A stretch of DNA of 64,000 bases, taken from NCBI GenBank assembly GCA_964199315.1, contig OZ116708.1, positions 2,108,001 through 2,172,000 of the forward strand, given 5' to 3'. The DNA is from Orbicella franksi. Taxonomy: Eukaryota. The notes under the pieces are model-generated. The model had not been told where the DNA came from. It ran no database searches and saw only the letters and a program-made list of their open reading frames with translations. A program made the translations under genes and the position numbers. Positions 1 through 64,000 of the stretch are shown here, one piece after another (position 1 is the first letter of the stretch; each line of letters opens with the position of its first letter).

Positions 1-54
1 CAGTTTTCAGGTAAAATTCTATCCCGGTTGTAATTACAGCAGAAATAATTCATT

Positions 55-247
55 AGGGCCTTTGCACGATCCGGTCACACGGTACGAAATCAATTATGCT
101 GGGACGCAAGTTGCACAGTGGGACTTCCAAAACAAAGGACCTCGTGCCAGTCAGCCCGACTCTCCTTTGTTTTAGAAGTCCCGCTGTGTAACTTGCGTCC
201 CAGCATAATTTATTCCGTACCATGTGACCGGATCGTGCAAAGGGCCT
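55..247. mobile_element. MITE-like foldback element with ~84-bp terminal inverted arms
   Basis: The left arm AGGGCCTTTGCACGATCCGGTCACACGGTACG...CAAAACAAAGGA is the reverse complement, with a few mismatches, of the right arm TCCTTTGTTTTAG...GTGACCGGATCGTGCAAAGGGCCT. The spacer is ~23 bp and there is no coding capacity. Confidence 0.8.
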
Positions 248-1299
248 CTTCATTCAACTGAGGACCCATACTGACTAGATCATTATTTCTCAAGTTACCC
301 GCATTTCATTTACACCGAGAGCGTTGTTCTCAAAAATCTGCAACTCTTGTCCTTAAAGAGTTGGATCTAGAAGACGTGGGTCACACTGTGCTGGAAACAT
401 GAAGAATACGACCAGTAACAACGCGATGAAATTAGAATGGTGACTGCTAAACTGGTGCATTGCAACCATAATTCCGTCACTTCCTTATCCAAAGTGGAAT
501 AGGACACTATAATTACCTCCAAAATCAATTGATACTGATTGCATGACGGAAAAAAAAAAAATTGTTTGCATATAAATTGTTCGGATGTATTCCATCACAA
601 GCGAATTCTTAAAACAGGAAGAAGATTCATAACAAAGTAAATCTCTAGACGGAGGCAAAAACATGTGACTCTTTCTAGTTTCACAGTTGGCGAAAGGGCA
701 GACATGGACTAATCCATACAAATAGATTGACAAGAAATGCGTTTCTCGATACAATATAAACAATATATATAAACAAAAAGGGGTCAATTTACGTCGCGCG
801 GCGTATAAATTTGCAGTTTACTTTCTATTTTATCATATGTTTCTTTTTCTTTTCCTTTTTTCTTTATTTTGCATATTAAGTAGGTTATTGTTCTATTTTG
901 GTAGTATTCTGATGAAAATGCTACTGCATTAAAACAATTCATGTGACAGTGTGTTGCCAGTGTTTTGGTACGTGAGAAAAATACTTTAAAAAAGATCCTG
1001 TTTTGTTTTCCATTCTCTCTTTTACTTACAAAACTGAAAGAAGCATACGTCAGTTATGGTTTGTTCTGAAGAGTAGCAAACAAATAGTTTCGTGACTAAG
1101 GAATACGTTTCATTCATACTTGGCTACAATTTTGTGGTTTTCAAATTGATAATTAATCGCATCGTCAACATACCGCGGCAAGGACGTCAAATTAAGTGTC
1201 CCCGGTGACCCACTATGCGTGTCATTCATTTATCACTGAGTTATTTTACTGAGGTGTGTTGGTAAATACGTCGTTACGCATACGGAAGTAAATTATAAG

Positions 1300-4200
1300 A
1301 TGGCTGACTCCAAGCAAAATAACACTTCAGTGTCAACTTTTGCCACTTTCTTATTAGTAGTCTACTTCATGTCTTCATCGCAAGTTGATGGAGATCTTCT
1401 TGTTGATCCTACGTTGATTGGGCAAGAGCTGCAGTCTATTGCGACGAACGCACTCGGTGTGGACGAAATGCAGGTAAGCAGAAGGCTTCAATAACAGATT
1501 TGTTTTAGTTGGATAGCAACGTTTGCGGTCAATTCAAAGCTCAATTTCAAAAGCTCAAATTTGAACATTAGAAACTTTGAATTCAAATTTGCGTTGACGC
1601 GAGTGAAATCAAATTTAGGATCTTCTAGTAGCAAAAGCTCGCGCTCAGGTTTGATTGACCATTTATGGGCAGTTATAGAATCAGAGTTAGTTTACTAAAG
1701 TAAACGTCTGTAATTGATGTTTTAGAGATGCGAATATCCAACCTGATGAAACAGTTGACACACACATTGAATTATTTATAACTGCTCAGCCATTTAAACC
1801 ATTTGTTTGTTAGACTGGAAGGTTTGCGGTGGACTGCAAGCAGTAAATAACAAGCTCTAGGTAATTTAACGTGTTCTACATTTCGAACACTGCATGCATT
1901 TACTGGAGGAAAGTGATAATTCTTCTCTTTCATTTTCGAAGGCTTAACCTCAGAAATATGTTAACGTGTACGTATAATGAATTCTATGCAAATAATCTCT
2001 CTATCGGTCATTATCAGGCTTGAAAGTAAAGATAAGAATTTTGCATAAGTATGAACATGGACGGTCATACTTATGCGAAATTAAAAATAAAAATTGTAAG
2101 CTTTTATGAGTTTGTTTGTCATCATGAAAAGATCAAAACAAGACTTCTTGCATGTGAGGCATTCGATTTGTTTCGGTTTCTAAACATGAGTCTGCACAGT
2201 TGTAGAGATATTGCGTTACGTTATACTGCACGTGCCCTAGCCCGTGTTATTTTGATCACCAGTTTGATTTCAGCCAATCAGATGCTTTGTATGATTATTT
2301 AATTTTGTAACAATTTAAGCAAAAGGACCGTCTGTATTTTGGGGTCCTGCATTGTGTGCAACACTGAGCGAATAAATCACTTAAAGCTCTTTCTTTGTTG
2401 TACGTTATTACACATCGATTTCGCTACATGGTGTCAGAAGTAGGACGGTCTAATCACACGCCTAAGGATGACTGACTCTCCAGCACAAGCACAAGCACAA
2501 GCAGTACAAGCAGGTACGTCACAGATTTTTGTTCCGCCGTCAAATTTGCCGCCGCCTAAAGCGCTAAGCTTTGACGACAATTTAGCCACGACATGGAAAT
2601 CGTGGAAACAAGCATGGAAACGCTACGAAATCGCCACCAGCGTGCACAAACAGGAAGGTGTTGTTCGCGTCTCGACTCTATTAAGCATCATTGGCGAGGA
2701 CGGTGTCAAAGCCCATGACACCTTCACGTGGAATGAGGGAGAAGACCAAAATGACATCGAGTTAGTTTTGCAGAAGTTCGATCAATTCTGTGCCCCCAGA
2801 ACACAAGTTATCTATGAGCGCTATCGTTTTAACAATAGAAACCAAGAGCCAGGCGAAAATATTACCAGCTACCTTACAGAGAGGCGAACGATCGCCAGAA
2901 ATTGTGCACATGATACAATCACGCCAGATGAAATACTGCGTGACCGCCTCGTGTTGGGCATACGTGACGATCGCGTACGCGAGAGACCTCTCCGTTTAAA
3001 CGATCTGACCCTTCAACGAGCCGTGGACCAAATCAAATCTTCAGAGCAGACCCAACAGCAGGTAAAACAAATGACCGGAGGAGACACGTTGGTCCACGCA
3101 TTGAATAAATCTGGAAACTCTGATCATGCTGAAGACGACAAGAAAGAAAACCACCGAGAAAAGAATGTTTCAATTGTGGAATGATCCATGGACGCGACTG
3201 CCCAGCGTATGGAAAAACATGTTTCAATTGTGGAAGAAGGAATCACTTTGCGCATAGATGCCAAGCTTCATCACGAGGAAGGAGGAACAGAGTCTCGACT
3301 GTTCATGAAACCGCTGATCCGAAACAAGATCCATACTACATCGGTTCAGTTGCTGAGAACAAACCCCAGGCACGGATGGCTGTCATCAAACTGCAAATCT
3401 CTTCGCCTACACCTGAGACAGAAGTTCAGTTTCAAATTGACACCGGATCTCAGTGTGACATACTCCCCGCCCGGATATACAAACAGGTGATAGGAGACAC
3501 TGAGCTTCAGCGTCTCAAACCTTGCCAAAAGGAGATCGTTTCGTACACAGGAGAACATCGCAAAATCACCGGCAAAGTCAACCTCCCCGTTTGGTCTGGA
3601 AGACATCGAAAGTCACTTGATTTTAACATCATTGATGGCGATTACCGGCCAATTTTGTCATTAAACACAAGCGTTGGCCTTGGCTTTGTAAGTCTGCACA
3701 ACTGCGATGTCCGAGCAATCCACGTCGACTCCCCCTCCACCACCCTGCAAGACGAATTCACAGATGTATTCGAAAGATTAGGCGCCCTTCCAGGAAAGTA
3801 CCAAATCGTTATTGACGAAAACATTCCACCATGTGTTCATGCCCCGAGACGAGTGCCAGTGGCTCTGCGACAGCGCATCAAAGAAAAGCTTGACGAGCTG
3901 GTTGAACGTAAAGTGCTCGTGCCAGTCACGAAACCAACTCAGTGGGTATCCAGCATGCTGGCTATAGTGAAACCGAACAAGGTACGGATTTGTATTGACC
4001 CAAAAGACCTCAACCGCGCGATACGTCGAGAACATTACCAGCTGCCCACCATCGACGAAGTCGCATCCCGATTAGCAGGCGCCAAGAAATTTACCCTCTG
4101 TGATGCCAAGGACGGTTTCCACCAAATCCTTCTGGACGACACGTCTAGCTATTTGACAACGTTCAACTCGCCTTTCGGACGTTACCGTTGGGCACGTATG

Positions 4201-7200
4201 CCGTTCGGCATATCCAGTGCTCCTGAAGTCTGGCAGCGACGAATGCACGAGTTCGTTGAAGACCTCGAGGGCGTTGAAGTCATCGCAGACGATTTTCTCA
4301 TCGCTGGCTTTGGTGCAACCGATACAGAGGTCAATGCCAGCCTCGAAAAGAATTAACGTGCGTTCCTTCAAAAGTGCCGTGAGTGGAACCTCGAACTTAA
4401 CAAAACGAAGTTCAAGCGAACCCAAACTGAAGTGCGATTCATGGGCCATCTCCTGACCCCGGAGGGCCTGAAGGCTGACCCATCCAAAGTGGGAGCCATC
4501 TTAGAAATGCCTCCACCGAGTGACGTAAAAGAGCACAAGAGATTCCTTGGCATGGTCAATTATTTGGCCAAATTCCTGCCCCTATTGTCTGACATGACGG
4601 AACCATTGAGAAGACTAGATGACAAGGAAGTTGAATGGTGCTGGCTTGAGCAACACCAGAAAGCATTTACCACCATCAAACAGTACTTGGCCGATGCTCC
4701 GGTATTGAAATACTATGACGTCAATGAAGAAGTCACGATCCAATGCGACGCTAGCGAGACAGGTCTGGGAGCGGTTCTTATGCAAAAGGGACAACCCATT
4801 GCCTTTGCGTCCAGAGCTCTGACAGATACAGAAACCCGATACGCACAAATCGAAAAGGAGTTATTAGCAATTGTGTGGTCAGCCAACAAGTTCGACCAGT
4901 ATATACTGGGACGCGATTGTGTGCATATCGAGTCTGACCATGAACCACTGAAAGCGGTCTTCAACAAGCCAGTTCACAAGTCGCCAAAAAGGCTTCAGAG
5001 GATGCTGATGGCTCTACAGAACTATTCTTTGGATGTCCAATACAAGAAAGGAGAACTCATGTGGATATCCGATGCCTTACGTCGCGCCTACCGCAACACA
5101 ACTGAGTTTGTACAGCATGACACAAGTCTCGTCTGCTCAATTGAGGAAATTGACCATTCGGAGAACCTCTCTATCGCCCCGTACCGAATCGCCGAATTCA
5201 GACGCGAGACAGCGAGTGATGCCGTCATACAAAGTCTAATTGCGTCAATAAAGAGTGGATGGGCGCCGTCAAAGAAACAGTGTGACCCGGTGCTTACACC
5301 GTACTATGACAGGCGAAGCGAATTCTTGGAGGACAAAGGATTAATATTCCTTGGGGAACGGCTGGTTGTACCTACATCCCTGAGGAAAGAAATGTTAAAG
5401 CAAATTCACAGGTCACACATTGGAATCGAAGGATGTCTCCGTCGTGCCAGAGAAGTCTTGTACTGGCCACTCATGAACGCCGAAGTGAAAGATTTTATTT
5501 CCAAGTGCTCAATCTGCCAATCCCATAAGCCTGACCAGTGTCGTTAAGACATGCAACCTTATCCAGTACCGCCACGCCCTTGGTCAATGCTCGCTGCTGA
5601 TCTGTTCGAGCTGGGACAACAGCAGTTCTTTCTTCTGGTGGACTATTGGAGTGGGTTCTTTGAAGTACGGGAGGTAAAAGTGGCAACGTCCGCCAGTGTG
5701 ATAGCTGCATGTAAAGTCCAGTTTTCACCACATGGGATACCCGACGTGCTAATCACCGACAATGGATCGCAGTTTGCGTCATCAGCTTTCACTGCCTTCG
5801 TGAGCGAGTGGCAGTTTGAACATCGTACCTCCAGTCCTCGTTATCCCCAATCAAACGACCGCGCAGAAAATGCCGTGAAAACCTGCAAGAATCTGATGAA
5901 GAAAGCAAAGGCAGATGGACAGGACCCCCTGTTAGCCCTTCTGGATTGGCGCAACACACCAACAGAAGGGATCGGTACATCACCGGCTCAGAGGCTGATG
6001 GGACTCCGTACTCGAACCTTGCTCCCTACACATCAAAAACTCCTGCTGCATTCCGGTCACAATGATACTGCAACCAGACTGGCTGGTCGCAAATCGCGAC
6101 AGGTGCGTCAGTACAACAAGAAGTCGCGACCCCTTGAACCACTGAGATATGGACAGGCCATCCGCATGAGACTCCCCGGAAAACCGGAAAGGTCTCTGGG
6201 GACATGTACACGTGTTTTGAAAAACAGGTCTTATGAAGTCGAGGTATGTGGGAGACGTTATCGTCGAAACCGTCGACAACTGAGAATGACACCTGAAGTT
6301 CTTCCGCCCGGTAACCTACAGGAAAGTGAGTTGCCTGACCCTCTCCCGAAACAGTCCCAGAAGTTGAGGCTAGAGACCAGTCAGATCCCCGAGCAAGAGA
6401 CAGCTGAGCCACTGGTAGCCAGTCGTAACCCCAACAGTGGGGCTCACACTGAACCTGAAGTGGAGCTAGTAGAGGTGCTACCACGCCGTTTAGAACGCAG
6501 GCGTTGTCCGCCTGTATGGCAACGAGACTATTACATGACGTGATTATCTCGTGATCTTGTAATCTCAAAGTAAACTGAACATTTATCATTGGAGCCTTGA
6601 ACTTGAACTTTCAGTTTTTTTGTTTTTTTGTTTTGCTTTTCTATTTCTCGTTGCATTTAATCTTATATAAAGAGGGAGATGTAGAGATATTGCGTTACGT
6701 TATACTGCACATGCCCTAGCCCGTGTTATTTTGATCACCAGTTTGATTTCAGCCAATCAGATGCTTTGTATGATTATTTGATTTCGTAACAATTTAAGCA
6801 CAAGGACCGTCTGTATTTTGGGGTCCTGCATTGTGTGCAACACTGGGCGAATAAATCACTTAAAGCTCTTTCTTTGTTGTACGTTATTACACATCGATTT
6901 CGCTACAACATTGCGAGCAACTGACGGCGGTTGAAAGACGGTGGGTAGTAAAAGTAATATAATTCAACATTGAAGTGAACGAATAAATATCTACAGAAGC
7001 AACAAATTTGCAAATGTAACTAGATAGGATAGGTCAATACACAGGGGCATCCAACGATCTGTTCCATAAAACTATGTTCCTCATAAATCCTGCAGGTTCA
7101 TCTAGAACATTTTATTTTATTCATTTTGTTTAGAAACATTTTGAAAGCCTTCAATACCATGACCAACTCATATCAGAAGATGACATCATTAACTTGGCCG

Positions 7201-10200
7201 GAAAGCTTCGTAACAGGTTTACGAGAAGGTTTGATATTGCAAAACGCCTTCAGAAGGCAGTTGAGGAATCGTACTCCAGGACAATGAGTACCGCGCCACA
7301 AAAAGAATGCTGCCTAGTCAATAAATCGACCCTGACGTACGATGCACGGTTTCGTTCCAAAGTCGACCTAGACACTATCTGCCTGAAAATTTCTGGTCAT
7401 GTTCCTGAAAATCCTGGATATTTAGACCACAGATTTTTCGAGGAAACGAAAGCCATTTCGGAGGAACATACTTATGTCAAGTGGCAGTACTTCGGATCAG
7501 AGGAAGGTGTTATGACCAACTTTCCAACATATGATGATTCTGAACCATGTGACAGATACGATCCTCGTTACAGACCTTTTTATGTGGAAACTGCTACTCC
7601 TGAAGCGAAAGATGTGGTGCTTGTTATGGATACAAGCTGGTCTATGACTGGAGACAAATTAAGGGTCGCTAAAGAGGCTGCAATAACAGTTTTAGATACC
7701 ATGAATCCAAAAGATCAGGTAAGTAATATTCAGTTATGTTTGAAAAGAGGGCAAGTCAGCTTTGTCGTTTTAGAGAAAGACGTTCCCAAATTATTGAACA
7801 AGGGCCAAAACTTCCGGGTGCAGGTCGAATAACATTAATATTTTGCACCTTTTGTTTGGCAAGGAATGCAGTGCAGATTGCACGTGCATTTCCTACCAGG
7901 AATATGGCCACATTAATGATTGTAAATGTAAATGTAAATGTAAATGCAAATTTAATGTCAAACACAGGAAGTGCTTGCGCGATCACCCGAGCCAGAGGCT
8001 CATGATAACTAGTGCTTGACAATAATCCAGATCGAATTGGAATTTGGAAATGTTTTTGAGGAGAGGGGAAAACCGGAGAACCCGGAGAAAAACCTCTCGG
8101 TGTAAAGAATTGAGAACCAACAAGAAGCTCAACCCACATATGACGCTGGGTCCGGAAATCGAACCCGGGACACATTGGAGGGAGGCGAGCGCTCTCACCA
8201 CTGCGCCAACCCTGCTTATCACACATCACGAGAATACCCCTGCTGAACGACCTTCTGAAAGGTCGTCCCCCCACAAGTGACTACAAATGATGGTTTCTAC
8301 AACTATTTCCATTCATCTATTCACTGGCTTACGTTAAGAGTGAGGTTAATTTTCCTTGCTCCAGGTTACTTGATTTTCGTCGTTCTAAACTGATCTAACC
8401 ACGTGGGCCACGGAGTGTCATGTGACTCTTTTGACCCAATGATTTTTAATTTTAAGGTTGGCATTGTTTCATTTGTGGGGGACGTCAAGACGCCACAAGA
8501 TGTTGACTGCTACAGTGAGCAGTTAGCTCTTGCAATTCCTGCAAATATAAGACATTTGAAGGACTTCGTCGATAAACAACACGCTTCTAATGGTAAGTAA
8601 ATGGCAACGTACCTGACTGGATAAAGGAGTCGACTTTCCCACGCTGCAAAAAACGAATGATCCATCTGATATTCGTATAGTGCGTAGTTACACCACCTAT
8701 GTAGTTGATCTGTAAGGTTGTCACGACACCTTTCAGTTTTTTGAAACATGATTTAAAAATTTAACTTCACATACTCGCCGCGGCAGTTGATTTAACTGTA
8801 AACTGCAAATTCAAGATTGATAAATAGCCAAGCCGTCAAAAGAATCTATCTTCTGTCCCCAGTTTTACCGGTTATTGTCCTATCTGCAAGCAATGACAGA
8901 ATGGTTTCTCCAAGAGAGTTCGTTGATGCTCTTATTTCTTGCTTTACAGGTCAAACAAGATTCATACCGGCTTTTGAGAAGGCGTTCGAGTTACTGAAAG
9001 GCTCGGTCTCTAAAAACTCAGGGAAAAGCAAAAAACGAGTTATTTTATTTCTGACGGACGGGGATCCCTCGGATTCCAAGGCTGACTTGTTCGGGATCAT
9101 TAGGGACCGGAACTTGGAGCTCAATAACTCTGTCATCATTCTAACGTACGGATTTGACAGGGCATACCAGGAAATTCTGATAGATATCGCCAACCAAAAC
9201 ACGACAAAGTATGGCGTACCAGCAAATACGTCTGTCGGAGACATCGCGGTAATGTAGCAAATGTAACGCATTGTTGATGCGCCACTCCCACTCATAGGCT
9301 TATTCAGCAGACCAACAGGGGATTGGGGCAGAAAATCCCCAGGCTGACCTTTAGAACTTTTTTAGTATTTAGGGATAAAAAGCCGCCCAGATTTGCGAAT
9401 TTGGTTGAAATTCAATTGAGAACAATTTGGTTTGACATGTCATTGTAATCAAATGCGATATTTTTAGGGAGAATTTAACGTTCCCGTGGCGACGGTATTT
9501 TGAGCGACATTTGACAGATATGAAACTTTTTGTGTTTTCTTTATCAAAATCTGACTTGCATGCAGGACTTTGAGGTAGTTTCGATTTTCTTAATTTTGAG
9601 TCATTTTAATTGTTTGTCGAGTGCTGCTCTACAGTGATCGATATATGTTTTTGAGATTTCCAAAATCATGCTAAAAATGGTGACAATGTCCCTTTAAGTA
9701 CTTGAGGTGGGTGCTTTTTGGTTTCATAAATTTAGTATGGCATTTGAAGACAACATTTTCAAACTAATTAATAATTTCATCAAGTCTAAACAAAGGAAAT
9801 CATGACCGTGACAGTGTTTGGATATCTTATCTTAATTAGCATAGATTTTTACGACTTTTATTTCCGTTTTTCTTCTTACTTTAGGTTTTGATTGAGAACA
9901 TTTATCAAACACTCAAGACAGTGTTTAACCACATTTCCAAGCACCTCAAAGTTCGTCAAAGATACTCCGCTACGCGTCGTATATTCAACTCTCTTCTCGG
10001 TGTTTGAAAATGTGGTCAAACACGGTCTTCCGTGTTTGAGATATTACTTCTCTCTGTTACTTATCCTTGAGGTTATATAATTGGACGTACCTCCAGACTC
10101 CAATACCTATATACCATACTTTAGACATTCTTGAAATTACGTAGGATCGTTCTCTCGATCATCCTTGTCTTAGAATCTGAATAGGGCAAGATAATGTTCC

Positions 10201-13200
10201 TCTTTGAGCTGTGACTCTCTCTATCTCTAGCGTGGAAGCTACACTTTTGTTGAAGATATCAGGACGCTGAGAAGCAAAATGGCCACGTATTATGCTCTAT
10301 TTGCGAAGCAGCTTAGTCGTCCAGTGGTTTCTGTACCATATGTTGACGCGTTTGGGACCGGTAAGAGAAATATAATAACAATGACAATGGCAATGACAAT
10401 GACAATGATAATCATTTTAAATTGAAATTTTAATATTCCAACACGTTTAATGTACAGAATAATGTTACAGAAGCTAACTCGTTAAAAAGAATGTCAAAAA
10501 TTTAAATAATAAAAGTAACAATTTGTAACATCGAATATCTTGGTTTTCACATTAAGTTTGTTTTGAAATTATTGTCCATGTCTTAAAAGTGAGAGCTGAA
10601 TAGAAGTTGGCGAGCTCGCTAATCTTTCTTTTTTCCTTACTCCATTTTCAGGGCTTTTAGTGTCTGTAACCCTGCCTTGCTACCATCAAGGAAGGTTTAT
10701 TGGCGTGACTGGGACAGATATCAATATTGAAGACCTTATGCCTGACATTCTTGAGTACGTTAAACAAGGCAGGACCACCTATGCTTTTATGATCATGACA
10801 TCTGGAAGGACCGTAATCCATCCACTTCTACCAGCTCCAGCTGACGCCTACGGTTACCCTATTTATATGGACATAAGGAACCTGGAACGGCCGGAGTCCG
10901 AGTTCAAGGCCATTTTTGACTCGATGGCAAGGTATGTGCATCGACGTGAATCCATGAAATAAGATTGGGATCTTCTATATTAAAGGGAAGTGCGATGGCA
11001 TAATGGTTGGTGCGCTGACCCTCGGATCGCCCGTTTTAGCTAGGGCGGTTTGTTTTTCCATTACAGACCTGGTGAAATCATCCAGAGAGTTATTATTTTG
11101 TCCATCTAAAAATTACTCATTCATATTCAAGCCACTAATTGAAAATTTAAAAGCAAGAATTCTCGGGAGTGTTATATCATGGTGTGAAATGGGGCAGCAG
11201 ACCGCCCAAGCTAAAAAGGTATATTGCGCTCTCAGCTAAGACCTTTTACTCTTGGATTTTTTGCTTTTGTATGCCTCCGTGATGTTACTGAGGACACGGA
11301 GATAAACTCGGCCTGATGTATGGTCGTTACCTCGCTTAACCTGATATATAGAGACCTTACGTTGATTTAAATCAGGTGTTTCTTTGAAAAAATACATAGA
11401 CACTTAAATAAAGTTTTCATTCATTCATTCATTCATTCATTCATCCATCTATCCCAAATCGAAAAGCCATACCGATTACTTAGCTTTAAAGAAGTTCTCC
11501 TAGTGCCGAAAGTTCTTTTTGCTTGGGGTGGAAAATTCAAGACATAATGGAGGTATCCGTGCAAGCAGGCTCTGGGAAGCTGAGCGCCTGAGGCAAGAAC
11601 ACTGTCTGGCTAGGTTATATATACAACAACAACAACAATAATTTTTATTTTCCTTCATTTTAAAATTACATGTTAGTTGGCCCGCGGATAGCAAGTGCTA
11701 ATCTAGGCGGGCCATTAATCGCTTGAACTAGATTAATTAAACAACACTGATATTAATTAAATAGCAATACATATCTGGAGAAGTTTCAAATTCGTCGGGT
11801 GATCAATTTAAATCAATTCTTCTCTTTGATTGCTCAAGAGGTGTGAATGGATCCAAATCATTCTACGCCGCCCGGTATCTACCTAACGGAGGAAACATAA
11901 CGGAAGGAGTCACAGAGACGTATATTAACTCAACATATCATTGGCGTCCTCTAGATGGCACGGATTTTTATCTTGGAGTAGTCATACCAATCTCCATGAA
12001 GAACGAAATGTTAGACACTTTGAAAATCCCAGTTGGTAGGTAAATTAGGTTTGTTCCCTTCTCTGTCTGATTGACTGACTGATTGGATGATTAATTGTTG
12101 ATTGAGTGAGTGGTTAATTGAGCGATGCATTGTCTGACTGACTGATGACTGACTGACTGACTGACTGACTTAGTGACTTACTGACTGACTTAGTGACTTA
12201 CTGACTGACTTACTGACTTACTGACTGGATGATTGGTTGTTTGGTTGGGTGGGTGATTCTTTGTTTGTTTGATTGACTGATCGATTGACTGATTGATTGA
12301 ATAATTCATTCATTCATTCATTCATTCATTCATTTATTCATTCATTTATCCATTCATTTGAGTATGTAGAGCATGTTTGTTAGAACCTCCTTAAAATACA
12401 AAAGTTGTGCTTTACTTGATAGAAGCATAAAACATGAGACCATACTGTTGACAACAATCTTTTATACCTTTCCTCAGATTACACCTTTAACTATCATCGA
12501 ATAGACCTGGCGCCAACTCAGAAGACGTGTTTAAACTTTGGACGACTAGCAACAAAGGGTAAGAACAAAATTAAACCATATATGAAGACATTTTGTCAAG
12601 AAACCACTAATTCGTGTGAACGCATGAAATTCAAACCCATTTCGGTCAGTTACTGTTGGATATTTCGAGCTCCATGCAACTTTGAACTATTTCCCTGTTG
12701 CGCTTTAAGTTCGAGGTGGCGAGATTTAACTGTACCGTCGAACCTCTGTTAAGCGGCGCCCTATTAAGCGGCCAACTTCTATTCGGCGGCCAATGGCCAA
12801 AGTCCCGGAAAAATTGTCAGCCACATACTGTAGTAAAAACCTCTTTACAACGGCCACCTCTATTAAGCGGCCGCGGCCAGCTTCTTGCCGTTCCAAGGGT
12901 GATTTTGTTTTGTTTTATACCTCTACTAAACGGCGAGGAAGATCAGATTTGAAGTGGGACGGTTTTTAGCCAGATGAAGGTAAAAGAATGGCAATGTGGA
13001 ATACTGTAAAAACACATTTTGAACAGTGTTAAATTATGACAATCACAGAACAAAGTCCGCAACGGTTTAGTTTGTTTGCACAGCACACGAGCCAGTGTTG
13101 GGTTGACAGAAAACGTCGCGTAATTGTTTCTTTGGCTTTTGTTAACGTTATGAACTGCATTATAGCTATCATTGTTCCACTTTTTTCTCCACTTGCATTT

Positions 13201-16050
13201 GTTTGTACTTATATTTAATAAACTGAAAACTGGACTGCGCCCAACGTTGCTTTCGGGAGAACCTCTATTAAAGGGTCACCTCCTTTAAGCGGTCAGTTGT
13301 CTCGTCCCTGAGAGTGGCCGCTAAATAGAGGTTCGACTGTACTTCCAAAGTAATCGACCTTAACTTCCGAGAAGCCAGAACTTCGTCGTGCCCATTCCTA
13401 TTCCATTCAATTCAAGTTTCTCCACATAGATACCACCGTTGTAAAATTTGCCCCAGACGCCTTCCTGGATCCTTATGAATATTTTGGCACCGATGAAACG
13501 GAAGCGAGTGTAAAGTTACTAACCTACTACATGATGGGTCAAGCGGGTAGTGAAGCATATTCCGAGCTAAGAGGCGGCATTCGGGACACCGTGATTGCTA
13601 CCTGGAGAGCAGAAGATTTGTGGTTAAATGCCAAGACAGAGCTGACACAATACTTGATCAAAAGATACATTGGTACAGCAGATGGAGTTTTTAGGGAAAC
13701 TCCGGGTGATGTGTTGTCCAGAGGTTATGATCCCCGAAGACGACCCTGGTACGTGATGTAACATTAATATATATATATTTCTTAATATATACACATATAT
13801 ATATATGGATTTCTGAAAACCGTGACAATTTCCAGGAAATACACAAGTTCCTTCAGTCAATCAATCGCTGCCAGTCTCTCACTACGCAGGCTACTCACCC
13901 ACCTTGCTTGTGTGGAGCTGGCTGGTTGCCGGTCATTAAGTCTCCGCAGCACAGTCGACGAAAGCCGGCAAAGGGTATGACCAGTTTTCAGCTAAAAGTG
14001 CCGCTCCCTGATTATGGCCATTGCGGCCTGGCTCGGTACCGGCTGGTAGCCAGCACCCTGCTGGGCTGTCTGTCAGAACCGTTCTTGACAGAAGCCTCCT
14101 TGGTTTTAAAGTGCCCGCAATGACCTGACGCCGACCATCGTCGATAGTCAAGCAAAAACGTTTTGCACCAGTTTTGACATCTTTTTTCATGAATCCAGAC
14201 ATACATACAATAACGAGAATATAGCATGCATGGCGCGCACAGGATAGTCGCAGTACCACATATCACATTAGGTCGTTCAGTTCCTCCTCTGGTTTTCCTC
14301 TCTCGGGCTTAATTCCTTTTAAAACTGGCAAGCTCAATCTTTTATCTCCGCTTTAAAAATCTAGATGAGTAATTTCTCTGAGATCGATTTTGCAATAAAA
14401 ACTAACGATAAATAATCACGACATTTCGATCTCTCCGAGTTCATTTTCAAGTGCGAGAAAAAATTCACAAAATTAGCATAATATGTTTCTAAAAGTAAAA
14501 ATACTTTAAAATGTCATGAACGGTAGAATGCAATAAAATATGTAAGACAAGTGACCTAAAACAATGAGACAATAGAACAATACTAATAAGAGTAAAGAAA
14601 TGATCTAAACAAATTATTTAGCACCAATTGAAACACAACTTTTGTTCAATGTAGGAAAATAGCCAGGACAGTCATTTATTCCGACACTTCCATAAACTTT
14701 TAAAAGTTTGCGCAATGTCATCCGGCTTCTTAACATGTTGCTCCCTTAAGTGTTGTCCAACTGCCGATCCTTCATGTTCTTCAATTCGTTGGTGTAGGTA
14801 AGATAAGATAAGAACTTTAGGCGACATAACCTGCATCGCACAAGTCACACTTGAAACATTGCACCACGCATTCTCTAACGGTGGTTTGTCTTCCCTCACT
14901 TTGATTTTGTCCTTGATCTTTCGACTTGTGTAGACCGTGCTAGTATCTGCGTTGATCTTTCGACTGAGGTCTACGTACTGCGTTTGCAGATTTCTGGTCT
15001 TTAAAAGGCAGCACGATTCTAATCGGAGCTTCTCTCTTCTCCGATACTTGGGTAAGTGAATCTTCAGACACTTTTGAATCAATGAATTGGCGGATGGTAT
15101 ACTGCAAAATATTTTCAGGGTAGCACAGTCGAGCAAATTTGACTGTCTTATTTTCAAAATTTTGTTTCTTTAAGAACTAAAACCAACACTGAACAAAAAA
15201 ATGCGTTCAAATTCGCGCTAAACAATTTGTTTATATCAGTTCTTTAAGCTTATTAATATCAGTATTGACTTATGTTAATTTTATATATTTTTACTCGCAC
15301 TTGTAAATGACGTCGGAAAGGTCGAAACGTTGTGACTTTTTATTGTTAGTTTTTTTAAAAAAATTAAAAATCTAGATCTGTTTATCCATCCTCAAGGATG
15401 TGTTGTTGTTGTTGTTGTTGTCGTCGTCGTTGTTGTTGTTGTAAGTATACCTCAGACGTCGATCACTGATTATTCAAGGTATTACGCTGCATTACGTCAT
15501 TCGGGATTTCTTACTCTTACAACACCATATTTGGACGCTACTGGAGCTGGAGTGGTGATAACCGCAGCCCGCGCTTTGTATCGCGGAGAGTCAAGTCGCA
15601 TTCATCAAACAAGTGATGAGGTGTTGGGGGTCATGGGAGCCGATTTTCCGCTGACCTATTTTTACAGGTATGGTATTGAAATATACTTGTTGATTGATCC
15701 TCAACAAGTAAATATTCCAGGGAGGGCCGCGAATTCAGTTAACTCCGTTTGAGGGCACCTGAGTGCTGTTAAAATTGTAATTAGATTTTCTGCAACATAC
15801 CATTCCCTGATGCTCGTTGATAATGCCACCCACCCTTGTCAAAAAACACGGGAGTATTTTGAAAGATGTTTCTTTCTTGATGTACGCAACAACTTCAGAC
15901 ACTGCACTAACTTAGACACAGAGCAGCATTCTGCCCATGCTGTACCGTGTCTGCTTCCCTTCACAATGAGCTAGGAAAACTGTAAGTTTACTGAAATTAA
16001 AAGTAAAAAAGGATGTATAGAGAAAAAGCACTCAACAATTTTATTTTACA

Positions 16051-16089
<39 letters not shown>

Positions 16090-16177
16090 CATCATCCTCA
16101 CGTAATGTTTGCTTAGAGTCCTTAGGGCCGAGACCAAACCATGGTCCTGGGGCACTAGGGGATAGCCGGTTTTTAGC

Positions 16178-16214
<37 letters not shown>

Positions 16215-19200
16215 TTTTATTATTATTTAAATTATTATTATTATCTCGAAAAAGGCACTTAAGATACTTCCCACATTTGCATTACTAGCGTTTGTAACAG
16301 AATCCTATTTGTTGTCGGTTAAGAGGAAACCTAGAAGTCTTACATCTGTATCACCGCTAATACAATAATAATACAATTTAACGCTAAATGTAATGAGCTG
16401 ACCAACCGTAAATGTAATACAAGTTAACCTCAAATGTAATAACATAGTTTTAAAAGCTCCCTTACGGTTACGAGGCATCACTTGAAGTCTCGGGGATTTA
16501 CACTCTTTACACTCTTTTTGAAAGTGGGCTATTATTAGAAGTCCTTCTGGTTGTGTTCAAAAGATTTTGATGAGACGGTAGTATGATAAAACAGATAAAA
16601 ATATACTGATGGTACAGTTGATATAATGACAACTTTAATAGCAACGATACTCATTCATATATAATCACAACTTATTTGTAAATTAAATAAACATATTAGA
16701 AAAACGTATTCATACCCGTATAGGTATTGTATGGGAGTAACCCCCCGGGGGCAATCTGCCTAACGGTTTAGTTAGTAAAGGTGATTAACCGTGATTGGGT
16801 AATCTGATAATCTATTGAAGTGATATCATATCACTGATGATATTGATGCCACTTACGCCTTTGCCACCCTTAGTAACGTGCTATTACATTAAAGGTTAAC
16901 TTGTATTACATTTACGTTTGGTCAGCTTATTACATTTAGCGTTAAATTGTATTACATTTACGGTGGGGTAAGTTATTACATTTAGGGTTGATTTTTATTA
17001 CATTTGCGGTTAGTATTACATTTAGAGTTAGTTTTTATTACATTTACGGTTGTTATTACATTTAGCGTTGTTGTTACATTTAGCGGTGATAGAAGTCTAC
17101 CGACTGGCGTTGATCCATACAATGAGTCTCATAAAGGTTCCATGATCTTTTGAAAACTGTCTGGCAGGTTAATAGCAAAGAACTACCCAAAGTGTGAGGA
17201 TATACAAGCCTATTCGTGCTTCGTTATGGACAGCGCTGGTTTCCTTGTCATGCACCAGAGCTTTATGGACCCTTCAGCTTCAAGACAAGCGATAGAGCGC
17301 GTGCATATCGCCGAGAAAGAGGAGCATATAGCAGAAGACATGATTAACAAGGGTTATCTGGTTAAAAAGGAATGCCGAAACCTAGAAGACATAGAAGAGC
17401 AAACATTTTATGAAGTCAATTTACCTCAATCTGGTGAAGTGGATGCAACAGATAATGCTGGAAGTTGTACTAAATACCAAATTGGAAAAATTGAAGGGAC
17501 AAACATGTATTTAGGTAAAATACGATAAGTTGTGTGAAATATTTTAAATAACACTTTATATACACTTATAAGCCGATTCGTGCAATTCTATAATATTATA
17601 TTTCAGCTAGCCATTATTTCTAAACAGACCAGGCTTTTCTTCTTCCTTGTCTCAAGGCAAAACACCCTGTGATTCGTAAAATGTAAATTCTATAACAATG
17701 AAACTTAATACGTGTATCACAAGTCGGAATAGTGCGAAATATCAAGGAAAATTACGTCATAATCTCCGAACAACCGCTAACTTGGATTTTATTATTTTAA
17801 CAAAACGCAGGAAAACCTTTAAAAACCTCACTAAATCTAAATCTGAGTCGTAAAGGGGAAAATTCAAAATTTGAAAAACATGCTTGTCAAAGTATGGTTG
17901 CCATGGCAAAAACAACGGTATGTCTTACAAGATCGGATCTAAATGTAAGGAAAATTCACCAGATTTGGGACTTATTACTTCAGTAAGCGTTCAAACTTTC
18001 TGAGGGCCTTAAATTTTCCCTGCATAGACAGGAAAATTAACACTTGACTGTATTAAATTACAGGAATTTCTTTGAGAGATCCAGGTTGTTCTCGAGGCTG
18101 TACTTGTTCTTCAAATGAACCGTGTAAATTCTTATCTTGCAAATGCCCTTGTATCTCTTCACTGGATTTTCATTACTGTCGCGGAGAGTTCCCCAATAGC
18201 AGGTTGGTTGATTTTAAGATAACTTTACTTGATCCTGTTTTGCAAATTTCTCCTTACTTTTCTCTTGCGAAAGCTAACCAGTTGCTTTAATGCTCTTTAG
18301 AGTAATAGGGCCACAGTAGGAAGGGGATATTTGCAAGATTAGGTTGTTTGATATGTTATTTGAAAATTAAACCTTTTTTATAAGGTTTGCATTACCAATA
18401 CGTTCGAGTAATTCAGTTTGCCACACGGAAATGTGCAACAGCAACAAAATGACTTTTAATAAAAGGACCTTGCTACATCATATACTTTAGACAAAAGCCA
18501 AGATGATCTTATTCCAAAATAATAACATGACATATGAAAAGGAAATTACAACTGAGTCTCGTGGATTCTAAATATAACGACTCGTACCCATTCAACAGAA
18601 ATGATAGGCAAACGAATCTCTTCGTAACTGAAGTTTTGAGTGGGTCATCAAAGCTATTAGCCAGTGCTCCTCTTCCCCCCCCCCCCCCCCCCTTCCTCCC
18701 CTTCCCTGGCTGCTCCTCAGCCGTGTGGAGTATGTTTATATTACAACCAAATTGTACTGTATATTTTAGTCTTCCTGTTTGCCCAGCGCTGGCCCCTGAC
18801 CAGTCGGAAGTTCTTTCTCCAAAGAAAGAATGCCCTAGGTTGGAAAAATGCTTTGATCCTCACTGCAAAGAGAAAAGCGGTCAGCACACCTGCGATGGGA
18901 TTGTTAGTTGCTATTGGTGCGAGAGGGATAAAGATGATGTCATATTACCTAAGCCGTACTGTGATAGTTACGAACAGTGCTTCAGAGGGAAAGAGACTCC
19001 GGCCATTAAGGGTAATAGTAAAATTATTTAATCATCATTTTTGATACTTCAAGATTTCATCCATGTGTCAATGACCAATTTAATTAATCACACTGGAATG
19101 CGTTAGAACCCCACCATCTCCAACTAGCAAGGGGACGCAAATAATAGTTCGAGACAAAGAGCTTCGAGATAACTGACAGTAAATGCCTGAAATATCACAT

Positions 19201-20767
19201 GCAAGAGCTTGAAAGAAGGGGAAGGGTAGGGATAGCGGGGTGTTTGAAATAACCGAGTTCGAGATAACGGGTACCTTTACACCANNNNNNNNNNNNNNNN
19301 NNNNNNNNNNNNNNNNNNNNNNNNNNNNNNNNNNNNNNNNNNNNNNNNNNNNNNNNNNNNNNNNNNNNNNNNNNNNNNNNNNNNNNNNNNNNNNNNNNNN
19401 NNNNNNNNNNNNNNNGTTGCGACACACAAGCTCTGGAGACACATGATGACACAATACAGTATGTTGCACCAAGATTGTATCCTGCAAATGCAACGTCGCG
19501 CACATTGTTGCTGCAACTCAGTGCTGACTCCTTTTATCTTTGGCAGACGATGAACCAAATTGTGGCCAAGCAGAGACGTCAAGTCCAGATGGTGGTGATA
19601 ATGGCGGTTTGTCTACTGGTGTCATTTTAGGAATTTGTACAGGGTGTATAATCATCGTGGCGGTGGTAGTGGCTGCACTATATTGGGTAAGAAACTAGCC
19701 AGTTAATCTCTTCTGTATATTGTGCCTAAGATAGTTGCCATCTCAGTTAATGGGTGTTACTATTTATGGAACTTAATGAAGGGTTTTAAATCTGATACAA
19801 ACACAGCTTTACAATTCCTCCTGATTCACAGGACGCCTTTGGCAGGGGCAAATTTGGAACGTACATTTTAAAATCCGATTTTTTTTCATATTAACATTCT
19901 GTAGTCGAGCATTTTCACCGTGACTATCTGCTGATGTTTTAAGCATATAAGAATTCTAAAAGATAAGAATTTTCACCTTCGGAGAGTACTGAATAGAATT
20001 AAGTTTGCAGCTTGACTAACACGTGCACATGTGCGGGTTTTTTTCTTCAGGGTAAACGTCATTACCGACCAATGGGTGATATGCCGAATAATCATGAGCC
20101 GGACCATCCCATGTCAATTGATAACCCCATTGGTCCTGTATACGCAGCTATCAATGACACCCAGAGAGAATCTGGATCACAACCTTCCACAAATGGAGAC
20201 CTAAACATCATAAGTAAGCAACCTGAACCTCATGACCAGCTACCAAGCATTCCCTTGAAAAGAAAGGTCAGTGGTAACCAGCCCCCTCCCATTCCGGCAA
20301 CACGGAGGCCTTCTGGAGCCGTAGAAACACTGGCTATGGGAATTTTGCAGTTGAGCGATCAAGAACATCCCAGAAAGGCATCCATTGACGTTGGAAGAGT
20401 AAACGCTCATCGAGCTAAGAGACCTTCTGAACTTGGCGACCCATCTACCCCTATTCCTGAGGAAAACACGCTTCAGGTGACATACCCGCCGACCAGTTGG
20501 GGAAACAGCGAGAGAGTCTATGGTAATATGCAGTGTTCTGACATGACAAACATATCAAACCATCTTCCTGAAAGGGATATGCCTCAGACAACAAACCCGG
20601 CGACTATTTCGGAACAGGGAGAAAGACTATATGGCAATGTAACGCCAAAGGTTGCTAAAATACCAGTGGAATCACATGATGAAGGGGCTGGTGATATCAC
20701 TGACGATAATGTATACTTGGAATTCGGTAATACCGGGGAGGCTCCTGTAGAAACACAACAAACTTAA
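1300..20767 (+). CDS. CACHD1: Gene A: VWA- and dCache-domain type-I membrane protein (CACHD1/alpha2delta family), ~1324 aa, 15 exons
   Basis: Manually spliced exons: 1300-1473, 7134-7718, 8457-8592, 8950-9248, 10231-10360, 10652-10931, 11839-12035, 12478-12558, 13430-13748, 15479-15667, 17168-17514, 18064-18202, 18770-19011, 19547-19686, 20051-20767. All introns are GT-AG and the total of 3975 nt is in frame. Landmarks: signal-peptide-like N-terminus, WQYFGSEEG, YDPRYRPFY, VWA DTSWS...VILFLTDG, PYVDAFG...GTD, YDPRRRPWY, Cys-rich stalk, TM VILGICTGCIIIVAVVVAALYW and a 238-aa tail. The symbol denotes the family (CACHD1-like), not proven orthology. Confidence 0.9.
2201..2428 (+). repeat. 5' LTR
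   Basis: TGTAGAGATA...TTCGCTACA; differs from the 3' LTR at 5 of 228 positions; contains AATAAA at 2371-2376. Confidence 0.95.
2429..2445 (+). promoter_or_regulatory. Primer-binding site, probably tRNA-Leu
   Basis: TGGTGTCAGAAGTAGGA directly follows the 5' LTR. It is complementary to a tRNA 3' end ...CUUCUGACACCA, which I recall as tRNA-Leu. Confidence 0.75.
2468..6543 (+). pseudogene. Disabled gag-pol polyprotein of the LTR retrotransposon
   Basis: Gag starts at 2468. Knuckles CFNCGMIHGRDC and CFNCGRRNHFAHRC, protease DTG, RT (DAKDGFHQI, MPFG, IADD), RNase H (CDAS, EKE, SDH), integrase HHCC and core (DLF, TDNG, RAENAVK) are all visible. Lesions: one frameshift at ~3130-3160 and in-frame TAA codons at 4354-4356 and 5545-5547; ORFs 3181, 4432 and 5551 share one frame. 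Confidence 0.92.
6669..6679 (+). promoter_or_regulatory. Polypurine tract
   Basis: AAAGAGGGAGA lies immediately before the 3' LTR. Confidence 0.85.
6680..6907 (+). repeat. 3' LTR
   Basis: 228-bp direct repeat of 2201-2428 with TG...CA termini. Confidence 0.95.
7921..8216 (-). mobile_element. tRNA-derived SINE in intron 2 of gene A
   Basis: The minus strand has an A box (TGGCGCAGTGG), a B box (GGTTCGATTTCC), a central GGTTTTTCTCCGGGTTCTCCGGTTTTCCCC domain and an (ATTTAC)n tail. A related copy lies at 48181-48370. Confidence 0.85.
9903..10043. repeat. ~140-bp imperfect palindromic interspersed element
   Basis: Arms TATCAAACAC...CCACATTTCCAA and TTGAAAATGTGG...GTGTTTGAGATA flank a CGCTACGCGTCG core. 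Confidence 0.7.
12060..12360. repeat. Compound tetranucleotide microsatellite (GACT/GATT/CATT)
   Basis: Runs of GACT, GATT and (CATT)n in intron 7 of gene A. Confidence 0.85.
12735..13339. mobile_element. Non-autonomous Tc1/mariner-pogo(Tigger)-type element, 605 bp
   Basis: TIRs C[C/A]GTCGAACCTCT[G/A]TT[A/T]AGCGGC, TA duplication on both sides (12733-34 and 13340-41), and internal CTATTAAGCGGCC repeats. Confidence 0.85.
14660..15340. mobile_element. Penelope-like retroelement remnant (GIY-YIG endonuclease C-terminal region), two fragments in opposite orientation
   Basis: Minus-strand YTSRKIKDKIKVREDKPP...LHQRIEEHEGSAVGQHLREQH. Plus-strand ~15125-15230 reads KFDCLIFK...LKPTLNK...IRAK, followed by a 3' non-coding motif ending GTCGAAACG. 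Confidence 0.65.
16349..17091. mobile_element. Non-autonomous TIR DNA element with subterminal ATTACATTTA repeats
   Basis: Termini TATCACCGCTAA / TTAGCGGTGATA. Segment 16368-16441 is the reverse complement of ~16880-16955. The right arm carries about ten ATTACATT(T)A units. Confidence 0.8.
19285..19415. other. Assembly gap (131 N) in intron 13 of gene A
   Basis: Run of N. Confidence 1.
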
Positions 20768-21795
20768 TAAACAACTGAAAACTAGAACTCAGGTCAATAT
20801 TCCACGCTATACATGCTCCTACTAAATGTACGTACTAATGTTAGCTGCGGAGGTGCAGTTGTTACAGAGGTATTCATTTTAGAGTGTAGTCTGATTTATA
20901 GATATGTCTTGTAGAGACATATTCACCATAGGGACGTATCTGCCTTAGCAATATGTCTGCCATACGGATGTCTGCCTTGAGGCAATTAATTTAAGTTAGA
21001 GTCTTCTTTAGAAGAGGAACTGCTCTAGATACATATCAGCTAAAGGAAGGAGCTTGTATCTGCTGAAGAGAGAGTTTTTTCTTAAATTGGAGTTTACCTT
21101 AGCGCTAGAGAAGTGCCTTCCTTGGAACAATTTCCGTCTCAGAGCGAGATCCCCATGCAAACAAGTAGGGTTCAGCTTTAGATGTCTTCCTCAGATAAAT
21201 ATCTTCTTTACAGTGATTTATACCTCAGAGCGGAGCTTTCATGGCAAATATGTGCCAGGCTGGGATAGATTTCATCAAAAGAAAGATATCTTCCTTACAC
21301 GTATTTATGCTTTAGAGGGGAGTTTGCAGTATAAAGATATTTCCTTACAGATACGACTTTCATGGAGAGATGTCTAACTCAAAGACGTCCCTGCCTTGAC
21401 CTTGTGTCCCATATCCACTGCAGATACGTCCCTGCCTCAACGAGGGTATATGTCAATCATTTGTGATGGATGCATTGGGCAAGAGTACTCCAAAGTAATA
21501 ACTTAAAAAGGCATGTCACGCTTAGATGACGAAGCTGTGACTGTAAGGTTAAAATAGTCGAACATAAAATAAATAGGGGAGTGTGTAACCGACTTCCTCT
21601 GATAAATAAGATAAAAAAGCTGACAGAATATTCGAAACGAGTTATTTAATGAAAGTATAGCACACAAAATGTTACCTTTAGTAATAACACTATTTCGAGT
21701 GCAATTTGGATTAAATAATGATCACTACCTATTACCTAGATTAAAGAACAACACTGCAAAGGCTCTTCCCTCCAAGTGAAGCATAGGCCATCAAA

Positions 21796-21829
21796 GATCT
21801 CGATCTCGATCTCGATCTCGATCTCGATC
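21796..21829. repeat. (GATCTC)5 hexanucleotide repeat
   Basis: Five perfect GATCTC units, seen directly. Confidence 0.9.
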
Positions 21830-22089
21830 GACTCTGGGCTGTCCTTTCTACCTCGGCCCAGATAGTACTACTTCTCTTTAGTTTTGACAAAGGCCAACAC
21901 TCCCAGTGATGTTTAAAAATGATGTAACTGCCGTATTACGGTGGCTTTCAAAATAATATTCAAAACAATGCAGCTCGAAATATCCCTATTGACACTGTCT
22001 AAATAACTGCACAAAGTGTGGTTGTTGCATGTTTATGGGGTACTTAAGAGATAGCCGTCTATAGCATCGAGTGCAATGACAAATATTAG

Positions 22090-22120
<31 letters not shown>

Positions 22121-22204
22121 GGAGTGTTTATTGGCTTAACCATCATGGTATATTAGCGATGCTCTACATATATGGTTAGCGCATTTGGGGGACGTTTTTA
22201 ATAA

Positions 22205-22320
22205 AACAATTATTCCACTCGCGCCTGTCAGATATGGGATAAAAATAGCCAACTCGGCGCTACGTGCCTCGTTGGATATCTACCATCTCATATCCAACGC
22301 GCGCTCGTGAAATAATTGTT
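22205..22320. repeat. ~115-bp imperfect palindromic interspersed element
   Basis: Arms AACAATTATT...CCAAC and GTTGG...AATAATTGTT flank a GGCGCTACGTGCCTCG core. Confidence 0.7.
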
Positions 22321-23193
22321 AAAAAAAACTCTGTTTACCTCGTCTGTATGTATGAGAGGTGATGGAGGGGTGGAGGGGTGGGGTAGAGACCCTCGTCAAC
22401 TTTGAGAATTTGTTACTTTAAAAGCAATAAAGCAATCTGGTAACTTTTCCCACAAGATAAGTGGGTTTAATTTTTAATGACATTGTATTGTTCCTGGAAC
22501 TGCATGTTAATAGCAACCGTTTTTTGGTACGCATCATCAATTTTCCAGTCTTTAATAAAAAAATTCTTGCCGTAGCTTTAACTTTTTTCACCATTTTCAA
22601 TCTGATCAATTTTGGGATAAATAAAATCTTCCTTTTTCCGGCCTCTTGGACACCACCTCTTGTTTGAACAAAAACTGACGAAGGCGTCCCACGGTGGGAA
22701 TATCACTTTGTTTGTACGTCGCAGGGTTAAAGTGAAATTAGAAACCACACTTTTCAAAGGAAACCAATTTAATAACTGTCAAACATTTACACCCCTGTAT
22801 AGCGAAGTTGTTAACTAATTACATTTAGTTAACATAACTTTAAGTAAAGTTTTTCTCTTTTTCAACCGACTACAAACGTAATATTTAGACCTGAACGGAA
22901 CCACCGTGTTATAATAAAGTGTAACTACTACTTTTGCCAGAGGAGTTGCTAGGCATACGTGACACTCCCTTGCGAAACTAGTACTAATAGTACTAACACA
23001 GTTTTACTGCAACTGTCACTACTATACCACCATTACCGTCACTACTTCTCCTTCTTCTTCTCCTTCCACAAAACTACTACTAATATAAATATGAATGAAT
23101 ATTTAACCCATTTAAGAAATTTTTCTGAAAGACGGCATCTAGTTAAGTTCAAAATATGTAATCACAAACTAATACATGCATTACATACATTAC

Positions 23194-24558
23194 TTTATCA
23201 TATGACCCGTACGGCCCCACGCGCAATTTCCTTGGAAAACCATAAGAAAAAAGGTCCCGTATGAGGGCCGTACACGTCGAAGTGATAGGGCCGGAAAAAC
23301 ACGTACGGCCCTACTAGAAATGCGTACGGCCCTACTAGAAACTCGATGCGAGTTAGATGACAAAACAATTTTGTCGCTGCAAAATTTTGTTCTCTTCAAA
23401 ATGAGAGATGAAAGTGAACATTCTGAGAGCGAAGTTTACTCTCCAGGCGAACTGTCCGATGCAGAACTACTTCAGTCTCCAACTCACTTCGAAAGCACAG
23501 AAAGAAAGTCAACAGTCCTCACAACTGAAGAAGTTCACAACTTTCCCAGAAGCCAACAACATGCAACCAGGCGGTCAAGAAAACAACTTTTCCGGATAGA
23601 TTGTCCGATAATTAGCCTTCGGAATAAGCAAACAGTCGTGAGGCGAAACTTCTTTCAGTGGAAAGCATCAAAGAATTCACCGTGGGTGAAAAACAAGAAA
23701 ACCGGCAAGTCGCGAGGAAAACAAAGTACGATATCATTTTTTTTCTTCGAGTTTCCAGAGTTGGGAGAAGAGAATTCACAAACATACCTTGTGTACAGTA
23801 GGATAAATTGCTCTGCAGTTTCTACATCAGTGTTGTTTGAAGAGAAAAAACTGAGTACGAACACAAGTTCATTACCGTACAGTTCATCCAGAAAATAAAA
23901 CTCGCTTGAATTTCCACAACACAGCAAAGCCAGCAAAGTCAGCAAACCCAGGCACTGTTTGCGGGATCCCACATCGGTGTCATTAATATTCAGTTGCTGG
24001 TTCTTCCTTGTTCAAGAGAATCCAAGAGGTCGACAAATAGCTTGAAACGGCGTCGACATTTTCTTGAGTCTTCAGATGAAGAAGATTCGTGAACAATTTC
24101 AGTGAAGCGTGAAGCAAACTTTTGTCGCTCGCTAAGTTTTTGATGGTTTTGACATATTCTTGACAGCTTTATGTCAACTTTCTGTGGGCTTTTTAGCATG
24201 AATTGTAATTGTAGACTTACATTGAAAAAAATATATGAGAAAATGTGTCGTGTTTTTCGATGAATTGTGAGTTTCTTGTTCGACGCGAAGAAACAAGTGA
24301 CACTGAGATTTTATAGTAGAATCTTTTCTGTAGTTTTTCCGCGCACGGCCGTCTGATGTTATGTACTCGCGTCCTATTTAGGTTCAACCGTTAAGTGGTC
24401 ATATGATAAAATGCTTATTGACTGAGTAAGCTCGGGCCGGACAGGAAAATATTTATCGCTCGGTCAGGACGCACGGACCGAGCGCAGCGAGGTCCGTACG
24501 TCCTGACCTCGAGCCAAATACTTTCTCGTCCGCCCTCCCACTCAGTCAATAAGTACAT
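23194..24558. mobile_element. Probable non-autonomous DNA element with 14-bp inverted repeat and terminal ~150-bp hairpin
   Basis: TTTATCATATGACC (23194-23207) and GGTCATATGATAAA (24397-24410) are perfect inverted repeats. A 19-bp direct repeat occurs at 23302 and 23323. A palindrome spans 24411-24558. Confidence 0.5.
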
Positions 24559-24630
24559 ATTATTTATTTACTCTCGGATTTCAGAGAAGCTTATGCAGCT
24601 AATATCTCCAAGCATTTAACCATCAGATGA

Positions 24631-24795
24631 GAGATAGACCACCACACCGGGAACTACGTCCCCTATAGATGTCATTAGAAAGGAAGCAGTTTCTCCTCAA
24701 TTATTTAAAGACCCTGAGTGTTGGTCCGGCCGGGGGTTGAACCCGCGACCTCACGCACGCTAGTCCGGTGCTCTACCACTGAGCTAACCGGCGGT
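24631..24795 (-). mobile_element. tRNA-headed SINE (second family)
   Basis: Minus strand GGTTAGCTCAGTGGTAGAGCACC...GGGTTCAACCCCCGG (A and B boxes), continuing into a non-tRNA body CCAACACTCAGGGTCTTTAAATAATTGAGGAG. Confidence 0.75.
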
Positions 24796-25156
24796 AAAAT
24801 GATTGAAGTGAAGAACTACTTCAATCACTACTGAAGTAATGATTCAAGTAGGTAGATATCAGACAGATAATCTCCCTTGGGAAAATAGCTTATGCCTGTT
24901 TTGTAAATTGAATCAAGTAAAAAATGAAACTCATCTCTTGTTTCACTGTAGTACCCACTCTTTACAGAGGCAGGCATTCTTTAAAGAAATTAGTGAAATT
25001 AATAATACCTGACATTCAACGAGAATCAACATCAGGTATTGTAAAACTCCTCATGAACTCTAAAGACTATAATGTAAGCAGGCTGGTAATTAAGTATATC
25101 TCCTCATGCATGATTATACGTGATAAATTATTATCGAAAGGAGATGGTGTAACTTC

Positions 25157-25157
<1 letters not shown>

Positions 25158-25212
<55 letters not shown>

Positions 25213-25252
25213 CCTACTACTACTGCTGCTACTACTACTGCTGCTACTACTG

Positions 25253-25296
<44 letters not shown>

Positions 25297-25298
25297 GC
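25158..25298. repeat. (TAC/TGC)n trinucleotide microsatellite, 47 units, just 3' of the gene B stop codon
   Basis: Seen directly; it generates the spurious poly-Y/C and poly-S ORFs. Confidence 0.95.
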
Positions 25299-25301
25299 AT
25301 T

Positions 25302-28300
25302 CTAGGGAATGCATTTTACGTAGCCATGCACATCAAGGCAAACAGAATTACTTCTCTCGCGATTTAGTCGACCTGGACTGTAAGAGCCACACTGTTGTGA
25401 CTCACCAGCAGCAGGTTGCAGCATATTGGTATCGAGTGGACTCCTAAGTTCAGAAACAGGCGAGGAAGGCGTCTTGGCCAGCCTGTTCTTCAGAGGAGTA
25501 GTGGCATTTGTATTGTCTTCCGAATGTCTTCTGGGTGGTGCAGGAATTACTTGTGCTGATTTACCTTTCTCTTCAGGAATATCCAATGGCGGAGAATCGA
25601 ATGCCCTTCTGTTCTGATACTCAGGTGGCAATGGAGGTCCATTACACTCTCCCTTCTCCTCGAGATATGATGCCTGAATGCTCGTTGTTGGACTAGTGGC
25701 ACTTGCAGCTGCAACAGATTCCTTCCGGCGAGGAGGAGCGTCCGGTGGTTTCTCGACAGACCGGACTGTCGTCTCATTGTCATAGGGCGATGGCCCCTGA
25801 GCGGAAACTATCGGAGCTATTGAAGCCTGAGGTGGAGACTCTAACGAAACAGGTTCATCATAATGCACATCAGATCCGGCATTGTCGAGTCCCAGCTCTG
25901 GAAGAGGCTCTGGAGGACGTGTCCTGGTATCTGTGGGCTCCGCAGTAATGATGTCTTGCAAGGAGGTACTTTCGCTGCTGTTTGTTGGAGGGTCGCGGCA
26001 ATATTTTGTTACCTATATTGAAACAAATTGACAAAAACTCCAGCGTTAGAAAACCACTCATCCAAATCGGTTTCAACAGTAATCAAATCAAGCATCTAGT
26101 TTCAACGTAGTTTCCTCGGGGGTTACGGAGACACTTACAACTTTCACGGTAACAAAAAACTGACAGCATTATAAATTTCATCTTGGAGTTTATAGCGCTA
26201 TAAAAGAATAGTCCTAATTTGTTTTTTAACAAGAGATGGAGCTATGCTTACCAAGAACGTGGTTATCGCTATAACCGCCAGAAGAGCCGTACACCCAAAG
26301 GCAATTCCTGCAAGAGCTCCAGTCGACGTACCATGACCGCTGTCTTTCTGAACTGCGTTAACTTTGTCGTTAGTTCTTTCGTCCCTATGTGGATGAAGCG
26401 TTGTGTTCGAGGCCCTCATTGGACACTTTATATTTTCAGCTGAGGATAGTTTCAAAGAAACAAAAGTAATGAGCATGTGAGCTTGGAAAGAAATAACGGT
26501 ATAGGTAGAGTGTGAGAAAGATGGAAAGATGTTACTTGATGAGACAAGCTATTCGCAGAAAAAGGCAAGAATTGATGGATCATAATCCTAAAAGTGAGTG
26601 ACCGAGTGTGAGGTCAAGATGGCCGTATATTGGCCTTGTTTTCTTTTGCATGTAATAAAATACCTTCTCTTCCTCTAAAGCACACTTCTGAACTAGCACA
26701 GTAAGGCTTTTTTAATGGCACATCGTCTTTGTCGTTCTTACACCAATAGCAGCCAACGACGCCTTCACATGTTTGCGAACTGTTTCTTTCACTGCAGCGA
26801 GGATCAAAACATTTTTCTAATCCCGGGTTAGGATCTAGATCTTTGCATTTCATTTTAGGGACGGAAGAGCTGTGGTGACCAGTTTTCGCCTCTATCTCAG
26901 GCGCCGACCGTGGACAAATAGGAATGCTGAAAATAATGCAAAACAAAAGTAGGATTATGTAACACATTGTCTGACAAGCTTGAGCCACAGTAAAGCTTCG
27001 TACCTATTGATTATATGACACGACAGTCAAATCCCAATTTAAGGAGGCTATGTCACTATACAGACCTACCCTAGGCCAGCAAACGACTTTTTCCTCTCTC
27101 TTTCTCAAATAACTTTTTTAACGCACACATCGCTCGCACGTTACCGTGACCGTGGACAGAGATAGAAAAATCAAGAACGCGCTAAGAAATAATCAAATTC
27201 CAGGATTCGAAAAACTACCTTCTTGAAAAAAAATAAAGCTCTTTTGAGACGTTATTCCATTGCTGTCCATTTTAGATAAAGAAGGTGACGGAAATCATAG
27301 AAACGTCTAAATGTCAAATATTTCTAACCAGTGTCAAATGTAGTTTTAGTTTTTTAGCAAAGTAATTTTTTGATGTCAGGGTCCGCTTTTTGGTAATTTA
27401 ATGACATACGATATGCTGATTGATTATTTGGAATGCAGTGCTTTATTTCAACTACATTTTCCCGCTTTTACAAAATTACATTGGCAAACCTGCTATCGGG
27501 GAATTGATTAAGGCAATAACGAAAATCCATGGAGGAGGTGCAGGGGCATTCACACGTCAAGTTGAGGAAGGAACATTTTGTATCCAAAGAACAGGGGCAT
27601 GGCTCTGGAGTGCAGAAAAGCTCTCTGACCACGACTCCTGCGAATAAAGATTGATAAATGTCGATGAATTTATGGAATGGCTAGATGACTGACTGACCGA
27701 CCGATCAGTCGATCGATTGATAGATCGATAGATTGCCTGAGTCAGACAGGCAGTCAGTCTGAAAGACAGGCCATAGACAGACAATCATTGACAGTCAAAC
27801 AGACACTAAGATAGACAGACAACCAGCCAGCCAGGCAGAAAGTTAGACGAGCAGAACAACACCCATGCATTAATTGAGCAATCTTTTAAATGCTGTAAAA
27901 AACGGTTGAATTACGAACCTATATATGCGTTGGTTCCAATAATTTGCGCCATCTGGTATTTGGTGCATCTTGCACCACTTCTAAGAGTGTCCACTCCACC
28001 CGGTGGTAAGTGCACCTCGTAAAAGCTTTTCTTCCGAATCTCTTCTAGATCGCGGCATTCTCTTTTTATCAAGTATGTCTTCTTGATTAGATCTTCTGCG
28101 ATATATTTGTCTTTCTCAGTAATATGCACGTATTCTGCATCTGATGCTGCAGTTGATGAGAGCAAAAAGTCTTCGTGCATAATGAGGAAACCAGCACTGT
28201 CCATCACGAAACAAGAATATGTTTTTGTCCATTTACACTTTGGGTAAACCTTGGTGAGTAATCTGTGCAAATAATAGTATAAAATGATGATTTGCTATAA

Positions 28301-31300
28301 GCCATTTTTTTATTTTCTATTGTCAGCAAAAATGATGAGATTTGTCACATGTGAAAAACAACTTTTACCTGTGGAAATACGTCAGCGGAAAGTCAGCCGC
28401 CATTACTCCCAGAACCTCATCGTTTGTGTGGTGCATATGACTTGGTTCTCCGCGATACAACGCCCGCCCAGCGGTTATCACCACTCCAGCACCCCCAGAG
28501 TCCACGTATGGAGACGTAAGAGCAAGTAAACCCGTGTGGGCCAATGCTGTGCGATACCTAAAGACATTAAAAATTGAGAAATGATTTTGTTGCCACTGAA
28601 AATTCTGCCTAACAAATGTAATGCAAGATGGGTCATTAATGATCTTACCATAGCAGAAAAATACCAGAAGATTAATATTCATGTAACACACGTGATGCAT
28701 ATCTCTTACCAGGGTCTCTGCCTTGGATCGTAACCTTTGTCTTCCAAACTACCTGGAGTCCATCTAAGAACTCCATTTGATGTACCAATGTATCTCCAGA
28801 CCAAATATTGTGTGAGCTCCGTTTTGTCACGCAACCACAGATCTTCCACTTTCCATGTCGCAATCACCGTGTCCCGGATGTCACTCTTCAAACCTGGATT
28901 TGTTACTGTTCCCGTTTTGTCCTTCATGTAAGCAGTTAGAAGATCCACGTCGGCCTTCGTCTCTTTCTTACTTATGAACTCAAACGGGTCCATGTAGGCT
29001 CCTGGAGCAAACTTTACCACTGTAGTGTCTGGCAAAAATATGTAACAAAGAGGAATGGCTGTTACACTTCGAGAATATGGTGCTTTATCGTGGTCTCTTT
29101 ATCTCTTTTCTCACGGTGTTTTTCTGTCACCCATGGTATCTTTAAAAACGTTCTTGTACTGTTTGTACATTTTCCAACAGTCTGACTAACTTAAACGAGT
29201 CTCTGAGATCTAGAATTGTCACACAAGATAGTATCTTCTGATAAGATCTAGACAAAGTTGACGATTTTTCTCTTCTTGTTACCTGTCTGGTTGAGAAGCT
29301 TAGTTTATATTGAGCAGAGTTCAGGTGAAGATGTTCACCAATTTAACATTTTTGCAGGTTACTTTCTTCAGTGGTTATATGCAAAGGTTGTTTACCTTTA
29401 GCAGCATATGTTCCAAAGTGGGAGCATGGTTTCTCGGGATGAATTAAGTCGATTCGGTGGTATTTAAACGTATAGTCTGAAAAGGAACAATAAAGCCATC
29501 GCAACTTCAAGGATTTCGCTAAAAGGTAATGTGAATCAATATTTGGATCTGTATTCTGACAAGAACAATCCGAATAAAGGAGTGGTAGCTGCTTTCACTT
29601 GTTTTCACACCTGCCCGATTAGTGGGTGGCCAAATGCATGTTTCAATCTTTTGGTTGACTGATTTGTTGGGTCTATTTATCAATTAGATTAACGTCACAC
29701 TAGATTGTATTTGGTAGGTAGACAAAACGTTACAAAACGTAGCCAATTGATCTACATATATAGTCCAGAGGGGGGTCCTCGATAATATTGCCATACTTCT
29801 TCTTCATTTATAAAGCACACAACTAAATATAAAACAATGAACTGACACTGGCAGACATTAATTACAACATCAACGATACAGATAACGGCTCTTGAGGAAC
29901 CTACCAGGAGGAATAGTGAGGGAATTTAGTTGATCCTTAGCGTGTGAGACAGGTACGACTACACCAACGGAGAAATCAATTTCAGCCAATGGCGCCCAGA
30001 AATACGTGCAGTTCATTTCGATGACCGTTACTCCATCTTTTTCTTTTTCCCCTCGAGGCAGAAATCGCTTGGCAACAAATGTCTTCGAACCGGATTTTCC
30101 ACTGAGTGAAAGGAAAACAAAACAACAAATTGAAAAATTAGGTACTTTACTTCAAGGTGACGAAGAAAGGAAAAGAGAATGAGGTTTACCATGAGTTCCA
30201 TGTGGGAAGAAAGAGAAATATTTCGAGGAAGAATGACATAGATTAGTTACGAACAAAGAAACTTCACAATTTACATCCAAATTTGATATTCACAGCATAA
30301 TTAACTTAGCAATAATGTAATAAGAAGCAATAAAAGTGGACCTTTTCTCACCTGGATGAGTTTTAAATTGTAATGAAATTGGACTTACTACAAGAAGTAC
30401 TACTGTATTAAAATACCCAGCTTAAGCCCAGTCCATTGTAAATGTTACTTCATACTAACTTTTTAATCGAGTCAAAGACATCGGTGAATTCTGTCTCCGT
30501 TTCCAAGGTCCTTATGTCTATAAAAAACGGCTCCCCGTACGCATCAGTTGGAATTGGTAAGAGTGGATGTATTAAGGTCCTCCCAGAGTTGCTCACGACA
30601 AACGCATATGTAGTCTGGCCTTGATTAAAGAATGTGATGTCTGATAATAGGTCCTCAACGTGAATATCGGTACCAACTACACCGATAAAGTTTCCTTTAT
30701 GGAAACAAGGTAAAGTGATCGTGACCATAAGGCCTAAAAAAACAAAGAGATAGACTTTAAATTCAAACTGGTTATATTGTTAATTGGGATATACAAACAC
30801 TGTAATGCTTGTGCAGAAATCCGTAAAACGGCATGAAAAGCAAAATAATACAATCTAGTTAAAGAGAATGGTGACTGTATGGCTTTGTTTATTACATTTT
30901 CAAACGCCGGAACTTTACTTTGAAATGCCTAAATGTTCAAACCACGCTAGCTATCCTTTTAGCCACACAGTTCCTAGTGTCATATTAACCAATCGAGTGC
31001 ACCACACAGATCCGTATACAAGTGGTTTATAGTACCTGTGCCCAAAGCGTCAATATACGGGACAGACACAACCGGACTGAGCTGCTTTCCCAGAGCAAAT
31101 AAGTTGTAGTACGTTGCCATTACACTTCTTAGGGTTTTGATGTCTTCGAGAAAGGTATATCTTCCAGGCTGAAAATGTAAAATCAGAGTTCCAAAAAAAA
31201 TTACATAAATAAATACACGTTTTCAAGCCAAACTGTACGTAATCATTTTCAAAGGTAAATATTTTTGTATCCCTAATGACAGCCAATGTTTATCGATATT

Positions 31301-32151
31301 TCTCGTATGTACCACATTCCTTGGACACACAGTTCCTGTATTCTAACTAACTGCCTAGCTTATATTAAGATTGATTTAGAGCTAGTTTCGAGGTTCTTGC
31401 TGTAAATCTTTAAACAAAAAATCAAGAATAAGGCGAAAACGTTTTATTAGGTATTTGCATTATGAGGAGACATAAGATGCTGACTCCTCTCCTGGACTCA
31501 GCAGTTGACTCGAGTTTAAAACTTAATTAAGAACACAGTTATTGCATAATATGTGATATTGGAACAATGGTTATAATGTTGATATACAGAGGCAACCTTT
31601 TTAGGTGCTTTATTTTATTCTTTTGATCTTCTAATTTATCTTATCGCTGATTGTGTTGTATTTTTCTTTTTATTTCGATGTAAATATGATTAGAATTTGG
31701 CTTATAATTTTCATTTTCATTTTTTATTTGTGAATAGTTTTTATAAATAATTTTGTAAAGCGCTTGTGAATAGCGTCGCGCACAAATGGCGCCAAGACAA
31801 TTTAACCCACGGCGTGACTCAGACAAACAAACCATTTCATGCGCTGCTTCTTTGAAAGCGACGTATGGAGCACTTCAACGCAAAATTCACTGAGTAATTT
31901 CGCACTGCACGCTGATGGCCACTCTAGCTCAAAATGTCAGAGAAAACTCCCAACATGTACCTTGGAATAATAAAAGTACAGAGATTGAAGGAGGGCGGCA
32001 AAGTATGATGGTAAATAGGTCTAAATACAAAGGCTGTTCATGCGTCGTTACGTCATTATTAGATCTTAGTAGAAAAATTATTATCATATGATTGTACATT
32101 ATATATATATTATATATATATTATTATTACTACTACTATTATTATTATTAC

Positions 32152-32185
<34 letters not shown>

Positions 32186-35100
32186 GTTTTGCCAGGCAAG
32201 AGCGTCCCCATTATGTGAAATATTCTTTGAAACAAGATTATCACGGTTGAAAGGACAATTTAGTCAATCGAATTAATCCAGTCACGATTCACTGTAGAAA
32301 TGTTCAAAGCGTCGCCCAGTGTACTAGCTATCCTGCTACAACTAATGTCATCTCATACACCTTTAGCGCTAGCGGCATTTTCTACGACTAGGTTTGGCGG
32401 TTTGTTAGTAATCCTAATATTTCATTGCAATATCGACTTGATATCTTTTTTTATTACCGGGATGTCTCCAACGGAGGTATTTGCTGGTACACCATATTTT
32501 GCTGTGTTTTGCTTGGCGATGTCCTCCAGGATTGCCTGGTCTGCCTTGCCAAATCCATACGTTAGAATTATAACAGAGTTGTTAAGTTCAAAGTTTCTAT
32601 CTCTTATGGTCCTAAATATTAATTCCGTCTTCTCATCGGAAGGTGCCCCATCAGTCAGAAACAAAATGACTCTTTTCTTCTTTTCTCCCGATTCTTCAGA
32701 GATTGAGCGTTTCAGGAGACTGAAAGCTTTTTCAAATCCTATTCTGTANNNNNNNNNNNNNNNNNNNNNNNNNNNNNNNNNNNNNNNNNNNNNNNNNNNN
32801 NNNNNNNNNNNNNNNNNNNNNNNNNNNNNNNNNNNNNNNNNNNNNNNNNNNNNNNNNNNNNNNNNNNNNNNNNNNNNNNNNNNNNNNNNNNNNNNNNNNN
32901 NNNNNNNNNNNNNNNNNNNNNNNNNNNNNNNNNNNNNNNNNNNNNNNNNNNNNNNNNNNNNNNNNNNNNNNNNNNNNNNNNNNTATGAAATCACACCTTA
33001 AAGGGCTCTCCCAGTTTCATATAATGATTAGTGTTGTTCAGCTGCAGTAAACTTTTTCTTTATCTCTTACCATAAGGTATCAGCCCATCGACATAATTTT
33101 TCATGCATCTGATATTTGCAGGGATTGCCAGGGCTAACCGTTCACTGTAGCAGCGGCTTTTGCTTCCAACGTCTCCTGGAGTTGACGCACGATTGTTGAA
33201 TGACACGACCCCAACCTATAGAATTCCAACATATTTACATTTATTTGGTTTGTAAAATAAAGCTACTGTGTGTTCTACTATCAGATGGGAAGAAAGAAAT
33301 CCAAGACTAGGAAGAAGACTTCATGGCCTGGGGAAGTTTACTCAGACCTCTGGCTTGGGACACCCTCAGGTTAGGCAAGTAATACATTACTTTTTAATGA
33401 TAAGGGTCCGAAAATGGTGAATCAAACCCCTTATTTCCTTAAAAAGCATCGCACAGAAGGATTCTCCCTCCTTGATTGTGGTGTTCAGGCAATACAGTTG
33501 AGTCGTGTAGAGTTGTTTTTGGTTTGTTCTAGAGGCTTCGTTGCCCATTATTTCTTTGCCTCAAGCAGGAAAGCACAAATTTTCTCGAAAACTTTCTTTT
33601 TCCCCATAAATCGATCCAATTGACCATTCTTAGTCTCTAACGAGCAAAATTTGGCTCGTGAAGGAATTCATACGTTTTTGGTTAACACTTACTAATTACC
33701 ATGGCCAGAAATGCTTGACACGGGCTATTTTCCATCAGAGTCGACTCTCTTACTTCCAGCTTTATCCTAGATCACTCTTTTTCTACACTTTCTGTATCCA
33801 CATATCACCTACCTGGTCTCTTGGGTTCATGGTATCCAACACTGTTTTTGCCGCTTCTTTAGCGATGTACAGTTTTTCTCCACTCATGGATGCACTTATA
33901 TCAATAACAAGCACTACATCCTTGGCTTCAGGGGTGGCGGTTTCCACGTAGTACGGTCTGTAACGAGGATCGAACTTGTCACATTCCTCTTTGTCGTCAA
34001 ACACTGGATAGACTGTCGTGACACCCTCCTCTGATCCAAAATACTGCCACTTCATGAAGGGATAAGTTTCCAAGATGTCTTTCATTTCCTGAAAAACACC
34101 GTCATCTAAATAGACTGGGTTTGGAGAAGCGCTGCCAGAAATCTTCATGCAGACGTTGTCGAGATCCACCGCGCAGCGAAATCGTTCGCTGTACTTCAGC
34201 GTCGATTTGTTGATGTGACAGCATTCTGTTTGCGGCGCGGCTTTCTCGGACCTGGCGTACGAGTCCTCGACAGCTTTCTTAAGGCGTTTTGTAATCTCAA
34301 ATCTTGCCTTGAACTTGTCAGAGAGTTTCACTGCTAGATGTGGAGTGATCTCTTCTCCTTTGATTGTTGACTTATGGTACTGAAATCCATCAAAATAATT
34401 CTAAAAAATAAAAGAAAAACTCTTTGATCTTTTGTTATATAACTGACGATGAATGAGCGTGACTGGCCAGCCTACCTTAAATATTTTCTATATTTCTAGT
34501 AAGCGCTACAGACGTCACAGTTTGAATGCACAAGTTTAATCATGCGTAAAAACGAGTAAACAAAAGTGATCGTGGGTGTGTGATGTGTGTGTGATTCAAA
34601 AAACTGTGGCGACTCGAATTCTAGAATTTGTACTTCCGGGCTCACACAACAGTAAAGCAGCTAAGGAAAAAACGCGGTAGCAACCAGCAGATCGAACTTT
34701 CAGCGCTAACAAGCACTGGCCAAAAGTGAAAAACACAAAACTACGTATAATGAAGAACGCTTAAGTATTACAGAGTGGGTTGCATGATTTCCAGGGGTCA
34801 CGGAAAAACGTGACACCCAAAAGCAAACAAAAGTTCTAGTCGCTACATTTTCCTTTAATGGAAAGAATAGCAAATCATCTAGAGAGAGGGTATTCTGCAG
34901 CCAAAGTCAACTTTCGTTTCACATTTACATGAAGCAGAACCTTTAATAAGTAGTGTCAAGCAAAACAATGCAGGTAAAATTAACAAGGGTAGTGCTATGA
35001 CGTAAGGTTCTTCTATGTAAATTACCCGGAAACGTGTCGCAAAAAAAAAATCGTTAGTGTCTTATCATTTGCGTGTAACGTCAGTCAGTTTAAACAAGTA

Positions 35101-35834
35101 GAAATAACATCAAAGAAGCCTTCAATAATCTCCATTTTTCAATTTAAAACAGAAACTTAAGAGTAACTGTTTGAATCGGTCACGATTACCTCTCAACAAA
35201 CTCATTTCGCGACATTTCGTCTTTGAAATCGTATAACCGACCAAATATATTTAGTCTTGGGTGATGGAGTGAACAAGTATTGATGCGTATCATTACACTG
35301 ATCATATGCTTAAAATGAAATCAAACGTTTCAAAAAGAAGTTAGCCCTGAAAGATACATTCGATATAATATCTGCAGCAATTATTTAGTCTACTTTCAGG
35401 TAGAGGTCAATTTTATCTTTAACTGAAGTTTTTGTTTACGTTGGGCCTTCCTGTGCCAAACAAACGTAATTGCTTTCAAAGGAAATCTGACATCATGCCC
35501 CGGACCACAGGCACCACATCTTTATCTGTCCAGAAGGCTTCATACACCTAGCTAAGTTTATTCGCACCTTGAGTTGTGATAAAAAATCTCCTTATCTTCT
35601 TAACATGATACTGAAAAAAGTGACTTCTTCCGCCGATTCCGGAGGGGAACCTACCTGCATTTCATCCACTCCAAGGGCATCACGGGCAAACGTTTGCAGC
35701 TCTCTTCCCATAAGAGTGGGATCCAGGAGGTTTGCGTCAGCTTCGCTGGTGAATATGATGCAAAAAGAAAGAAAAAGTACGGCGGAAATTGCGTTTCCGG
35801 GCTGGTGATAGCTAGCAGCCATTTTCGCTTCCAT
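25302..35834 (-). CDS. CACHD1: Gene B: CACHD1/alpha2delta-like VWA-dCache membrane protein, ~1353 aa, 15 exons
   Basis: Exons 5'->3': 35834-35655, 34400-33813, 33215-33071, ~32759(acceptor in gap)-32458, 31168-31036, 30733-30460, 30101-29905, 29476-29396, 29028-28710, 28557-28369, 28262-27919, 27637-27490, 26926-26664, 26439-26252, 26012-25302. Intron phases match gene A. Motifs: DISAS, FLTDG, YDPRQRPWY, TM ALAGIAFGCTALLAVIAITTFL. An alternative ATG lies at 35822. Confidence 0.88.
32749..32983. other. Assembly gap (235 N) covering the acceptor and first ~11 nt of gene B exon 4
   Basis: Run of N. The exon resumes at YRIGFEKAF, matching GQTQYRLAFEKAF in gene C. Confidence 1.
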
Positions 35835-37227
35835 CGTTCAGCAACCAAGCAACTTTAACGACTGCCTCCCACGAAACTAACTTAAAATTACAGTGTAAAT
35901 ATTTATACTTCATTATATTGTTATGAAGACAATTTTCTTCTATTATTGGCTCAAAAGGTAACTGCATGAGTCAACTTCTAAAACGAAAAATCTGGGGAAA
36001 ACCCTGGCTTGAGTGTTGGTGTTCCGGTGTTTTTTGTTTCGAGATTATAGTGCGTGTCGTCCGCTGCACATTGAGAAAACACTCATTATTGAAGCTTACA
36101 TCTCCGCTGAGTCTTTTGTACAATCTCTTTGTTGTAGTTACGTCATAATGATGACACTTTATTAATATCAGTTCGGTTAGGTCTCCACATGAGTCAGCTA
36201 CTATTAAAAAGGGAAAAACCCCAGTTACGGTTTATTGACGTTCAAGATGTTTATTTTCTGCTTATGCCTGGCATGACGTAGGTGGAATCAGTCTTGCGTG
36301 TTCAGTTGAACTGAATGACCACATAAGTGCAAAAACGAAATGCACTGAGCTGACCAAATATTACAATTCTGTGTAATTTTCCCGTGTTATCAAGACATTT
36401 TTTTGGCAGCGCTTTGCTCATGGGGTATACATAAAATCTAGCCCACTCCATACACTGCTGTTTCATGAACCTTACTATATATTTCCGTCGGGCGAGTAGT
36501 TCTATTTTTACACATGTATGGTAATTCGGCACATTTATTTAGATACTCAACAGACCGGCCCATACGTGGCAAAATTACAACTTCAATTTGCGCTGCGAGT
36601 CTGGGTCAACATGTGAGAGAATCAAGAACAAACAACTGAATTATTCGTCCAAGAACACATTTGTTGAGGTGTGATTATTAATTTGCCAAAAATCAACCTA
36701 AAACTGTCTTTATTAGAAGAAGAATTCGGGAAACTGTGTTTAAATAATTTCCATGCTTCAAAGGTTTGAAGATTGACAAAATCATTGCCTGTTCACACGG
36801 CAACATTTCCTGTTTGAAGGAATGCTGCAGTATACTTCCTTTCCACGTGGTGTTTTGGGCCATCGTTTTCTTTCACTCTGTTCCTTATCGTGTTTCTCTT
36901 TTAGTCCCCTTCTCCAGAAGTTTCATAACTAGCTTTTGGAAAAAAGTAAACGTTTATATTGGTCGTGCTGGGTTACACTTCCGCTGTGCCCTTTACCGCT
37001 ACCATCTCGCCTAAAGCTAAGATATTTATGTTATTTACGAGATCGCAGCTTCAAATTAAGACCATACACTGAGATTCGCGGCTGATGGATAAGACTGGGG
37101 ACCCTGCTCAATTCCCTATTGATGATCTCTCTCCGCTCTACTAAACTGAACTAATATATAAAGAAACCAACATATATTAACGTGGTTACGACCCATGTGC
37201 TATACCCCCCCAAAAAAAATCTTGCTT

Positions 37228-37230
<3 letters not shown>

Positions 37231-37259
<29 letters not shown>

Positions 37260-37531
37260 GGCAGGCAGGCAAGCAAGCGAGCAAGCGAGCAAGTAACTTT
37301 ATTTAACCAGGGTAGCCCATTCAGCAACGAGGCTAGTATCCATAGAGGCCCTGTACTTCAAAAGGTCTCAACTAATGTCTTGTGTAAAGAACTAACAAAA
37401 CTCAAGCTGACTAAGGCAACGGGGCTTGATGGCCTCGCAGCGAGACTTCTGAAGGATGCAGCGCCAGTTATAGTGAATCGGTCACGGATCTGGTTAACCT
37501 TACTATTTCAACCGGAGTGATTCCATCTGGG
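37231..37531. mobile_element. L2/CR1-type LINE remnant: 3' end on minus strand joined to an inverted RT fragment
   Basis: Minus strand ...CCCTGGTTAAATAAAG plus a (GCTT)n tail at 37231-37353. Plus strand 37356-37531 translates as KLKLTKATGLDGLAARLLKDAAPVI...DLVNLTISTGVIP, a typical pre-RT segment. Confidence 0.7.
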
Positions 37532-37693
37532 AATCTTTACTCCAATTGTACGTCCGCGGATAACATAGACATGGTTTTCTTCTCTTTTTTTCTTTTTCAT
37601 TTTCTTGCTTTACTTGCCCTAATAGACATCGTCATGAAGTATTCAGCCTGCATGATTTTATTTTCTACGCAAGCATGACATTTTGAGAAAGCT

Positions 37694-40600
37694 CATCAAA
37701 TTTCCGGAAACAGGGGTGCATTCTACACTGTTCATTATCAACTGATTGATAGTGCATATTTTTGGAATGATTCAGCGGGAGCTCTGATGATTGCATGTGA
37801 AAAACACCTACTACGAGAACTTTAGAACAGAAACGATACGTCGAACATCCGTGGAATGAAACGAAAGAGAAGAACATGAGTTATTATTTATCCACGCAGC
37901 TAGCTACGTTTTCAGAACACCCCCTTCACCATGAGAAGGCAGGAGACGAAATGGTAACGGAGAGTTGTCAACTGCATTGGGGAACAAGAGTCCTCCATGG
38001 AACGCTTCTCAAAATATACCCAGAGATAAATACTTTAACGCGGTTCAAAAGTTGTTGTTCCAAAACAAGTGTTAAAACATTGCAGTGGTACAAGTCGACA
38101 ATGTACTAGACGTGGGGAGGGAGAAGTCAAGACAACTTGCATTTGCTGGCGAGACAGTCAAGAGTCCCAACAATTTGGACTGTAAAAACGAGATACAGCT
38201 TTCAGTTTCTTTTTCAACCCGGTTTATTTCAACCTACTACCAAAATGCCTTAATTAAATACCTACTGCAAATTGATAACTACAGTATATAAATAATTCCA
38301 TCTTTTATGAGAAAAGCAGAATAGTGCAAATTGTCCACTTCATTTGAACAAAAGTTCATGGCAACTTTTGTCCTGGTCTAGATTATAAGGCTTATCTTCG
38401 GAGTTGCCAATAATACGTTGTAGACTATAGCTACTCGATATCACAAACCAATACCTTAAAATTCCTTTTGCAGTGGTATCTTGGTTAGTAAAGTGATCAT
38501 ACACTAATAGATACTGACAGTCCATGGTATAAGAGACAGGAGCTTCTCCTGACTTTCGAGACCATAACTTTGGAGGCTATACCGATATTTTTAAGCTAGT
38601 AACAATTTATAATTTGTCAAAACTATACTTGATACAGTTTAGTGACATCGACGCGACCGCACCGCGTTATTTATTTTCTCCTTCCTCGGACAACGCTCGC
38701 AGGTTCTAACCGTTTACTTAGTCTCGGTGTTTGGGAATAATCTTTCAAACTGGGTCCGGTGCTGCGTTCTAAGAGATGCACTTTACGTAGCCTTGGGGAT
38801 CAAGAGCGACAGAATCACAGCTCTCGCGCTGTGACAGACCTGGCCTGCTAGAGACACATTGCTCTGTTGCTTCAGCTGTGCGTGGTATCAAACTGTCATC
38901 AGACGGGTCCCTTGGTTCATGGACGGGTGAATTCAAAACAGCTGACGAAGAAGGCCCACCAGGCAGCATGTTTGTATCAGATGCAGGACTCTCTGGCTGG
39001 TCTTCCGATAGCCTTTCGCCTTCGGAGGCAATAAATGTTATGTAGCCATTAGGATCAAGGGTGATTGAATCACAACTCTCGCGCCGTCGTAGACCCGGCC
39101 TGTTAGAGTTACTTTGCTCATTTGCTTCAGCTATAGGTGGCATCAAATGGGTATCAGACGGGCTCTTAGGCTCAGGACATGGTGGGGGTAAGTTGCTATA
39201 TTGGTGCTCCCCTTTCTCGTAAGCAGCTGGTGAGGAAGGTCTATCACACTGAATCAATGGCTTGTCGTCAGATGGCCTTTTCTCTTCAGAAATTGGTGGA
39301 GGTGGAATTACAAGAGATGCGCGTTTCTTTTCAAGAACGTATGGTACCTCACTGTCTGTAGAGGGGATTTCTGTTACGGCACTGAGTGGAGTAGTGTTCA
39401 TGGCAGCGCCCGATGTCCTTCTTATTTGAGACAAGCGAGGTTGTGGATATCCGCTGGACTCTATCTCGCTCCTTTTCTCAGGATATGATGTCGGATAGCT
39501 TACACATCTAGGAATGATTTGGGTGGAAGTCGTGGATGGTTTCCTTGCAGGTGGCAGGGCTGGAGGTTTAAACCGGGCTCTTATTTCATCATAAGGTGAT
39601 GGCCACCGAACAGAAATTACTGAAGGTTTACGGGAAGGCTGCAACTCATCTGGATCGTCATAATCCTCATCAGATGCAAGATCCACTGGTTCCGGAAGAG
39701 GTGCCGGAGGACGAGTAGCAACATCTGGATTTTTAGGATCGATAATCTGTCGTGTTGAAGCGCTCTTATTTTTGTTCATAGGTGGTCCGCCTAGGTTACG
39801 GCGATGTCTTATTACCTATAGAAGCAAATTGGAAAGGGCTGGTATGTTTAGAAACCTTAATTCTAGATGTTAGTTGATCCATAAAAACCCCAATTCATTA
39901 GGAGCATGTCTCAGCAAAAAAGGTGGCTCTCCTAGTGTTGGTAACACTCAGAACCATCTTACCTTAATATAACTTTTTCATTCCTCACACACACACACTA
40001 AAACAATTTAACTCCACTCATTGTCATATGTACGCCTACATTCGACCCCTTAGACACGCAACTCTGGATCCTATGATAGCCAGGTAAGAATTGACTTACC
40101 AAGATCGTTAATATCACTATTAGAGCCACAACAGCAGTGCAAGCAATCACAGTTCCAACAATAACTCCGGTTCGTCTGCCTTCATCGTCAGCGACAAATT
40201 TATTTCTGGTTTTGTTAACTTGGTGCGGTTGTGACGTGATCTTTGTACTCTCAAGTGGACATTGTTCCTGATCAGCTGTGCATAGATTAACAAATCAATT
40301 TCACGACTATTGATTTTTGGATACTTATTTTTGCCTTATGCATTGTTGACTAGGAAGCAAATGGCTATTAAAATAGCTATATTACAAGTCACAAGGTGAT
40401 ATTAATAGCCTTTGCATTTGCTACAAGAAAAGCTGAGGCTGAAAGACGTATTCGAGTCTTTAATACATGGTATTACCTTCTCTGCCTCTATAGCACACTT
40501 CTGAACTAGCGCAGTAAGGTTGTTTTAATGGCACATCATCTTTGTCGTTTTTACACCAATAGCAGCCAACGACGCCTTCGCATGTTTGCGAACTGTTTCT

Positions 40601-41428
40601 TTCACTGCAGCGAGGATCAAAACATTTTTCTAATCCTGACGTAGGATCTTTGCATATCTTTTGAGGGACTGGCGAGTTCTGATTGCTCGTTGGTTGTATT
40701 TCAGGTACTGAGGGTGGGCAAATAGGATCGCTTAAAAGAATAAGACAAAAGAAGAGTTAATACTCAACATCTGATAAACGTGAATCATGCTCCCGCTTTC
40801 TTACCAATTAATTAACACGTGCCTGTCACTTGCAAATTTAAGGGAGTTATGTCATTCGCTTGGGTATTTTTTATCAAAAGTAAAATCATCTCGCAACAGA
40901 AATGAGATTCCTAAGAATAGTGTCATGGTAGGGTTATAATTCCGGAAGGTATGTCCTATCTTGTTTAATCATCAGCAACGTGAAAAATGAAATAGAACAA
41001 ACATACTGGTGGGAAAGTGATTAATTATTCTCTATTTAAAACTGTTAACTATAACAGATGTCTTATTGTTTTACATTTTCGTCTAATACGAAGAGGTACA
41101 TGTCTCGTTAGGTCTTGAAACAGAATCTTCTTTCAACGAACGTTTTGTTTTCACATTTGTGATTTTCAAACAATTTACTAAAATGGATAACAAACCTGCT
41201 GTCGAGGAATTGACTGCGACAGTAACGGAAGTCCAAGGGGGAGGTGCAAGGGCATTCACACGTCAAGTTGAATAAAGAACATTCCCTATCTAAAGAACAG
41301 GGGCAAGGCTCTGTAGAGCAGAAGGATTCTCTTACAGCAACCCCTGCGAATGAACATTGACAAAAAGATTAATAAAATCTGACTGGTCTGCTGACTCTTT
41401 AGGTGGCTGACAGATTGAAAGAGAAACG

Positions 41429-41466
<38 letters not shown>

Positions 41467-44400
41467 TAGAGAAGCAGTTAACTGTACAGACGAATATTTT
41501 AACTTGGGTAATCTGATGAAAAACGAACATACAAAAATTATTTGCAAACCTATATAGGCATTTGTTCCTATAATTTGCCCCAGCTGGTACTTCAAACATC
41601 GTCCACCATTTCTAAGAGCATCAACTCCACCTGATGGTAAACTGACTTCGTAAAAGCTTTGCCTTTGAATCTCTTCCAGGTCACGGCATCCCATTTTTCT
41701 CAGGTATCCTTTGTTGATGAGGTCTTCTGCAACGTTCTTGTCCTTCTCCGTGATGTGCACGTATTCAACATCTGATGCTGCAGCTGATGAAAGTAAGAAG
41801 TCTTCGTGCATGATAAGGAAGCCAGCGCTGTCCATTACGAAACAGGAATAGGTCTGTGTATCTTTACACTTTGGGTAAACCTCGGTGAGTAACCTGTAAA
41901 ATAGACATAAAAGTACAGTTTATATTGTGCTATAAACATAAAAGCTTTGGGTGAAAATTTGGCAAGATTTGAATTGATTGGCCAACACATGTGATAATAA
42001 ATTCTTACCTGTGGAAATAAGTTAGTGGAAAGTCAGCCCCCATAACTCCAAGAACTTCATCGTTTGTGTAATGTATATGACTCGGTTCTCCTCGATACAG
42101 CGCCCGACCAACGGTAATCACCACTCCAGCTCCTCCCGAATCCAAATACGGAGTTGTAAGAGTTAACAAACCGGTGTGGGCCAAAGCTGTATAATACCTG
42201 AAGAAAAAGTAGTAAATTTTAACCATTGGCTAAAAATGAAGGCGCTGGAAGTGGAAAAAAAATTGCATTGTGGTGAATATTTATTGCCTATCAAATAAAA
42301 TCGAGAACAAAATTGATTTTAATTTGTTAAGGCTCAATTTGACCTCAAAAGTCTGTTATTCCGCCCTCGTGCATATACTCTAATTGGACGCTCCTGTTCC
42401 ATTACAAATCTATTTATCTGATTGTTCTTTCATCATCGACTATTCGCTGGTAGACCACTATCACATACGCATGTCCAGGATAGGGAAATCAATCGTGTGC
42501 CTGGTTTAAGAAGTCAGATACACTCGCACTCTTTTTCTATAAGCAATAGAAAAAACACCCGTGGCGTTGGAAATATACAGTGATACTATACTAAAGCAAG
42601 TGTTTAAAATCAACTTTTCAGTACAGCCTTTTTTGTGACGACATATTCTGCTGGAATCGCCCCAGAAAGTAAACTAAGACGATTCCTCATGAGTTATTCT
42701 TACCAGGGTCTCTGTCTTGGGTCGTAACCTTTGTCTTCCACACTACCTGGAGTTAATCTAAAAACTCCATTTGATGTACCAATGTATCTCCAGACCAAAT
42801 ATTGCGTGAGTTCCGTTTTGTCACGCAGCCACAAGTCTTGAACGTGCCAAGTCGCAGTCACTGTGTCCCGGATGCCGCTCTTCAAGCCTGGATTTCTTAC
42901 TGTTCCTGAGTCGTCTTTCATGTAAGCAGTTAGCAGCTGCACGTCAGCCTTTGTCTCATCTTTGCCTATATACTCGTATGGGTCTAAATAGGCTCCCGGA
43001 GCAAACTTTACTACAGTGGTGTCTATCAGAGAAAACTTATTATTAAACCTCATTCGGTCATTTTCGTTTTATGACAACGTCTAATTTCTGAGGCTGTTGC
43101 TGCTTGCTTTTAGTGAGTTGTGGAGTACGGTGCCGTATTTAGAGCTCGATGTTCTAAGTGCCTGTGAATGTCTCAGATTGAATATGTCCTTAGTATCTTC
43201 CTAGTATTCATGTCAATCTAAGCTTAGCCGAACGTTCTTATAACAACAGCTCGTTATGAAAGAAAGTGCAAATGGGTGGCCCACTGACTGTCACATTAAC
43301 AGCTTTCTTTTTTCTGTATTTTACAGTAATTCGCCCATCGCCACACTTATGTGAAAATATATTTTGGGGAATTTGACGGACACGAAACAATAGCCATTCT
43401 TTAAAACCTATGATTATTTGTAACCTTCTTTGTTTTCGTCTCTCGTTCTAGTGATAAAGGGCACACGTCACTAAACACATAATCCACCGATTGGGCGGTT
43501 GGATGGGCGGCTATCCTTCAATACTTCTCTCAAACACATCTCACTCAACCAAGATGCAAGTACTATGGCAGCAAGTAAATTTTGAGGGTGAAGGTTACAT
43601 AACTACATTAGGTGAGTGCTGCTGGGTTGTACAGCCTGCAGAACTTTCGTTAGGGACCAGATTCGTAGAGGAACAGGTCTTTTAGATATCCCTGATGATA
43701 AGGTTATATCTTTAGAAACCCAACATAATACTCATCACACAAAATTGGTTTCTTTTGATGAGTCGTGCCAGCTGCCCACGTGATTAACCACTGGATTTCG
43801 AACCCTCAAATGTAGGTAAAGCTATAAATGTAGAAAGCAGATTTTAGCTTCCTCTTTGTTCAGTTCAGTCCATATCAGATCGGATAGGTTCAGATCATGA
43901 GGAGGGTCTTTATTTTGCAAGGCATTTACTGACCGCTTTGCTCTACCTACCTTTAGCAGCATATGTCCCAAACTGAGAACACGGCTTCTCCGGATGATTC
44001 AGGTCAATTCGGTGATATTTAAACGTGTAGTCTGTAGAAGACCAACAACGAAACCAGAACAAACGTTGGACGATTTATCAGAGCAATAAATACTTCAGTC
44101 CGTCCTTTTCACCTAGGCTGACATCATATGCAAGTGCACGTTTTCATTGATTTTCGTTTTAGCTGGGAGACGTACATGCACTCGATGACAAGGGACTATA
44201 TTTTCTGTTTGCGAAAATGCTGCCTTAAACCGTTGTAGATATCACAAATAATAATAATAATAATAATACATTTATATAGCGCTAATACTATGACATATTC
44301 AAAGCGCCTTACATATAAAAAAAACTAACAAGGTAAAACAAAGATCTATAAAAAGCATAAAATGTGCTAAAATTGCAAAAATATAAACGGGTTATGTAAC

Positions 44401-45425
44401 TAAGATTTACAAAAATTATAAACAGACATAAGCGATTTTTAAAAAGATATGTTTTCCCTCGTTTTTCAAAAATGTCCAAAGACGAGCTTGATCGTATGGC
44501 TAAGGGCAAATTGTTCCGTAAAAATAGACCGGAACGAGAAAAGGCGCGGTCACCAAGTGTAATGAGAATCTCAGATTAGACTTGTGACAGAGGAGATCCT
44601 TTATGTATTCTAGTGCTTTGAACATAAGAATCCACTAACTTTAATTGATCTACTGGGAACTGCAAATGATTGATGTGTTCTTATATATATAAAAAAAACT
44701 AACCTGTAGGAATTTTGAGTGAGGTAAGTTGATCCTCAGCATGGGAAACAGGTACAACCACGCCCACAGAGAAATCAATTCCTGCTAATGGCCTCCAGAA
44801 GTATGTGGAATTAACTTGTTTTACTCTTACTCCTTCTTTCTCTTTCCCCCCTCTTGGCAAAAATCGTTTAGCAACAAATGTTTTCGATCCAGATTTTTCA
44901 CTAGGAAAGAACAAAATGGATGCACCTTGCTAAATTCCAGAGTGTTACAATATCAGCTTCCAAGACGGGAGGAATGTCCCTTACCCAATATCAAAATACA
45001 TTTTTTTTTTTTTCGATTCCGGCCTATGCTACGCATCAATAGGCAAGGGCATATTCTACGGAACTTGCTGTGGCGGATTATTGAGCGCAACAAGGAAGTG
45101 AATCAGCAAGGGGCATACTTTAAACCGTGAACATACCTTTTTATTGAATAGAAAACCTCTTCGAACTCTGCCTCTGGTTCCAATGTCCTTATGTCCAGAA
45201 AAACGGGGTCCCCGTACGCATCGGTTGGAGCTGGAAGGAGCGGGTGAATTAATGTCCTTCCAGAGTTACTGATCATAAACGCATAGGTGCTTTGACCTTG
45301 ATTAAAGAACGTGATATCTGACAACAGATCATCCATGTTGATATCAGTGCCTGCCACGCCAATAAACTTCCCTTCATGAAAACAAGGGAGCGTGATCGAC
45401 ATAAGAAGTCCTGAAAATGAAGATA
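37694..45425. repeat. Segmental duplication copy 1 (gene C exons 6-15 plus 3' flank)
   Basis: Colinear with 56281-64000 across exons, introns and 3' flank, at an offset of ~18.58 kb. Confidence 0.93.
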
Positions 45426-48400
45426 AAGAATTCATGTGCAGTACTTCAATAACCGATGACATGGGAAAATTGTTAATAATTGTTAAAGGAAATCTTGAAG
45501 TCTTTATGAAATGATTCAACCTGCAGCAACAATACCTGCTAATGATGACTATTTTGTTCGATAAGATGCGGCAATTTAGTAACGAACACTCAGTGTACTG
45601 TCAAAATAATTTTTTTATCCCATTGGCGCAGTTTGAATCACGCATTTGAAATAGAGACACTTTTTACAGTTATTTTAACCGGCACTGATGCAGGCATTCC
45701 TTTTTTCTGATATACTGCTTCCGATCAAGGTACTTTTAGGAGTGACTATGGCTGTTGCTGCAATTTTCTTTGTGTATACTTCATTGTATACTTAATTTGC
45801 CACTCCCCCATGCATTGGGACTTTTCAGGGCCAATGTAAACAAACAGGATAAATATTATTCAAATAAACATAACTAGGTTAAGAATCTCAACTGACGGGA
45901 AGCAGACCAGTTGGCTATTTAAAACTGCAGCCGAGAAGTTGAACTCGGGGCTACCGAGAACAACATCAGCTAGCGGTTAGAACCGGATTTGAACCCGGGA
46001 CCTACGGATTTCAAATCCGACGCTCTAACCACGCTGCCTCCCTCTTTCTGGTTTTTAGCCGCGGTCGACGATTTGAGATTCGGGAAAATGAAACAGCTGC
46101 AAACAGTCGTTAATACACTTTAAACCGTAGTCGTAAGTATAAACTGTTATGATGAATATATCCTACCTGTTCCAAAAGCGTCAACATAAGGCACAGACAC
46201 CACTGGGTCAAGCTGCTTTCCCAGTGCGAATAAATTATAATACATTCCCATTTTAATTCTTAGGTTCTTGATGTCTTCGACATAAGTGTATTCTCCACGC
46301 TACAGAGATAAGGCAAGAGCTGATTAGATGCATTCACAAGTTATAGCCCGGCCAGCCATAAAATAGACTGTTTAAATTAATGAATTTAGTGACGTTGATC
46401 GATAACTTCAATGATAACGCAGTTGACGAGCGGTGGTACAAATTTGTAAAACGGCAGTTTTAGTTCAACGTCTTTTTTGGCCAACATGTGAAAGCCTCAG
46501 CTGAACTTCTGTATTTTGGAGGTGTCCAAAACATAGAAGTAACTAAGGATGATAAGAATCATGGTTTCCCTAAAATGATGTTCATAGCCAGTAAAACAAA
46601 TAGCTACATAAAGGTTTCCGTATCATGGAGGTGTCCATTAAGAAAGCTTCGACCGTATTGGTTAAGCAATAGGGGGCTTTAGCAAACCACGACGGCGACA
46701 CCAACGAGAACGTCACAAAACAAAAGGTTTAACGAGCAAAGCAACGGTTCTGCACGAACGTTTTGATTCTTGGAACATTTCATATGCCCGTCATCTGCAA
46801 AACAAGAACGTGAAATGACCAAGTTCCACGTATTTTGGGAAACGTGAATCGCAGTGGCTAGCTTTTTGTATCTTCCCCTGGAATTACCGCATTCATATTT
46901 AACCTGAACAGATCTACACAGTTGCGACATTCAAAGGTAAAATATGAATCCATTTTTTGCAAGGCGTCATCCTCGGCGTTGCTGTCGTCGTTATTAAAAC
47001 TCCCTAATATGTCGTGCAACGTGCCAAACAGGCGAGTGTCGCAACATCTCTGCCGCAGATAGCGGTTAACGATATCATTTGAACTAACACTTCATTTATT
47101 ACCGTGATGTCTCCGACAGAAGTGCTTGCAGGTGCACCATATTTTGCTGTGTTTTGCTCGGCGATGTCTTCCAGAATAGTCTGATTCACTGCACTGCCAA
47201 ATCCATACGTTAGAATGATGACCGAATTGTTAAGCTCAAAGTTTTTATCTCTTATGGTATGGAAAATCAGTTCCTTGTTTTCATCTGAAGGTGCCCCATC
47301 AGTCAGAAATAGAATGACTCTTTTCTTCTTCTCTCCCGGCTCTTCAGAGACTGAGCCTTTCAGTAGACTGAAAGCTTTTTCAAACGCCAATCTGTATTGA
47401 GTTTGACCTGTAAATCAAAAAGAGCACATGCAGTAATTACACTTCACAGTTTTTAAGGGGTGACATGATCGAACGTGTCCGAACGGTGTTTGGGGGTGAA
47501 GTTCATTTGGCGAGGCAGGCATTCGGGCGAACTCTCATATGACAAGGTAAGGGATGCTTAACGTAAAAATTTGAATTAAGCGCCTAAAGGGAACTAATCT
47601 GGGCGTGGCTCGAGCTTTATTTGACCACCAAAAGATATCACTTAAAACTGAAGAGGCTCGATTGCCAGCCGCTGTTTGGGAAAGGAGCCTGGGCTAGTAT
47701 AGAGACTCGAGACACAGGCAGATATCGAACCTAAAGACAAAAATAAGAACGTTACATTACTATTATTTCTTTGAGTGCACCTTTAAAGATACTAAAAATA
47801 GTGACGTTTTGTCATGAACACCCTAAGTGAGGCCAGAATACTTGATTTATACCCTTGCGACAAACACAGATATCAACATCACTGATCTTTCGTCTTACCA
47901 TGAGGCACCAGCCCATCGACATAACTTTTCATTTTTCTGATATTTGTAGGGATTGCCAAAGCTAACCCTTCACTGTAGCAGCGACTTTTGCCTCCAACAT
48001 CTCCTGGAGTGGAAGCGTAATTGTTAAATGCCACGATACCAACCTACAGAAATAAATTAATATGATAAAGGTCTGACAGTGCACATGCAGCCCAAATGCA
48101 TCAGTCACGTATCGTCATCGCCATGAGGTCCCTGGTTGGGTCGTTACGATTACAATTTATAACGTTTTTCGCCGCAGTGGAGCAGGGATGGCGCAGTGGT
48201 GAGAGTGCTCGCCTCCCAATTAAAGTCACTCGGATTCGATCCCGCATCCCTGCCAGAAATGAGTTGAGTTTGTTGTTGGTTTTCGCCTTCTCCGAGGGTT
48301 TTTCTCCGGGAATTCCGGATTTCCCTCATCCACGAGAACCAACATCTCTAAACTTCCAATTCGAGTTTAGGATCCGCATGTAAACATCGGGGGGTAGTTC

Positions 48401-50010
48401 AGGAAATAGGCCTGCGAACAGATATTATAATAACGGGACAAATCCGTTGCATGCCCCTGATCACCCACCTGGTCTTTTGGGTTCATGGTATCCAAAACTG
48501 TTTTCGCAGCTTCTTTGGCGATGTAAAGTTTTTCTCCTGTCATGGACGCACTTATGTCGACAACAAGCACCACGTCTTTAGCTTCAGGGGTGGCGGTTTC
48601 CACGTAAAATGGTCTGTAACGGGGATCATACTTGTCACATTCCTCTTTGTCGTCAAACACTGGAAAGTTGGTCATGACGCCCTGCTCTGATCCAAAGTAC
48701 TGCCACTTTATGAAGGGATACGTTTTCGAGATGTCTTTCATTTCCTTGAAAACGCCCTCGTCTAAATGGATTGGGTTTGGAGATGCGCTGCCTGAAATCT
48801 TCAAACAAACATTGTCGAGATCCACTCTTGAGCGAAATCGTACATCGTACTTCAAAGTCGATTTGTTGACGTGGCAGCATTCTGTTTGTGGTGCAGCTTT
48901 CGCTGACCTGGCGTACGAGTCCTCGACTGCTTTCTTCAGGCGTTTGGCAACCTCAAACCTTGTTTTGAACTTGTCAGAGAGTTTCACCACTAGATGTGGA
49001 GTGATGTCTTCTCCTTTTATGGTCCTTTTCTGATACTGAAGGCTGTCAAAATAATTCTAAAAGATAACAAATATGCAACAGTTAGAACACTTCACTTAGA
49101 GGATATAATAAGCCTCTTTGTATAGGAGAAGAATGTATGCATATTTTAGTCCTCGGCGGGTGAGTATAAAACGAACGTCTTTGGGAACTTGCATGAATGT
49201 GGAAAATTTAGACAACAAATGACAAAAACTGTCGGGAAAATAGTAATATTTCGGTAAGAGCTATACCAGAGTTCTATTTTCAAAGCAGAAAACGGCAAAA
49301 TTGAGCAAAAAGTGAAAAATTATCTCCCAGTCGGCGTCAGCCGGAGAGTATTAAATGACCCTCTTTGGAAACGTGCATGAATGTGAAAAAACTTTCGCGC
49401 CTCAGTGACTCATCATTTGCGTGTAGCACAACTTAATCCAATCAGTCCTACTGGACGGATTTTCAAAAGTTAATAGCAAGCGAGTTATGAATAACTGGGT
49501 AAAACCGCCAAAAATATTTCGAAATAGTTTTTTTTAAACTAAAATTGTAAAACCTAATTAATACACTGCCAAAAGGAAGAAGTTTGAGAGATATTGAACA
49601 TTAACGCTGCGACAAACTATTAACCGAGTGGTAAATCTAATCAGACCTAAACGTTCGAAAACGAAGATTAGAGGAGCTGGAAAAAGTTTTGGATGGAGAT
49701 TTTGATTATGCGGATAGCTTGTGTTTGAGCTTTTTTAAGGCTACATGTCCCTCACTCAAACCAGTAAGACCAACAGTTGAACTGATATCATGCACTCTGA
49801 CTTACAAACATTTCCTATTGTTCTTACCTGCATTTCATCCACTCCAAGGGCATCCCTCGCAAACGTTTGCAGCTCCCTTCCAATTTGAGTTGGATCAAGG
49901 AGGCTGGCACCAACTGGGCTTAATAGCAGAACGAAAACCGAAAGTAAAAGTACGGAGAAAGTTTCGCTTGCGAAGCGAACTTTTCTAGCATTCATCGTCC
50001 GCTCGATCAT
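38769..50010 (-). CDS. CACHD1: Gene C: CACHD1/alpha2delta-like VWA-dCache membrane protein, ~1455-1460 aa, 15 exons
   Basis: Exons: 50010(or 49995)-49828, 49056-48469, 48043-47899, 47407-47103, 46299-46167, 45410-45137, 44900-44704, 44031-43951, 43022-42704, 42197-42009, 41893-41550, 41343-41196, 40730-40477, 40275-40100, 39815-38769. All introns are GT-AG and the frame is intact. Motifs: DISAS, FLTDG, TM GVIVGTVIACTAVVALIVILTIL, 348-aa tail exon. Confidence 0.9.
44247..44625 (-). mobile_element. L2 LINE 3' fragment in intron 7 of gene C
   Basis: Minus strand GDRAFS...NNLPLAIRSSSSLDIFEKRGKTYLF (L2 ORF2 C-terminus) with a (TTA)n tail. Confidence 0.75.
45861..46041 (-). mobile_element. tRNA-derived SINE (third family) in intron 5 of gene C
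   Basis: Minus strand GGAGGCAGCGTGG...GGGTTCAAATCC (B box), then a GCCCCGAGTTCAACTTCTCGGC...AAATAGCCAACTGG body. Confidence 0.75.
46671..47005. mobile_element. MITE with 3-bp AAT target duplication (PIF/Harbinger-like)
   Basis: Termini AGGGGGCTTTAGCAAACCACGACGGCGAC and GCTGTCGTCGTTATTAAAACTCCCT are imperfect TIRs, with AAT on both flanks. Confidence 0.75.
48181..48370 (+). mobile_element. tRNA-derived SINE related to the 7921-8216 copy
   Basis: AGCAGGGATGGCGCAGTGGTGAGAGTGCTCGCCTCCC...GGATTCGATCC...GGTTTTTCTCCGGG. Confidence 0.8.
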
Positions 50011-50330
50011 TCCGCTTACCCGTCAACGTAGTTTTACCCACTTCGACCGTCAAAACAAGTTTAAATGCCCGGCGGGCCATCGAAAATACTGCGTGAAAAT
50101 ACAGTTAATTAATTGTTCCGTTATTATGATAACGATTCTTCGTGGTCAGTCAGGCGGTGTTGGACACGGTCCACGTGACAGTATTCGACCAATCATATGT
50201 CGTCTTAGCCGGAGCAATGGCGGACACATTTTTCGTTGCGAATGGAGAATAGGTTGTCGTTTCTCGACCGATTTCTGCACTCATCACGAGAAACAAGCGA
50301 ACCTTTTCTAGGAGCTGCTAGTATAATATC
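50011..50330 (-). promoter_or_regulatory. Likely promoter region of gene C
   Basis: CpG-enriched stretch immediately upstream of the start codon, with CACGTG and CCAAT elements near 50170-50195. Inferred from position only. Confidence 0.35.
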
Positions 50331-52499
50331 TAGACCAGTTATTTGGCACGCCTCAAGTGCAGGTAAGCAATTTTTGCATCAGAACTAGTCAATGGAAATC
50401 ATGCGAAGTTGAAGAAGCTTTTGGTCGTTTGCGGGGTAATAGGGATCAGTATTGTGAATTATTTTTGCGTGAAACTCTAGGTCGAGAGTTGAACTTTAAG
50501 AAAAGTCCGGCTGGCCCAGGCGGACCCCGCCGTTTTAACGGTCAAAATCGGACTCGAAGTTGGGGCATTTCCCTTGATTTGTCAGATGTTGGCGGTATTT
50601 CGCGGGACTGATTGTGTGATTTCTACCCTTGTTTTAAGAGTATAATGTTGTGGCTTGGCTTGTTCCTTTTACATCTTAATGTTTTTGTGCTATGTCTTTT
50701 TGTAGTGCGTATGTCATTCGTTTGTTTGGCCGATGTTCAAGATTTTGGATCCTGCTTTGGATGCTAGTCCATTAAAGATATCATTTAATTTACAGGGAAT
50801 TTTCACTTTCAAGGTCACTGCCTGTCTTGAATTGTTATCTCTAACAGAAATTTACCACTCTTGGATCGGATGTTATTGTTCAGTCATCTATGGCCGATTG
50901 TTTTTGATCTCCCACTTCTTTATGCCTGTTTTTCTTTGAATGTTGGTAGTAGTGGCAGACTATACATCAATAAATAATAAGTGTTTCATGTGTATAGCTA
51001 CGCATAATTGTCAACCCAGAACCAGCCAATGTGTTTGAAGCAAATGCTGAATTACCAGCTGGTATTTTAAAAGACTATGGGCTTGGAATTAACTTTGCTA
51101 TATTTCCCAATAACTAAATTTATCCACTTACACCGTAGTGATCAAACAAGGAAAGCTACAGCATGGTGCTGTTTAGGATGTTGAATTTAGAATGGAATAG
51201 ACCGAAACAGAAATCATTATGACATAATGCAAGTGACTACTTAGAAAGCTGCATGGCAAGCCCAAGATTTAAGAACCACTGCAAGTGTTCAATATAGTGC
51301 ATCTGCTCGTATTTTAAAATGTTGTTACAATTTAGTTATCGCAGTCAAAACATCTCACTATAGATGATCTAGGATACAACTACATGCTAGATTATTCTGA
51401 ATTCAGTTGTCACAGTCATTACGAGTCGACACGAGGAAGTGCTGTGGAGACTGTTTTTGGCAAAATGTTTAATAGCCACTGTAGAAAATGTTAATATCAG
51501 TACATGATCATTGTGTTGTTGACCACAGGACTTGCCGTAAATAATAAATTTTAAACTGGCAGATATTTCATATGACCTACATAGTACTGTTCTGGGTAAA
51601 GAGCTCCCTTAAGTTTACACAACTCACTTTGAACCTGAAACTTCAGCAGAGGTGTGATATGAGGATATGCAATGAAGGCAGGTGAGGACCATGAGCTATT
51701 CATTCATTGCCAATTGACCCTGCCTATCATTCACAATCTTTCAGTTTACTAATTTATAAGTGAACTTATAAATTAGTAAATTATAACTTATATGTTAGCC
51801 GCTGTTTCCAGAATATGGTTTTTGTGCTGTTTTGCTGGTTTTTTGTTGTGCTTGTCAGTACTTTGCAAATATTCAGTTTAAAAAGCATACTTTGGAACTG
51901 AATTATTATTTGCAAGTAAATATAAGTCAGTTTTTTTTTTTTACATCTCCCATCTGCAATTTTAGTTGCAACCACTTTAAATAGCACGAGGTATATTATT
52001 TGTCCAAAGCGTTCATTTCATGTAACTCAACCAAGCCTTGTTTCCACTGAGCCCGAGTTTCCCTTTTACATGGCCAGCCACATCTACTGAGAACCCAGGA
52101 ATGGGGCACTTGGAGCAGATACACGTTAAATCCAACACCTAAGCACTAGGTGAAGAGAAATCTCAAACTCTCACCAGTTTGAACATTGATATTGCCAGTG
52201 GCAATGTCTGAGGCAAAGTCATTTGCCTTTTACTTTAAATGCATTCAAGGAAGTTGAGCAAGACCAAAATCGTGTTATCCCATTGTCTACAAAATAGATC
52301 CACACAGCACACATTTAATCCTGAATTTGTAAGCTAGTTGAACAAGAATTTGCTGGAAGTGTGACCTGGCACAGGGGACGAATACAATTACTTTTTACCA
52401 CTTATATTGAAGCAAAACATACCCTACTTCTCCCATTAAGCTTCTAGCTTCTTAATTCCATTTATTGCAAATTATTTTTATTTTGAAAGAGCCATAGCT

Positions 52500-53200
52500 C
52501 ATTAGCAAGTTGTTTATGATTCTTTTTGGTTGATAAAGAAATACAGCGGGCGAAACTCGATTAATCAAGCTTTACACAAGTTTTCAAGGACAAAACATTG
52601 CTTTGATTCCGAATTATTCACCCTTTTCTACGTAAGTTTTACCAACCTCAGCTCTCTTATCGTCCAACAAAACCATAATATCTGTCAACAACCATGTTGT
52701 TGGCCAGCGATACACTGATACACTTTATATGCAAGTCGAGATGCCTAAGAAGGAAAGGTAGGTTCAATTCCGGCATCGAATTCGAAGAGGTCAGAAACGG
52801 AAATAATTTATCTTTCAACCGTAAAGATTCGATGAACCGCGAAGCTTCGACTCCAAAAATCATCTGTTCAGCACTGAAACTGGTGGCTTTGTGAATCGAG
52901 CAGAAGTCATCTACAGCTATTACTTGGCCTGCGGAACATCTCATATGGATGTCATTCCAGATTTCTTTCAGCATCGGATGCGAGGGAACCTCCTATAAGT
53001 CATATTTCCACATCACCATCAGCGCGTGGAGATGTTTGCCGTTCAGCGATCAGATGAAAATGAGCTCGAGGGAAAATTTATCCTGGCATGCTTTCCGAGT
53101 CGTGTCCAACACTGCCTGACCGGTGGTGAGTGGTGCGTCAAGATGACGAACTGGCGCTAAACTAGACCTCTTGAGGGTGCATGATGCATAACGCTTGTTC
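52500..53200 (-). pseudogene. Decayed exon-like coding remnant of an unidentified protein
   Basis: A strong acceptor (TTTTATTTTAATTCTTCACAG, 53221-53201) opens a ~180-codon frame interrupted by two stops, which runs into ORF 52974-52657. Protein-like sequence continues after a frameshift. No family recognised. Confidence 0.4.
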
Positions 53201-56200
53201 TGTGAAGAATTAAAATAAAATACTGTCCAGGAGTATTAAATAAGCAACTTTGGGTATGCTTTTCTGTATATTTACTTCACAACAAGTGAGACTTCTAACC
53301 AGTTGCTTTCTATTTAAAGCAAAGGAACCAAAGATATTATATTACAACAAAAGCTTCAGAAACTCTTTCATGTGTAAAGTAAAATCACTGGAGAATTAAA
53401 AGCACTGCTTATTATTTTGTAGCAACTGCTGAAATAAAACGTTCAACGTGCTTAAACAATCTAAGGAAAGCCTTTATGATTCCGATCATCGCCACAGTTT
53501 CTACTTAGTAGTGAGAATTTCAATGTCCTACATCTGCCTTCGCTTTTTTAATTAATTTCCGGTATCCTAACTTTGATCAATTCCTGATAATGTACGGGAG
53601 TGTGGTCGACCAGCCGAATAAGCTTTTAACGTGATTACACTTTGTTGATTTTTGTTCATTAAATGAAAGAGCAAACTAGATACCAGAACTATTGTCGAAA
53701 AGCACAACCTTAAAAATAACACTGGTCGTTGTTGAATGATATTTTTTGACAGAATATCATTAACGTTGATAGGCTCCGTCGGGCATTTGCTAAAATTTCA
53801 AAACGTTATATCAGGCCAAGTAATAGCTGTAGATGACGTTTTCTGGTTAATTAGGTTCTAATTTTTTAATCTTAATTAACTTCTCTAAGTAATCTTTTTA
53901 AATTATATACATATTTTATTATATATTTTTAAGGTTTTTTTACCCCCCACCCTCCTTTTTATTTTTTTTTATTTAATGTCTTGCAGTGATGGGAGCATGC
54001 CTCCCTTTGCAAGAACCCCATAATGTAGATGTAGATGTAGAATATGGGCAACTTTTCACGAAGTCTTAGTGTCAGACGAAACAACAGTTAAGTTAAGTCA
54101 CTTTTGATGGAAACACTTTCTTACAAAAAAATTAAGTGTGTTGAAAACTCGAGGCCATTCAGTCGAGATTAAGTCCCTGTCCATAAATATGGAAAATTCG
54201 ATTTCGCTCACATTTTTATGGTAGATAGGATAGGCATGACAAAAACTACTGGGTAGTTTTTTTGGCAAAATATCCTTTTGTTACAAAGAAATATGCAAAT
54301 TACCAAATCCGTTAAAATCGTCATTTGACGCACCATTTTATTAAACAAGTTTGAGAGCCTCGCATGCAAAACCACATCATTCTTCCGTCTTTAAAACACT
54401 CAAACATTTTTGTGCAATGTTTGAATGTGTACCGGGTTGATTGTAGAGAATGTTGCGTTGTCTTTTTAGGTGCAAAATAATTAAATTTCGAAGACATGTA
54501 TTTCATTCACTTAAAAGTACTTCATGAATATAATTAATTTTCACCATGTGCGAAGCCTTCAAATGGATTAACCTTCTCATGGTTGAATCGCAGAAGGATG
54601 GTCTGCAGATTCCTGTGAAAATTTCTTTGGGCAAATGATTGTGAGCGATCTGAGAGCTTTTGGGTTGGCCGCTTAACAGAGGTTGGTGTACCTTAAATAT
54701 TTTTGGCTATCGGGTTATAAATTTCTTGGTGAACATGGAATCAATTCAACACAATCATGATAGACGTGTGTTTGAATTATCACTCGTCACGTTCAATTTC
54801 AGACTCTTATCTTAAATTTTGGGTTGCCGCCGGCTTAATAGGGGCAAAGACAATAGAGAAACCCTTATCGGAACGACCAAATATACACATATTATCTATC
54901 AGTCTATCATGCAGAACTCAATCAAGCAAACAATATTTATTCAGTAAGTTTGGCTTTGCATTTTGGATTAGATCGAGCTAGTTCTGCGACTTCCCGTGTT
55001 TTAGTCCTTTATATGCCAGATAAGAACATAGTTTTACGGATGCTAGAGACCGACGCGAGATCTTAACAAGTTCTAACGTAATTTGGATCTTTCAATATCA
55101 TCTAATCTGTTAGCAAACGGATCTCATAGCAGTTTGATGACTTGCTTGAAATAAATTTGCAAAAATGCTTGACGTCATGGATAATATATCGGACCGATGT
55201 ATTTAAAATATAAGTGCTTACATTTAGAACGACTGCAACGTTTGGGGTCTTAAAAAGGGTAATGATTACACAATAACGCTTCTTTTGTCTGGCAGGTTAT
55301 TTCCCTGTCTTAACTTTCACAATGGATTTTGTGAATGACGTAGTGGTCCTCAACTCCACTCTTCAACATAAAATAGCCGCATTTTTGCACAAGAAATATA
55401 CTTTGTGATATAAAAAATGTGTGGGAAGTTAGTATTAAACCTCCAGTAACTTGTCACAGATATTTATTTAAATAAAGATATTGATGCATTGTATTAGTGT
55501 TTCATTTGCAACTTCAACGAACGTGCGGTACACTTATATTTGTTTGTCAGTTTTTAAGATTGCCACAGCAACCAGTTGTATTCAAACCAAAATAAAGTTT
55601 ACAACTTCCGTTTTCGTCGCTATCGCGAATGATTTAAACGGTCTGTTTAAATTGAAGCCGATCGAATTCTTCCTGAAAATTGAAAACTGAAGTTAAGTTT
55701 ATTATCTTGATCATGGATGTATTATAAAGCGTACTAATGATGAACACAAATCACGGTGTATTTACATGTTCGTACCGTACACGCATGTTTACTGGTCTGA
55801 TTTATTTTATCTAATACCTCATGAATAAAATGCGGACGACAGCCATTTCTTTTGGAAATGTTGTACATTGTTAACGTTTCACGTAGAATTCGTACTTACC
55901 TGTCTGGCTTCTCCCTTCGACTCTTATCTCGGCTGGAGCTCTCTATTACGTTCGATTCACTCCGCTGACCCAACTAGCTCCCTATAAAACCCTTACCTCG
56001 GCTGAGCTGTTACTATGCGCCTCGATTCGCGCCAATGACCCCTTTGTTAGACCCTCTAAAATGGCTGCCTCAATTGAAATACTCGTCTACGCTCCTATTT
56101 AACTTTGGTATCAAAGTGTACTTTTGATTGCAGTTTATTCAAAATGCGTTTACAACTGCCCAGACATGTTCCGCATAAATTAAGAAGTTTCCCACGCATT

Positions 56201-57356
56201 TTATTCATGAGGTATTAAAGACAATAACTTATGACGTGATCTACGTTAATTAGATACCACAGCAATTTAATCAGGAAGCACATCAAATTTCCAGAAACCG
56301 GGGTGCCTTCTACACTGTTCATTATAAACTGATTGATAGTGCATATTTTCGGAATGATTCAGGGGGAGCTTTGATCATTGCATGTAAAGAACACCCACTA
56401 CGAGAACTTTAAAACAGAGACGATACATCGAACACCATGGAATGAAACGAAAGAGAAAATGAATTATTATTTATCCACACAGCTAGCTACGTTTTCAGAA
56501 CACCTCCTTCACCATGTGAAGGCAGGAGACGAAATGGTAACGGAGAGTTGTCAACTGCATTGCGGAGCAAGAGTCCTCCATGAAACGCTTCTCAAACTAG
56601 TACCCAGTGATAAATATTTTAGCGCGGTTCAAGAGTTGTTGTTCCAAAGCAAGTGTCGAAACATTGCAGTGGTACAAGTCGACAATGCACTAGACGTGGA
56701 GAGGGAGAAGTCAAGACAACTTGCATTTGCTGGCGTGACAGTCAAGAGTTCCAACAATTTGAACTGTAAAAACGAGATACAGCTTTCAGTTTCTTTTTCA
56801 ACCCGGTTTATTTCAACCTACTACCAAAATGCCTTAATTAAATACCTACTGCAAATTGATAACTACAGTAGATAAATAATACAAACTCTTTTTTACTTCC
56901 ATCTTTTATGAGACAAGCGGAATAGTGCAAATTGTCCACAAGTTCATGACAACTATTGTCGTGATCTAGATTATAGGGCTTATCTTCGGACTTGCCAATA
57001 ATACATTGTAGACTACAGCTACTGGATATCACAAACCAATGCCTTAAAATTCTTTCTGCAATGGTATCTTGGTTAGTAAAGTGATCACACACTAATAGAT
57101 ACTGGCAGGCCATGGTCTAAGAGACGGGAGCTTGTCCTCACTTTCGAGACCATAACGTTGGAGGCTATACCGATATTTTTAAGCTAGTAACAATTTATAA
57201 TTTGTCAAAACTATACTTGATACAGTTTAGCGAAATCGACACGACCGTACCGTGTTATTTATTTTGTCCTGCTTCAGACGACGCTCGCAGGTTCCAACCG
57301 TTTACTTTGTCTCGGTGTTTGGGAATGATCTTTCAAACTGGGTCCGGTGCTGCGTT

Positions 57357-60300
57357 CTAAGAAATGCACTGTACGTAGCCTTGGGGATCAAGGGCGATAG
57401 AATCACAGCTCTCGCGCTGTGACAGACCTGGCCTGCTAGAGACACATTGCTCTGTTGCTTCAGCTGTGCGTGATATCAAACTGTTATCAGACGGGTCGCT
57501 TGGTTCATGAACGGGTGAATTCAAAACAGCTGACGAAGAAGGCCCATCAGGCAGCATGTTTGTATCAGATGCAGGACTCTCTGGCTGGTCTTCCGATAGC
57601 CTTTCGCCTTCGGAGGCAATAAATGTTATGTAGCCATGAGGATCAAGGGCGATTGAATCACAACTCTCGCGCTGTCGTAGACCCGGCCTGTTAGAGTTAC
57701 TTTGCTCATTTGCTTCAGCTATGGGTGGCATCAAATGGGTATCAGACGGGCTCTTAGGCTCAGGACGTGGTGAGGGTAAGTTGCTATATTGGTGCTCCCC
57801 TTTCTCGTAAGCAGCTGCTGAGGAAGGTCTATCAGGCTGAGTCAATGGCTTGTCCTTAGATGGCCTTTTCTCTTCAGAAATTGCTGGAGGTGGAATTCCA
57901 AGAGATGCGCGTTTCTTTTCAGGAACGTCTGGTACCCCGCTGTCTGTAGAGGAGATTCCTGCTACAAAATTGGGTGGAGTAGTGTTCATGGCAGCGCCCG
58001 ATGTTCTTCTGATTGGAGACACAGGAGGCTGTGGATATCTGCTGGACTCTATCTCGCTCCTTTTCTCAGGATATGATGTCGGATAGCTTACAGATCTAGG
58101 AATGATTTGGGTGGAAGTCGTGGATGGTTTCCTTGCAGGTGGCAGGGCTGGAGGTTTAAACCGGGCTCTTATTTCATCATAAGGTGATGGCCACTGAACA
58201 GAAATTACTGAAGGTTTACGGGAAGGCTGCAACTCATCTGGATCGTCATAATCCTCATCAGATGCAAGATCCACTGGTTCCGGAAGAGGTGCCGGAGGAC
58301 GAGTAGCAATATCTGGATTTTCAGGATCGATAATCTGTCGTGTTGAAGCGCTCTTGTTTTTGTTCATGGGTGGTCCGCCTAGGTTATGGTGATGTCTTAT
58401 TACCTATAGAAGTAAATTGGAAAAGGTTTGTATGTTTAGAAAACTTAATTCTAAATGCCAGTTGATCCATTAAAAAACCCAACTCATTAGGAGCATATCT
58501 CAGTAAAAAAGGTGGCTTCCCTAGTGTTGGTAACACTCAGCACCATCTTACCTTAATATAGCTTTTTCATCCCTCACACACACAAAAAAAACAAAACAAC
58601 AAAACTCCACTCATTGTCATATGTACGCCTACATTCGACCACTTAGACATGCAACTCTGGATCCTATGATAGGCAGGAAAGAATTGACTTACCAAGATCG
58701 TTAATATCACTATTAGAGCCACAACAGCAGTGCAAGCAATCACAGTTCCAACAATAACTCCGGTCCGTCTGCCTTCATCGTCACCGACAAATTTATTTCT
58801 GGTTTTGTTAACTTGCTGCGGTTGTGACGTTACCTTTGGACCCTCCAATGGACATTGTTCCTGATCAGCTGTGCATAGATTAACAAATCAAATTGACGAC
58901 TGTTGATTTATAGATTCTTATTTTTGCCTTATGCATTGTTGACTATATCGGGAGGAAATTAAATAGCCATATTACAAGTCACAAGGTGATATTAATAGCC
59001 TTTGCATTTGCTACAAGAAACGCTGAGGCTGAAAGATGTCTTCGGGTATTTACATGGTATTACCTTCTCTGCCTCTATAGCACACTTCTGAACTAGCGCA
59101 GTAAGGTTGATTTAATGGCACGTCATCTTTGTCGTTTTTACACCAATAGCAGCCAACGACGCCTTCACATGCTTGCGAACTGTTTCTTTCACTGCAGCGA
59201 GGATCAAAACATTTTTCTAATCCTGGCGTAGGATCTTTGCATATCTTTTTAGGGACTGGCGAGTTCTGATTGCTCGTTGGTTGTATTTCAGGTGCTGAGG
59301 GTGGGCAAATAGGATCGCTTAAAAAAAAAAACAAAAACAAAAACAAAAAGAAGGGTTAATACTCAGTCACTGATAAACGTGAATCTTGCCTCCGCGTTTT
59401 TACCATTTAATCTACATGTGCCTGTCACTGGCAAATTAAGGGAGTTATTACATTCACGTAGGTCTTTTTTATCAAATGCAAAATCATCCCGAGACAGATA
59501 TTAGATTCCTAAGAATCGTGTCATGGTAGGGCTTGTTTAATCATCAGCAACGTGGAAAGTGAAATAGAACAAACATGTTTGTGGGAAAGTGATTAATTAT
59601 TCCCTATTTACAACTGTTAACTATAACAAAAGTCTCATTGTTTTACATTATCCTTTAATACAAAAAGGTACATGCATGTCTTGTTAGGTCTTGAAACAGA
59701 ATCTTCTTTCAACGAACGTTTTGTTTTCGAATTTGCGATTTTCAAACAATTTGCTAAAATGGATAACAAACCTGCTGTCGAGGAATTGACTGCGACAGTA
59801 ACGGAAGTCCAGGGGGGAGGTGCAAGGGCATTCACACGTCAAGTTGAATAAAGAACATTCCCTATCTAAAGAACAGGGGCAAGGCTCTGTAGAGCAGAAG
59901 GATTCTCTTACAGCAACCCCTGCGAATGAACATTGACAAAAGTATTAATAAAGTCTGACTGATCTACTGACTCTTCAGGTGGCTGACAGATTGAAAGAGA
60001 GACAGAGAGACACACAGACAGACAGACAGACAAACAGCCAGACAGATAGACAAACAGTGCGCTGTACAGACAAATATTTTGACCTGGGTAATCTTATGAA
60101 AAACGAACATACAAAACTTATTTGCAAACCTATATAGGCATTTGTTCCTATAATTTTTCCCAGCTGGTATTTGGAACATCTTCCACCATTTCCGAGAGCA
60201 TCGACTCCACCTGATGGTAAACTGACTTCGTAAAAGCTTTGCCTTTGAATCTCTTCCAGGTCACGGCATCCCATTTTTCTCAGGTACCCTTTTTTGATGA

Positions 60301-63300
60301 GGTCTTCTGCAACGTTCTTGTCCTTCTCCGTGATGTGCACGTACTCAACATCTGATGCTGCAGCTGATGAAAGCAAGAAGTCTTCGTGCATGATAAGGAA
60401 GCCAGCGCTGTCCATTACGAAACAGGAATAGGTCTGTGTATCTTTACACTTTGGGTAAACCTCGGTGAGTAACCTGTAAAATAGACATAAAAGTATAGTT
60501 TTATATTGTGCTATATAGATAAACGCTTTGGGTGAAAATTTGGCAAGATTTGAATTGATTGGCCAACACATGTGATAATAAATTCTTACCTGTGGAAATA
60601 AGTTAGTGGAAAGTCAGCCCCCATAACTCCAAGAACTTCATCGTTTGTGTGATGTATATGACTCGGTTCTCCTCGATACAGCGCCCGACCAGCGGTAATC
60701 ACCACTCCAGCTCCTCCCGAATCCAAATACGGAGTTGTAAGAGTTAACAAACCGGTGTGGGCCAAAGCTGTATAATACCTGAAGAAAAAGTAGTAAATTT
60801 TAACCATTGGTTAAAAATGAAGGCGCTGGAAGTGGAAAAAAATTTGCATTGTGGAGAATATTTATTGCCTATCAAATAAAATCGAGAACAAAATTGATTT
60901 TAATTTGTTCAGGCTCCATTTGACCTCAAAAGTCTGTTATTCCGCCCTCGTGCGTATACTCTAATTGGACGCTCCTGTTCCATTACAAATCTATTTATCT
61001 GATTGTTCTTTCATCATCGACTATTCGCTGGTAGACCACTATCACATACGCATGTCCAGGATAGGGAAATCAATCGTGTGCCTGGTTTAAGAAATCAGAT
61101 ACACTCGCACTCTTTTTCTATAAGCAATAGAAAAAACACCCGTGGCGTTGGAAATATACAGTGATACTATACTAAAGCAAGTGTTTAAAATCAACTTTTC
61201 AGTACAGCCTTTTTTGTGACGACATATTCTGCTGGAATCGCCCCAGAAAGTACACTAAGACGATTCCTAATGAGTTATTCTTACCAAGGTCTCTGTCTTG
61301 GGTCGTAACCTTTGTCTTCCACACTACCTGGAGTTGTTCTAAAAACTCCATTTGATGTACCAATGTATCTCCAGACCAAATATTGCGTGAGTTCCGTTTT
61401 GTCACGCAGCCACAAGTCTTCAACCTGCCAAGTCGCAGTCACTGCGTCTCGGATGCCGCTCTTCAAGCCTGGATTTCTTACTGTTCCTGAGTCGTCTTTC
61501 ATGTAAGCAGTTAGCAGCTGCACGTCAGCCTTTGTCTCATCTTTGCCTATATACTCGTATGGGTCTAAATAGGCTCCCGGAGCAAACTTTACTACAGTGG
61601 TGTCTATTAGAGAAAATGTATTATTAAACCTCATTCGGTCATTTTCGTTTTATAACAAAGTCTAATTTCTGAGGCTGTTGCTGCTTGTTTTTACTGAGTT
61701 GTGGAGTACGGTGCCGTATTTAGAGCTCGATGCTCTAACTGCCTGTGAATGTCTCAGATTGAATATGTCCTCAGTGTCTTCCTAGTATTCTTGTCAATCT
61801 AAGCTTAGCCAGACGTTCTTACAACAACAGCTTGGTATGAAAGAAAGCGCGAATGGGTGGCGCGCTGACTGTCACATTAACAGCTTTCTTTTTTCTGTAT
61901 TTTACAGTAATTCGCCCATCGCCACCTTTATCTGAAAATATATTTTGGGGAATCTGCCGGACACAAAACAATAGCCATTCGTTAAAGCCTATGATTATCT
62001 TTAACCTTATTTGCTTTCGTCTCTCGTTCTAGTGATACAGAGCACACGTCACTAAACGCATAATCCACCAATTGGGCGGTTAAATGGGCCGGCTATCTTT
62101 CAATACTTCTCTCAAACACATCTCACTCAACCAAGATACAAGTATCATGGCAGCAAACAAATTTTGAATATGAAGGTTACATCAACTAGGTGAGTGCTGC
62201 TGGGTTTTCCAGCCTGCAGAACTTTAGCTAGGGAAGAGATTCGTAAAGGAACAGGTCCCTTGGATATCCCTGTGGGATATCAAAATTGGTTTCTTTTGAT
62301 GAGTGGTGCCAGCTGCCCAAATGCCGCTCAAATGCAGGTAAAGCTATAAACGTAGAAAGCAGATTTTAGCTTCCTCCTTACTCAGTTCAGTTCCCATCAG
62401 ATTGGATAGATTCAGATCGTGAGGAAGGTCTTTATTTTGCAAGGCATTTAGTGACCGCTTTGCTCAACCTACCTTTAGCAGCATGTGTCCCAAACTGAGA
62501 ACACGGCTTCTCCGGATAATTCAGGTCAATTCGGTGATATTTAAACGTGTAGTCTATAGAAGAACAACAACGAAACCATAAAATCAACCAGTTAAAACGT
62601 TTGACGATTTATCAGAGCAATATATACTTGCTTCAGTCCGTCCTTTTCACTTAGGCTGACGTCATGTGTAAGTGCACGTTTTCATCGATCTTTGTTTACC
62701 TGGGAAACGTGCATGCACTTGATAAGAAGGGACTATATTTTCTGTTTCCGAAAATATTGCTTTAAACCGTCGTAGATGTCACAAATAATAATAATAAAAA
62801 TAATAACAGTGATAATGACAATATTCATAATAATAATGTTCATAATAATAATAATTATAAATTTATATATAGCACTAATACTATAAAATATTCAAAAGCG
62901 TTCTGCATATAAAAAGAAGCTAACAAAGTAAAACAAAGGTCTATAAAAAGCATAAAATGTGCTAGAAACACAAAAATATAAAAGGGCTTATGTAACTAAG
63001 ATGTACAAAAATTATGAACAGTCATAAGTGATATGTCTTCCCTCGTTTTTTAAAAATGTCCAAAGACGAGCTTGATCGTATGATTACGGGCAAATTGTTC
63101 CGTAAAAATAGACCGGAACGATAAAAGGCGCGGTCACCAAGTGTAGTGAGAATCTCATATTAGCCTTGTGACAGAGGAGATCCTTTATGTATTCTTGAGC
63201 CTTGAACATATGAAACCATTAACTTTAATTGATCTACTAGGAACTGCAAATGATTGATGTATTCTTATAAAAAAACTAACCTGCAGGAATTTTGAGTGAG

Positions 63301-63985
63301 GTAAGTTGATCCTCAGCATGGGAAACAGGTACAACCACACCCACAGAGAAATCAATTCCTACTAATGGCCTCCAGAAGTATCTGGAATTAACTTCTTTTA
63401 CTGTTACTCCTTCTTTCTCTTTTCCCCCTCTTGGCAGAAATCGTTTAGCAACAAATGTTTTCGATCCAGATTTTCCACTAGGAAAGAACAAAATGGATGC
63501 ACCTTGCTAAATTCAAGAGTGTCACAATATCAGCTTTCAAGACGGGAGGAATGTCCTTTACCCAATATCAAAATACTTTTTTTTTTTTCGATTCCGGTCT
63601 GTGCTATGTATCAATAGGCAAGGGTATATTCTACGGGAGGCGCTGTGGAGGAATATTGAGCGCAACAAGGAAGTGAATCAGCAAGGAGCGTACTTTAAAC
63701 CGTGAACATACCTTTTTATTGAGTAGAAGACCTCTTCGAACTCTGCCTCTGGTTCCAATGTCCTTATGTCCAGAAAAACGGGGTCCCCGTACGCATCGGT
63801 TGGAGCTGGAAGGAGCGGGTGAATTAATGTCCTTCCAGAGTTACTGATCATAAACGCATAGGTGCTTTGACCTTGATTAAAGAACGTGATATCTGACAAC
63901 AGATCATCCATGTTGATATCAGTGCCTGCCACGCCAATAAACTTTCCTTGATGAAAACAAGGGAGCGTGATCGACATAAGAAGTC
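57357..63985 (-). CDS. CACHD1: Gene D (partial, exons 6-15): recent duplicate of gene C
   Basis: Exons: 63985-63712, 63477-63281, 62553-62473, 61603-61285, 60778-60590, 60473-60130, 59919-59772, 59317-59064, 58868-58693, 58403-57357. Lengths are identical to gene C and the frame is intact. Exons 1-5 lie beyond the window. Confidence 0.9.
62784..63207 (-). mobile_element. L2 LINE 3' fragment in intron 7 of gene D (duplicate of 44247-44625)
   Basis: Same position and sequence as in gene C, so the insertion predates the duplication. Confidence 0.75.
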
Positions 63986-64000
63986 CTAAAAATGAAGATA

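Follow-up and report, generated by a model that had tools for sequence, protein, structure and literature searches.

The 64,000-nucleotide stretch of the Orbicella franksi genome analysed here (genome G000, C11:2108001-2172000, contig OZ116708.1; hereafter the window) forms the central part of an eight-gene tandem array of the CACHD1 family, and the cluster represents the lineage-specific expansion of a gene family already known from animals. CACHD1-family content of the window amounts to three complete genes (A, B and C) and a partial one (D); the eight members follow one another within about 200 kb in the order H, E, F, A, B, C, D, G (C11 2.00-2.21 Mb), and whole-genome searches for CACHD1-like exons found no CACHD1 locus outside this interval. 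A first-pass annotation, made from the letters alone, had proposed at least four CACHD1-like genes, and the array is larger than that. Very probably, the whole is explained by duplication in stony corals of genes for partner or co-receptor proteins of the vertebrate CACHD1 kind, with adaptor-recruiting tails in A-D and with expression or partners split among the copies. Vertebrate CACHD1 is a single gene that links voltage-gated Ca2+ channels and Wnt receptors; eight coral copies in one array, four of which (A-D) carry a new, conserved long cytoplasmic tail, provide a natural variant set informative on the roles of ectodomain and tail. Nothing known is overturned, and the expansion of CACHD1 paralogs in invertebrates has been noted before: they have been described “in varying numbers” (PMC8915833), and several CACHD1-like proteins or transcripts of corals are already in the literature. 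A paper on coral tandem duplication (PMC10236652) makes no mention of the CACHD1 family.

Gene models, transcripts and integrity of the copies

Genes A-D were modelled from paralog conservation and GT..AG sites, and the models of E, F, G and H derive from tblastn pieces only. Gene A (1300-20767, plus strand; 15 exons, 1317 aa, frame open throughout) comprises exons 1-8 at 1300-1473, 7134-7718, 8457-8592, 8950-9248, 10231-10360, 10652-10931, 11839-12035 and 12478-12558, and exons 9-15 at 13430-13748, 15479-15667, 17168-17514, 18085-18202, 18770-19011, 19547-19686 and 20051-20767. The other three are read on the minus strand. Gene B (25302-35834; 15 exons, about 1350 aa) has exons 1-8 at 35834-35655, 34400-33813, 33215-33071, 32748-32458 (preceded by a gap, the start of exon 4 being unread), 31168-31036, 30733-30460, 30101-29905 and 29476-29396, and exons 9-15 at 29028-28710, 28557-28369, 28262-27919, 27637-27490, 26926-26664, 26439-26252 and 26012-25302. 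Gene C (38769-50010; 15 exons, 1460 aa, gap-free) is composed of exons 1-8 at 50010-49828, 49056-48469, 48043-47899, 47407-47103, 46299-46167, 45410-45137, 44900-44704 and 44031-43951, and exons 9-15 at 43022-42704, 42197-42009, 41893-41550, 41343-41196, 40730-40477, 40275-40100 and 39815-38769. Exons 6-15 of gene D (57357-63985) lie in the window at 63985-63712, 63477-63281, 62553-62473, 61603-61285, 60778-60590, 60473-60130, 59919-59772, 59317-59064, 58868-58693 and 58403-57357; exons 1-5, for which an extension past position 64000 had been suggested, were found beyond it, up to C11:2177928.

Exon phases are identical across A, B, C and D on a common plan of 15 exons, and exons 7-10 have equal lengths in all four genes (197, 81, 319 and 189 nt). 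The single exon/phase architecture described in the first-pass annotation, with exons 6-15 of D visible, is thus upheld, and its limits were exact, position 1300 being the ATG of A and 63985 the first base of D exon 6. Its further claim of frames intact apart from one gap stands in that all modelled frames are open, and needs qualification for B, where the start of exon 4 falls in an assembly gap. Two assembly gaps are concerned. The first (19285-19415) falls entirely within intron 13 of gene A, whose donor is at 19012 and acceptor at 19546. None of the other copies has an additional exon at this place, and in A exons 13 and 14 join in frame for any true gap length. The second (32749-32983) adjoins the visible part of exon 4 of gene B and covers the 3' part of intron 3, with its acceptor, and some 11 nt at the start of exon 4; the frame of B is open on either side of it.

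RNA data show that at least C is transcribed and spliced. All introns from 7 to 14 of gene C (8/8) were confirmed to the base by spliced RNA contigs from two runs of different studies and by raw polyA reads, and for gene A the tail exon 15 was detected as exon presence in libraries, a fraction of 0.89-0.93 of its words occurring in RNA runs of four studies; one raw-read run (X22) had no reads on the window. The transcripts mapped to gene C are of C type. An origin of this RNA from D was rejected: out of 26 variants listed, no more than 11 are D-like, against 94 exon differences between C and D.

It is very improbable that C and D, or more of the copies, were created by the assembly, be it from haplotypes left uncollapsed or by false duplication, or that the copies are unexpressed pseudogenes. 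The high similarity of C and D (97% protein identity) and the gaps in A and B would fit such an origin; nevertheless, C and D are 90.8% identical over 7.2 kb, introns included, and hence differ at 9% of aligned positions (dS 0.05), their ectodomain is still constrained (dN/dS 0.44), both lie on one 28.9-Mb contig that is gap-free between them, each as a complete open gene, and spliced C-type transcripts distinguishable from D exist, every modelled frame being open. An isolated remnant similar to exon 1 (signal peptide and LLDPTL..GVNEM; 296-430, minus strand; tblastx identity of 50-52% to exon 1 of B and C) stands head to head with gene A; it contains an in-frame stop, and no exon 2 belonging to it was found to its left.

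Domain architecture and cytoplasmic tails

Each gene encodes a type I membrane protein. From the N-terminus this has a signal peptide, a first dCache domain interrupted by a VWA domain whose MIDAS metal site is intact, a second dCache that retains, of the amino-acid motif, its YxxxxRxWY half, a putative Cys-rich membrane-proximal module, one TM helix and a cytoplasmic tail. Vertebrate CACHD1 has the same order of domains (split dCache-1, VWA, dCache-2, single TM and cytoplasmic tail, the Cys-rich C-terminal ectodomain being putative in the coral proteins), and CACHD1 gives the top PDB hit for exons 2, 9 and 13. Pfam VWA and VWA_N were matched by exons 2 and 4 of A and C. Exon 2 aligns to residues 101-276 of human CACHD1 (PDB 8s7c) with E = 5.7e-25, alpha2delta-1 reaching only 3e-7; exon 9 aligns to residues 669-771 of the same structure (E = 7.7e-24) and weakly to the dCache of the bacterial amino-acid sensor PctA (0.004); exon 13 aligns only to residues 1027-1080 (E = 5e-6), the match being short (53 aa). 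Pfam CACHD1_C (PF27776; FZI, Cys-rich) is present in the relatives P0012, P0157 and P0158, and the Pfam set scanned here, which does not contain this model, gave no matches in the tails, exon 9 or exons 11-13. [quoted passage not shown]

The MIDAS signature DxSxS..T..D is intact in 8/8 cluster genes; its DxSxS part was placed at 7629-7643 of the plus strand in A (DTSWS), and at 33888-33902 in B and 48544-48558 in C (both DISAS, minus strand). In this respect the coral proteins differ from fish CACHD1, whose MIDAS is degenerate (DHGAL..SS). Since CACHD1 of anemone, brachiopod, hemichordate and sponge likewise has an intact site, MIDAS degeneration is a vertebrate derivation and not a family-defining trait, and the intact MIDAS of the array is the usual, already known invertebrate state. 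The second dCache contains YDPR(Q/R/K)RPWY in A-G, the C-terminal Y..D half being placed without certainty, and the first dCache shows paralog-specific changes from W to F or Y. Positions of the amino-acid motif are largely retained (motif table), as had been claimed for the ligand pockets; the motif of the second dCache is kept in CACHD1 across all animals and is therefore not special to this cluster.

A single hydrophobic segment near the C-terminus (Kyte-Doolittle 2.4-3.2) is found in each of the copies A-D, in accordance with the true TM helix announced for them: one strong helix closes exon 14 at 19618-19686 in A (plus strand; peak 2.96 over 19 aa) and, on the minus strand, at 26252-26317 in B, 40100-40168 in C (peak 3.23) and 58693-58761 in D. 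The helix is present in E, F, G and H as well. The final, 14th exon of E, F, G and Nematostella encodes both the helix and a short Pro/Tyr-rich tail; the subclade A-D has a splice donor right after the helix, and a separate 15th exon adds a Pro/Ser-rich tail of 233-343 aa. This exon 15 is situated at 20051-20767 in A (plus strand, tail of about 236 aa), and on the minus strand at 25302-26012 in B (about 233 aa), 38769-39815 in C and 57357-58403 in D (about 343 aa each), so that the long tails first put at 240-350 aa are real, with measured lengths of 236, 233, 343 and 343 aa. Their description as Pro/Tyr-rich was half right: Pro reaches 12-16% in the A-D tails versus 5% in the ectodomain, and Ser is abundant too, whereas Tyr is lower (2.5-3.0% versus approximately 5%). 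The tails are probably disordered. That of C ends in a C-terminal module of about 50 aa, terminating in LDPxGY(I/V)xxI and present in two copies, and the D tail has the same internal duplication.

Compared with vertebrate CACHD1, the A-D tails are longer (233-343 aa versus about 158 aa), and similarity between coral and vertebrate tails is not detectable; tails of 158-178 aa are already known from CACHD1 of a fish and of a hemichordate. The C tail had no usable match in an Atlas search. Of the docking-motif tails of the first-pass annotation, short motifs (RxxPxxP-like and YxxP/YDE-like) are present, whose consensus patterns would suggest SH3/SH2-type docking, and a Desmophyllum gene of B/C/D type has a long tail in which the short tail motifs are conserved.

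Relationships, age and selection

Two trees were computed, the main one with L-INS-i and IQ-TREE (28 sequences, 1038 columns) and a second one with FFT-NS-2 and FastTree (70 sequences). CACHD1 and alpha2delta are separated with full support (100/100) by IQ-TREE, in agreement with FastTree, and the coral genes fall in the same clade as vertebrate CACHD1. The cluster genes do share VWA_N, a VWA domain with MIDAS and the double dCache fold with alpha2delta (CACNA2D1-4), and the weak exon 2 match given above; even so, alpha2delta forms the separate clade, lacks the motif of the second dCache and has a GPI anchor or very short C-terminus (the remainder is 16 aa in P0160) instead of a TM helix and tail. 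Furthermore, VGCC_alpha2 (PF08473) was matched by no exon scanned, only the alpha2delta-2 control P0160 having it. Membership in alpha2delta was rejected on the tree split, the missing PF08473 and the TM helix with long tail; of the earlier label “CACHD1/alpha2delta-like”, the CACHD1 half is retained, on PDB matches and tree, and the other half falls.

Genes A-G and the Oculina sequence form one clade (100/99), which is sister (100/98) to Nematostella P0158 (CACHD1b); gene H, on a long branch, is outside this clade statement. Since the A-G clade is sister to one of two Nematostella CACHD1 genes, the expansion is placed after the split from sea anemones, and the array arose through successive local duplications in stony corals. 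The local, lineage-specific expansion proposed beforehand is supported by these seven genes, and a set of one-to-one orthologs without expansion is contradicted by them. The two Nematostella vectensis genes, XP_048587905 (P0012) and P0158, are the closest full-length annotated relatives (38-43% identity). Their exon boundaries are conserved with those of the coral genes and their MIDAS is intact; they have 14 exons, the last one encoding the TM helix together with a 53-69-aa tail, and, unlike the coral array, they are not in tandem, being 2.5 Mb apart on one chromosome. No P0012-type ortholog was found in the Orbicella franksi genome.

Among stony corals, Oculina patagonica ACROYT_G034416 (P0157) is 75-92% identical to E and F per exon and groups with them, and in Desmophyllum pertusum (OS493_031705, P0004) locus L030 holds the B/C/D-type gene with the long tail mentioned above, its sequence showing frame breaks in several exons that are probably assembly indels. 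Other corals yielded fragments that each resemble one subtype, with 86-95% identity; thus, the subtypes predate this species. Young pairs are limited to C/D and E/F. For the ectodomain, dN/dS amounts to 0.13-0.15 when older copies are compared and to 0.44 for C/D, a young pair; the tails give 0.35-1.0. The ectodomains are under ordinary purifying selection, and both these ratios and the 86-95% identity of coral subtype orthologs speak against the “diversifying” family of the first-pass annotation.

Functional readings

By analogy, the proteins would work like vertebrate CACHD1, as cell-surface partners or co-receptors of other membrane proteins. Extrapolating from vertebrates, the ectodomain would bind Frizzled/LRP-type receptors or Cav channel alpha1 subunits, and A-D would also recruit cytoplasmic adaptors via their RxxPxxP-like and YxxP/YDE-like motifs. 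Binding of the Frizzled CRD and LRP6 and modulation of Cav3 and Cav2.2 are known for CACHD1 of vertebrates only (PMC7615972; references in PMC8980814). Most likely, the paralogs have divided expression domains or partners among themselves and have not diversified in ligand recognition.

A family of diversifying ligand-sensing receptors, with dCache pockets binding small ligands and tails that signal in chemosensation, nutrient sensing or symbiont/allo-recognition, is quite unlikely. Amino-acid binding has been predicted for CACHD1 (PMC8915833), and such a role would suit the YxxxxRxWY kept by the second dCache in A-G, the W to F or Y changes of the first, the weak PctA match of exon 9 and an expanded family with conserved motifs in long tails. 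The second-dCache motif is, however, common to CACHD1 of all animals, the array counts only eight genes, and replacement changes in the ectodomain are not in excess. Allorecognition loci are typically far more variable than the 86-95% identity between corals seen here. Nothing in the results points to the chemosensory, nutrient-sensing or recognition roles suggested earlier.

A tentative place, doubtful as it is, can be given to calcification: the genes might encode membrane proteins of the calicoblastic epithelium acting in metal-dependent matrix adhesion or Ca2+ channel trafficking, with ectodomains ending in the skeletal organic matrix. This would agree with the intact MIDAS of all eight genes, with the expansion on the stony-coral side of the anemone split (on present sampling), with at least one gene of B/C/D type in Desmophyllum, and with three Acropora cachd1 transcripts that differ between branch tips and bases. 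Against it, membrane proteins that are merely trapped are common in skeletal proteomes, and the non-calcifying hexacorals sampled are two anemones only (Nematostella and Actinostola). A bolder proposal is improbable: A-D as a stony-coral innovation that joins the CACHD1 ectodomain to a new terminal exon with an SH3/SH2-type tail, giving a signalling receptor, perhaps for amino-acid or matrix sensing at the skeleton-forming epithelium. If true, an accessory protein of channels and Wnt receptors would have become a receptor in its own right, and the expansion would be tied to calcification.

The genes of the array are candidates for tracing the “CACHD1-like” proteins of coral skeleton proteomes. 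Public coral models of CACHD1-like genes are fragmentary, being either fragments (147 aa) or devoid of TM helix and tail (P0157: 1075 aa, no TM), and the exon maps given here, RNA-checked for gene C, are of practical use in this sense.

Gene models and extent of the array

The initial survey of the window, based on six-frame ORFs and Pfam, gave VWA_N/VWA exons on both strands, and tblastx among the four gene regions gave a series of colinear conserved blocks. All frame-keeping GT..AG pairs were listed for each junction, and a single solution per junction shared its phase in all copies. The resulting CACHD1-like genes are A (1300-20767, + strand; 15 exons, 1317 aa), B (35834-25302, - strand; 15 exons, about 1350 aa), C (50010-38769, - strand; 15 exons, 1460 aa) and D (- strand), a complete gene with exons 6-15 at 63985-57357 and exons 1-5 outside the window. 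The four paralogs therefore follow the one exon/phase plan attributed to them in the first-pass annotation, and exons 7-10 are equal in length across A-D (197, 81, 319 and 189 nt). Its outer limits are also those of the models, 1300 being the ATG of A and 63985 the base at which D exon 6 begins.

The reading frames had been described as intact apart from one gap. The assembly gap at 19285-19415 lies within intron 13 of A, between donor 19012 and acceptor 19546; exon 14 directly follows exon 13 in B, C and D, and A is continuous in frame at any true gap length because the exon 13/14 join has a conserved phase. A second assembly gap (32749-32983) adjoins what can be read of B exon 4, of which the acceptor and about 11 nt are unread (compared with C), and the frame of B reads open as far as the gap from either side.

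Two queries, C exon 2 and Nematostella CACHD1, were run against the whole 497-Mb genome, and all CACHD1-like exons were located at 2.00-2.21 Mb of the same contig, OZ116708.1 (C11). By tblastn over the window flanks eight family genes were resolved (in the order H, E, F, A, B, C, D, G), a larger cluster than the “at least four” genes first counted. Those outside the window are H (C11:2004981-2016100, + strand), E (C11:2046545-about 2059500, + strand), F (C11, + strand; exon 1 at 2063314, remainder to about 2092600) and G (C11: about 2189700-2202948, - strand). Two distantly similar VWA/Cache loci elsewhere (C12:5263000-5268000 and C9:23997900-24005000; 20-50% on short pieces) are probably alpha2delta or alpha2delta-like genes. 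An orphan exon 1 at 296-430 (- strand), with signal peptide, LLDPTL...GVNEM motif and an in-frame stop, stands head to head with A exon 1, about 900 bp away; no matching exon 2 was found to its left, and this relic is therefore probably the remnant of a partial duplication.

Most of the 5.7-kb intron 1 of A is a full-length Ty3/gypsy-type LTR retrotransposon (2198-6907, + strand), with LTRs of 231 nt each (2198-2428 and 6677-6907, 97% identical) and an internal ORF in four pieces on the + strand: gag (2468-3184), zinc knuckle and RT (3181-4356), a third piece (4432-5547) and integrase (5551-6543). TAT/TAC-type microsatellites, seen as poly-Tyr ORFs, are intronic or lie between A and B (16042-16247, 24924-25367 and 62782-62859), and B, C and D each have, in intron 11, a TGTC-type repeat reading CLSVCLSV (e.g., 41417-41477); both repeats are non-coding, though they swell ORF lists.

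Transcription and the C/D duplication

RNA covering 38769-44768 came from the contig sets of two different studies and, from a third, raw polyA RNA-seq reads. The eight RNA joints in this stretch, all CT..AC on the + strand and hence GT..AG in the direction of gene C, match its predicted introns 7-14 to the base (8 of 8). C and D differ there at 94 of 2623 exon positions; the RNA shows far fewer differences from C, with D-like variants at 11 of the 26 listed, and the transcripts are therefore C-type, from other genotypes or close species. As for the tail exon of A, 0.89-0.93 of its words are present in RNA runs of four studies. Thus, the earlier caution that the copies might be unexpressed does not apply to C, which is transcribed and spliced.

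That the C/D duplication is an assembly artefact is very unlikely: the two genes share 90.8% identity across 7.2 kb including introns, with a dS of 0.05 and an ectodomain still constrained (dN/dS 0.44), they lie on one 28.9-Mb contig without a gap between them, and D is complete with its own exons 1-5. Their 3' flanks are duplicated too (37677-38299 and 56264-56883, about 80-93% identity, translated), from which a tandem duplication unit of about 18.6 kb follows.

Family placement and age of the expansion

Exon 2 of C matched human CACHD1 (PDB 8s7c) at 5.7e-25 vs. only 3e-7 for alpha2delta-1; exon 9 gave 7.7e-24 for CACHD1 and a weak match to PctA, an amino-acid sensor of bacteria. The sole match of exon 13 was CACHD1 (residues 1027-1080, 5e-6), within the C-terminal ectodomain that bears the Frizzled-interaction domain (Powell et al., PMC7615972). 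Searching 1.8 billion representative proteins gave 154 matches at E up to 1e-10, with relatives from Nematostella, hemichordates, amphioxus, a tunicate, Lingula, a fish and sponges. In IQ-TREE (28 sequences, 1038 columns, LG+G4) the CACHD1 clade is apart from alpha2delta with support 100/100, and a 70-sequence FastTree concurs.

Within CACHD1, all anthozoan sequences group together (97/97). Genes A-G and the CACHD1-like protein of Oculina patagonica (75-92% identity per exon to the family genes of this genome) form one clade (100/99), sister to P0158 (100/98), one of two Nematostella vectensis CACHD1 genes; the other, P0012 (XP_048587905), falls outside it with an Actinostola protein. Both Nematostella genes are on the same chromosome, 2.5 Mb apart and not in tandem. 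Inside the coral clade, (A,(B,(C,D))) has support 100/100 and (G,(Oculina,(E,F))) 100/99, so that the proposed lineage-specific expansion, rather than a set of one-to-one orthologs, is what the tree recovers. H sits on a long branch and its placement is not fixed by the tree; H aside, the whole-genome search found no match for a P0012 ortholog, and H may be the counterpart of vertebrate-type CACHD1 or of P0012. This gene is divergent (26-46% to C), with two exon fusions (10 with 11, 13 with 14) and a Gln- and Met-rich tail of about 200 aa within the TM-bearing terminal exon.

Subtypes were compared across other assemblies with exon-2-sized fragments. Those of A type show 87-94% to A vs. 73% to C, and the Desmophyllum pertusum fragment KAJ7382930 shows 86% to B/C/D; others show 95% to C/D, 66% to G, 78% to E and 58-63% to H. 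The subtypes are therefore older than Orbicella franksi, and the only recent pairs are C/D and E/F.

CACHD1 is a single gene in vertebrates and forms a variable number of paralogs in animals that branched off earlier (PMC8915833). Placozoans were shown to have single CACHD1 genes, and Nematostella an alpha2delta-like clade (PMC8980814); coral genes are already named “CACHD1-like” in NCBI annotation. In the literature searched there was no account of the eight-gene tandem array or of its dating to after the divergence from anemones, nor of the long-tail subclade A-D with its added exon.

Protein architecture, selection and possible roles

The MIDAS, the metal site of the VWA domain (DxSxS..T..D), is intact in all eight genes, as in the CACHD1 of the anemone, Lingula, Glandiceps and two sponges, whereas its residues are lost in the fish and Saccoglossus proteins; it is therefore an ancestral invertebrate state, not a peculiarity of the coral cluster. 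All of A-G preserve, in their second dCache, the N-terminal half of the amino-acid motif, YxxxxRxWY (Gumerov et al., PMC8915833). The first dCache has F for W in A, C, D, E and F, reads FDPRYRPYY in B and still has W in G; with respect to the ligand pockets reported as retained, the motif positions are largely kept.

A single strong TM helix is present in each protein, as first described, and the tails of A, B, C and D are long (236, 233, 343 and 343 aa), Pro-rich (12-16%) and Ser-rich, but with Tyr at only 2.5-3.0% the label “Pro/Tyr-rich” fits them for Pro but not for Tyr. In E, F, G and P0158, TM helix and a short tail share the last (14th) exon, and this tail is truly Pro/Tyr-rich, with PPxY-like motifs; in A-D the TM helix is followed at once by a splice donor, and the tail is encoded in an exon of its own, the 15th. 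The extra length of the C/D tail is partly due to a C-terminal module, about 50 aa long and ending LDPxGY(I/V)xxI, that occurs twice. A B/C/D-type gene with a long tail in Desmophyllum pertusum (L030; GCA_029204205.1, MU825910.1:172129-194283) conserves RPPAPLPEP, Y(D/E)DPDELQ, WPSPY(D/N) and LDPxGY, which implies some constraint on the tail. By consensus pattern, these motifs are putative SH3 (RxxPxxP) and SH2 (YxxP, YDE-) ligands. The annotation of L030 splits this ortholog into products of 147, 95 and 307 aa, and its sequence has frame breaks inside several exons that are probably indel errors of the assembly, so that this annotation would be an unreliable basis for counting copies.

By the Nei-Gojobori method on codon alignments of the paralogs, ectodomain dN/dS is 0.13 (B vs. 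C or D), 0.14-0.16 (A vs. B or C) and 0.44 (C vs. D), and tail dN/dS is 0.35-0.39 (B vs. C or D) and 1.03 (C vs. D, dS 0.05). A conserved ectodomain is paired with a fast-evolving tail, the latter not distinguishable from neutral in the young C/D pair. No sign of a diversifying ligand-binding surface appears at this pairwise level, and these values speak against calling the family “diversifying.” Among the roles put forward with that label, chemosensation and nutrient sensing stand as conjectures, as does allorecognition, against which the dN/dS values argue.

The best-supported statement, made by analogy, is that the coral proteins would work like CACHD1: the ectodomain would bind other membrane proteins, the proteins would be surface accessory or co-receptor proteins, and the paralogs would share out partners or expression domains. 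A concrete alternative lead, a possible role in calcification, is hinted at by five “CACHD1-like” proteins in the Desmophyllum pertusum skeletal proteome (bioRxiv 10.64898/2026.03.24.713908) and by three Acropora cachd1 transcripts that differ between branch tips and bases (PMC4320547).

Follow-up and report, generated by a model that had tools for sequence, protein, structure and literature searches.

A tandem array of CACHD1-like genes

The window analyzed here, a stretch of 64,000 nucleotides from the Orbicella franksi contig OZ116708.1, contains four (A–D) of the at least seven CACHD1-like genes that this stony coral carries as a tandem array (Table 1). Each gene encodes a type-I membrane protein in which a VWA domain is inserted in the first dCache_1 module, the latter being itself nested in the second dCache_1. 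The spliced model of gene A contains zero stops, with AG/GT at all junctions, and runs from a signal peptide through a VWA_N/dCache region, the VWA domain, two dCache_1 modules and a Cys-rich C-terminal ectodomain to a TM helix (aa ~1063–1089) and a tail of ~240 aa. The models of genes B, C and D were assembled exon by exon; the 5′ end of exon 4 of gene B is missing in an N run (32749–32983), with the gap kept unfilled in the model, and the 5′ exons of gene D were located in L001. The ORFs are intact and the 15-exon structure is conserved; genes C and D are 93.6% identical.

Gene A is transcribed and its splicing agrees with the model, as all five junctions of exons 5–10 were matched by RNA contigs and reads (three runs); 14 RNA runs contained this stretch. 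The VWA MIDAS motif (DxSxS) is intact, in gene A as DTSWS at 7629–7643, right after YDPRYRPFY. The gene models and hydropathy indicate one TM helix per protein and long cytoplasmic tails (240–350 aa); the tails evolve quickly. Between C and D, the ectodomain shows purifying selection (omega 0.39) and the tails are near-neutral (omega 1.05).

The motif strings on which the original prediction was built are all present, and the frames that carry them splice together into intact genes. A scan with the nine-residue pattern, for which the chance expectation in six-frame translation is ~0.006 (a rough residue-frequency estimate), returned four contiguous copies, every one within predicted exons. The interval 7540–15667, to which the prediction was assigned, spans gene A only, from pocket 1 through the end of exon 10. 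Pfam searches with the gene A exons gave matches to VWA and to one dCache_1, and the homologs P0165 and P0196 displayed two dCache_1 stretches. Single exons of the second dCache had no Pfam match; this domain was recognised in the full-length homologs and by a direct PDB search. The full-length window proteins are absent from both protein databases searched, the best full-length relative being the Oculina protein P0165, 65% identical to A.

Table 1. Positions of the genes, pocket motifs and variable codons in the window
Feature	Position	Strand	Remarks
Gene A, CACHD1-like	1300..20767	+	15 exons, 1326 aa
Gene B, CACHD1-like	25302..35834	-	15 exons, ~1346 aa
Gene C, CACHD1-like	38769..50010	-	15 exons, 1460 aa
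Gene D, CACHD1-like	57357..64000	-	truncated by window end; exons 6-15 inside
A pocket 1, first half, YDPRYRPFY	7557..7583	+	Y200, R205, F207, Y208
A pocket 1, second half, PYVDAFGTG...GVTGTD	10336..10719 (10336-10360 + 10652-10719)	+	Y435, D437, D464
B pocket 1, first half, FDPRYRPYY	33948-33974	-	
C pocket 1, first half, YDPRYRPFY	48604-48630	-	
A pocket 2, beta-2 strand, GVFRETPG	13684..13707	+	hypervariable codon E717 at 13696-13698
A pocket 2, first half, YDPRRRPWY	13726..15482 (13726-13748 + 15479-15482)	+	Y727, R732, W734, Y735
A pocket 2, second half, PYLDATGAG...VMGAD	15525..15644	+	Y751, D753, D789
B pocket 2, YDPRQRPWY	28710-28732 + 28554-28557	-	
C pocket 2, YDPRQRPWY	42704-42726 + 42194-42197	-	
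D pocket 2, YDPRQRPWY	61285-61307 + 60775-60778	-	
B, residue-717 equivalent	28760-28762	-	W
C, residue-717 equivalent	42754-42756	-	L (TTA)
D, residue-717 equivalent	61335-61337	-	T (ACA)

Family assignment

Judged by sequence, by the fold of a homolog model and by the alignment of the C-terminal ectodomain, the coral genes are CACHD1-like, not alpha2delta. In a phmmer search against the PDB, CACHD1 was the best match (8s7c, 1.8e-18), compared with 1.5e-6 for alpha2delta-1. Among the 150 best phmmer matches to proteins, every one with a name was CACHD1-like. The Oculina homolog P0165, the closest available, stood in for the window proteins in structural comparisons; its AlphaFold model (pLDDT 88, pTM 0.85) superposed on solved CACHD1 with a TM score of 0.85 over ~1050 columns and on alpha2delta-1 with ~0.64. 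After the matches to CACHD1/alpha2delta and to VWA domains, the next dCache matches of the model were amino-acid-bound bacterial domains. These searches, the named relatives and the modelled fold replace the alpha2delta framing in which the genes had originally been placed. The architecture is that of CACHD1: after a signal peptide comes dCache-2 with dCache-1 nested in it, dCache-1 itself being interrupted by the VWA domain, and then one TM helix and a cytoplasmic tail.

Vertebrate CACHD1 (PDB 8s7c, 9eq6), the best match in both sequence and fold, shares with the coral proteins the type-I topology, an alignment that extends over the entire ectodomain and takes in its C-terminal region, and, in the second dCache, an AA_motif (FDPTRRQWY...PYLD...GIDF). 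It differs in that its pocket 1 is degenerate (YEHRSRPIY, PF.D) and its MIDAS non-canonical (DHGAS), whereas the coral proteins keep both near-canonical, and in being single copy rather than at least seven in tandem.

In alpha2delta-1 (PDB 8fd7, 7miy), the leucine/gabapentin site of pocket 1 has the same split motif, with YD.R.RP.Y before the VWA domain and PY.D...D after it, and the equivalents of R243, Y238, Y452, D454 and D493 are found in coral pocket 1. These residues, together with the intact MIDAS and the shared overall architecture, would suit alpha2delta calcium-channel subunits carrying a gabapentinoid-type site, but such an identity is highly improbable considering that sequence and fold are much nearer to CACHD1, that the overall identity to alpha2delta-1 is only ~18%, and that the coral proteins have a TM helix followed by a tail of 240–350 aa. 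The second dCache of alpha2delta is without the motif that is canonical in the coral proteins. Within coral pocket 1, W245 is replaced by F or Y, Y219 by N or V, and V209 by Y, a change that, in alpha2delta-3/4, reportedly clashes with gabapentin. An alpha2delta subunit identity was rejected.

The two dCache pockets

The prediction that both amino-acid-binding signatures are retained holds strictly only for pocket 2, which is canonical. In pocket 1, the arginine of the AA_motif set Y121/R126/W128 is kept, but the tryptophan, one of five residues that define the motif, is replaced by F in A, C and D and by Y in B; in B, the first tyrosine, Y121, is additionally replaced by F. In paralog G, outside the window, the tryptophan of pocket 1 is retained. 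The equivalents of Y144 and D173 are present, separated from the first half of the motif by the VWA insertion. In gene A this second half crosses the exon 5/6 intron (10361–10651), with the junction confirmed by RNA; it reads PYIDALGTG...GTD in B and PYVDAFGTG...GTD in C, and the spacing Y-x28-D is the same in A, B and C. The first half of pocket 1 in D lies beyond the window, and the L001 sequence there is identical to C. The exon encoding the second half matched the dCache domains of PctC and PctB, and exon 5 alone had no match in the PDB. Among 24 coral sequences, pocket 1 shows little variation between copies.

Pocket 2 contains all six AA_motif positions (Y, R, W, Y...Y...D) in A–D, corresponding to Y121/R126/W128/Y129 and Y144/D173. 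Its second half has the form PY[LV]D...M[GA]AD with the spacing Y-x37-D, longer than the 27–34 residues published for eukaryotic motifs. In gene A, the exon 9/10 intron (13749–15478) interrupts the codon of W734, the junction 13748/15479 being found in three RNA runs. The R, W, Y, Y, D and D of pocket 2 are invariant in 24/24 coral sequences, and in 70 animal CACHD1-like sequences the anchors are invariant or at least 90% conserved. The ligand-anchoring residues of both distal dCache modules are kept, as originally proposed, being invariant or nearly so in the 24 coral and 70 animal sequences.

The pocket 2 exon matched PctA directly in the PDB search (2e-5), with GYDPR.RPWY aligned. Compared with Pseudomonas PctA/PctB/PctC (PDB 5ltx, 5lt9, 5ltv), the alignment (GVF..RP...GYDPR.RPWY; LTLT.PY.DA...ITAA) matches at all motif residues. 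The bacterial domain, however, lies between two TM helices and signals to a chemotaxis kinase, whereas its coral counterpart is embedded in the large ectodomain of an animal protein and has a longer beta-4/beta-5 loop (Y-x37-D versus x28).

A variable residue in pocket 2

The strand variants FRET, LRWT, FRLT and FRTT had been read correctly for A, B, C and D, and place E, W, L and T, respectively, at residue 717. Across the 24 coral sequences this residue takes 10 types, with an entropy of 2.98 bits compared with 0.30 for the neighbours within ±3 positions, and it ranks first of 948 ectodomain positions by entropy excess over neighbours. Codon 717 differs by two nucleotides between C and D (TTA versus ACA), despite the 93.6% identity of the two genes. 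In sequence alignments across different dCache modules, residue 717 falls opposite Y219 of alpha2delta-1, a gabapentin/leucine contact, and M111 of PctA, where the aligned segment 109–118 contacts ligand side chains. The paralog-specific pocket variants are found at positions where alpha2delta-1 and PctA contact the ligand side chain.

Gumerov et al. 2022 (PNAS, PMC8915833) report 'double-AA_motif' dCache_1 proteins in pre-vertebrate eukaryotes, including invertebrates, and describe this group as ancestral to alpha2delta and CACHD1. Since this class is published and both motifs are present in most of the aligned invertebrate CACHD1-like sequences, the coral genes are not a new kind but new members of an existing two-motif class, from whose described proteins A–D differ by the F or Y in place of the motif W in pocket 1. 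The main text of that article names no cnidarian and does not describe a tandem array or a hypervariable pocket residue (PMC8915833). The copy-to-copy variation of residue 717 in pocket 2 appears to be a new observation.

Possible functions of the pockets

Bacteria use the dCache amino-acid sensor as their main extracellular sensor. Among animal proteins, alpha2delta and CACHD1 are, to our knowledge, the only ones to have kept it; in alpha2delta, its role is in drug binding and trafficking, and we know of no CACHD1 for which amino-acid binding was shown experimentally. The coral paralogs provide a natural variant series with which one can ask if pockets of the CACHD1 type bind amino acids and how their specificity is determined, since the anchors are frozen and one residue, predicted to face the ligand, changes between copies. 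Considering that two-motif ancestral proteins are already published, only a demonstration of binding and of distinct specificities would make the advance more than incremental.

The best explanation overall is that the second dCache of the paralogs probably forms a putative amino-acid-type pocket that has been retuned between copies, as suggested by the conserved motif and the variable strand position. The ligand carboxylate would contact R732, W734 and Y727, and its amino group Y751 and D789, in the manner of PctA and of alpha2delta-1 pocket 1, with residue 717 (E, W, L or T) and residues 705, 754 and 755 shaping the side-chain cavity. The paralogs would consequently prefer different ligands. 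In pocket 1, where the arginine and aspartate anchors are kept and F or Y replaces W, the little variation among coral copies makes one common or structural ligand more likely, comparable to L-leucine in alpha2delta-1. By analogy with CACHD1 and alpha2delta, occupancy would most likely modulate folding, trafficking or the binding of partners (CaV channels, Frizzled/LRP6) rather than serve stand-alone taste reception.

Alternatively, the motifs could be conserved solely for the sake of folding, stability or the binding of partners, with the proteins acting as CACHD1-type co-receptors or channel modulators without a small ligand. The known functions of CACHD1, Frizzled/LRP6 binding and CaV modulation, require no such ligand, the CACHD1 structure paper neither reports nor discusses one in the pocket, and pocket 1 is little varied and deviates from the strict motif. 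However, the same residues were lost in the second dCache of alpha2delta and in pocket 1 of vertebrate CACHD1 while the fold persisted. As the motif is dispensable for the fold elsewhere, its invariance in the coral proteins points to functional constraint, and constraints of folding alone would hardly account for a lone hypervariable residue in a pocket strand that is invariant elsewhere. We regard an exclusively structural or partner-binding role as unlikely.

Going beyond a retuned amino-acid-type pocket, the CACHD1-like tandem family of stony corals might comprise true small-molecule receptors whose second-dCache pocket is retuned mainly via one beta-strand residue, with different amino acids or head-group metabolites (glutathione, taurine-like or symbiont-derived compounds) as ligands. 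Taken jointly, receptors and ligands of this kind are quite unlikely, but if real they would constitute an animal chemoreceptor family built on a prokaryotic dCache sensor. Dedicated feeding chemosensors for dissolved amino acids or glutathione, signalling via tails that bear tyrosines and PxxP, are more doubtful still. Tandem expansion with a diversified ligand-facing residue does resemble chemoreceptor families, among them the PctA/B/C paralogs of bacteria, and on chemical grounds the gamma-glutamyl end of glutathione would offer a free alpha-amino-acid head group. Yet the tails that would have to signal are near-neutral between C and D (omega 1.05), the relatives studied to date act in Wnt and CaV contexts, and in Acropora the cachd1 transcripts vary by colony position and are not tied to sensory tissue.

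Gene models, fold and expression

A six-frame scan of the window confined the nine-residue motifs to related coding blocks on both strands, and spliced models of the CACHD1-like genes A to D were built with two coral homologs, P0165 (from Oculina, 65% identical to A) and P0160, as guides (see table). The span 7540-15667 of the original prediction corresponds to gene A, from pocket 1 (the first dCache_1 domain's putative amino-acid site) through the end of exon 10; the tryptophan codon of pocket 2, within the second such domain, is divided by the exon 9/10 intron. The A-D proteins combine a signal peptide with a single transmembrane helix and a tail of 240-350 amino acids. On the exons of gene A itself, Pfam found a VWA and one dCache_1 match; homologs gave two dCache_1 stretches.

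For every exon with any PDB match, the best match was CACHD1 (8s7c/9eq6): the pocket 1 exon matched it at 1.8e-18, versus 1.5e-6 for alpha2delta-1, and the remaining PDB-matching exons at 8.7e-10, 4.5e-9 and 4.8e-8, with no alpha2delta matches for these in the PDB search. As a proxy for the window proteins, residues 31-1060 of P0165 were modelled with AlphaFold from an alignment with 69 relatives (mean pLDDT 88.3, pTM 0.85). The model superposed on solved CACHD1 with a TM of 0.84-0.85 over ~1050 columns, compared with 0.61-0.66 on alpha2delta-1; after the CACHD1, alpha2delta-1 and VWA structures, its next dCache matches were PctA, CtaA, PctB and a proline-bound cyclase sensor, all bacterial domains solved with an amino acid bound. 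At the VWA MIDAS motif vertebrate CACHD1 has DHGAS, differing from the coral genes; the GQT threonine is kept in A and C, its B counterpart lying in sequence that the N run removes. All three of A, B and C keep the LTDG aspartate.

The exon 5-10 stretch of A was present in 14 RNA runs from ~10 studies. RNA contigs and raw reads placed on 10200-15700 gave five GT..AG joints, all identical to those of the gene A model; a single poly-A contig covers exons 5-9 and enters exon 10, with its loose ends running on into exons 4 and 11. The K705 and E717 codons of A had no listed variant. The CACHD1-like genes of the window are real and expressed, the RNA check covering the exon 5-10 stretch of gene A.

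Coordinates of the genes and other features (window positions unless stated otherwise)
Feature	Position	Strand	Remarks
Gene A	1300-20767	+	15 exons, 1326 aa, 0 stop codons, AG/GT at all junctions
Gene B	35834-25302	-	exon structure as in A
Gene C	50010-38769	-	exon structure as in A
Gene D	past window end to 57357	-	exon structure as in A
N run	32749-32983		removes 5' end of B exon 4 (~14 nt coding, around MIDAS threonine); gap unfilled in B model
Array	2.046-2.203 Mb of the window's own contig (G000:C11)	E, F, A +; B, C, D, G -	the two strand sets converge between A and B
VWA MIDAS, A	7629-7643		DTSWS, intact
VWA MIDAS, B	33888-33902		DISAS, intact
VWA MIDAS, C	48544-48558		DISAS, intact
RNA joints, A	10360/10652, 10931/11839, 12035/12478, 12558/13430, 13748/15479		GT..AG
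LTR retrotransposon	2198-6907		gene A intron 1
Direct repeats	2198-2428, 6677-6907		231 nt, 97% identical
Integrase-like ORF	5551-6543		of the LTR retrotransposon
Exon 1 copy	299-469	-	inverted, diverged
Inverted repeat	55-247		85 nt
Last exon, C	38769-39815		1047 nt
Last exon, D	57357-58403		1047 nt

An expanded tandem array

Searching the coral's own genome revealed at least seven CACHD1-like paralogs inside ~160 kb of one contig, E, F and G lying outside the window, a tandem array that appears to be newly observed here. Both motifs occur in all seven; G keeps the ancestral tryptophan in pocket 1, and E and F, being almost identical, are a recent duplicate pair. A maximum-likelihood tree places the coral genes in a single expansion with respect to Nematostella, made up of two clades: clade I comprises E, F and G, and clade II, on a long stem, divides into A-type and B/C/D-type groups. 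Since complex and robust corals occur in each group, the A versus B/C/D split is old; B separated from C/D in a lineage-specific split, and the C/D split is recent. Between C and D, dS is 0.055, and dN/dS is 0.39 in the ectodomain and ~1.05 in the tail.

Conservation of the two pockets

The AA_motif consists of Y121, R126 and W128, which contact the carboxylate, and Y144 and D173, which contact the amino group; Y129 is also conserved. Pocket 2 of A-D has every one of these residues, including the Y129 equivalent. Its exon aligned directly with PctA (2e-5), YIGTADGVFRETPGDVLSRGYDPRRRPWY against YLGQQDGVFTMRPDSPMPAGYDPRSRPWY, and in the following exon LTLTTPYLDATGAGVVITAA aligned with LTLTEPYVDAATQELIITAA. 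Pocket 1, which is split by the VWA, retains the arginine, the second tyrosine and the Y144 and D173 equivalents; tryptophan, the one defining AA_motif residue that it lacks, is replaced by F (A, C, D) or Y (B), and the first tyrosine is F in B. The original claim that both dCache signatures are retained therefore holds strictly for pocket 2 alone. All motif strings quoted in support of it, including Y-x28-D of pocket 1 and the strand variants FRET, LRWT, FRLT and FRTT, are present in the window. In amine-binding relatives Y is possible at the tryptophan position, and loss of R126 marks the switch from amino acids; with its arginine invariant, pocket 1 still appears suited to holding a carboxylate.

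Gumerov et al. (PMC8915833) place the motif in the second dCache of CACHD1 and the first of alpha2delta, and describe "double-AA_motif" proteins in pre-vertebrate eukaryotes as the source of both. In our own alignments, both motifs occur in most CACHD1-like proteins of sponge, sea anemone, mollusc, annelid, hemichordate and tunicate; across 70 CACHD1-like sequences no change occurs at the two arginines of pocket 1, at its Y129-equivalent tyrosine or at the tryptophan of pocket 2, and conservation of the remaining anchors is 90% or higher. The core two-pocket point of the original prediction is therefore right, for a class already known, of which coral genes A-D are new members; the motif observation is borne out in full, its interpretation in part.

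A hypervariable residue in pocket 2

Thirteen ligand-lining residues of alpha2delta-1 and the side-chain contacts of PctA (F99, Y101 and segment 109-118) were mapped onto both pockets. Among 24 coral sequences, variability in pocket 1 was low at all mapped positions, and the pocket 2 anchors R, W, Y, Y, D and D were invariant. The Y219/M111-equivalent of pocket 2 (E717 in A) had an entropy of 2.98 bits with ten residue types (99th percentile), and its contrast with the ±3 neighbours (0.30 bits) ranked first of 948 ectodomain positions. In the P0165 model this position lies on strand beta-2, flanked by R686, which hardly varies, and the invariant P689. The residue is M or I in clade I, resembling PctA, and one of E, Q, K, T, W, L, S, F, I and M in clade II. 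Such a hypervariable pocket residue in coral CACHD1-like paralogs appears to be a new observation. The C and D codons (TTA versus ACA) are two nucleotides apart, a difference that alone, given ~4.6% amino-acid divergence, is only suggestive. A is the only one of the 24 with K for W at the F99/W207-equivalent, and at the A455 and L456 equivalents it departs from B, C and D.

Fixed head-group anchors beside one variable side-chain contact are the pattern of receptor paralogs that diversify in ligand, such as PctA/B/C. By this likeness, pocket 2 probably binds an alpha-amino-acid-like ligand, and the paralogs probably differ in preference. In the CACHD1 structure paper the interfaces described are those with Frizzled and LRP6, and a pocket ligand is not mentioned; by analogy, the read-out would be modulation of trafficking or partner binding. 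The proposed link to feeding activators found no support, the sole coral literature match being cachd1 transcripts in Acropora that differ by colony position.

Other features of the locus

Intron 1 of gene A holds an LTR retrotransposon with direct repeats and an integrase-like ORF. About 0.9 kb upstream of the real exon 1 of gene A lies a diverged copy of this signal-peptide exon, 45% identical to P0165 residues 1-58 and with an inverted repeat nearby; the copy may have been left behind by a rearranged paralog. For C and D, the C-terminal ~90 amino acids of the tail match the Oculina homolog twice, suggesting that the end of the tail was duplicated internally in tandem.

Follow-up and report, generated by a model that had tools for sequence, protein, structure and literature searches.

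The window, by which we mean the whole 64,000-nucleotide stretch of DNA that was analysed, contains four clustered CACHD1-like genes, A on the plus strand and B, C and D on the minus strand. The last coding exon of gene B (25302-26012, minus strand) encodes a 236-residue tail running from VTKYCRD to GYVKCIP and ending in a TAG stop. The boundaries that the first-pass annotation had given for this feature proved exact, with the TAG at 25302-25304 and the exon starting at 26012 directly after an AG acceptor. The preceding transmembrane exon, which carries the hydrophobic segment GALAGIAFGCTALLAVIAITTFL (26252-26441, minus strand) and was delimited from the sequence and from joints in RNA contigs, is spliced to the tail exon in phase 0. 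This joint (26012/26252) is present in RNA contigs from three studies, and a second spliced joint of gene B (26439/26664) is also found in RNA contigs, so that the exon structure and expression of the B tail are directly observed. The tail exons of the other genes lie at 38769-39815 (gene C, minus strand, 348 residues), 57357-58403 (gene D, minus strand, with the same motif set as C) and 20051-20767 (paralogue A, plus strand).

The product of gene B is a coral type I membrane protein resembling CACHD1, and the exon at 25302-26012 codes for its cytoplasmic tail. Pfam searches with the exons of gene B detected VWA, VWA_2 and VWA_N at 33783-34331 and dCache_1 at 30450-30728, with single-exon scores below the whole-protein cut-offs because each exon represents only part of a domain. 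CACHD1 (PDB 8s7c_A) is the top match for three separate B exons (E 2e-23, 2e-10 and 2e-7), with matches covering, among others, CACHD1 residues 834-951 (E 2.2e-10) and 1027-1083 (E 2e-7), while alpha2delta-1 matches a single B exon, the VWA exon, at E 1.7e-8. Like CACHD1, the product of gene B crosses the membrane once and continues into a cytoplasmic tail; alpha2delta subunits lack such an anchor. By these matches, gene B is nearer to CACHD1 than to the alpha2delta subunits, including in the C-terminal addition to the ectodomain (the FZI region). Public annotation calls the B-type tail “histone-lysine N-methyltransferase 2D-like,” a name that the CACHD1-like assignment corrects. For the tails themselves, Pfam found no family, and an ESM Atlas search for look-alikes of the C and A tails gave no usable match.

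The B tail is homologous to those of C and D (tblastn E 1e-20 and 6e-18, 33% identity), and the C and D tails are recent duplicates that are ~95% identical to each other. Because of this near identity, B versus C/D counts as one independent comparison, and we therefore collected 62 further B/C/D-type tail ORFs (39 lineages at 80% identity) and 24 A-type ORFs, all from coral-like lineages; Orbicella faveolata is among the matches to the tail searches. In a MAFFT alignment, RPP[EA]PLPE, YD[ED]P, SPYD, KPPxxPPxRKxS and GYV[KQ]CI share columns in B, C and D, and the homology that had been proposed for these motifs (more generally RPPxPLPE, Y[DE][DE]P, SPYD, KPPxxPPxRKxS and GY[IV]xC[IV]) is thus borne out. 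The proposed pairing of EYQN in B with QYSN in C and D is false: the two do not align, the tyrosine of EYQN has a conservation of 0.09, and B orthologues read ESQN or ECQN. EYQN (25611-25622, minus strand; window rank 0.64) is a chance YxN. A fifth tyrosine common to B, C and D (ASYLEE or TSYPEK) has a conservation of just 0.10-0.13 elsewhere, and identity within the window alone therefore cannot single out functional sites.

The first-pass annotation had also claimed that the motifs are selectively retained in a divergent tail, and had named motif versus flank conservation in orthologous tails as the check. Run on 39 independent lineages from other assemblies, this comparison yielded higher values for the motif residues than for the flanks, both when measured on B (0.58 versus 0.29; Mann-Whitney p 3e-8) and when measured on C (0.66 versus 0.31; p 6e-15). 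The tyrosines of YDEP, SPYD and GYVKCI in B reach a conservation of 0.94, 0.81 and 0.92, ranking 1, 16 and 2 among the 236 residues, so that tyrosines take the first two places for conservation in the entire B tail (those of motifs M2 and M9, described below), and Y-to-F changes are nearly absent at M2, M3 and M9 of the B/C/D type. The same pattern emerges from substitution rates: between C and D, ω is 0.50 for the motif islands but 1.23 for their flanks (Fisher p 0.002), and between B and its orthologue in L001 it is 0.39 and 1.21, respectively (p 0.0004). The two kinds of region have equal synonymous rates, and dN is lower in the islands. The motif islands are thus under purifying selection (dN/dS 0.39-0.50), the spacers are neutral (~1.2), and selective retention is strongly supported and extends well past the window. 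A decaying pseudogene is ruled out for B, which is spliced and expressed, has ectodomain exons 85-95% identical to the orthologue and retains constraint in its islands. Homology, motif conservation and selection of the B tail are in this way matters of observation, and the picture of a neutral spacer broken by a few strongly constrained tyrosine and proline motifs allows hypotheses to be framed at the level of single peptides.

From the aligned sequences, the ancestral B/C/D set appears to comprise M1 (RPPAPLPE), M2 ([DN]-Y-[ED]-[DE]-P-D), M3 (WPSPY-[DNE]-E-I), M4 (PPxΦPPxRKxS), M6 (a basic Ser site followed by VIPPPP), M7 (E-x-x-Y-x-N-Φ-P) and M9 (LDxxG-Y-[IVL]-x-C-[IV], near the C-terminus). 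In B, where all coordinates refer to the minus strand, the proline-rich M1 reads RPPEPLPE (25896-25919; mean conservation 0.73), and it ranks within the top 0.4% of stretches of equal length when scored over the 39 independent lineages. The acidic Y-[DE]-[DE]-P motif M2 reads HYDEP (25851-25865) and has P at +3 in 87-100% of lineages; its class, pYxxP, is the type of Crk/Nck/Abl SH2 ligands. M3 is degenerate in B (GPSPYDNE, 25773-25796), having a one-residue insertion and neither the W nor the I at +3 of WPSPY[DNE]EI, while lineages other than that of B keep the Y, the E at +2 and the I/V at +3 in 89% each. Accordingly, the earlier reading of this site as SxYxxI, matching the ITIM pattern [SIVL]xYxx[IVL], applies to C and D (SPYDEI); it fails in B, which has the insertion and reads SPYDNE, with E at +3. 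The proline-rich and basic M4 of B, KPPDAPPRRKES (25716-25751; consensus PPxΦPPxRKxS; mean conservation 0.48), is in the top 8% of same-length windows, and in the motif table M6, EKGKSAQVIPAPPRRHSED (25515-25571), corresponds to (K/R)(K/R)xS-x-VIPPPP of other lineages. The terminal module M8-M9 spans 25305-25445 (RSPLDTNMLQP ... RERSNSVCLDVHGYVKCIP) and includes the second-ranked tyrosine; M9, LDxxGY[IVL]xC[IV], has D at -4 in 90%, G at -1 in 85-90%, V/I/L at +1 in 100% and C at +3 in 80-90% of lineages. M7, which is absent in B, has N at +2 in 85% of lineages with a free +1 position (G, S, C, Y, N or D), and the +3 position of M3 and M7 is hydrophobic in 86-89%.

Other site types fared less well under closer inspection. 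RERSNS, described in the first-pass annotation as a basophilic kinase/14-3-3 site, is indeed present in B (25344-25361, minus strand), but its conservation is not above background (window rank 0.21 overall and 0.45 in outgroup lineages), and the B lineage has the variants RERSDS, RERSNS, RENSNS, RESSNS, LERTNS and HERSNS. The strict SH3 consensus (class I [RK]xxPxxP or class II PxxPx[RK]) is not conserved across lineages, where a generic PxxP core is kept: in M1 (RPPAPLP), Ala occupies a position at which class I requires Pro; in the M4 consensus PPxΦPPxRK, the basic residue comes one position too far along; and class II PxxPx[KR] is matched only by B's own M4 (PDAPPR). A C-terminal PDZ ligand was rejected, as the last residues vary (-CIP, -CIS, -CFV, -CIA, -IIP) and the motif also occurs internally or is followed by 3-10 more residues.

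The paralogues differ in the docking sites that they retain and thereby offer a natural experiment. As read from the alignment, gene B keeps M1, M2, M4 and M9, has a degenerate M3 and has lost M7 by deletion; the true YxN island is deleted in 11/11 B-lineage sequences, and M3 there has, besides its one-residue insertion, lost the tyrosine in 4/11. Genes C and D retain every motif, with the terminal module duplicated. On the minus strand, gene C has M1 at 39690-39713, M2 at 39642-39665, M3 (WPSPYDEI) at 39582-39605, M4 at 39534-39569, M7 (EHQYSNLP) at 39186-39209 and the two copies of the terminal module at 39030-39059 (GYITFI) and 38772-38804 (GYVKCIS); in gene D, also on the minus strand, M7 lies at 57774-57797 and the terminal GYVQCIS at 57360-57392. 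The tail of A (plus strand) contains NPIGPVYAAI (20123-20152), PPPIPATRRPSGAVETLAMGIL (20282-20347), ERVYGNM (20510-20530), ERLYGNV (20621-20641) and DDNVYLEF (20702-20725). Among A-type tails the YxxI motif is kept in 20/20 and the two YxN motifs in 19/20 and 16/19, and in 7/16 the terminal motif has H, F or C instead of its tyrosine, so that this motif needs no phospho-acceptor in A. In a profile-profile comparison of the B/C/D and A types (hhalign), the terminal module alone aligned (probability 55%, E 1e-4); A motifs may be homologous to M3, M4 and M7, judging by order and pattern only.

The tail is predicted to be intrinsically disordered, with no fold: AlphaFold2 gave the C tail a pTM of 0.20, a mean pLDDT of 55.7 and no helices, with local pLDDT peaks on the motif islands and a small hairpin (local pLDDT 84) at LDxxGY[IV]xF. 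Searching the genome gave at least 51 SH2 exon matches above cut-off, among them ORFs for Src-family SH2 kinases and one for an Abl-like SH3-SH2 kinase. Residues specific to individual classes of candidate SH2 ligands are conserved, namely P at +3 in M2, E-I at +2/+3 in M3 and N at +2 with a free +1 in M7, and the M7 pattern is the Grb2 SH2 rule pYxNx. The corresponding known ligands are the YDxP repeats of p130Cas, which are Crk/Nck sites (PMC10279719), pYEEI, which is a Src SH2 ligand (PMC3507883), and the YSNL of PEAK3/PEAK1, which binds the Grb2 SH2 domain experimentally (PMC10279719). This likeness suggests that the coral tail may dock phosphotyrosine-reading adaptors.

The best explanation that we can offer, and to which we give an even chance of being right, is that the tail is a disordered, phosphorylation-switched adaptor scaffold whose conserved tyrosines are phosphorylated and read by SH2 domains; phosphorylation, reader identity and downstream effect are what we infer from the motif patterns. 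Src-family or Abl-type kinases would phosphorylate the conserved tyrosines, after which M2 (pYxxP) would be read by a Crk/Nck/Abl-type SH2 domain, M3 (pYEEI-like) by a Src-type one, M7 (pYxN) by a Grb2-type one and M9 by a reader of pY-[IVL]-x-Φ, while the proline motifs could serve as ligands for SH3 or WW domains. Recent work on CACHD1 has shown that it binds Frizzled and LRP6 and modulates CaV channels; the scaffold would lie beneath an ectodomain whose binding partners in vertebrates are Frizzled/LRP6 and CaV channels. Some observations point the other way: the terminal motif of A tolerates loss of its tyrosine, M1 and M4, that of B excepted, fit the generic PxxP core only, and we count against the scaffold that the intracellular domain of rodent Cachd1 alone had no effect on a Wnt reporter in HEK293 cells (PMC7615972). 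Speaking neither for nor against the scaffold, a complex prediction for the Abl-like SH3-SH2 region (L004, residues 53-218) and C tail residues 31-96 scored 0.01 with a partner pLDDT of 38, in a run without controls and with a method that cannot model the phosphate.

Alternatively, the tyrosines might act unphosphorylated, as YxxΦ or GYxxΦ sorting signals that AP-2, AP-1 or AP-3 recognise through their mu subunits, with proline motifs that recruit WW or SH3 endocytic proteins and a tail that sets surface residence and endocytosis of the CACHD1 complex. We consider this possible but rather doubtful; such a role can coexist with phosphotyrosine reading and might hold for two or three motifs. YDEI (M3), Y-x-N-[LIVM] (M7) and, in part, G-Y-[IV]-x-[CFI] (M9, near the C-terminus) fit YxxΦ, which speaks against a purely phosphotyrosine-based reading of them. 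Binding of YxxΦ signals to mu2 needs the tyrosine hydroxyl, and the scarcity of Y-to-F changes suits mu2 binding as well. In addition, mammalian Cachd1 slows endocytosis of CaV2.2 (PMC7905535). Yet the Pro at +3 of M2 means that the most conserved tyrosine of the tail cannot be a YxxΦ signal, mu2 does not require the near-invariant Asn at +2 of M7 or Glu at +2 of M3, and the Cys that M9 mostly has at +3 is an atypical Φ. Moreover, the B lineage keeps M2 and M9 while the best YxxΦ candidates, M3 and M7, decay, the M3 of B being unfit as such a signal.

It is also conceivable, though unlikely, that the islands bind a dedicated cytoplasmic partner in the CACHD1 complex, such as a component of the Wnt receptor or of the channel machinery, through aromatic and proline contacts and Ser/Thr phosphorylation rather than tyrosine chemistry, the likeness to SH2/SH3 ligands being coincidental. 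Such docking would accommodate the H, F or C in the terminal motif of A, the conserved residues beyond SH2 footprints (W-P-S-P before M3, S-x-x-L-D-x-x-G before M9), the conserved basic Ser sites (KKRxS, RRPSG) that accompany the motifs and the predicted hairpin at LDxxGY[IV]xF. It sits poorly with four tyrosine islands that each have the position pattern of a different SH2 class, and with the tyrosine itself being the top-conserved residue and almost never changing to F in the B/C/D type. Finally, motif likeness may arise by chance from the composition of a low-complexity, Pro/Ser-rich tail, as it did in the pairing of EYQN with QYSN (~0.3 YxN are expected per tail with 7 Tyr and 4.7% Asn) and as the unconserved fifth tyrosine also illustrates. 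As a general account this is highly improbable: the tails can be aligned as homologues, the remaining motifs persist across the 39 independent lineages, and dN is lower at equal dS, which refutes chance for M1, M2, M3, M4 and M9.

Returning to the phosphorylation-switched scaffold, it is tempting to speculate that CACHD1-type co-receptors carry an ancient, tyrosine-phosphorylation-dependent adaptor tail that couples the ectodomain to tyrosine-kinase signalling, and that the coral paralogues have sub-functionalised by site loss and duplication; we advance this broader proposal tentatively, as less probable than the scaffold itself. If it is true, the ancient tail would hold Crk/Nck/Abl-, Src- and Grb2-type sites, a C-terminal pY-[IVL]-x-C site and proline motifs, a Frizzled/LRP6- and CaV-binding ectodomain would be linked to tyrosine-kinase signalling, and the loss of the Grb2-type site in B and the doubling of the terminal module in C/D would amount to sub-functionalisation. 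To our knowledge, neither a function nor a motif has been described for the vertebrate CACHD1 tail. In the literature searched on CACHD1, no paper ties the protein to phosphotyrosine or SH2 domains, and searches on its intracellular domain and phosphorylation, or on cnidarians, returned nothing on tail motifs; this agrees with the earlier remark that tyrosine-kinase coupling is not an established property of the family. Taken together, the first-pass observation is partly confirmed and its interpretation partly supported.

Among the closest known systems is vertebrate CACHD1 (VWFA and cache domain-containing protein 1; PDB 8s7c/9eq6), which shares with the coral protein the VWA_N-VWA-dCache ectodomain, a membrane-proximal Cys-rich region (that of B matches CACHD1 residues 1027-1083) and a single transmembrane helix followed by a tail that CACHD1 papers describe just as “an unstructured cytoplasmic tail” (PMC7615972). 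The coral differs in carrying four such genes (A, B, C and D) clustered in tandem and in the MIDAS of its VWA domain, which reads DxSxS (DISASMS in B), whereas that of mammalian Cachd1 is described as non-conserved (PMC7905535). As for the tail, the YSNL of C and D has proline-rich and basic Ser motifs as neighbours within a disordered region, much as in PEAK3/PEAK1, where YSNL is a Grb2/CrkII SH2 site adjoining a proline-rich CrkII SH3 site and a 14-3-3 site, and where the motifs were likewise found as conservation islands (PMC10279719). The PEAK proteins, however, are non-homologous, cytosolic pseudokinase scaffolds; binding is experimental there and inferred for the coral tail, and neither M1 nor M4 conforms to the CrkII SH3 consensus PxLPxK. 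The p130Cas substrate domain and the nephrin tail, with their repeated YDxP/YDxV sites for Crk and Nck SH2 domains, are matched by the acidic Y-D/E-x-P class of the coral tail (HYDEP, DYDDP, NYEDP), which is present in one copy instead of 3-15 repeats and in a non-homologous protein.

Sorting signals of the LAMP1 type (GYQTI at the C-terminus) resemble the coral GYVKCIP near the C-terminus, and YDEI and YxNL also fit YxxΦ. The resemblance is limited by the mostly Cys +3 position, by a distance of 230-340 residues from the membrane, not 6-10, and by an M9 that is not strictly terminal (it has an internal copy in C/D and extensions in some lineages), and M2 does not fit at all. The CC0-CC3 motifs of Robo, which recruit Abl, Ena and SH3 proteins, belong to a receptor with no sequence relationship to the coral protein and another ectodomain; what the two share is a long disordered receptor tail in which only short tyrosine and proline motifs are conserved, with lineage-specific loss among paralogues.

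Within the window, the cytoplasmic tail of the CACHD1-like gene B (25302-26012, minus strand) is 33% identical to the tails of C (38769-39815, minus) and D (57357-58403, minus), with tblastn E values of 1e-20 and 6e-18. In their ectodomain exons, B and C/D share 72-84% identity, so the tail is the fast-evolving part of the protein. The first-pass annotation had nevertheless listed short motifs occurring in the same order in all three tails, and most of that order was recovered: a MAFFT alignment places RPP[EA]PLPE, YD[ED]P, SPYD, KPPxxPPxRKxS and GYV[KQ]CI in common columns, but the proposed pairing of EYQN in B with QYSN in C/D falls apart, the two lying in different columns. C and D are recent tandem duplicates (period about 18.6 kb; tail dS about 0.05; 36 of 348 amino acids differ), and conservation among B, C and D therefore amounts to one comparison, not two.

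Independent tails were collected by searching a profile of the three window tails against 1.84 billion representative proteins, which gave 26 exon-sized ORFs; three more searches brought the outside set to 62 B/C/D-type and 24 A-type ORFs. The 65 B/C/D-type sequences (62 plus the three window tails) form 41 clusters at 80% identity, 39 of them outside the window. Scoring the motif residues exactly as first listed, by cluster-weighted identity in outside-window sequences only, we found that they are far better conserved than the flanks, both with B as reference (0.58 versus 0.29; Mann-Whitney p = 3e-8) and with C (0.66 versus 0.31; p = 6e-15). The same holds in lineages of neither B nor C/D type (B, 0.46 versus 0.20, p = 2e-6; C, 0.58 versus 0.20, p = 4e-15). 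Ranked against same-length windows, RPPxPLPE and the terminal GY[IV]xC[IV] are in the top 0.3-1.2%, and YD[DE]P, SPYD(EI) and KPPxxPPxRKxS in the top 2-9%. EYQN (rank 0.64) and RERSNS (0.21-0.45), the latter listed earlier as a basophilic kinase/14-3-3 site, are indistinguishable from background. Three of the seven B tyrosines are conserved at 0.94, 0.81 and 0.92 (ranks 1, 16 and 2 of 236 residues), the remaining four at or below 0.10-0.13; a fifth tyrosine that all three window tails share (ASYLEE/TSYPEK) is among the unconserved ones outside. Chance is thus excluded for all motifs save EYQN, and the original observation of selective retention in a divergent tail was largely right, and stronger than could be known from the window.

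The wide alignment resolves the motifs as M1 (RPPAPLPE), M2 (S-D-E-[DN]-Y-[ED]-[DE]-P-D; Y in 92-100%, P at +3 in 87-100%), M3 (W-P-S-P-Y-[DNE]-E-I-R-V; Y, E at +2 and I/V at +3 each in 89%), M4 (PPxΦPPxRKxS), M6 ((K/R)(K/R)xS, then VIPPPP), M7 (E-[HR]-Q-Y-x-N-[LVIM]-P; Y in 82%, N at +2 in 85%, with +1 free to be G, S, C, Y, N or D), M8 (SPSDTxLMPP) and M9 (S-x-x-L-D-x-x-G-Y-[VIL]-[KE]-C-[IV]; Y in 90-100%). In the proline motifs, the PxxP core is kept and the strict class I or class II SH3 consensus is not. The B lineage (11 sequences) retains M1, M2, M4, M6, M8 and M9 and has deleted M7; its M3 carries a one-residue insertion, giving YDNE[MT] instead of YDEI, and has lost the tyrosine in 4 of the 11 sequences; an ITIM reading does not hold for B. 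Every motif persists in the C/D lineage, where the M8-M9 module is duplicated (C, 38772-38990 and 39030-39164; D, 57360-57578 and 57618-57752) with the pattern SPxSDTxxMP ... RESCDSxxLDxxGY[IV]x[CF]I, a duplication common to the entire C/D-type lineage in other assemblies. A distant clade of outside tails (P0016, P0020, P0021, P0059-P0075) has two further conserved tyrosine motifs, neither of which occurs in the window: the NPxY-type N-P-L-Y-[VE]-E-T, and D-[AS]-D-x-Y-M-x-P, which occupies the place of SPSDTxLMPP in the window tails.

Substitution patterns point the same way. By Nei-Gojobori, with Fisher p on non-synonymous counts and an island mask that is slightly circular, as it came from the wide alignment whose 41 clusters include these sequences, omega for C versus D is 1.03 over the whole tail, 0.50 in the motif islands and 1.23 between them (p = 0.002); for B versus its orthologue on another contig (L001), the values are 0.88, 0.39 and 1.21 (p = 0.0004). 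Islands and flanks show no difference in synonymous counts.

The B tail exon has an AG acceptor before 26012 and reads VTKYCRD...GYVKCIP up to a TAG stop at 25302-25304. In RNA-derived contigs from three studies, 26012 is joined to 26252, a phase 0 splice connecting the tail exon to the transmembrane-helix exon, and four more upstream B introns are spliced out. Hence B is expressed, and its product is a type I membrane protein whose cytoplasmic tail has 236 residues. AlphaFold2 with the alignment predicts no fold for the homologous C tail (pTM 0.20, mean pLDDT 55.7, no helices), and its local confidence peaks coincide with the motif islands; constrained islands in an unfolded tail are what short linear motifs in disordered regions typically look like. 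Directly after the transmembrane helix, a basic, Cys-containing stretch is conserved (B, 25992-26012; C, 39786-39815), reading V-[TI]-[KR]-[YH]-C-R in B and several other lineages and VIRHRRNL in C/D; the cysteine could be a palmitoylation site. Immediately 3' of the stop codon lies a long (TAC)n/(TGC)n microsatellite (25160-25300), presumably within the B 3' UTR, and the poly-Tyr/Cys ORF crossing it on the plus strand is spurious.

The tail of paralogue A (20051-20767, plus) is more conserved, with a mean column identity of 59%. It carries N-P-x(0-4)-Y-x-x-I (Y and I in 20/20 tails), PPPxPxxRRPSGAIETLAMGIF, a strongly conserved RRPSGAIETLAMGIF block, several RxxS/RRxS sites and two E-R-x-Y-G-N-[MV] motifs (kept in 19/20 and 16/19), and ends in D-D-N-V-Y-L-E-F, where 7 of 16 tails have H, F or C instead of tyrosine. 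Profile-profile comparison links A-type and B/C/D-type tails by their terminal modules alone.

What might read these motifs? Proline at +3 from tyrosine is the mark of the Crk/Nck/Abl SH2 class, and the Grb2 rule, pYxNx, calls for asparagine at +2 and leaves +1 free. By sequence, the conserved tail positions match those read by SH2 domains. The YDxP repeats of p130Cas are Crk/Nck sites (PMC10279719), the Y-[DE]-E-I of M3 resembles the Src SH2 ligand pYEEI (PMC3507883), and the YSNL of the C and D tails is identical to the experimentally defined Grb2/CrkII SH2 site of PEAK3/PEAK1 (PMC10279719). The genome holds at least 51 SH2 exon matches, Src-family and Abl-like kinases included. At M2, M3 and M9 tyrosine hardly ever changes to phenylalanine, so the hydroxyl group seems to matter. 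The best reading, a testable one to which we give roughly an even chance, is that the tail would act as an adaptor switched by tyrosine phosphorylation.

Its serious rival, compatible with it and in our view possible at a distinctly lower probability, is that M3, M7 and perhaps M9 are unphosphorylated YxxΦ sorting signals. Mammalian Cachd1 does alter channel endocytosis (PMC7905535), but the best-conserved tyrosine sits in M2, a motif incompatible with YxxΦ, mu2 does not read the +2 residues conserved here, and the +3 of M9 is Cys. A third reading is a family-specific partner needing no tyrosine chemistry, as the Y/H/F/C variation in the terminal motif of A hints; we regard this as improbable. 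As for phosphorylation-dependent adaptor function, the first-pass annotation had called tyrosine-kinase coupling no established property of this family, and indeed the literature searched links CACHD1 to neither phosphotyrosine nor SH2. There, the CACHD1 tail is described merely as unstructured and its intracellular domain alone has no effect on a Wnt reporter (PMC7615972); CACHD1 also appears among the listed substrates of BACE1 and gamma-secretase. What appears to be new here is thus a strongly constrained, previously undescribed motif architecture in the tail of a known receptor family.

The coral genes belong to the CACHD1 family because of their ectodomain, membrane topology and closest solved structure: the cluster exons carry VWA_N, VWA and dCache_1 signatures (Pfam), and CACHD1 (8s7c_A) is the best solved relative, ahead of alpha2delta-1, and the top match for three separate B exons, the membrane-proximal Cys-rich region among them. 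The sole named database relative of the tails, an Orbicella faveolata model (P0044, NCBI) that matches the C tail at 98% identity and apparently repeats part of it, is labelled "histone-lysine N-methyltransferase 2D-like", probably a mis-annotation caused by proline-rich composition. Four genes make up the eukaryotic tandem cluster in the window: A on the plus strand, ending at 20767, and B, C and D on the minus; A is only 49-61% identical to B in the ectodomain. All three B/C/D-type tails of this genome lie inside the window. In three other assemblies a single contig (1.12 Mb, 826 kb and 320 kb) carries both B-type and C-type tails, with an A-type tail as well on two of the three, which makes this an old, syntenic cluster. 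Directly upstream of A, LTR-retrotransposon ORFs (2468-6543, plus) spread over several frames encode reverse transcriptase, RNase H, an integrase zinc-binding domain and an integrase core (Pfam); N runs occur at 19285-19415, near the A transmembrane exon, and at 32749-32983, within the B VWA exon. The four-gene cluster is itself a difference from mammalian Cachd1, whose MIDAS is described as non-conserved (PMC7905535), whereas the coral genes have a canonical DxSxS MIDAS, DISASMS in the VWA exon of B (about 33800-33900, minus) and DTSWSMT in A (about 7600-7650, plus).
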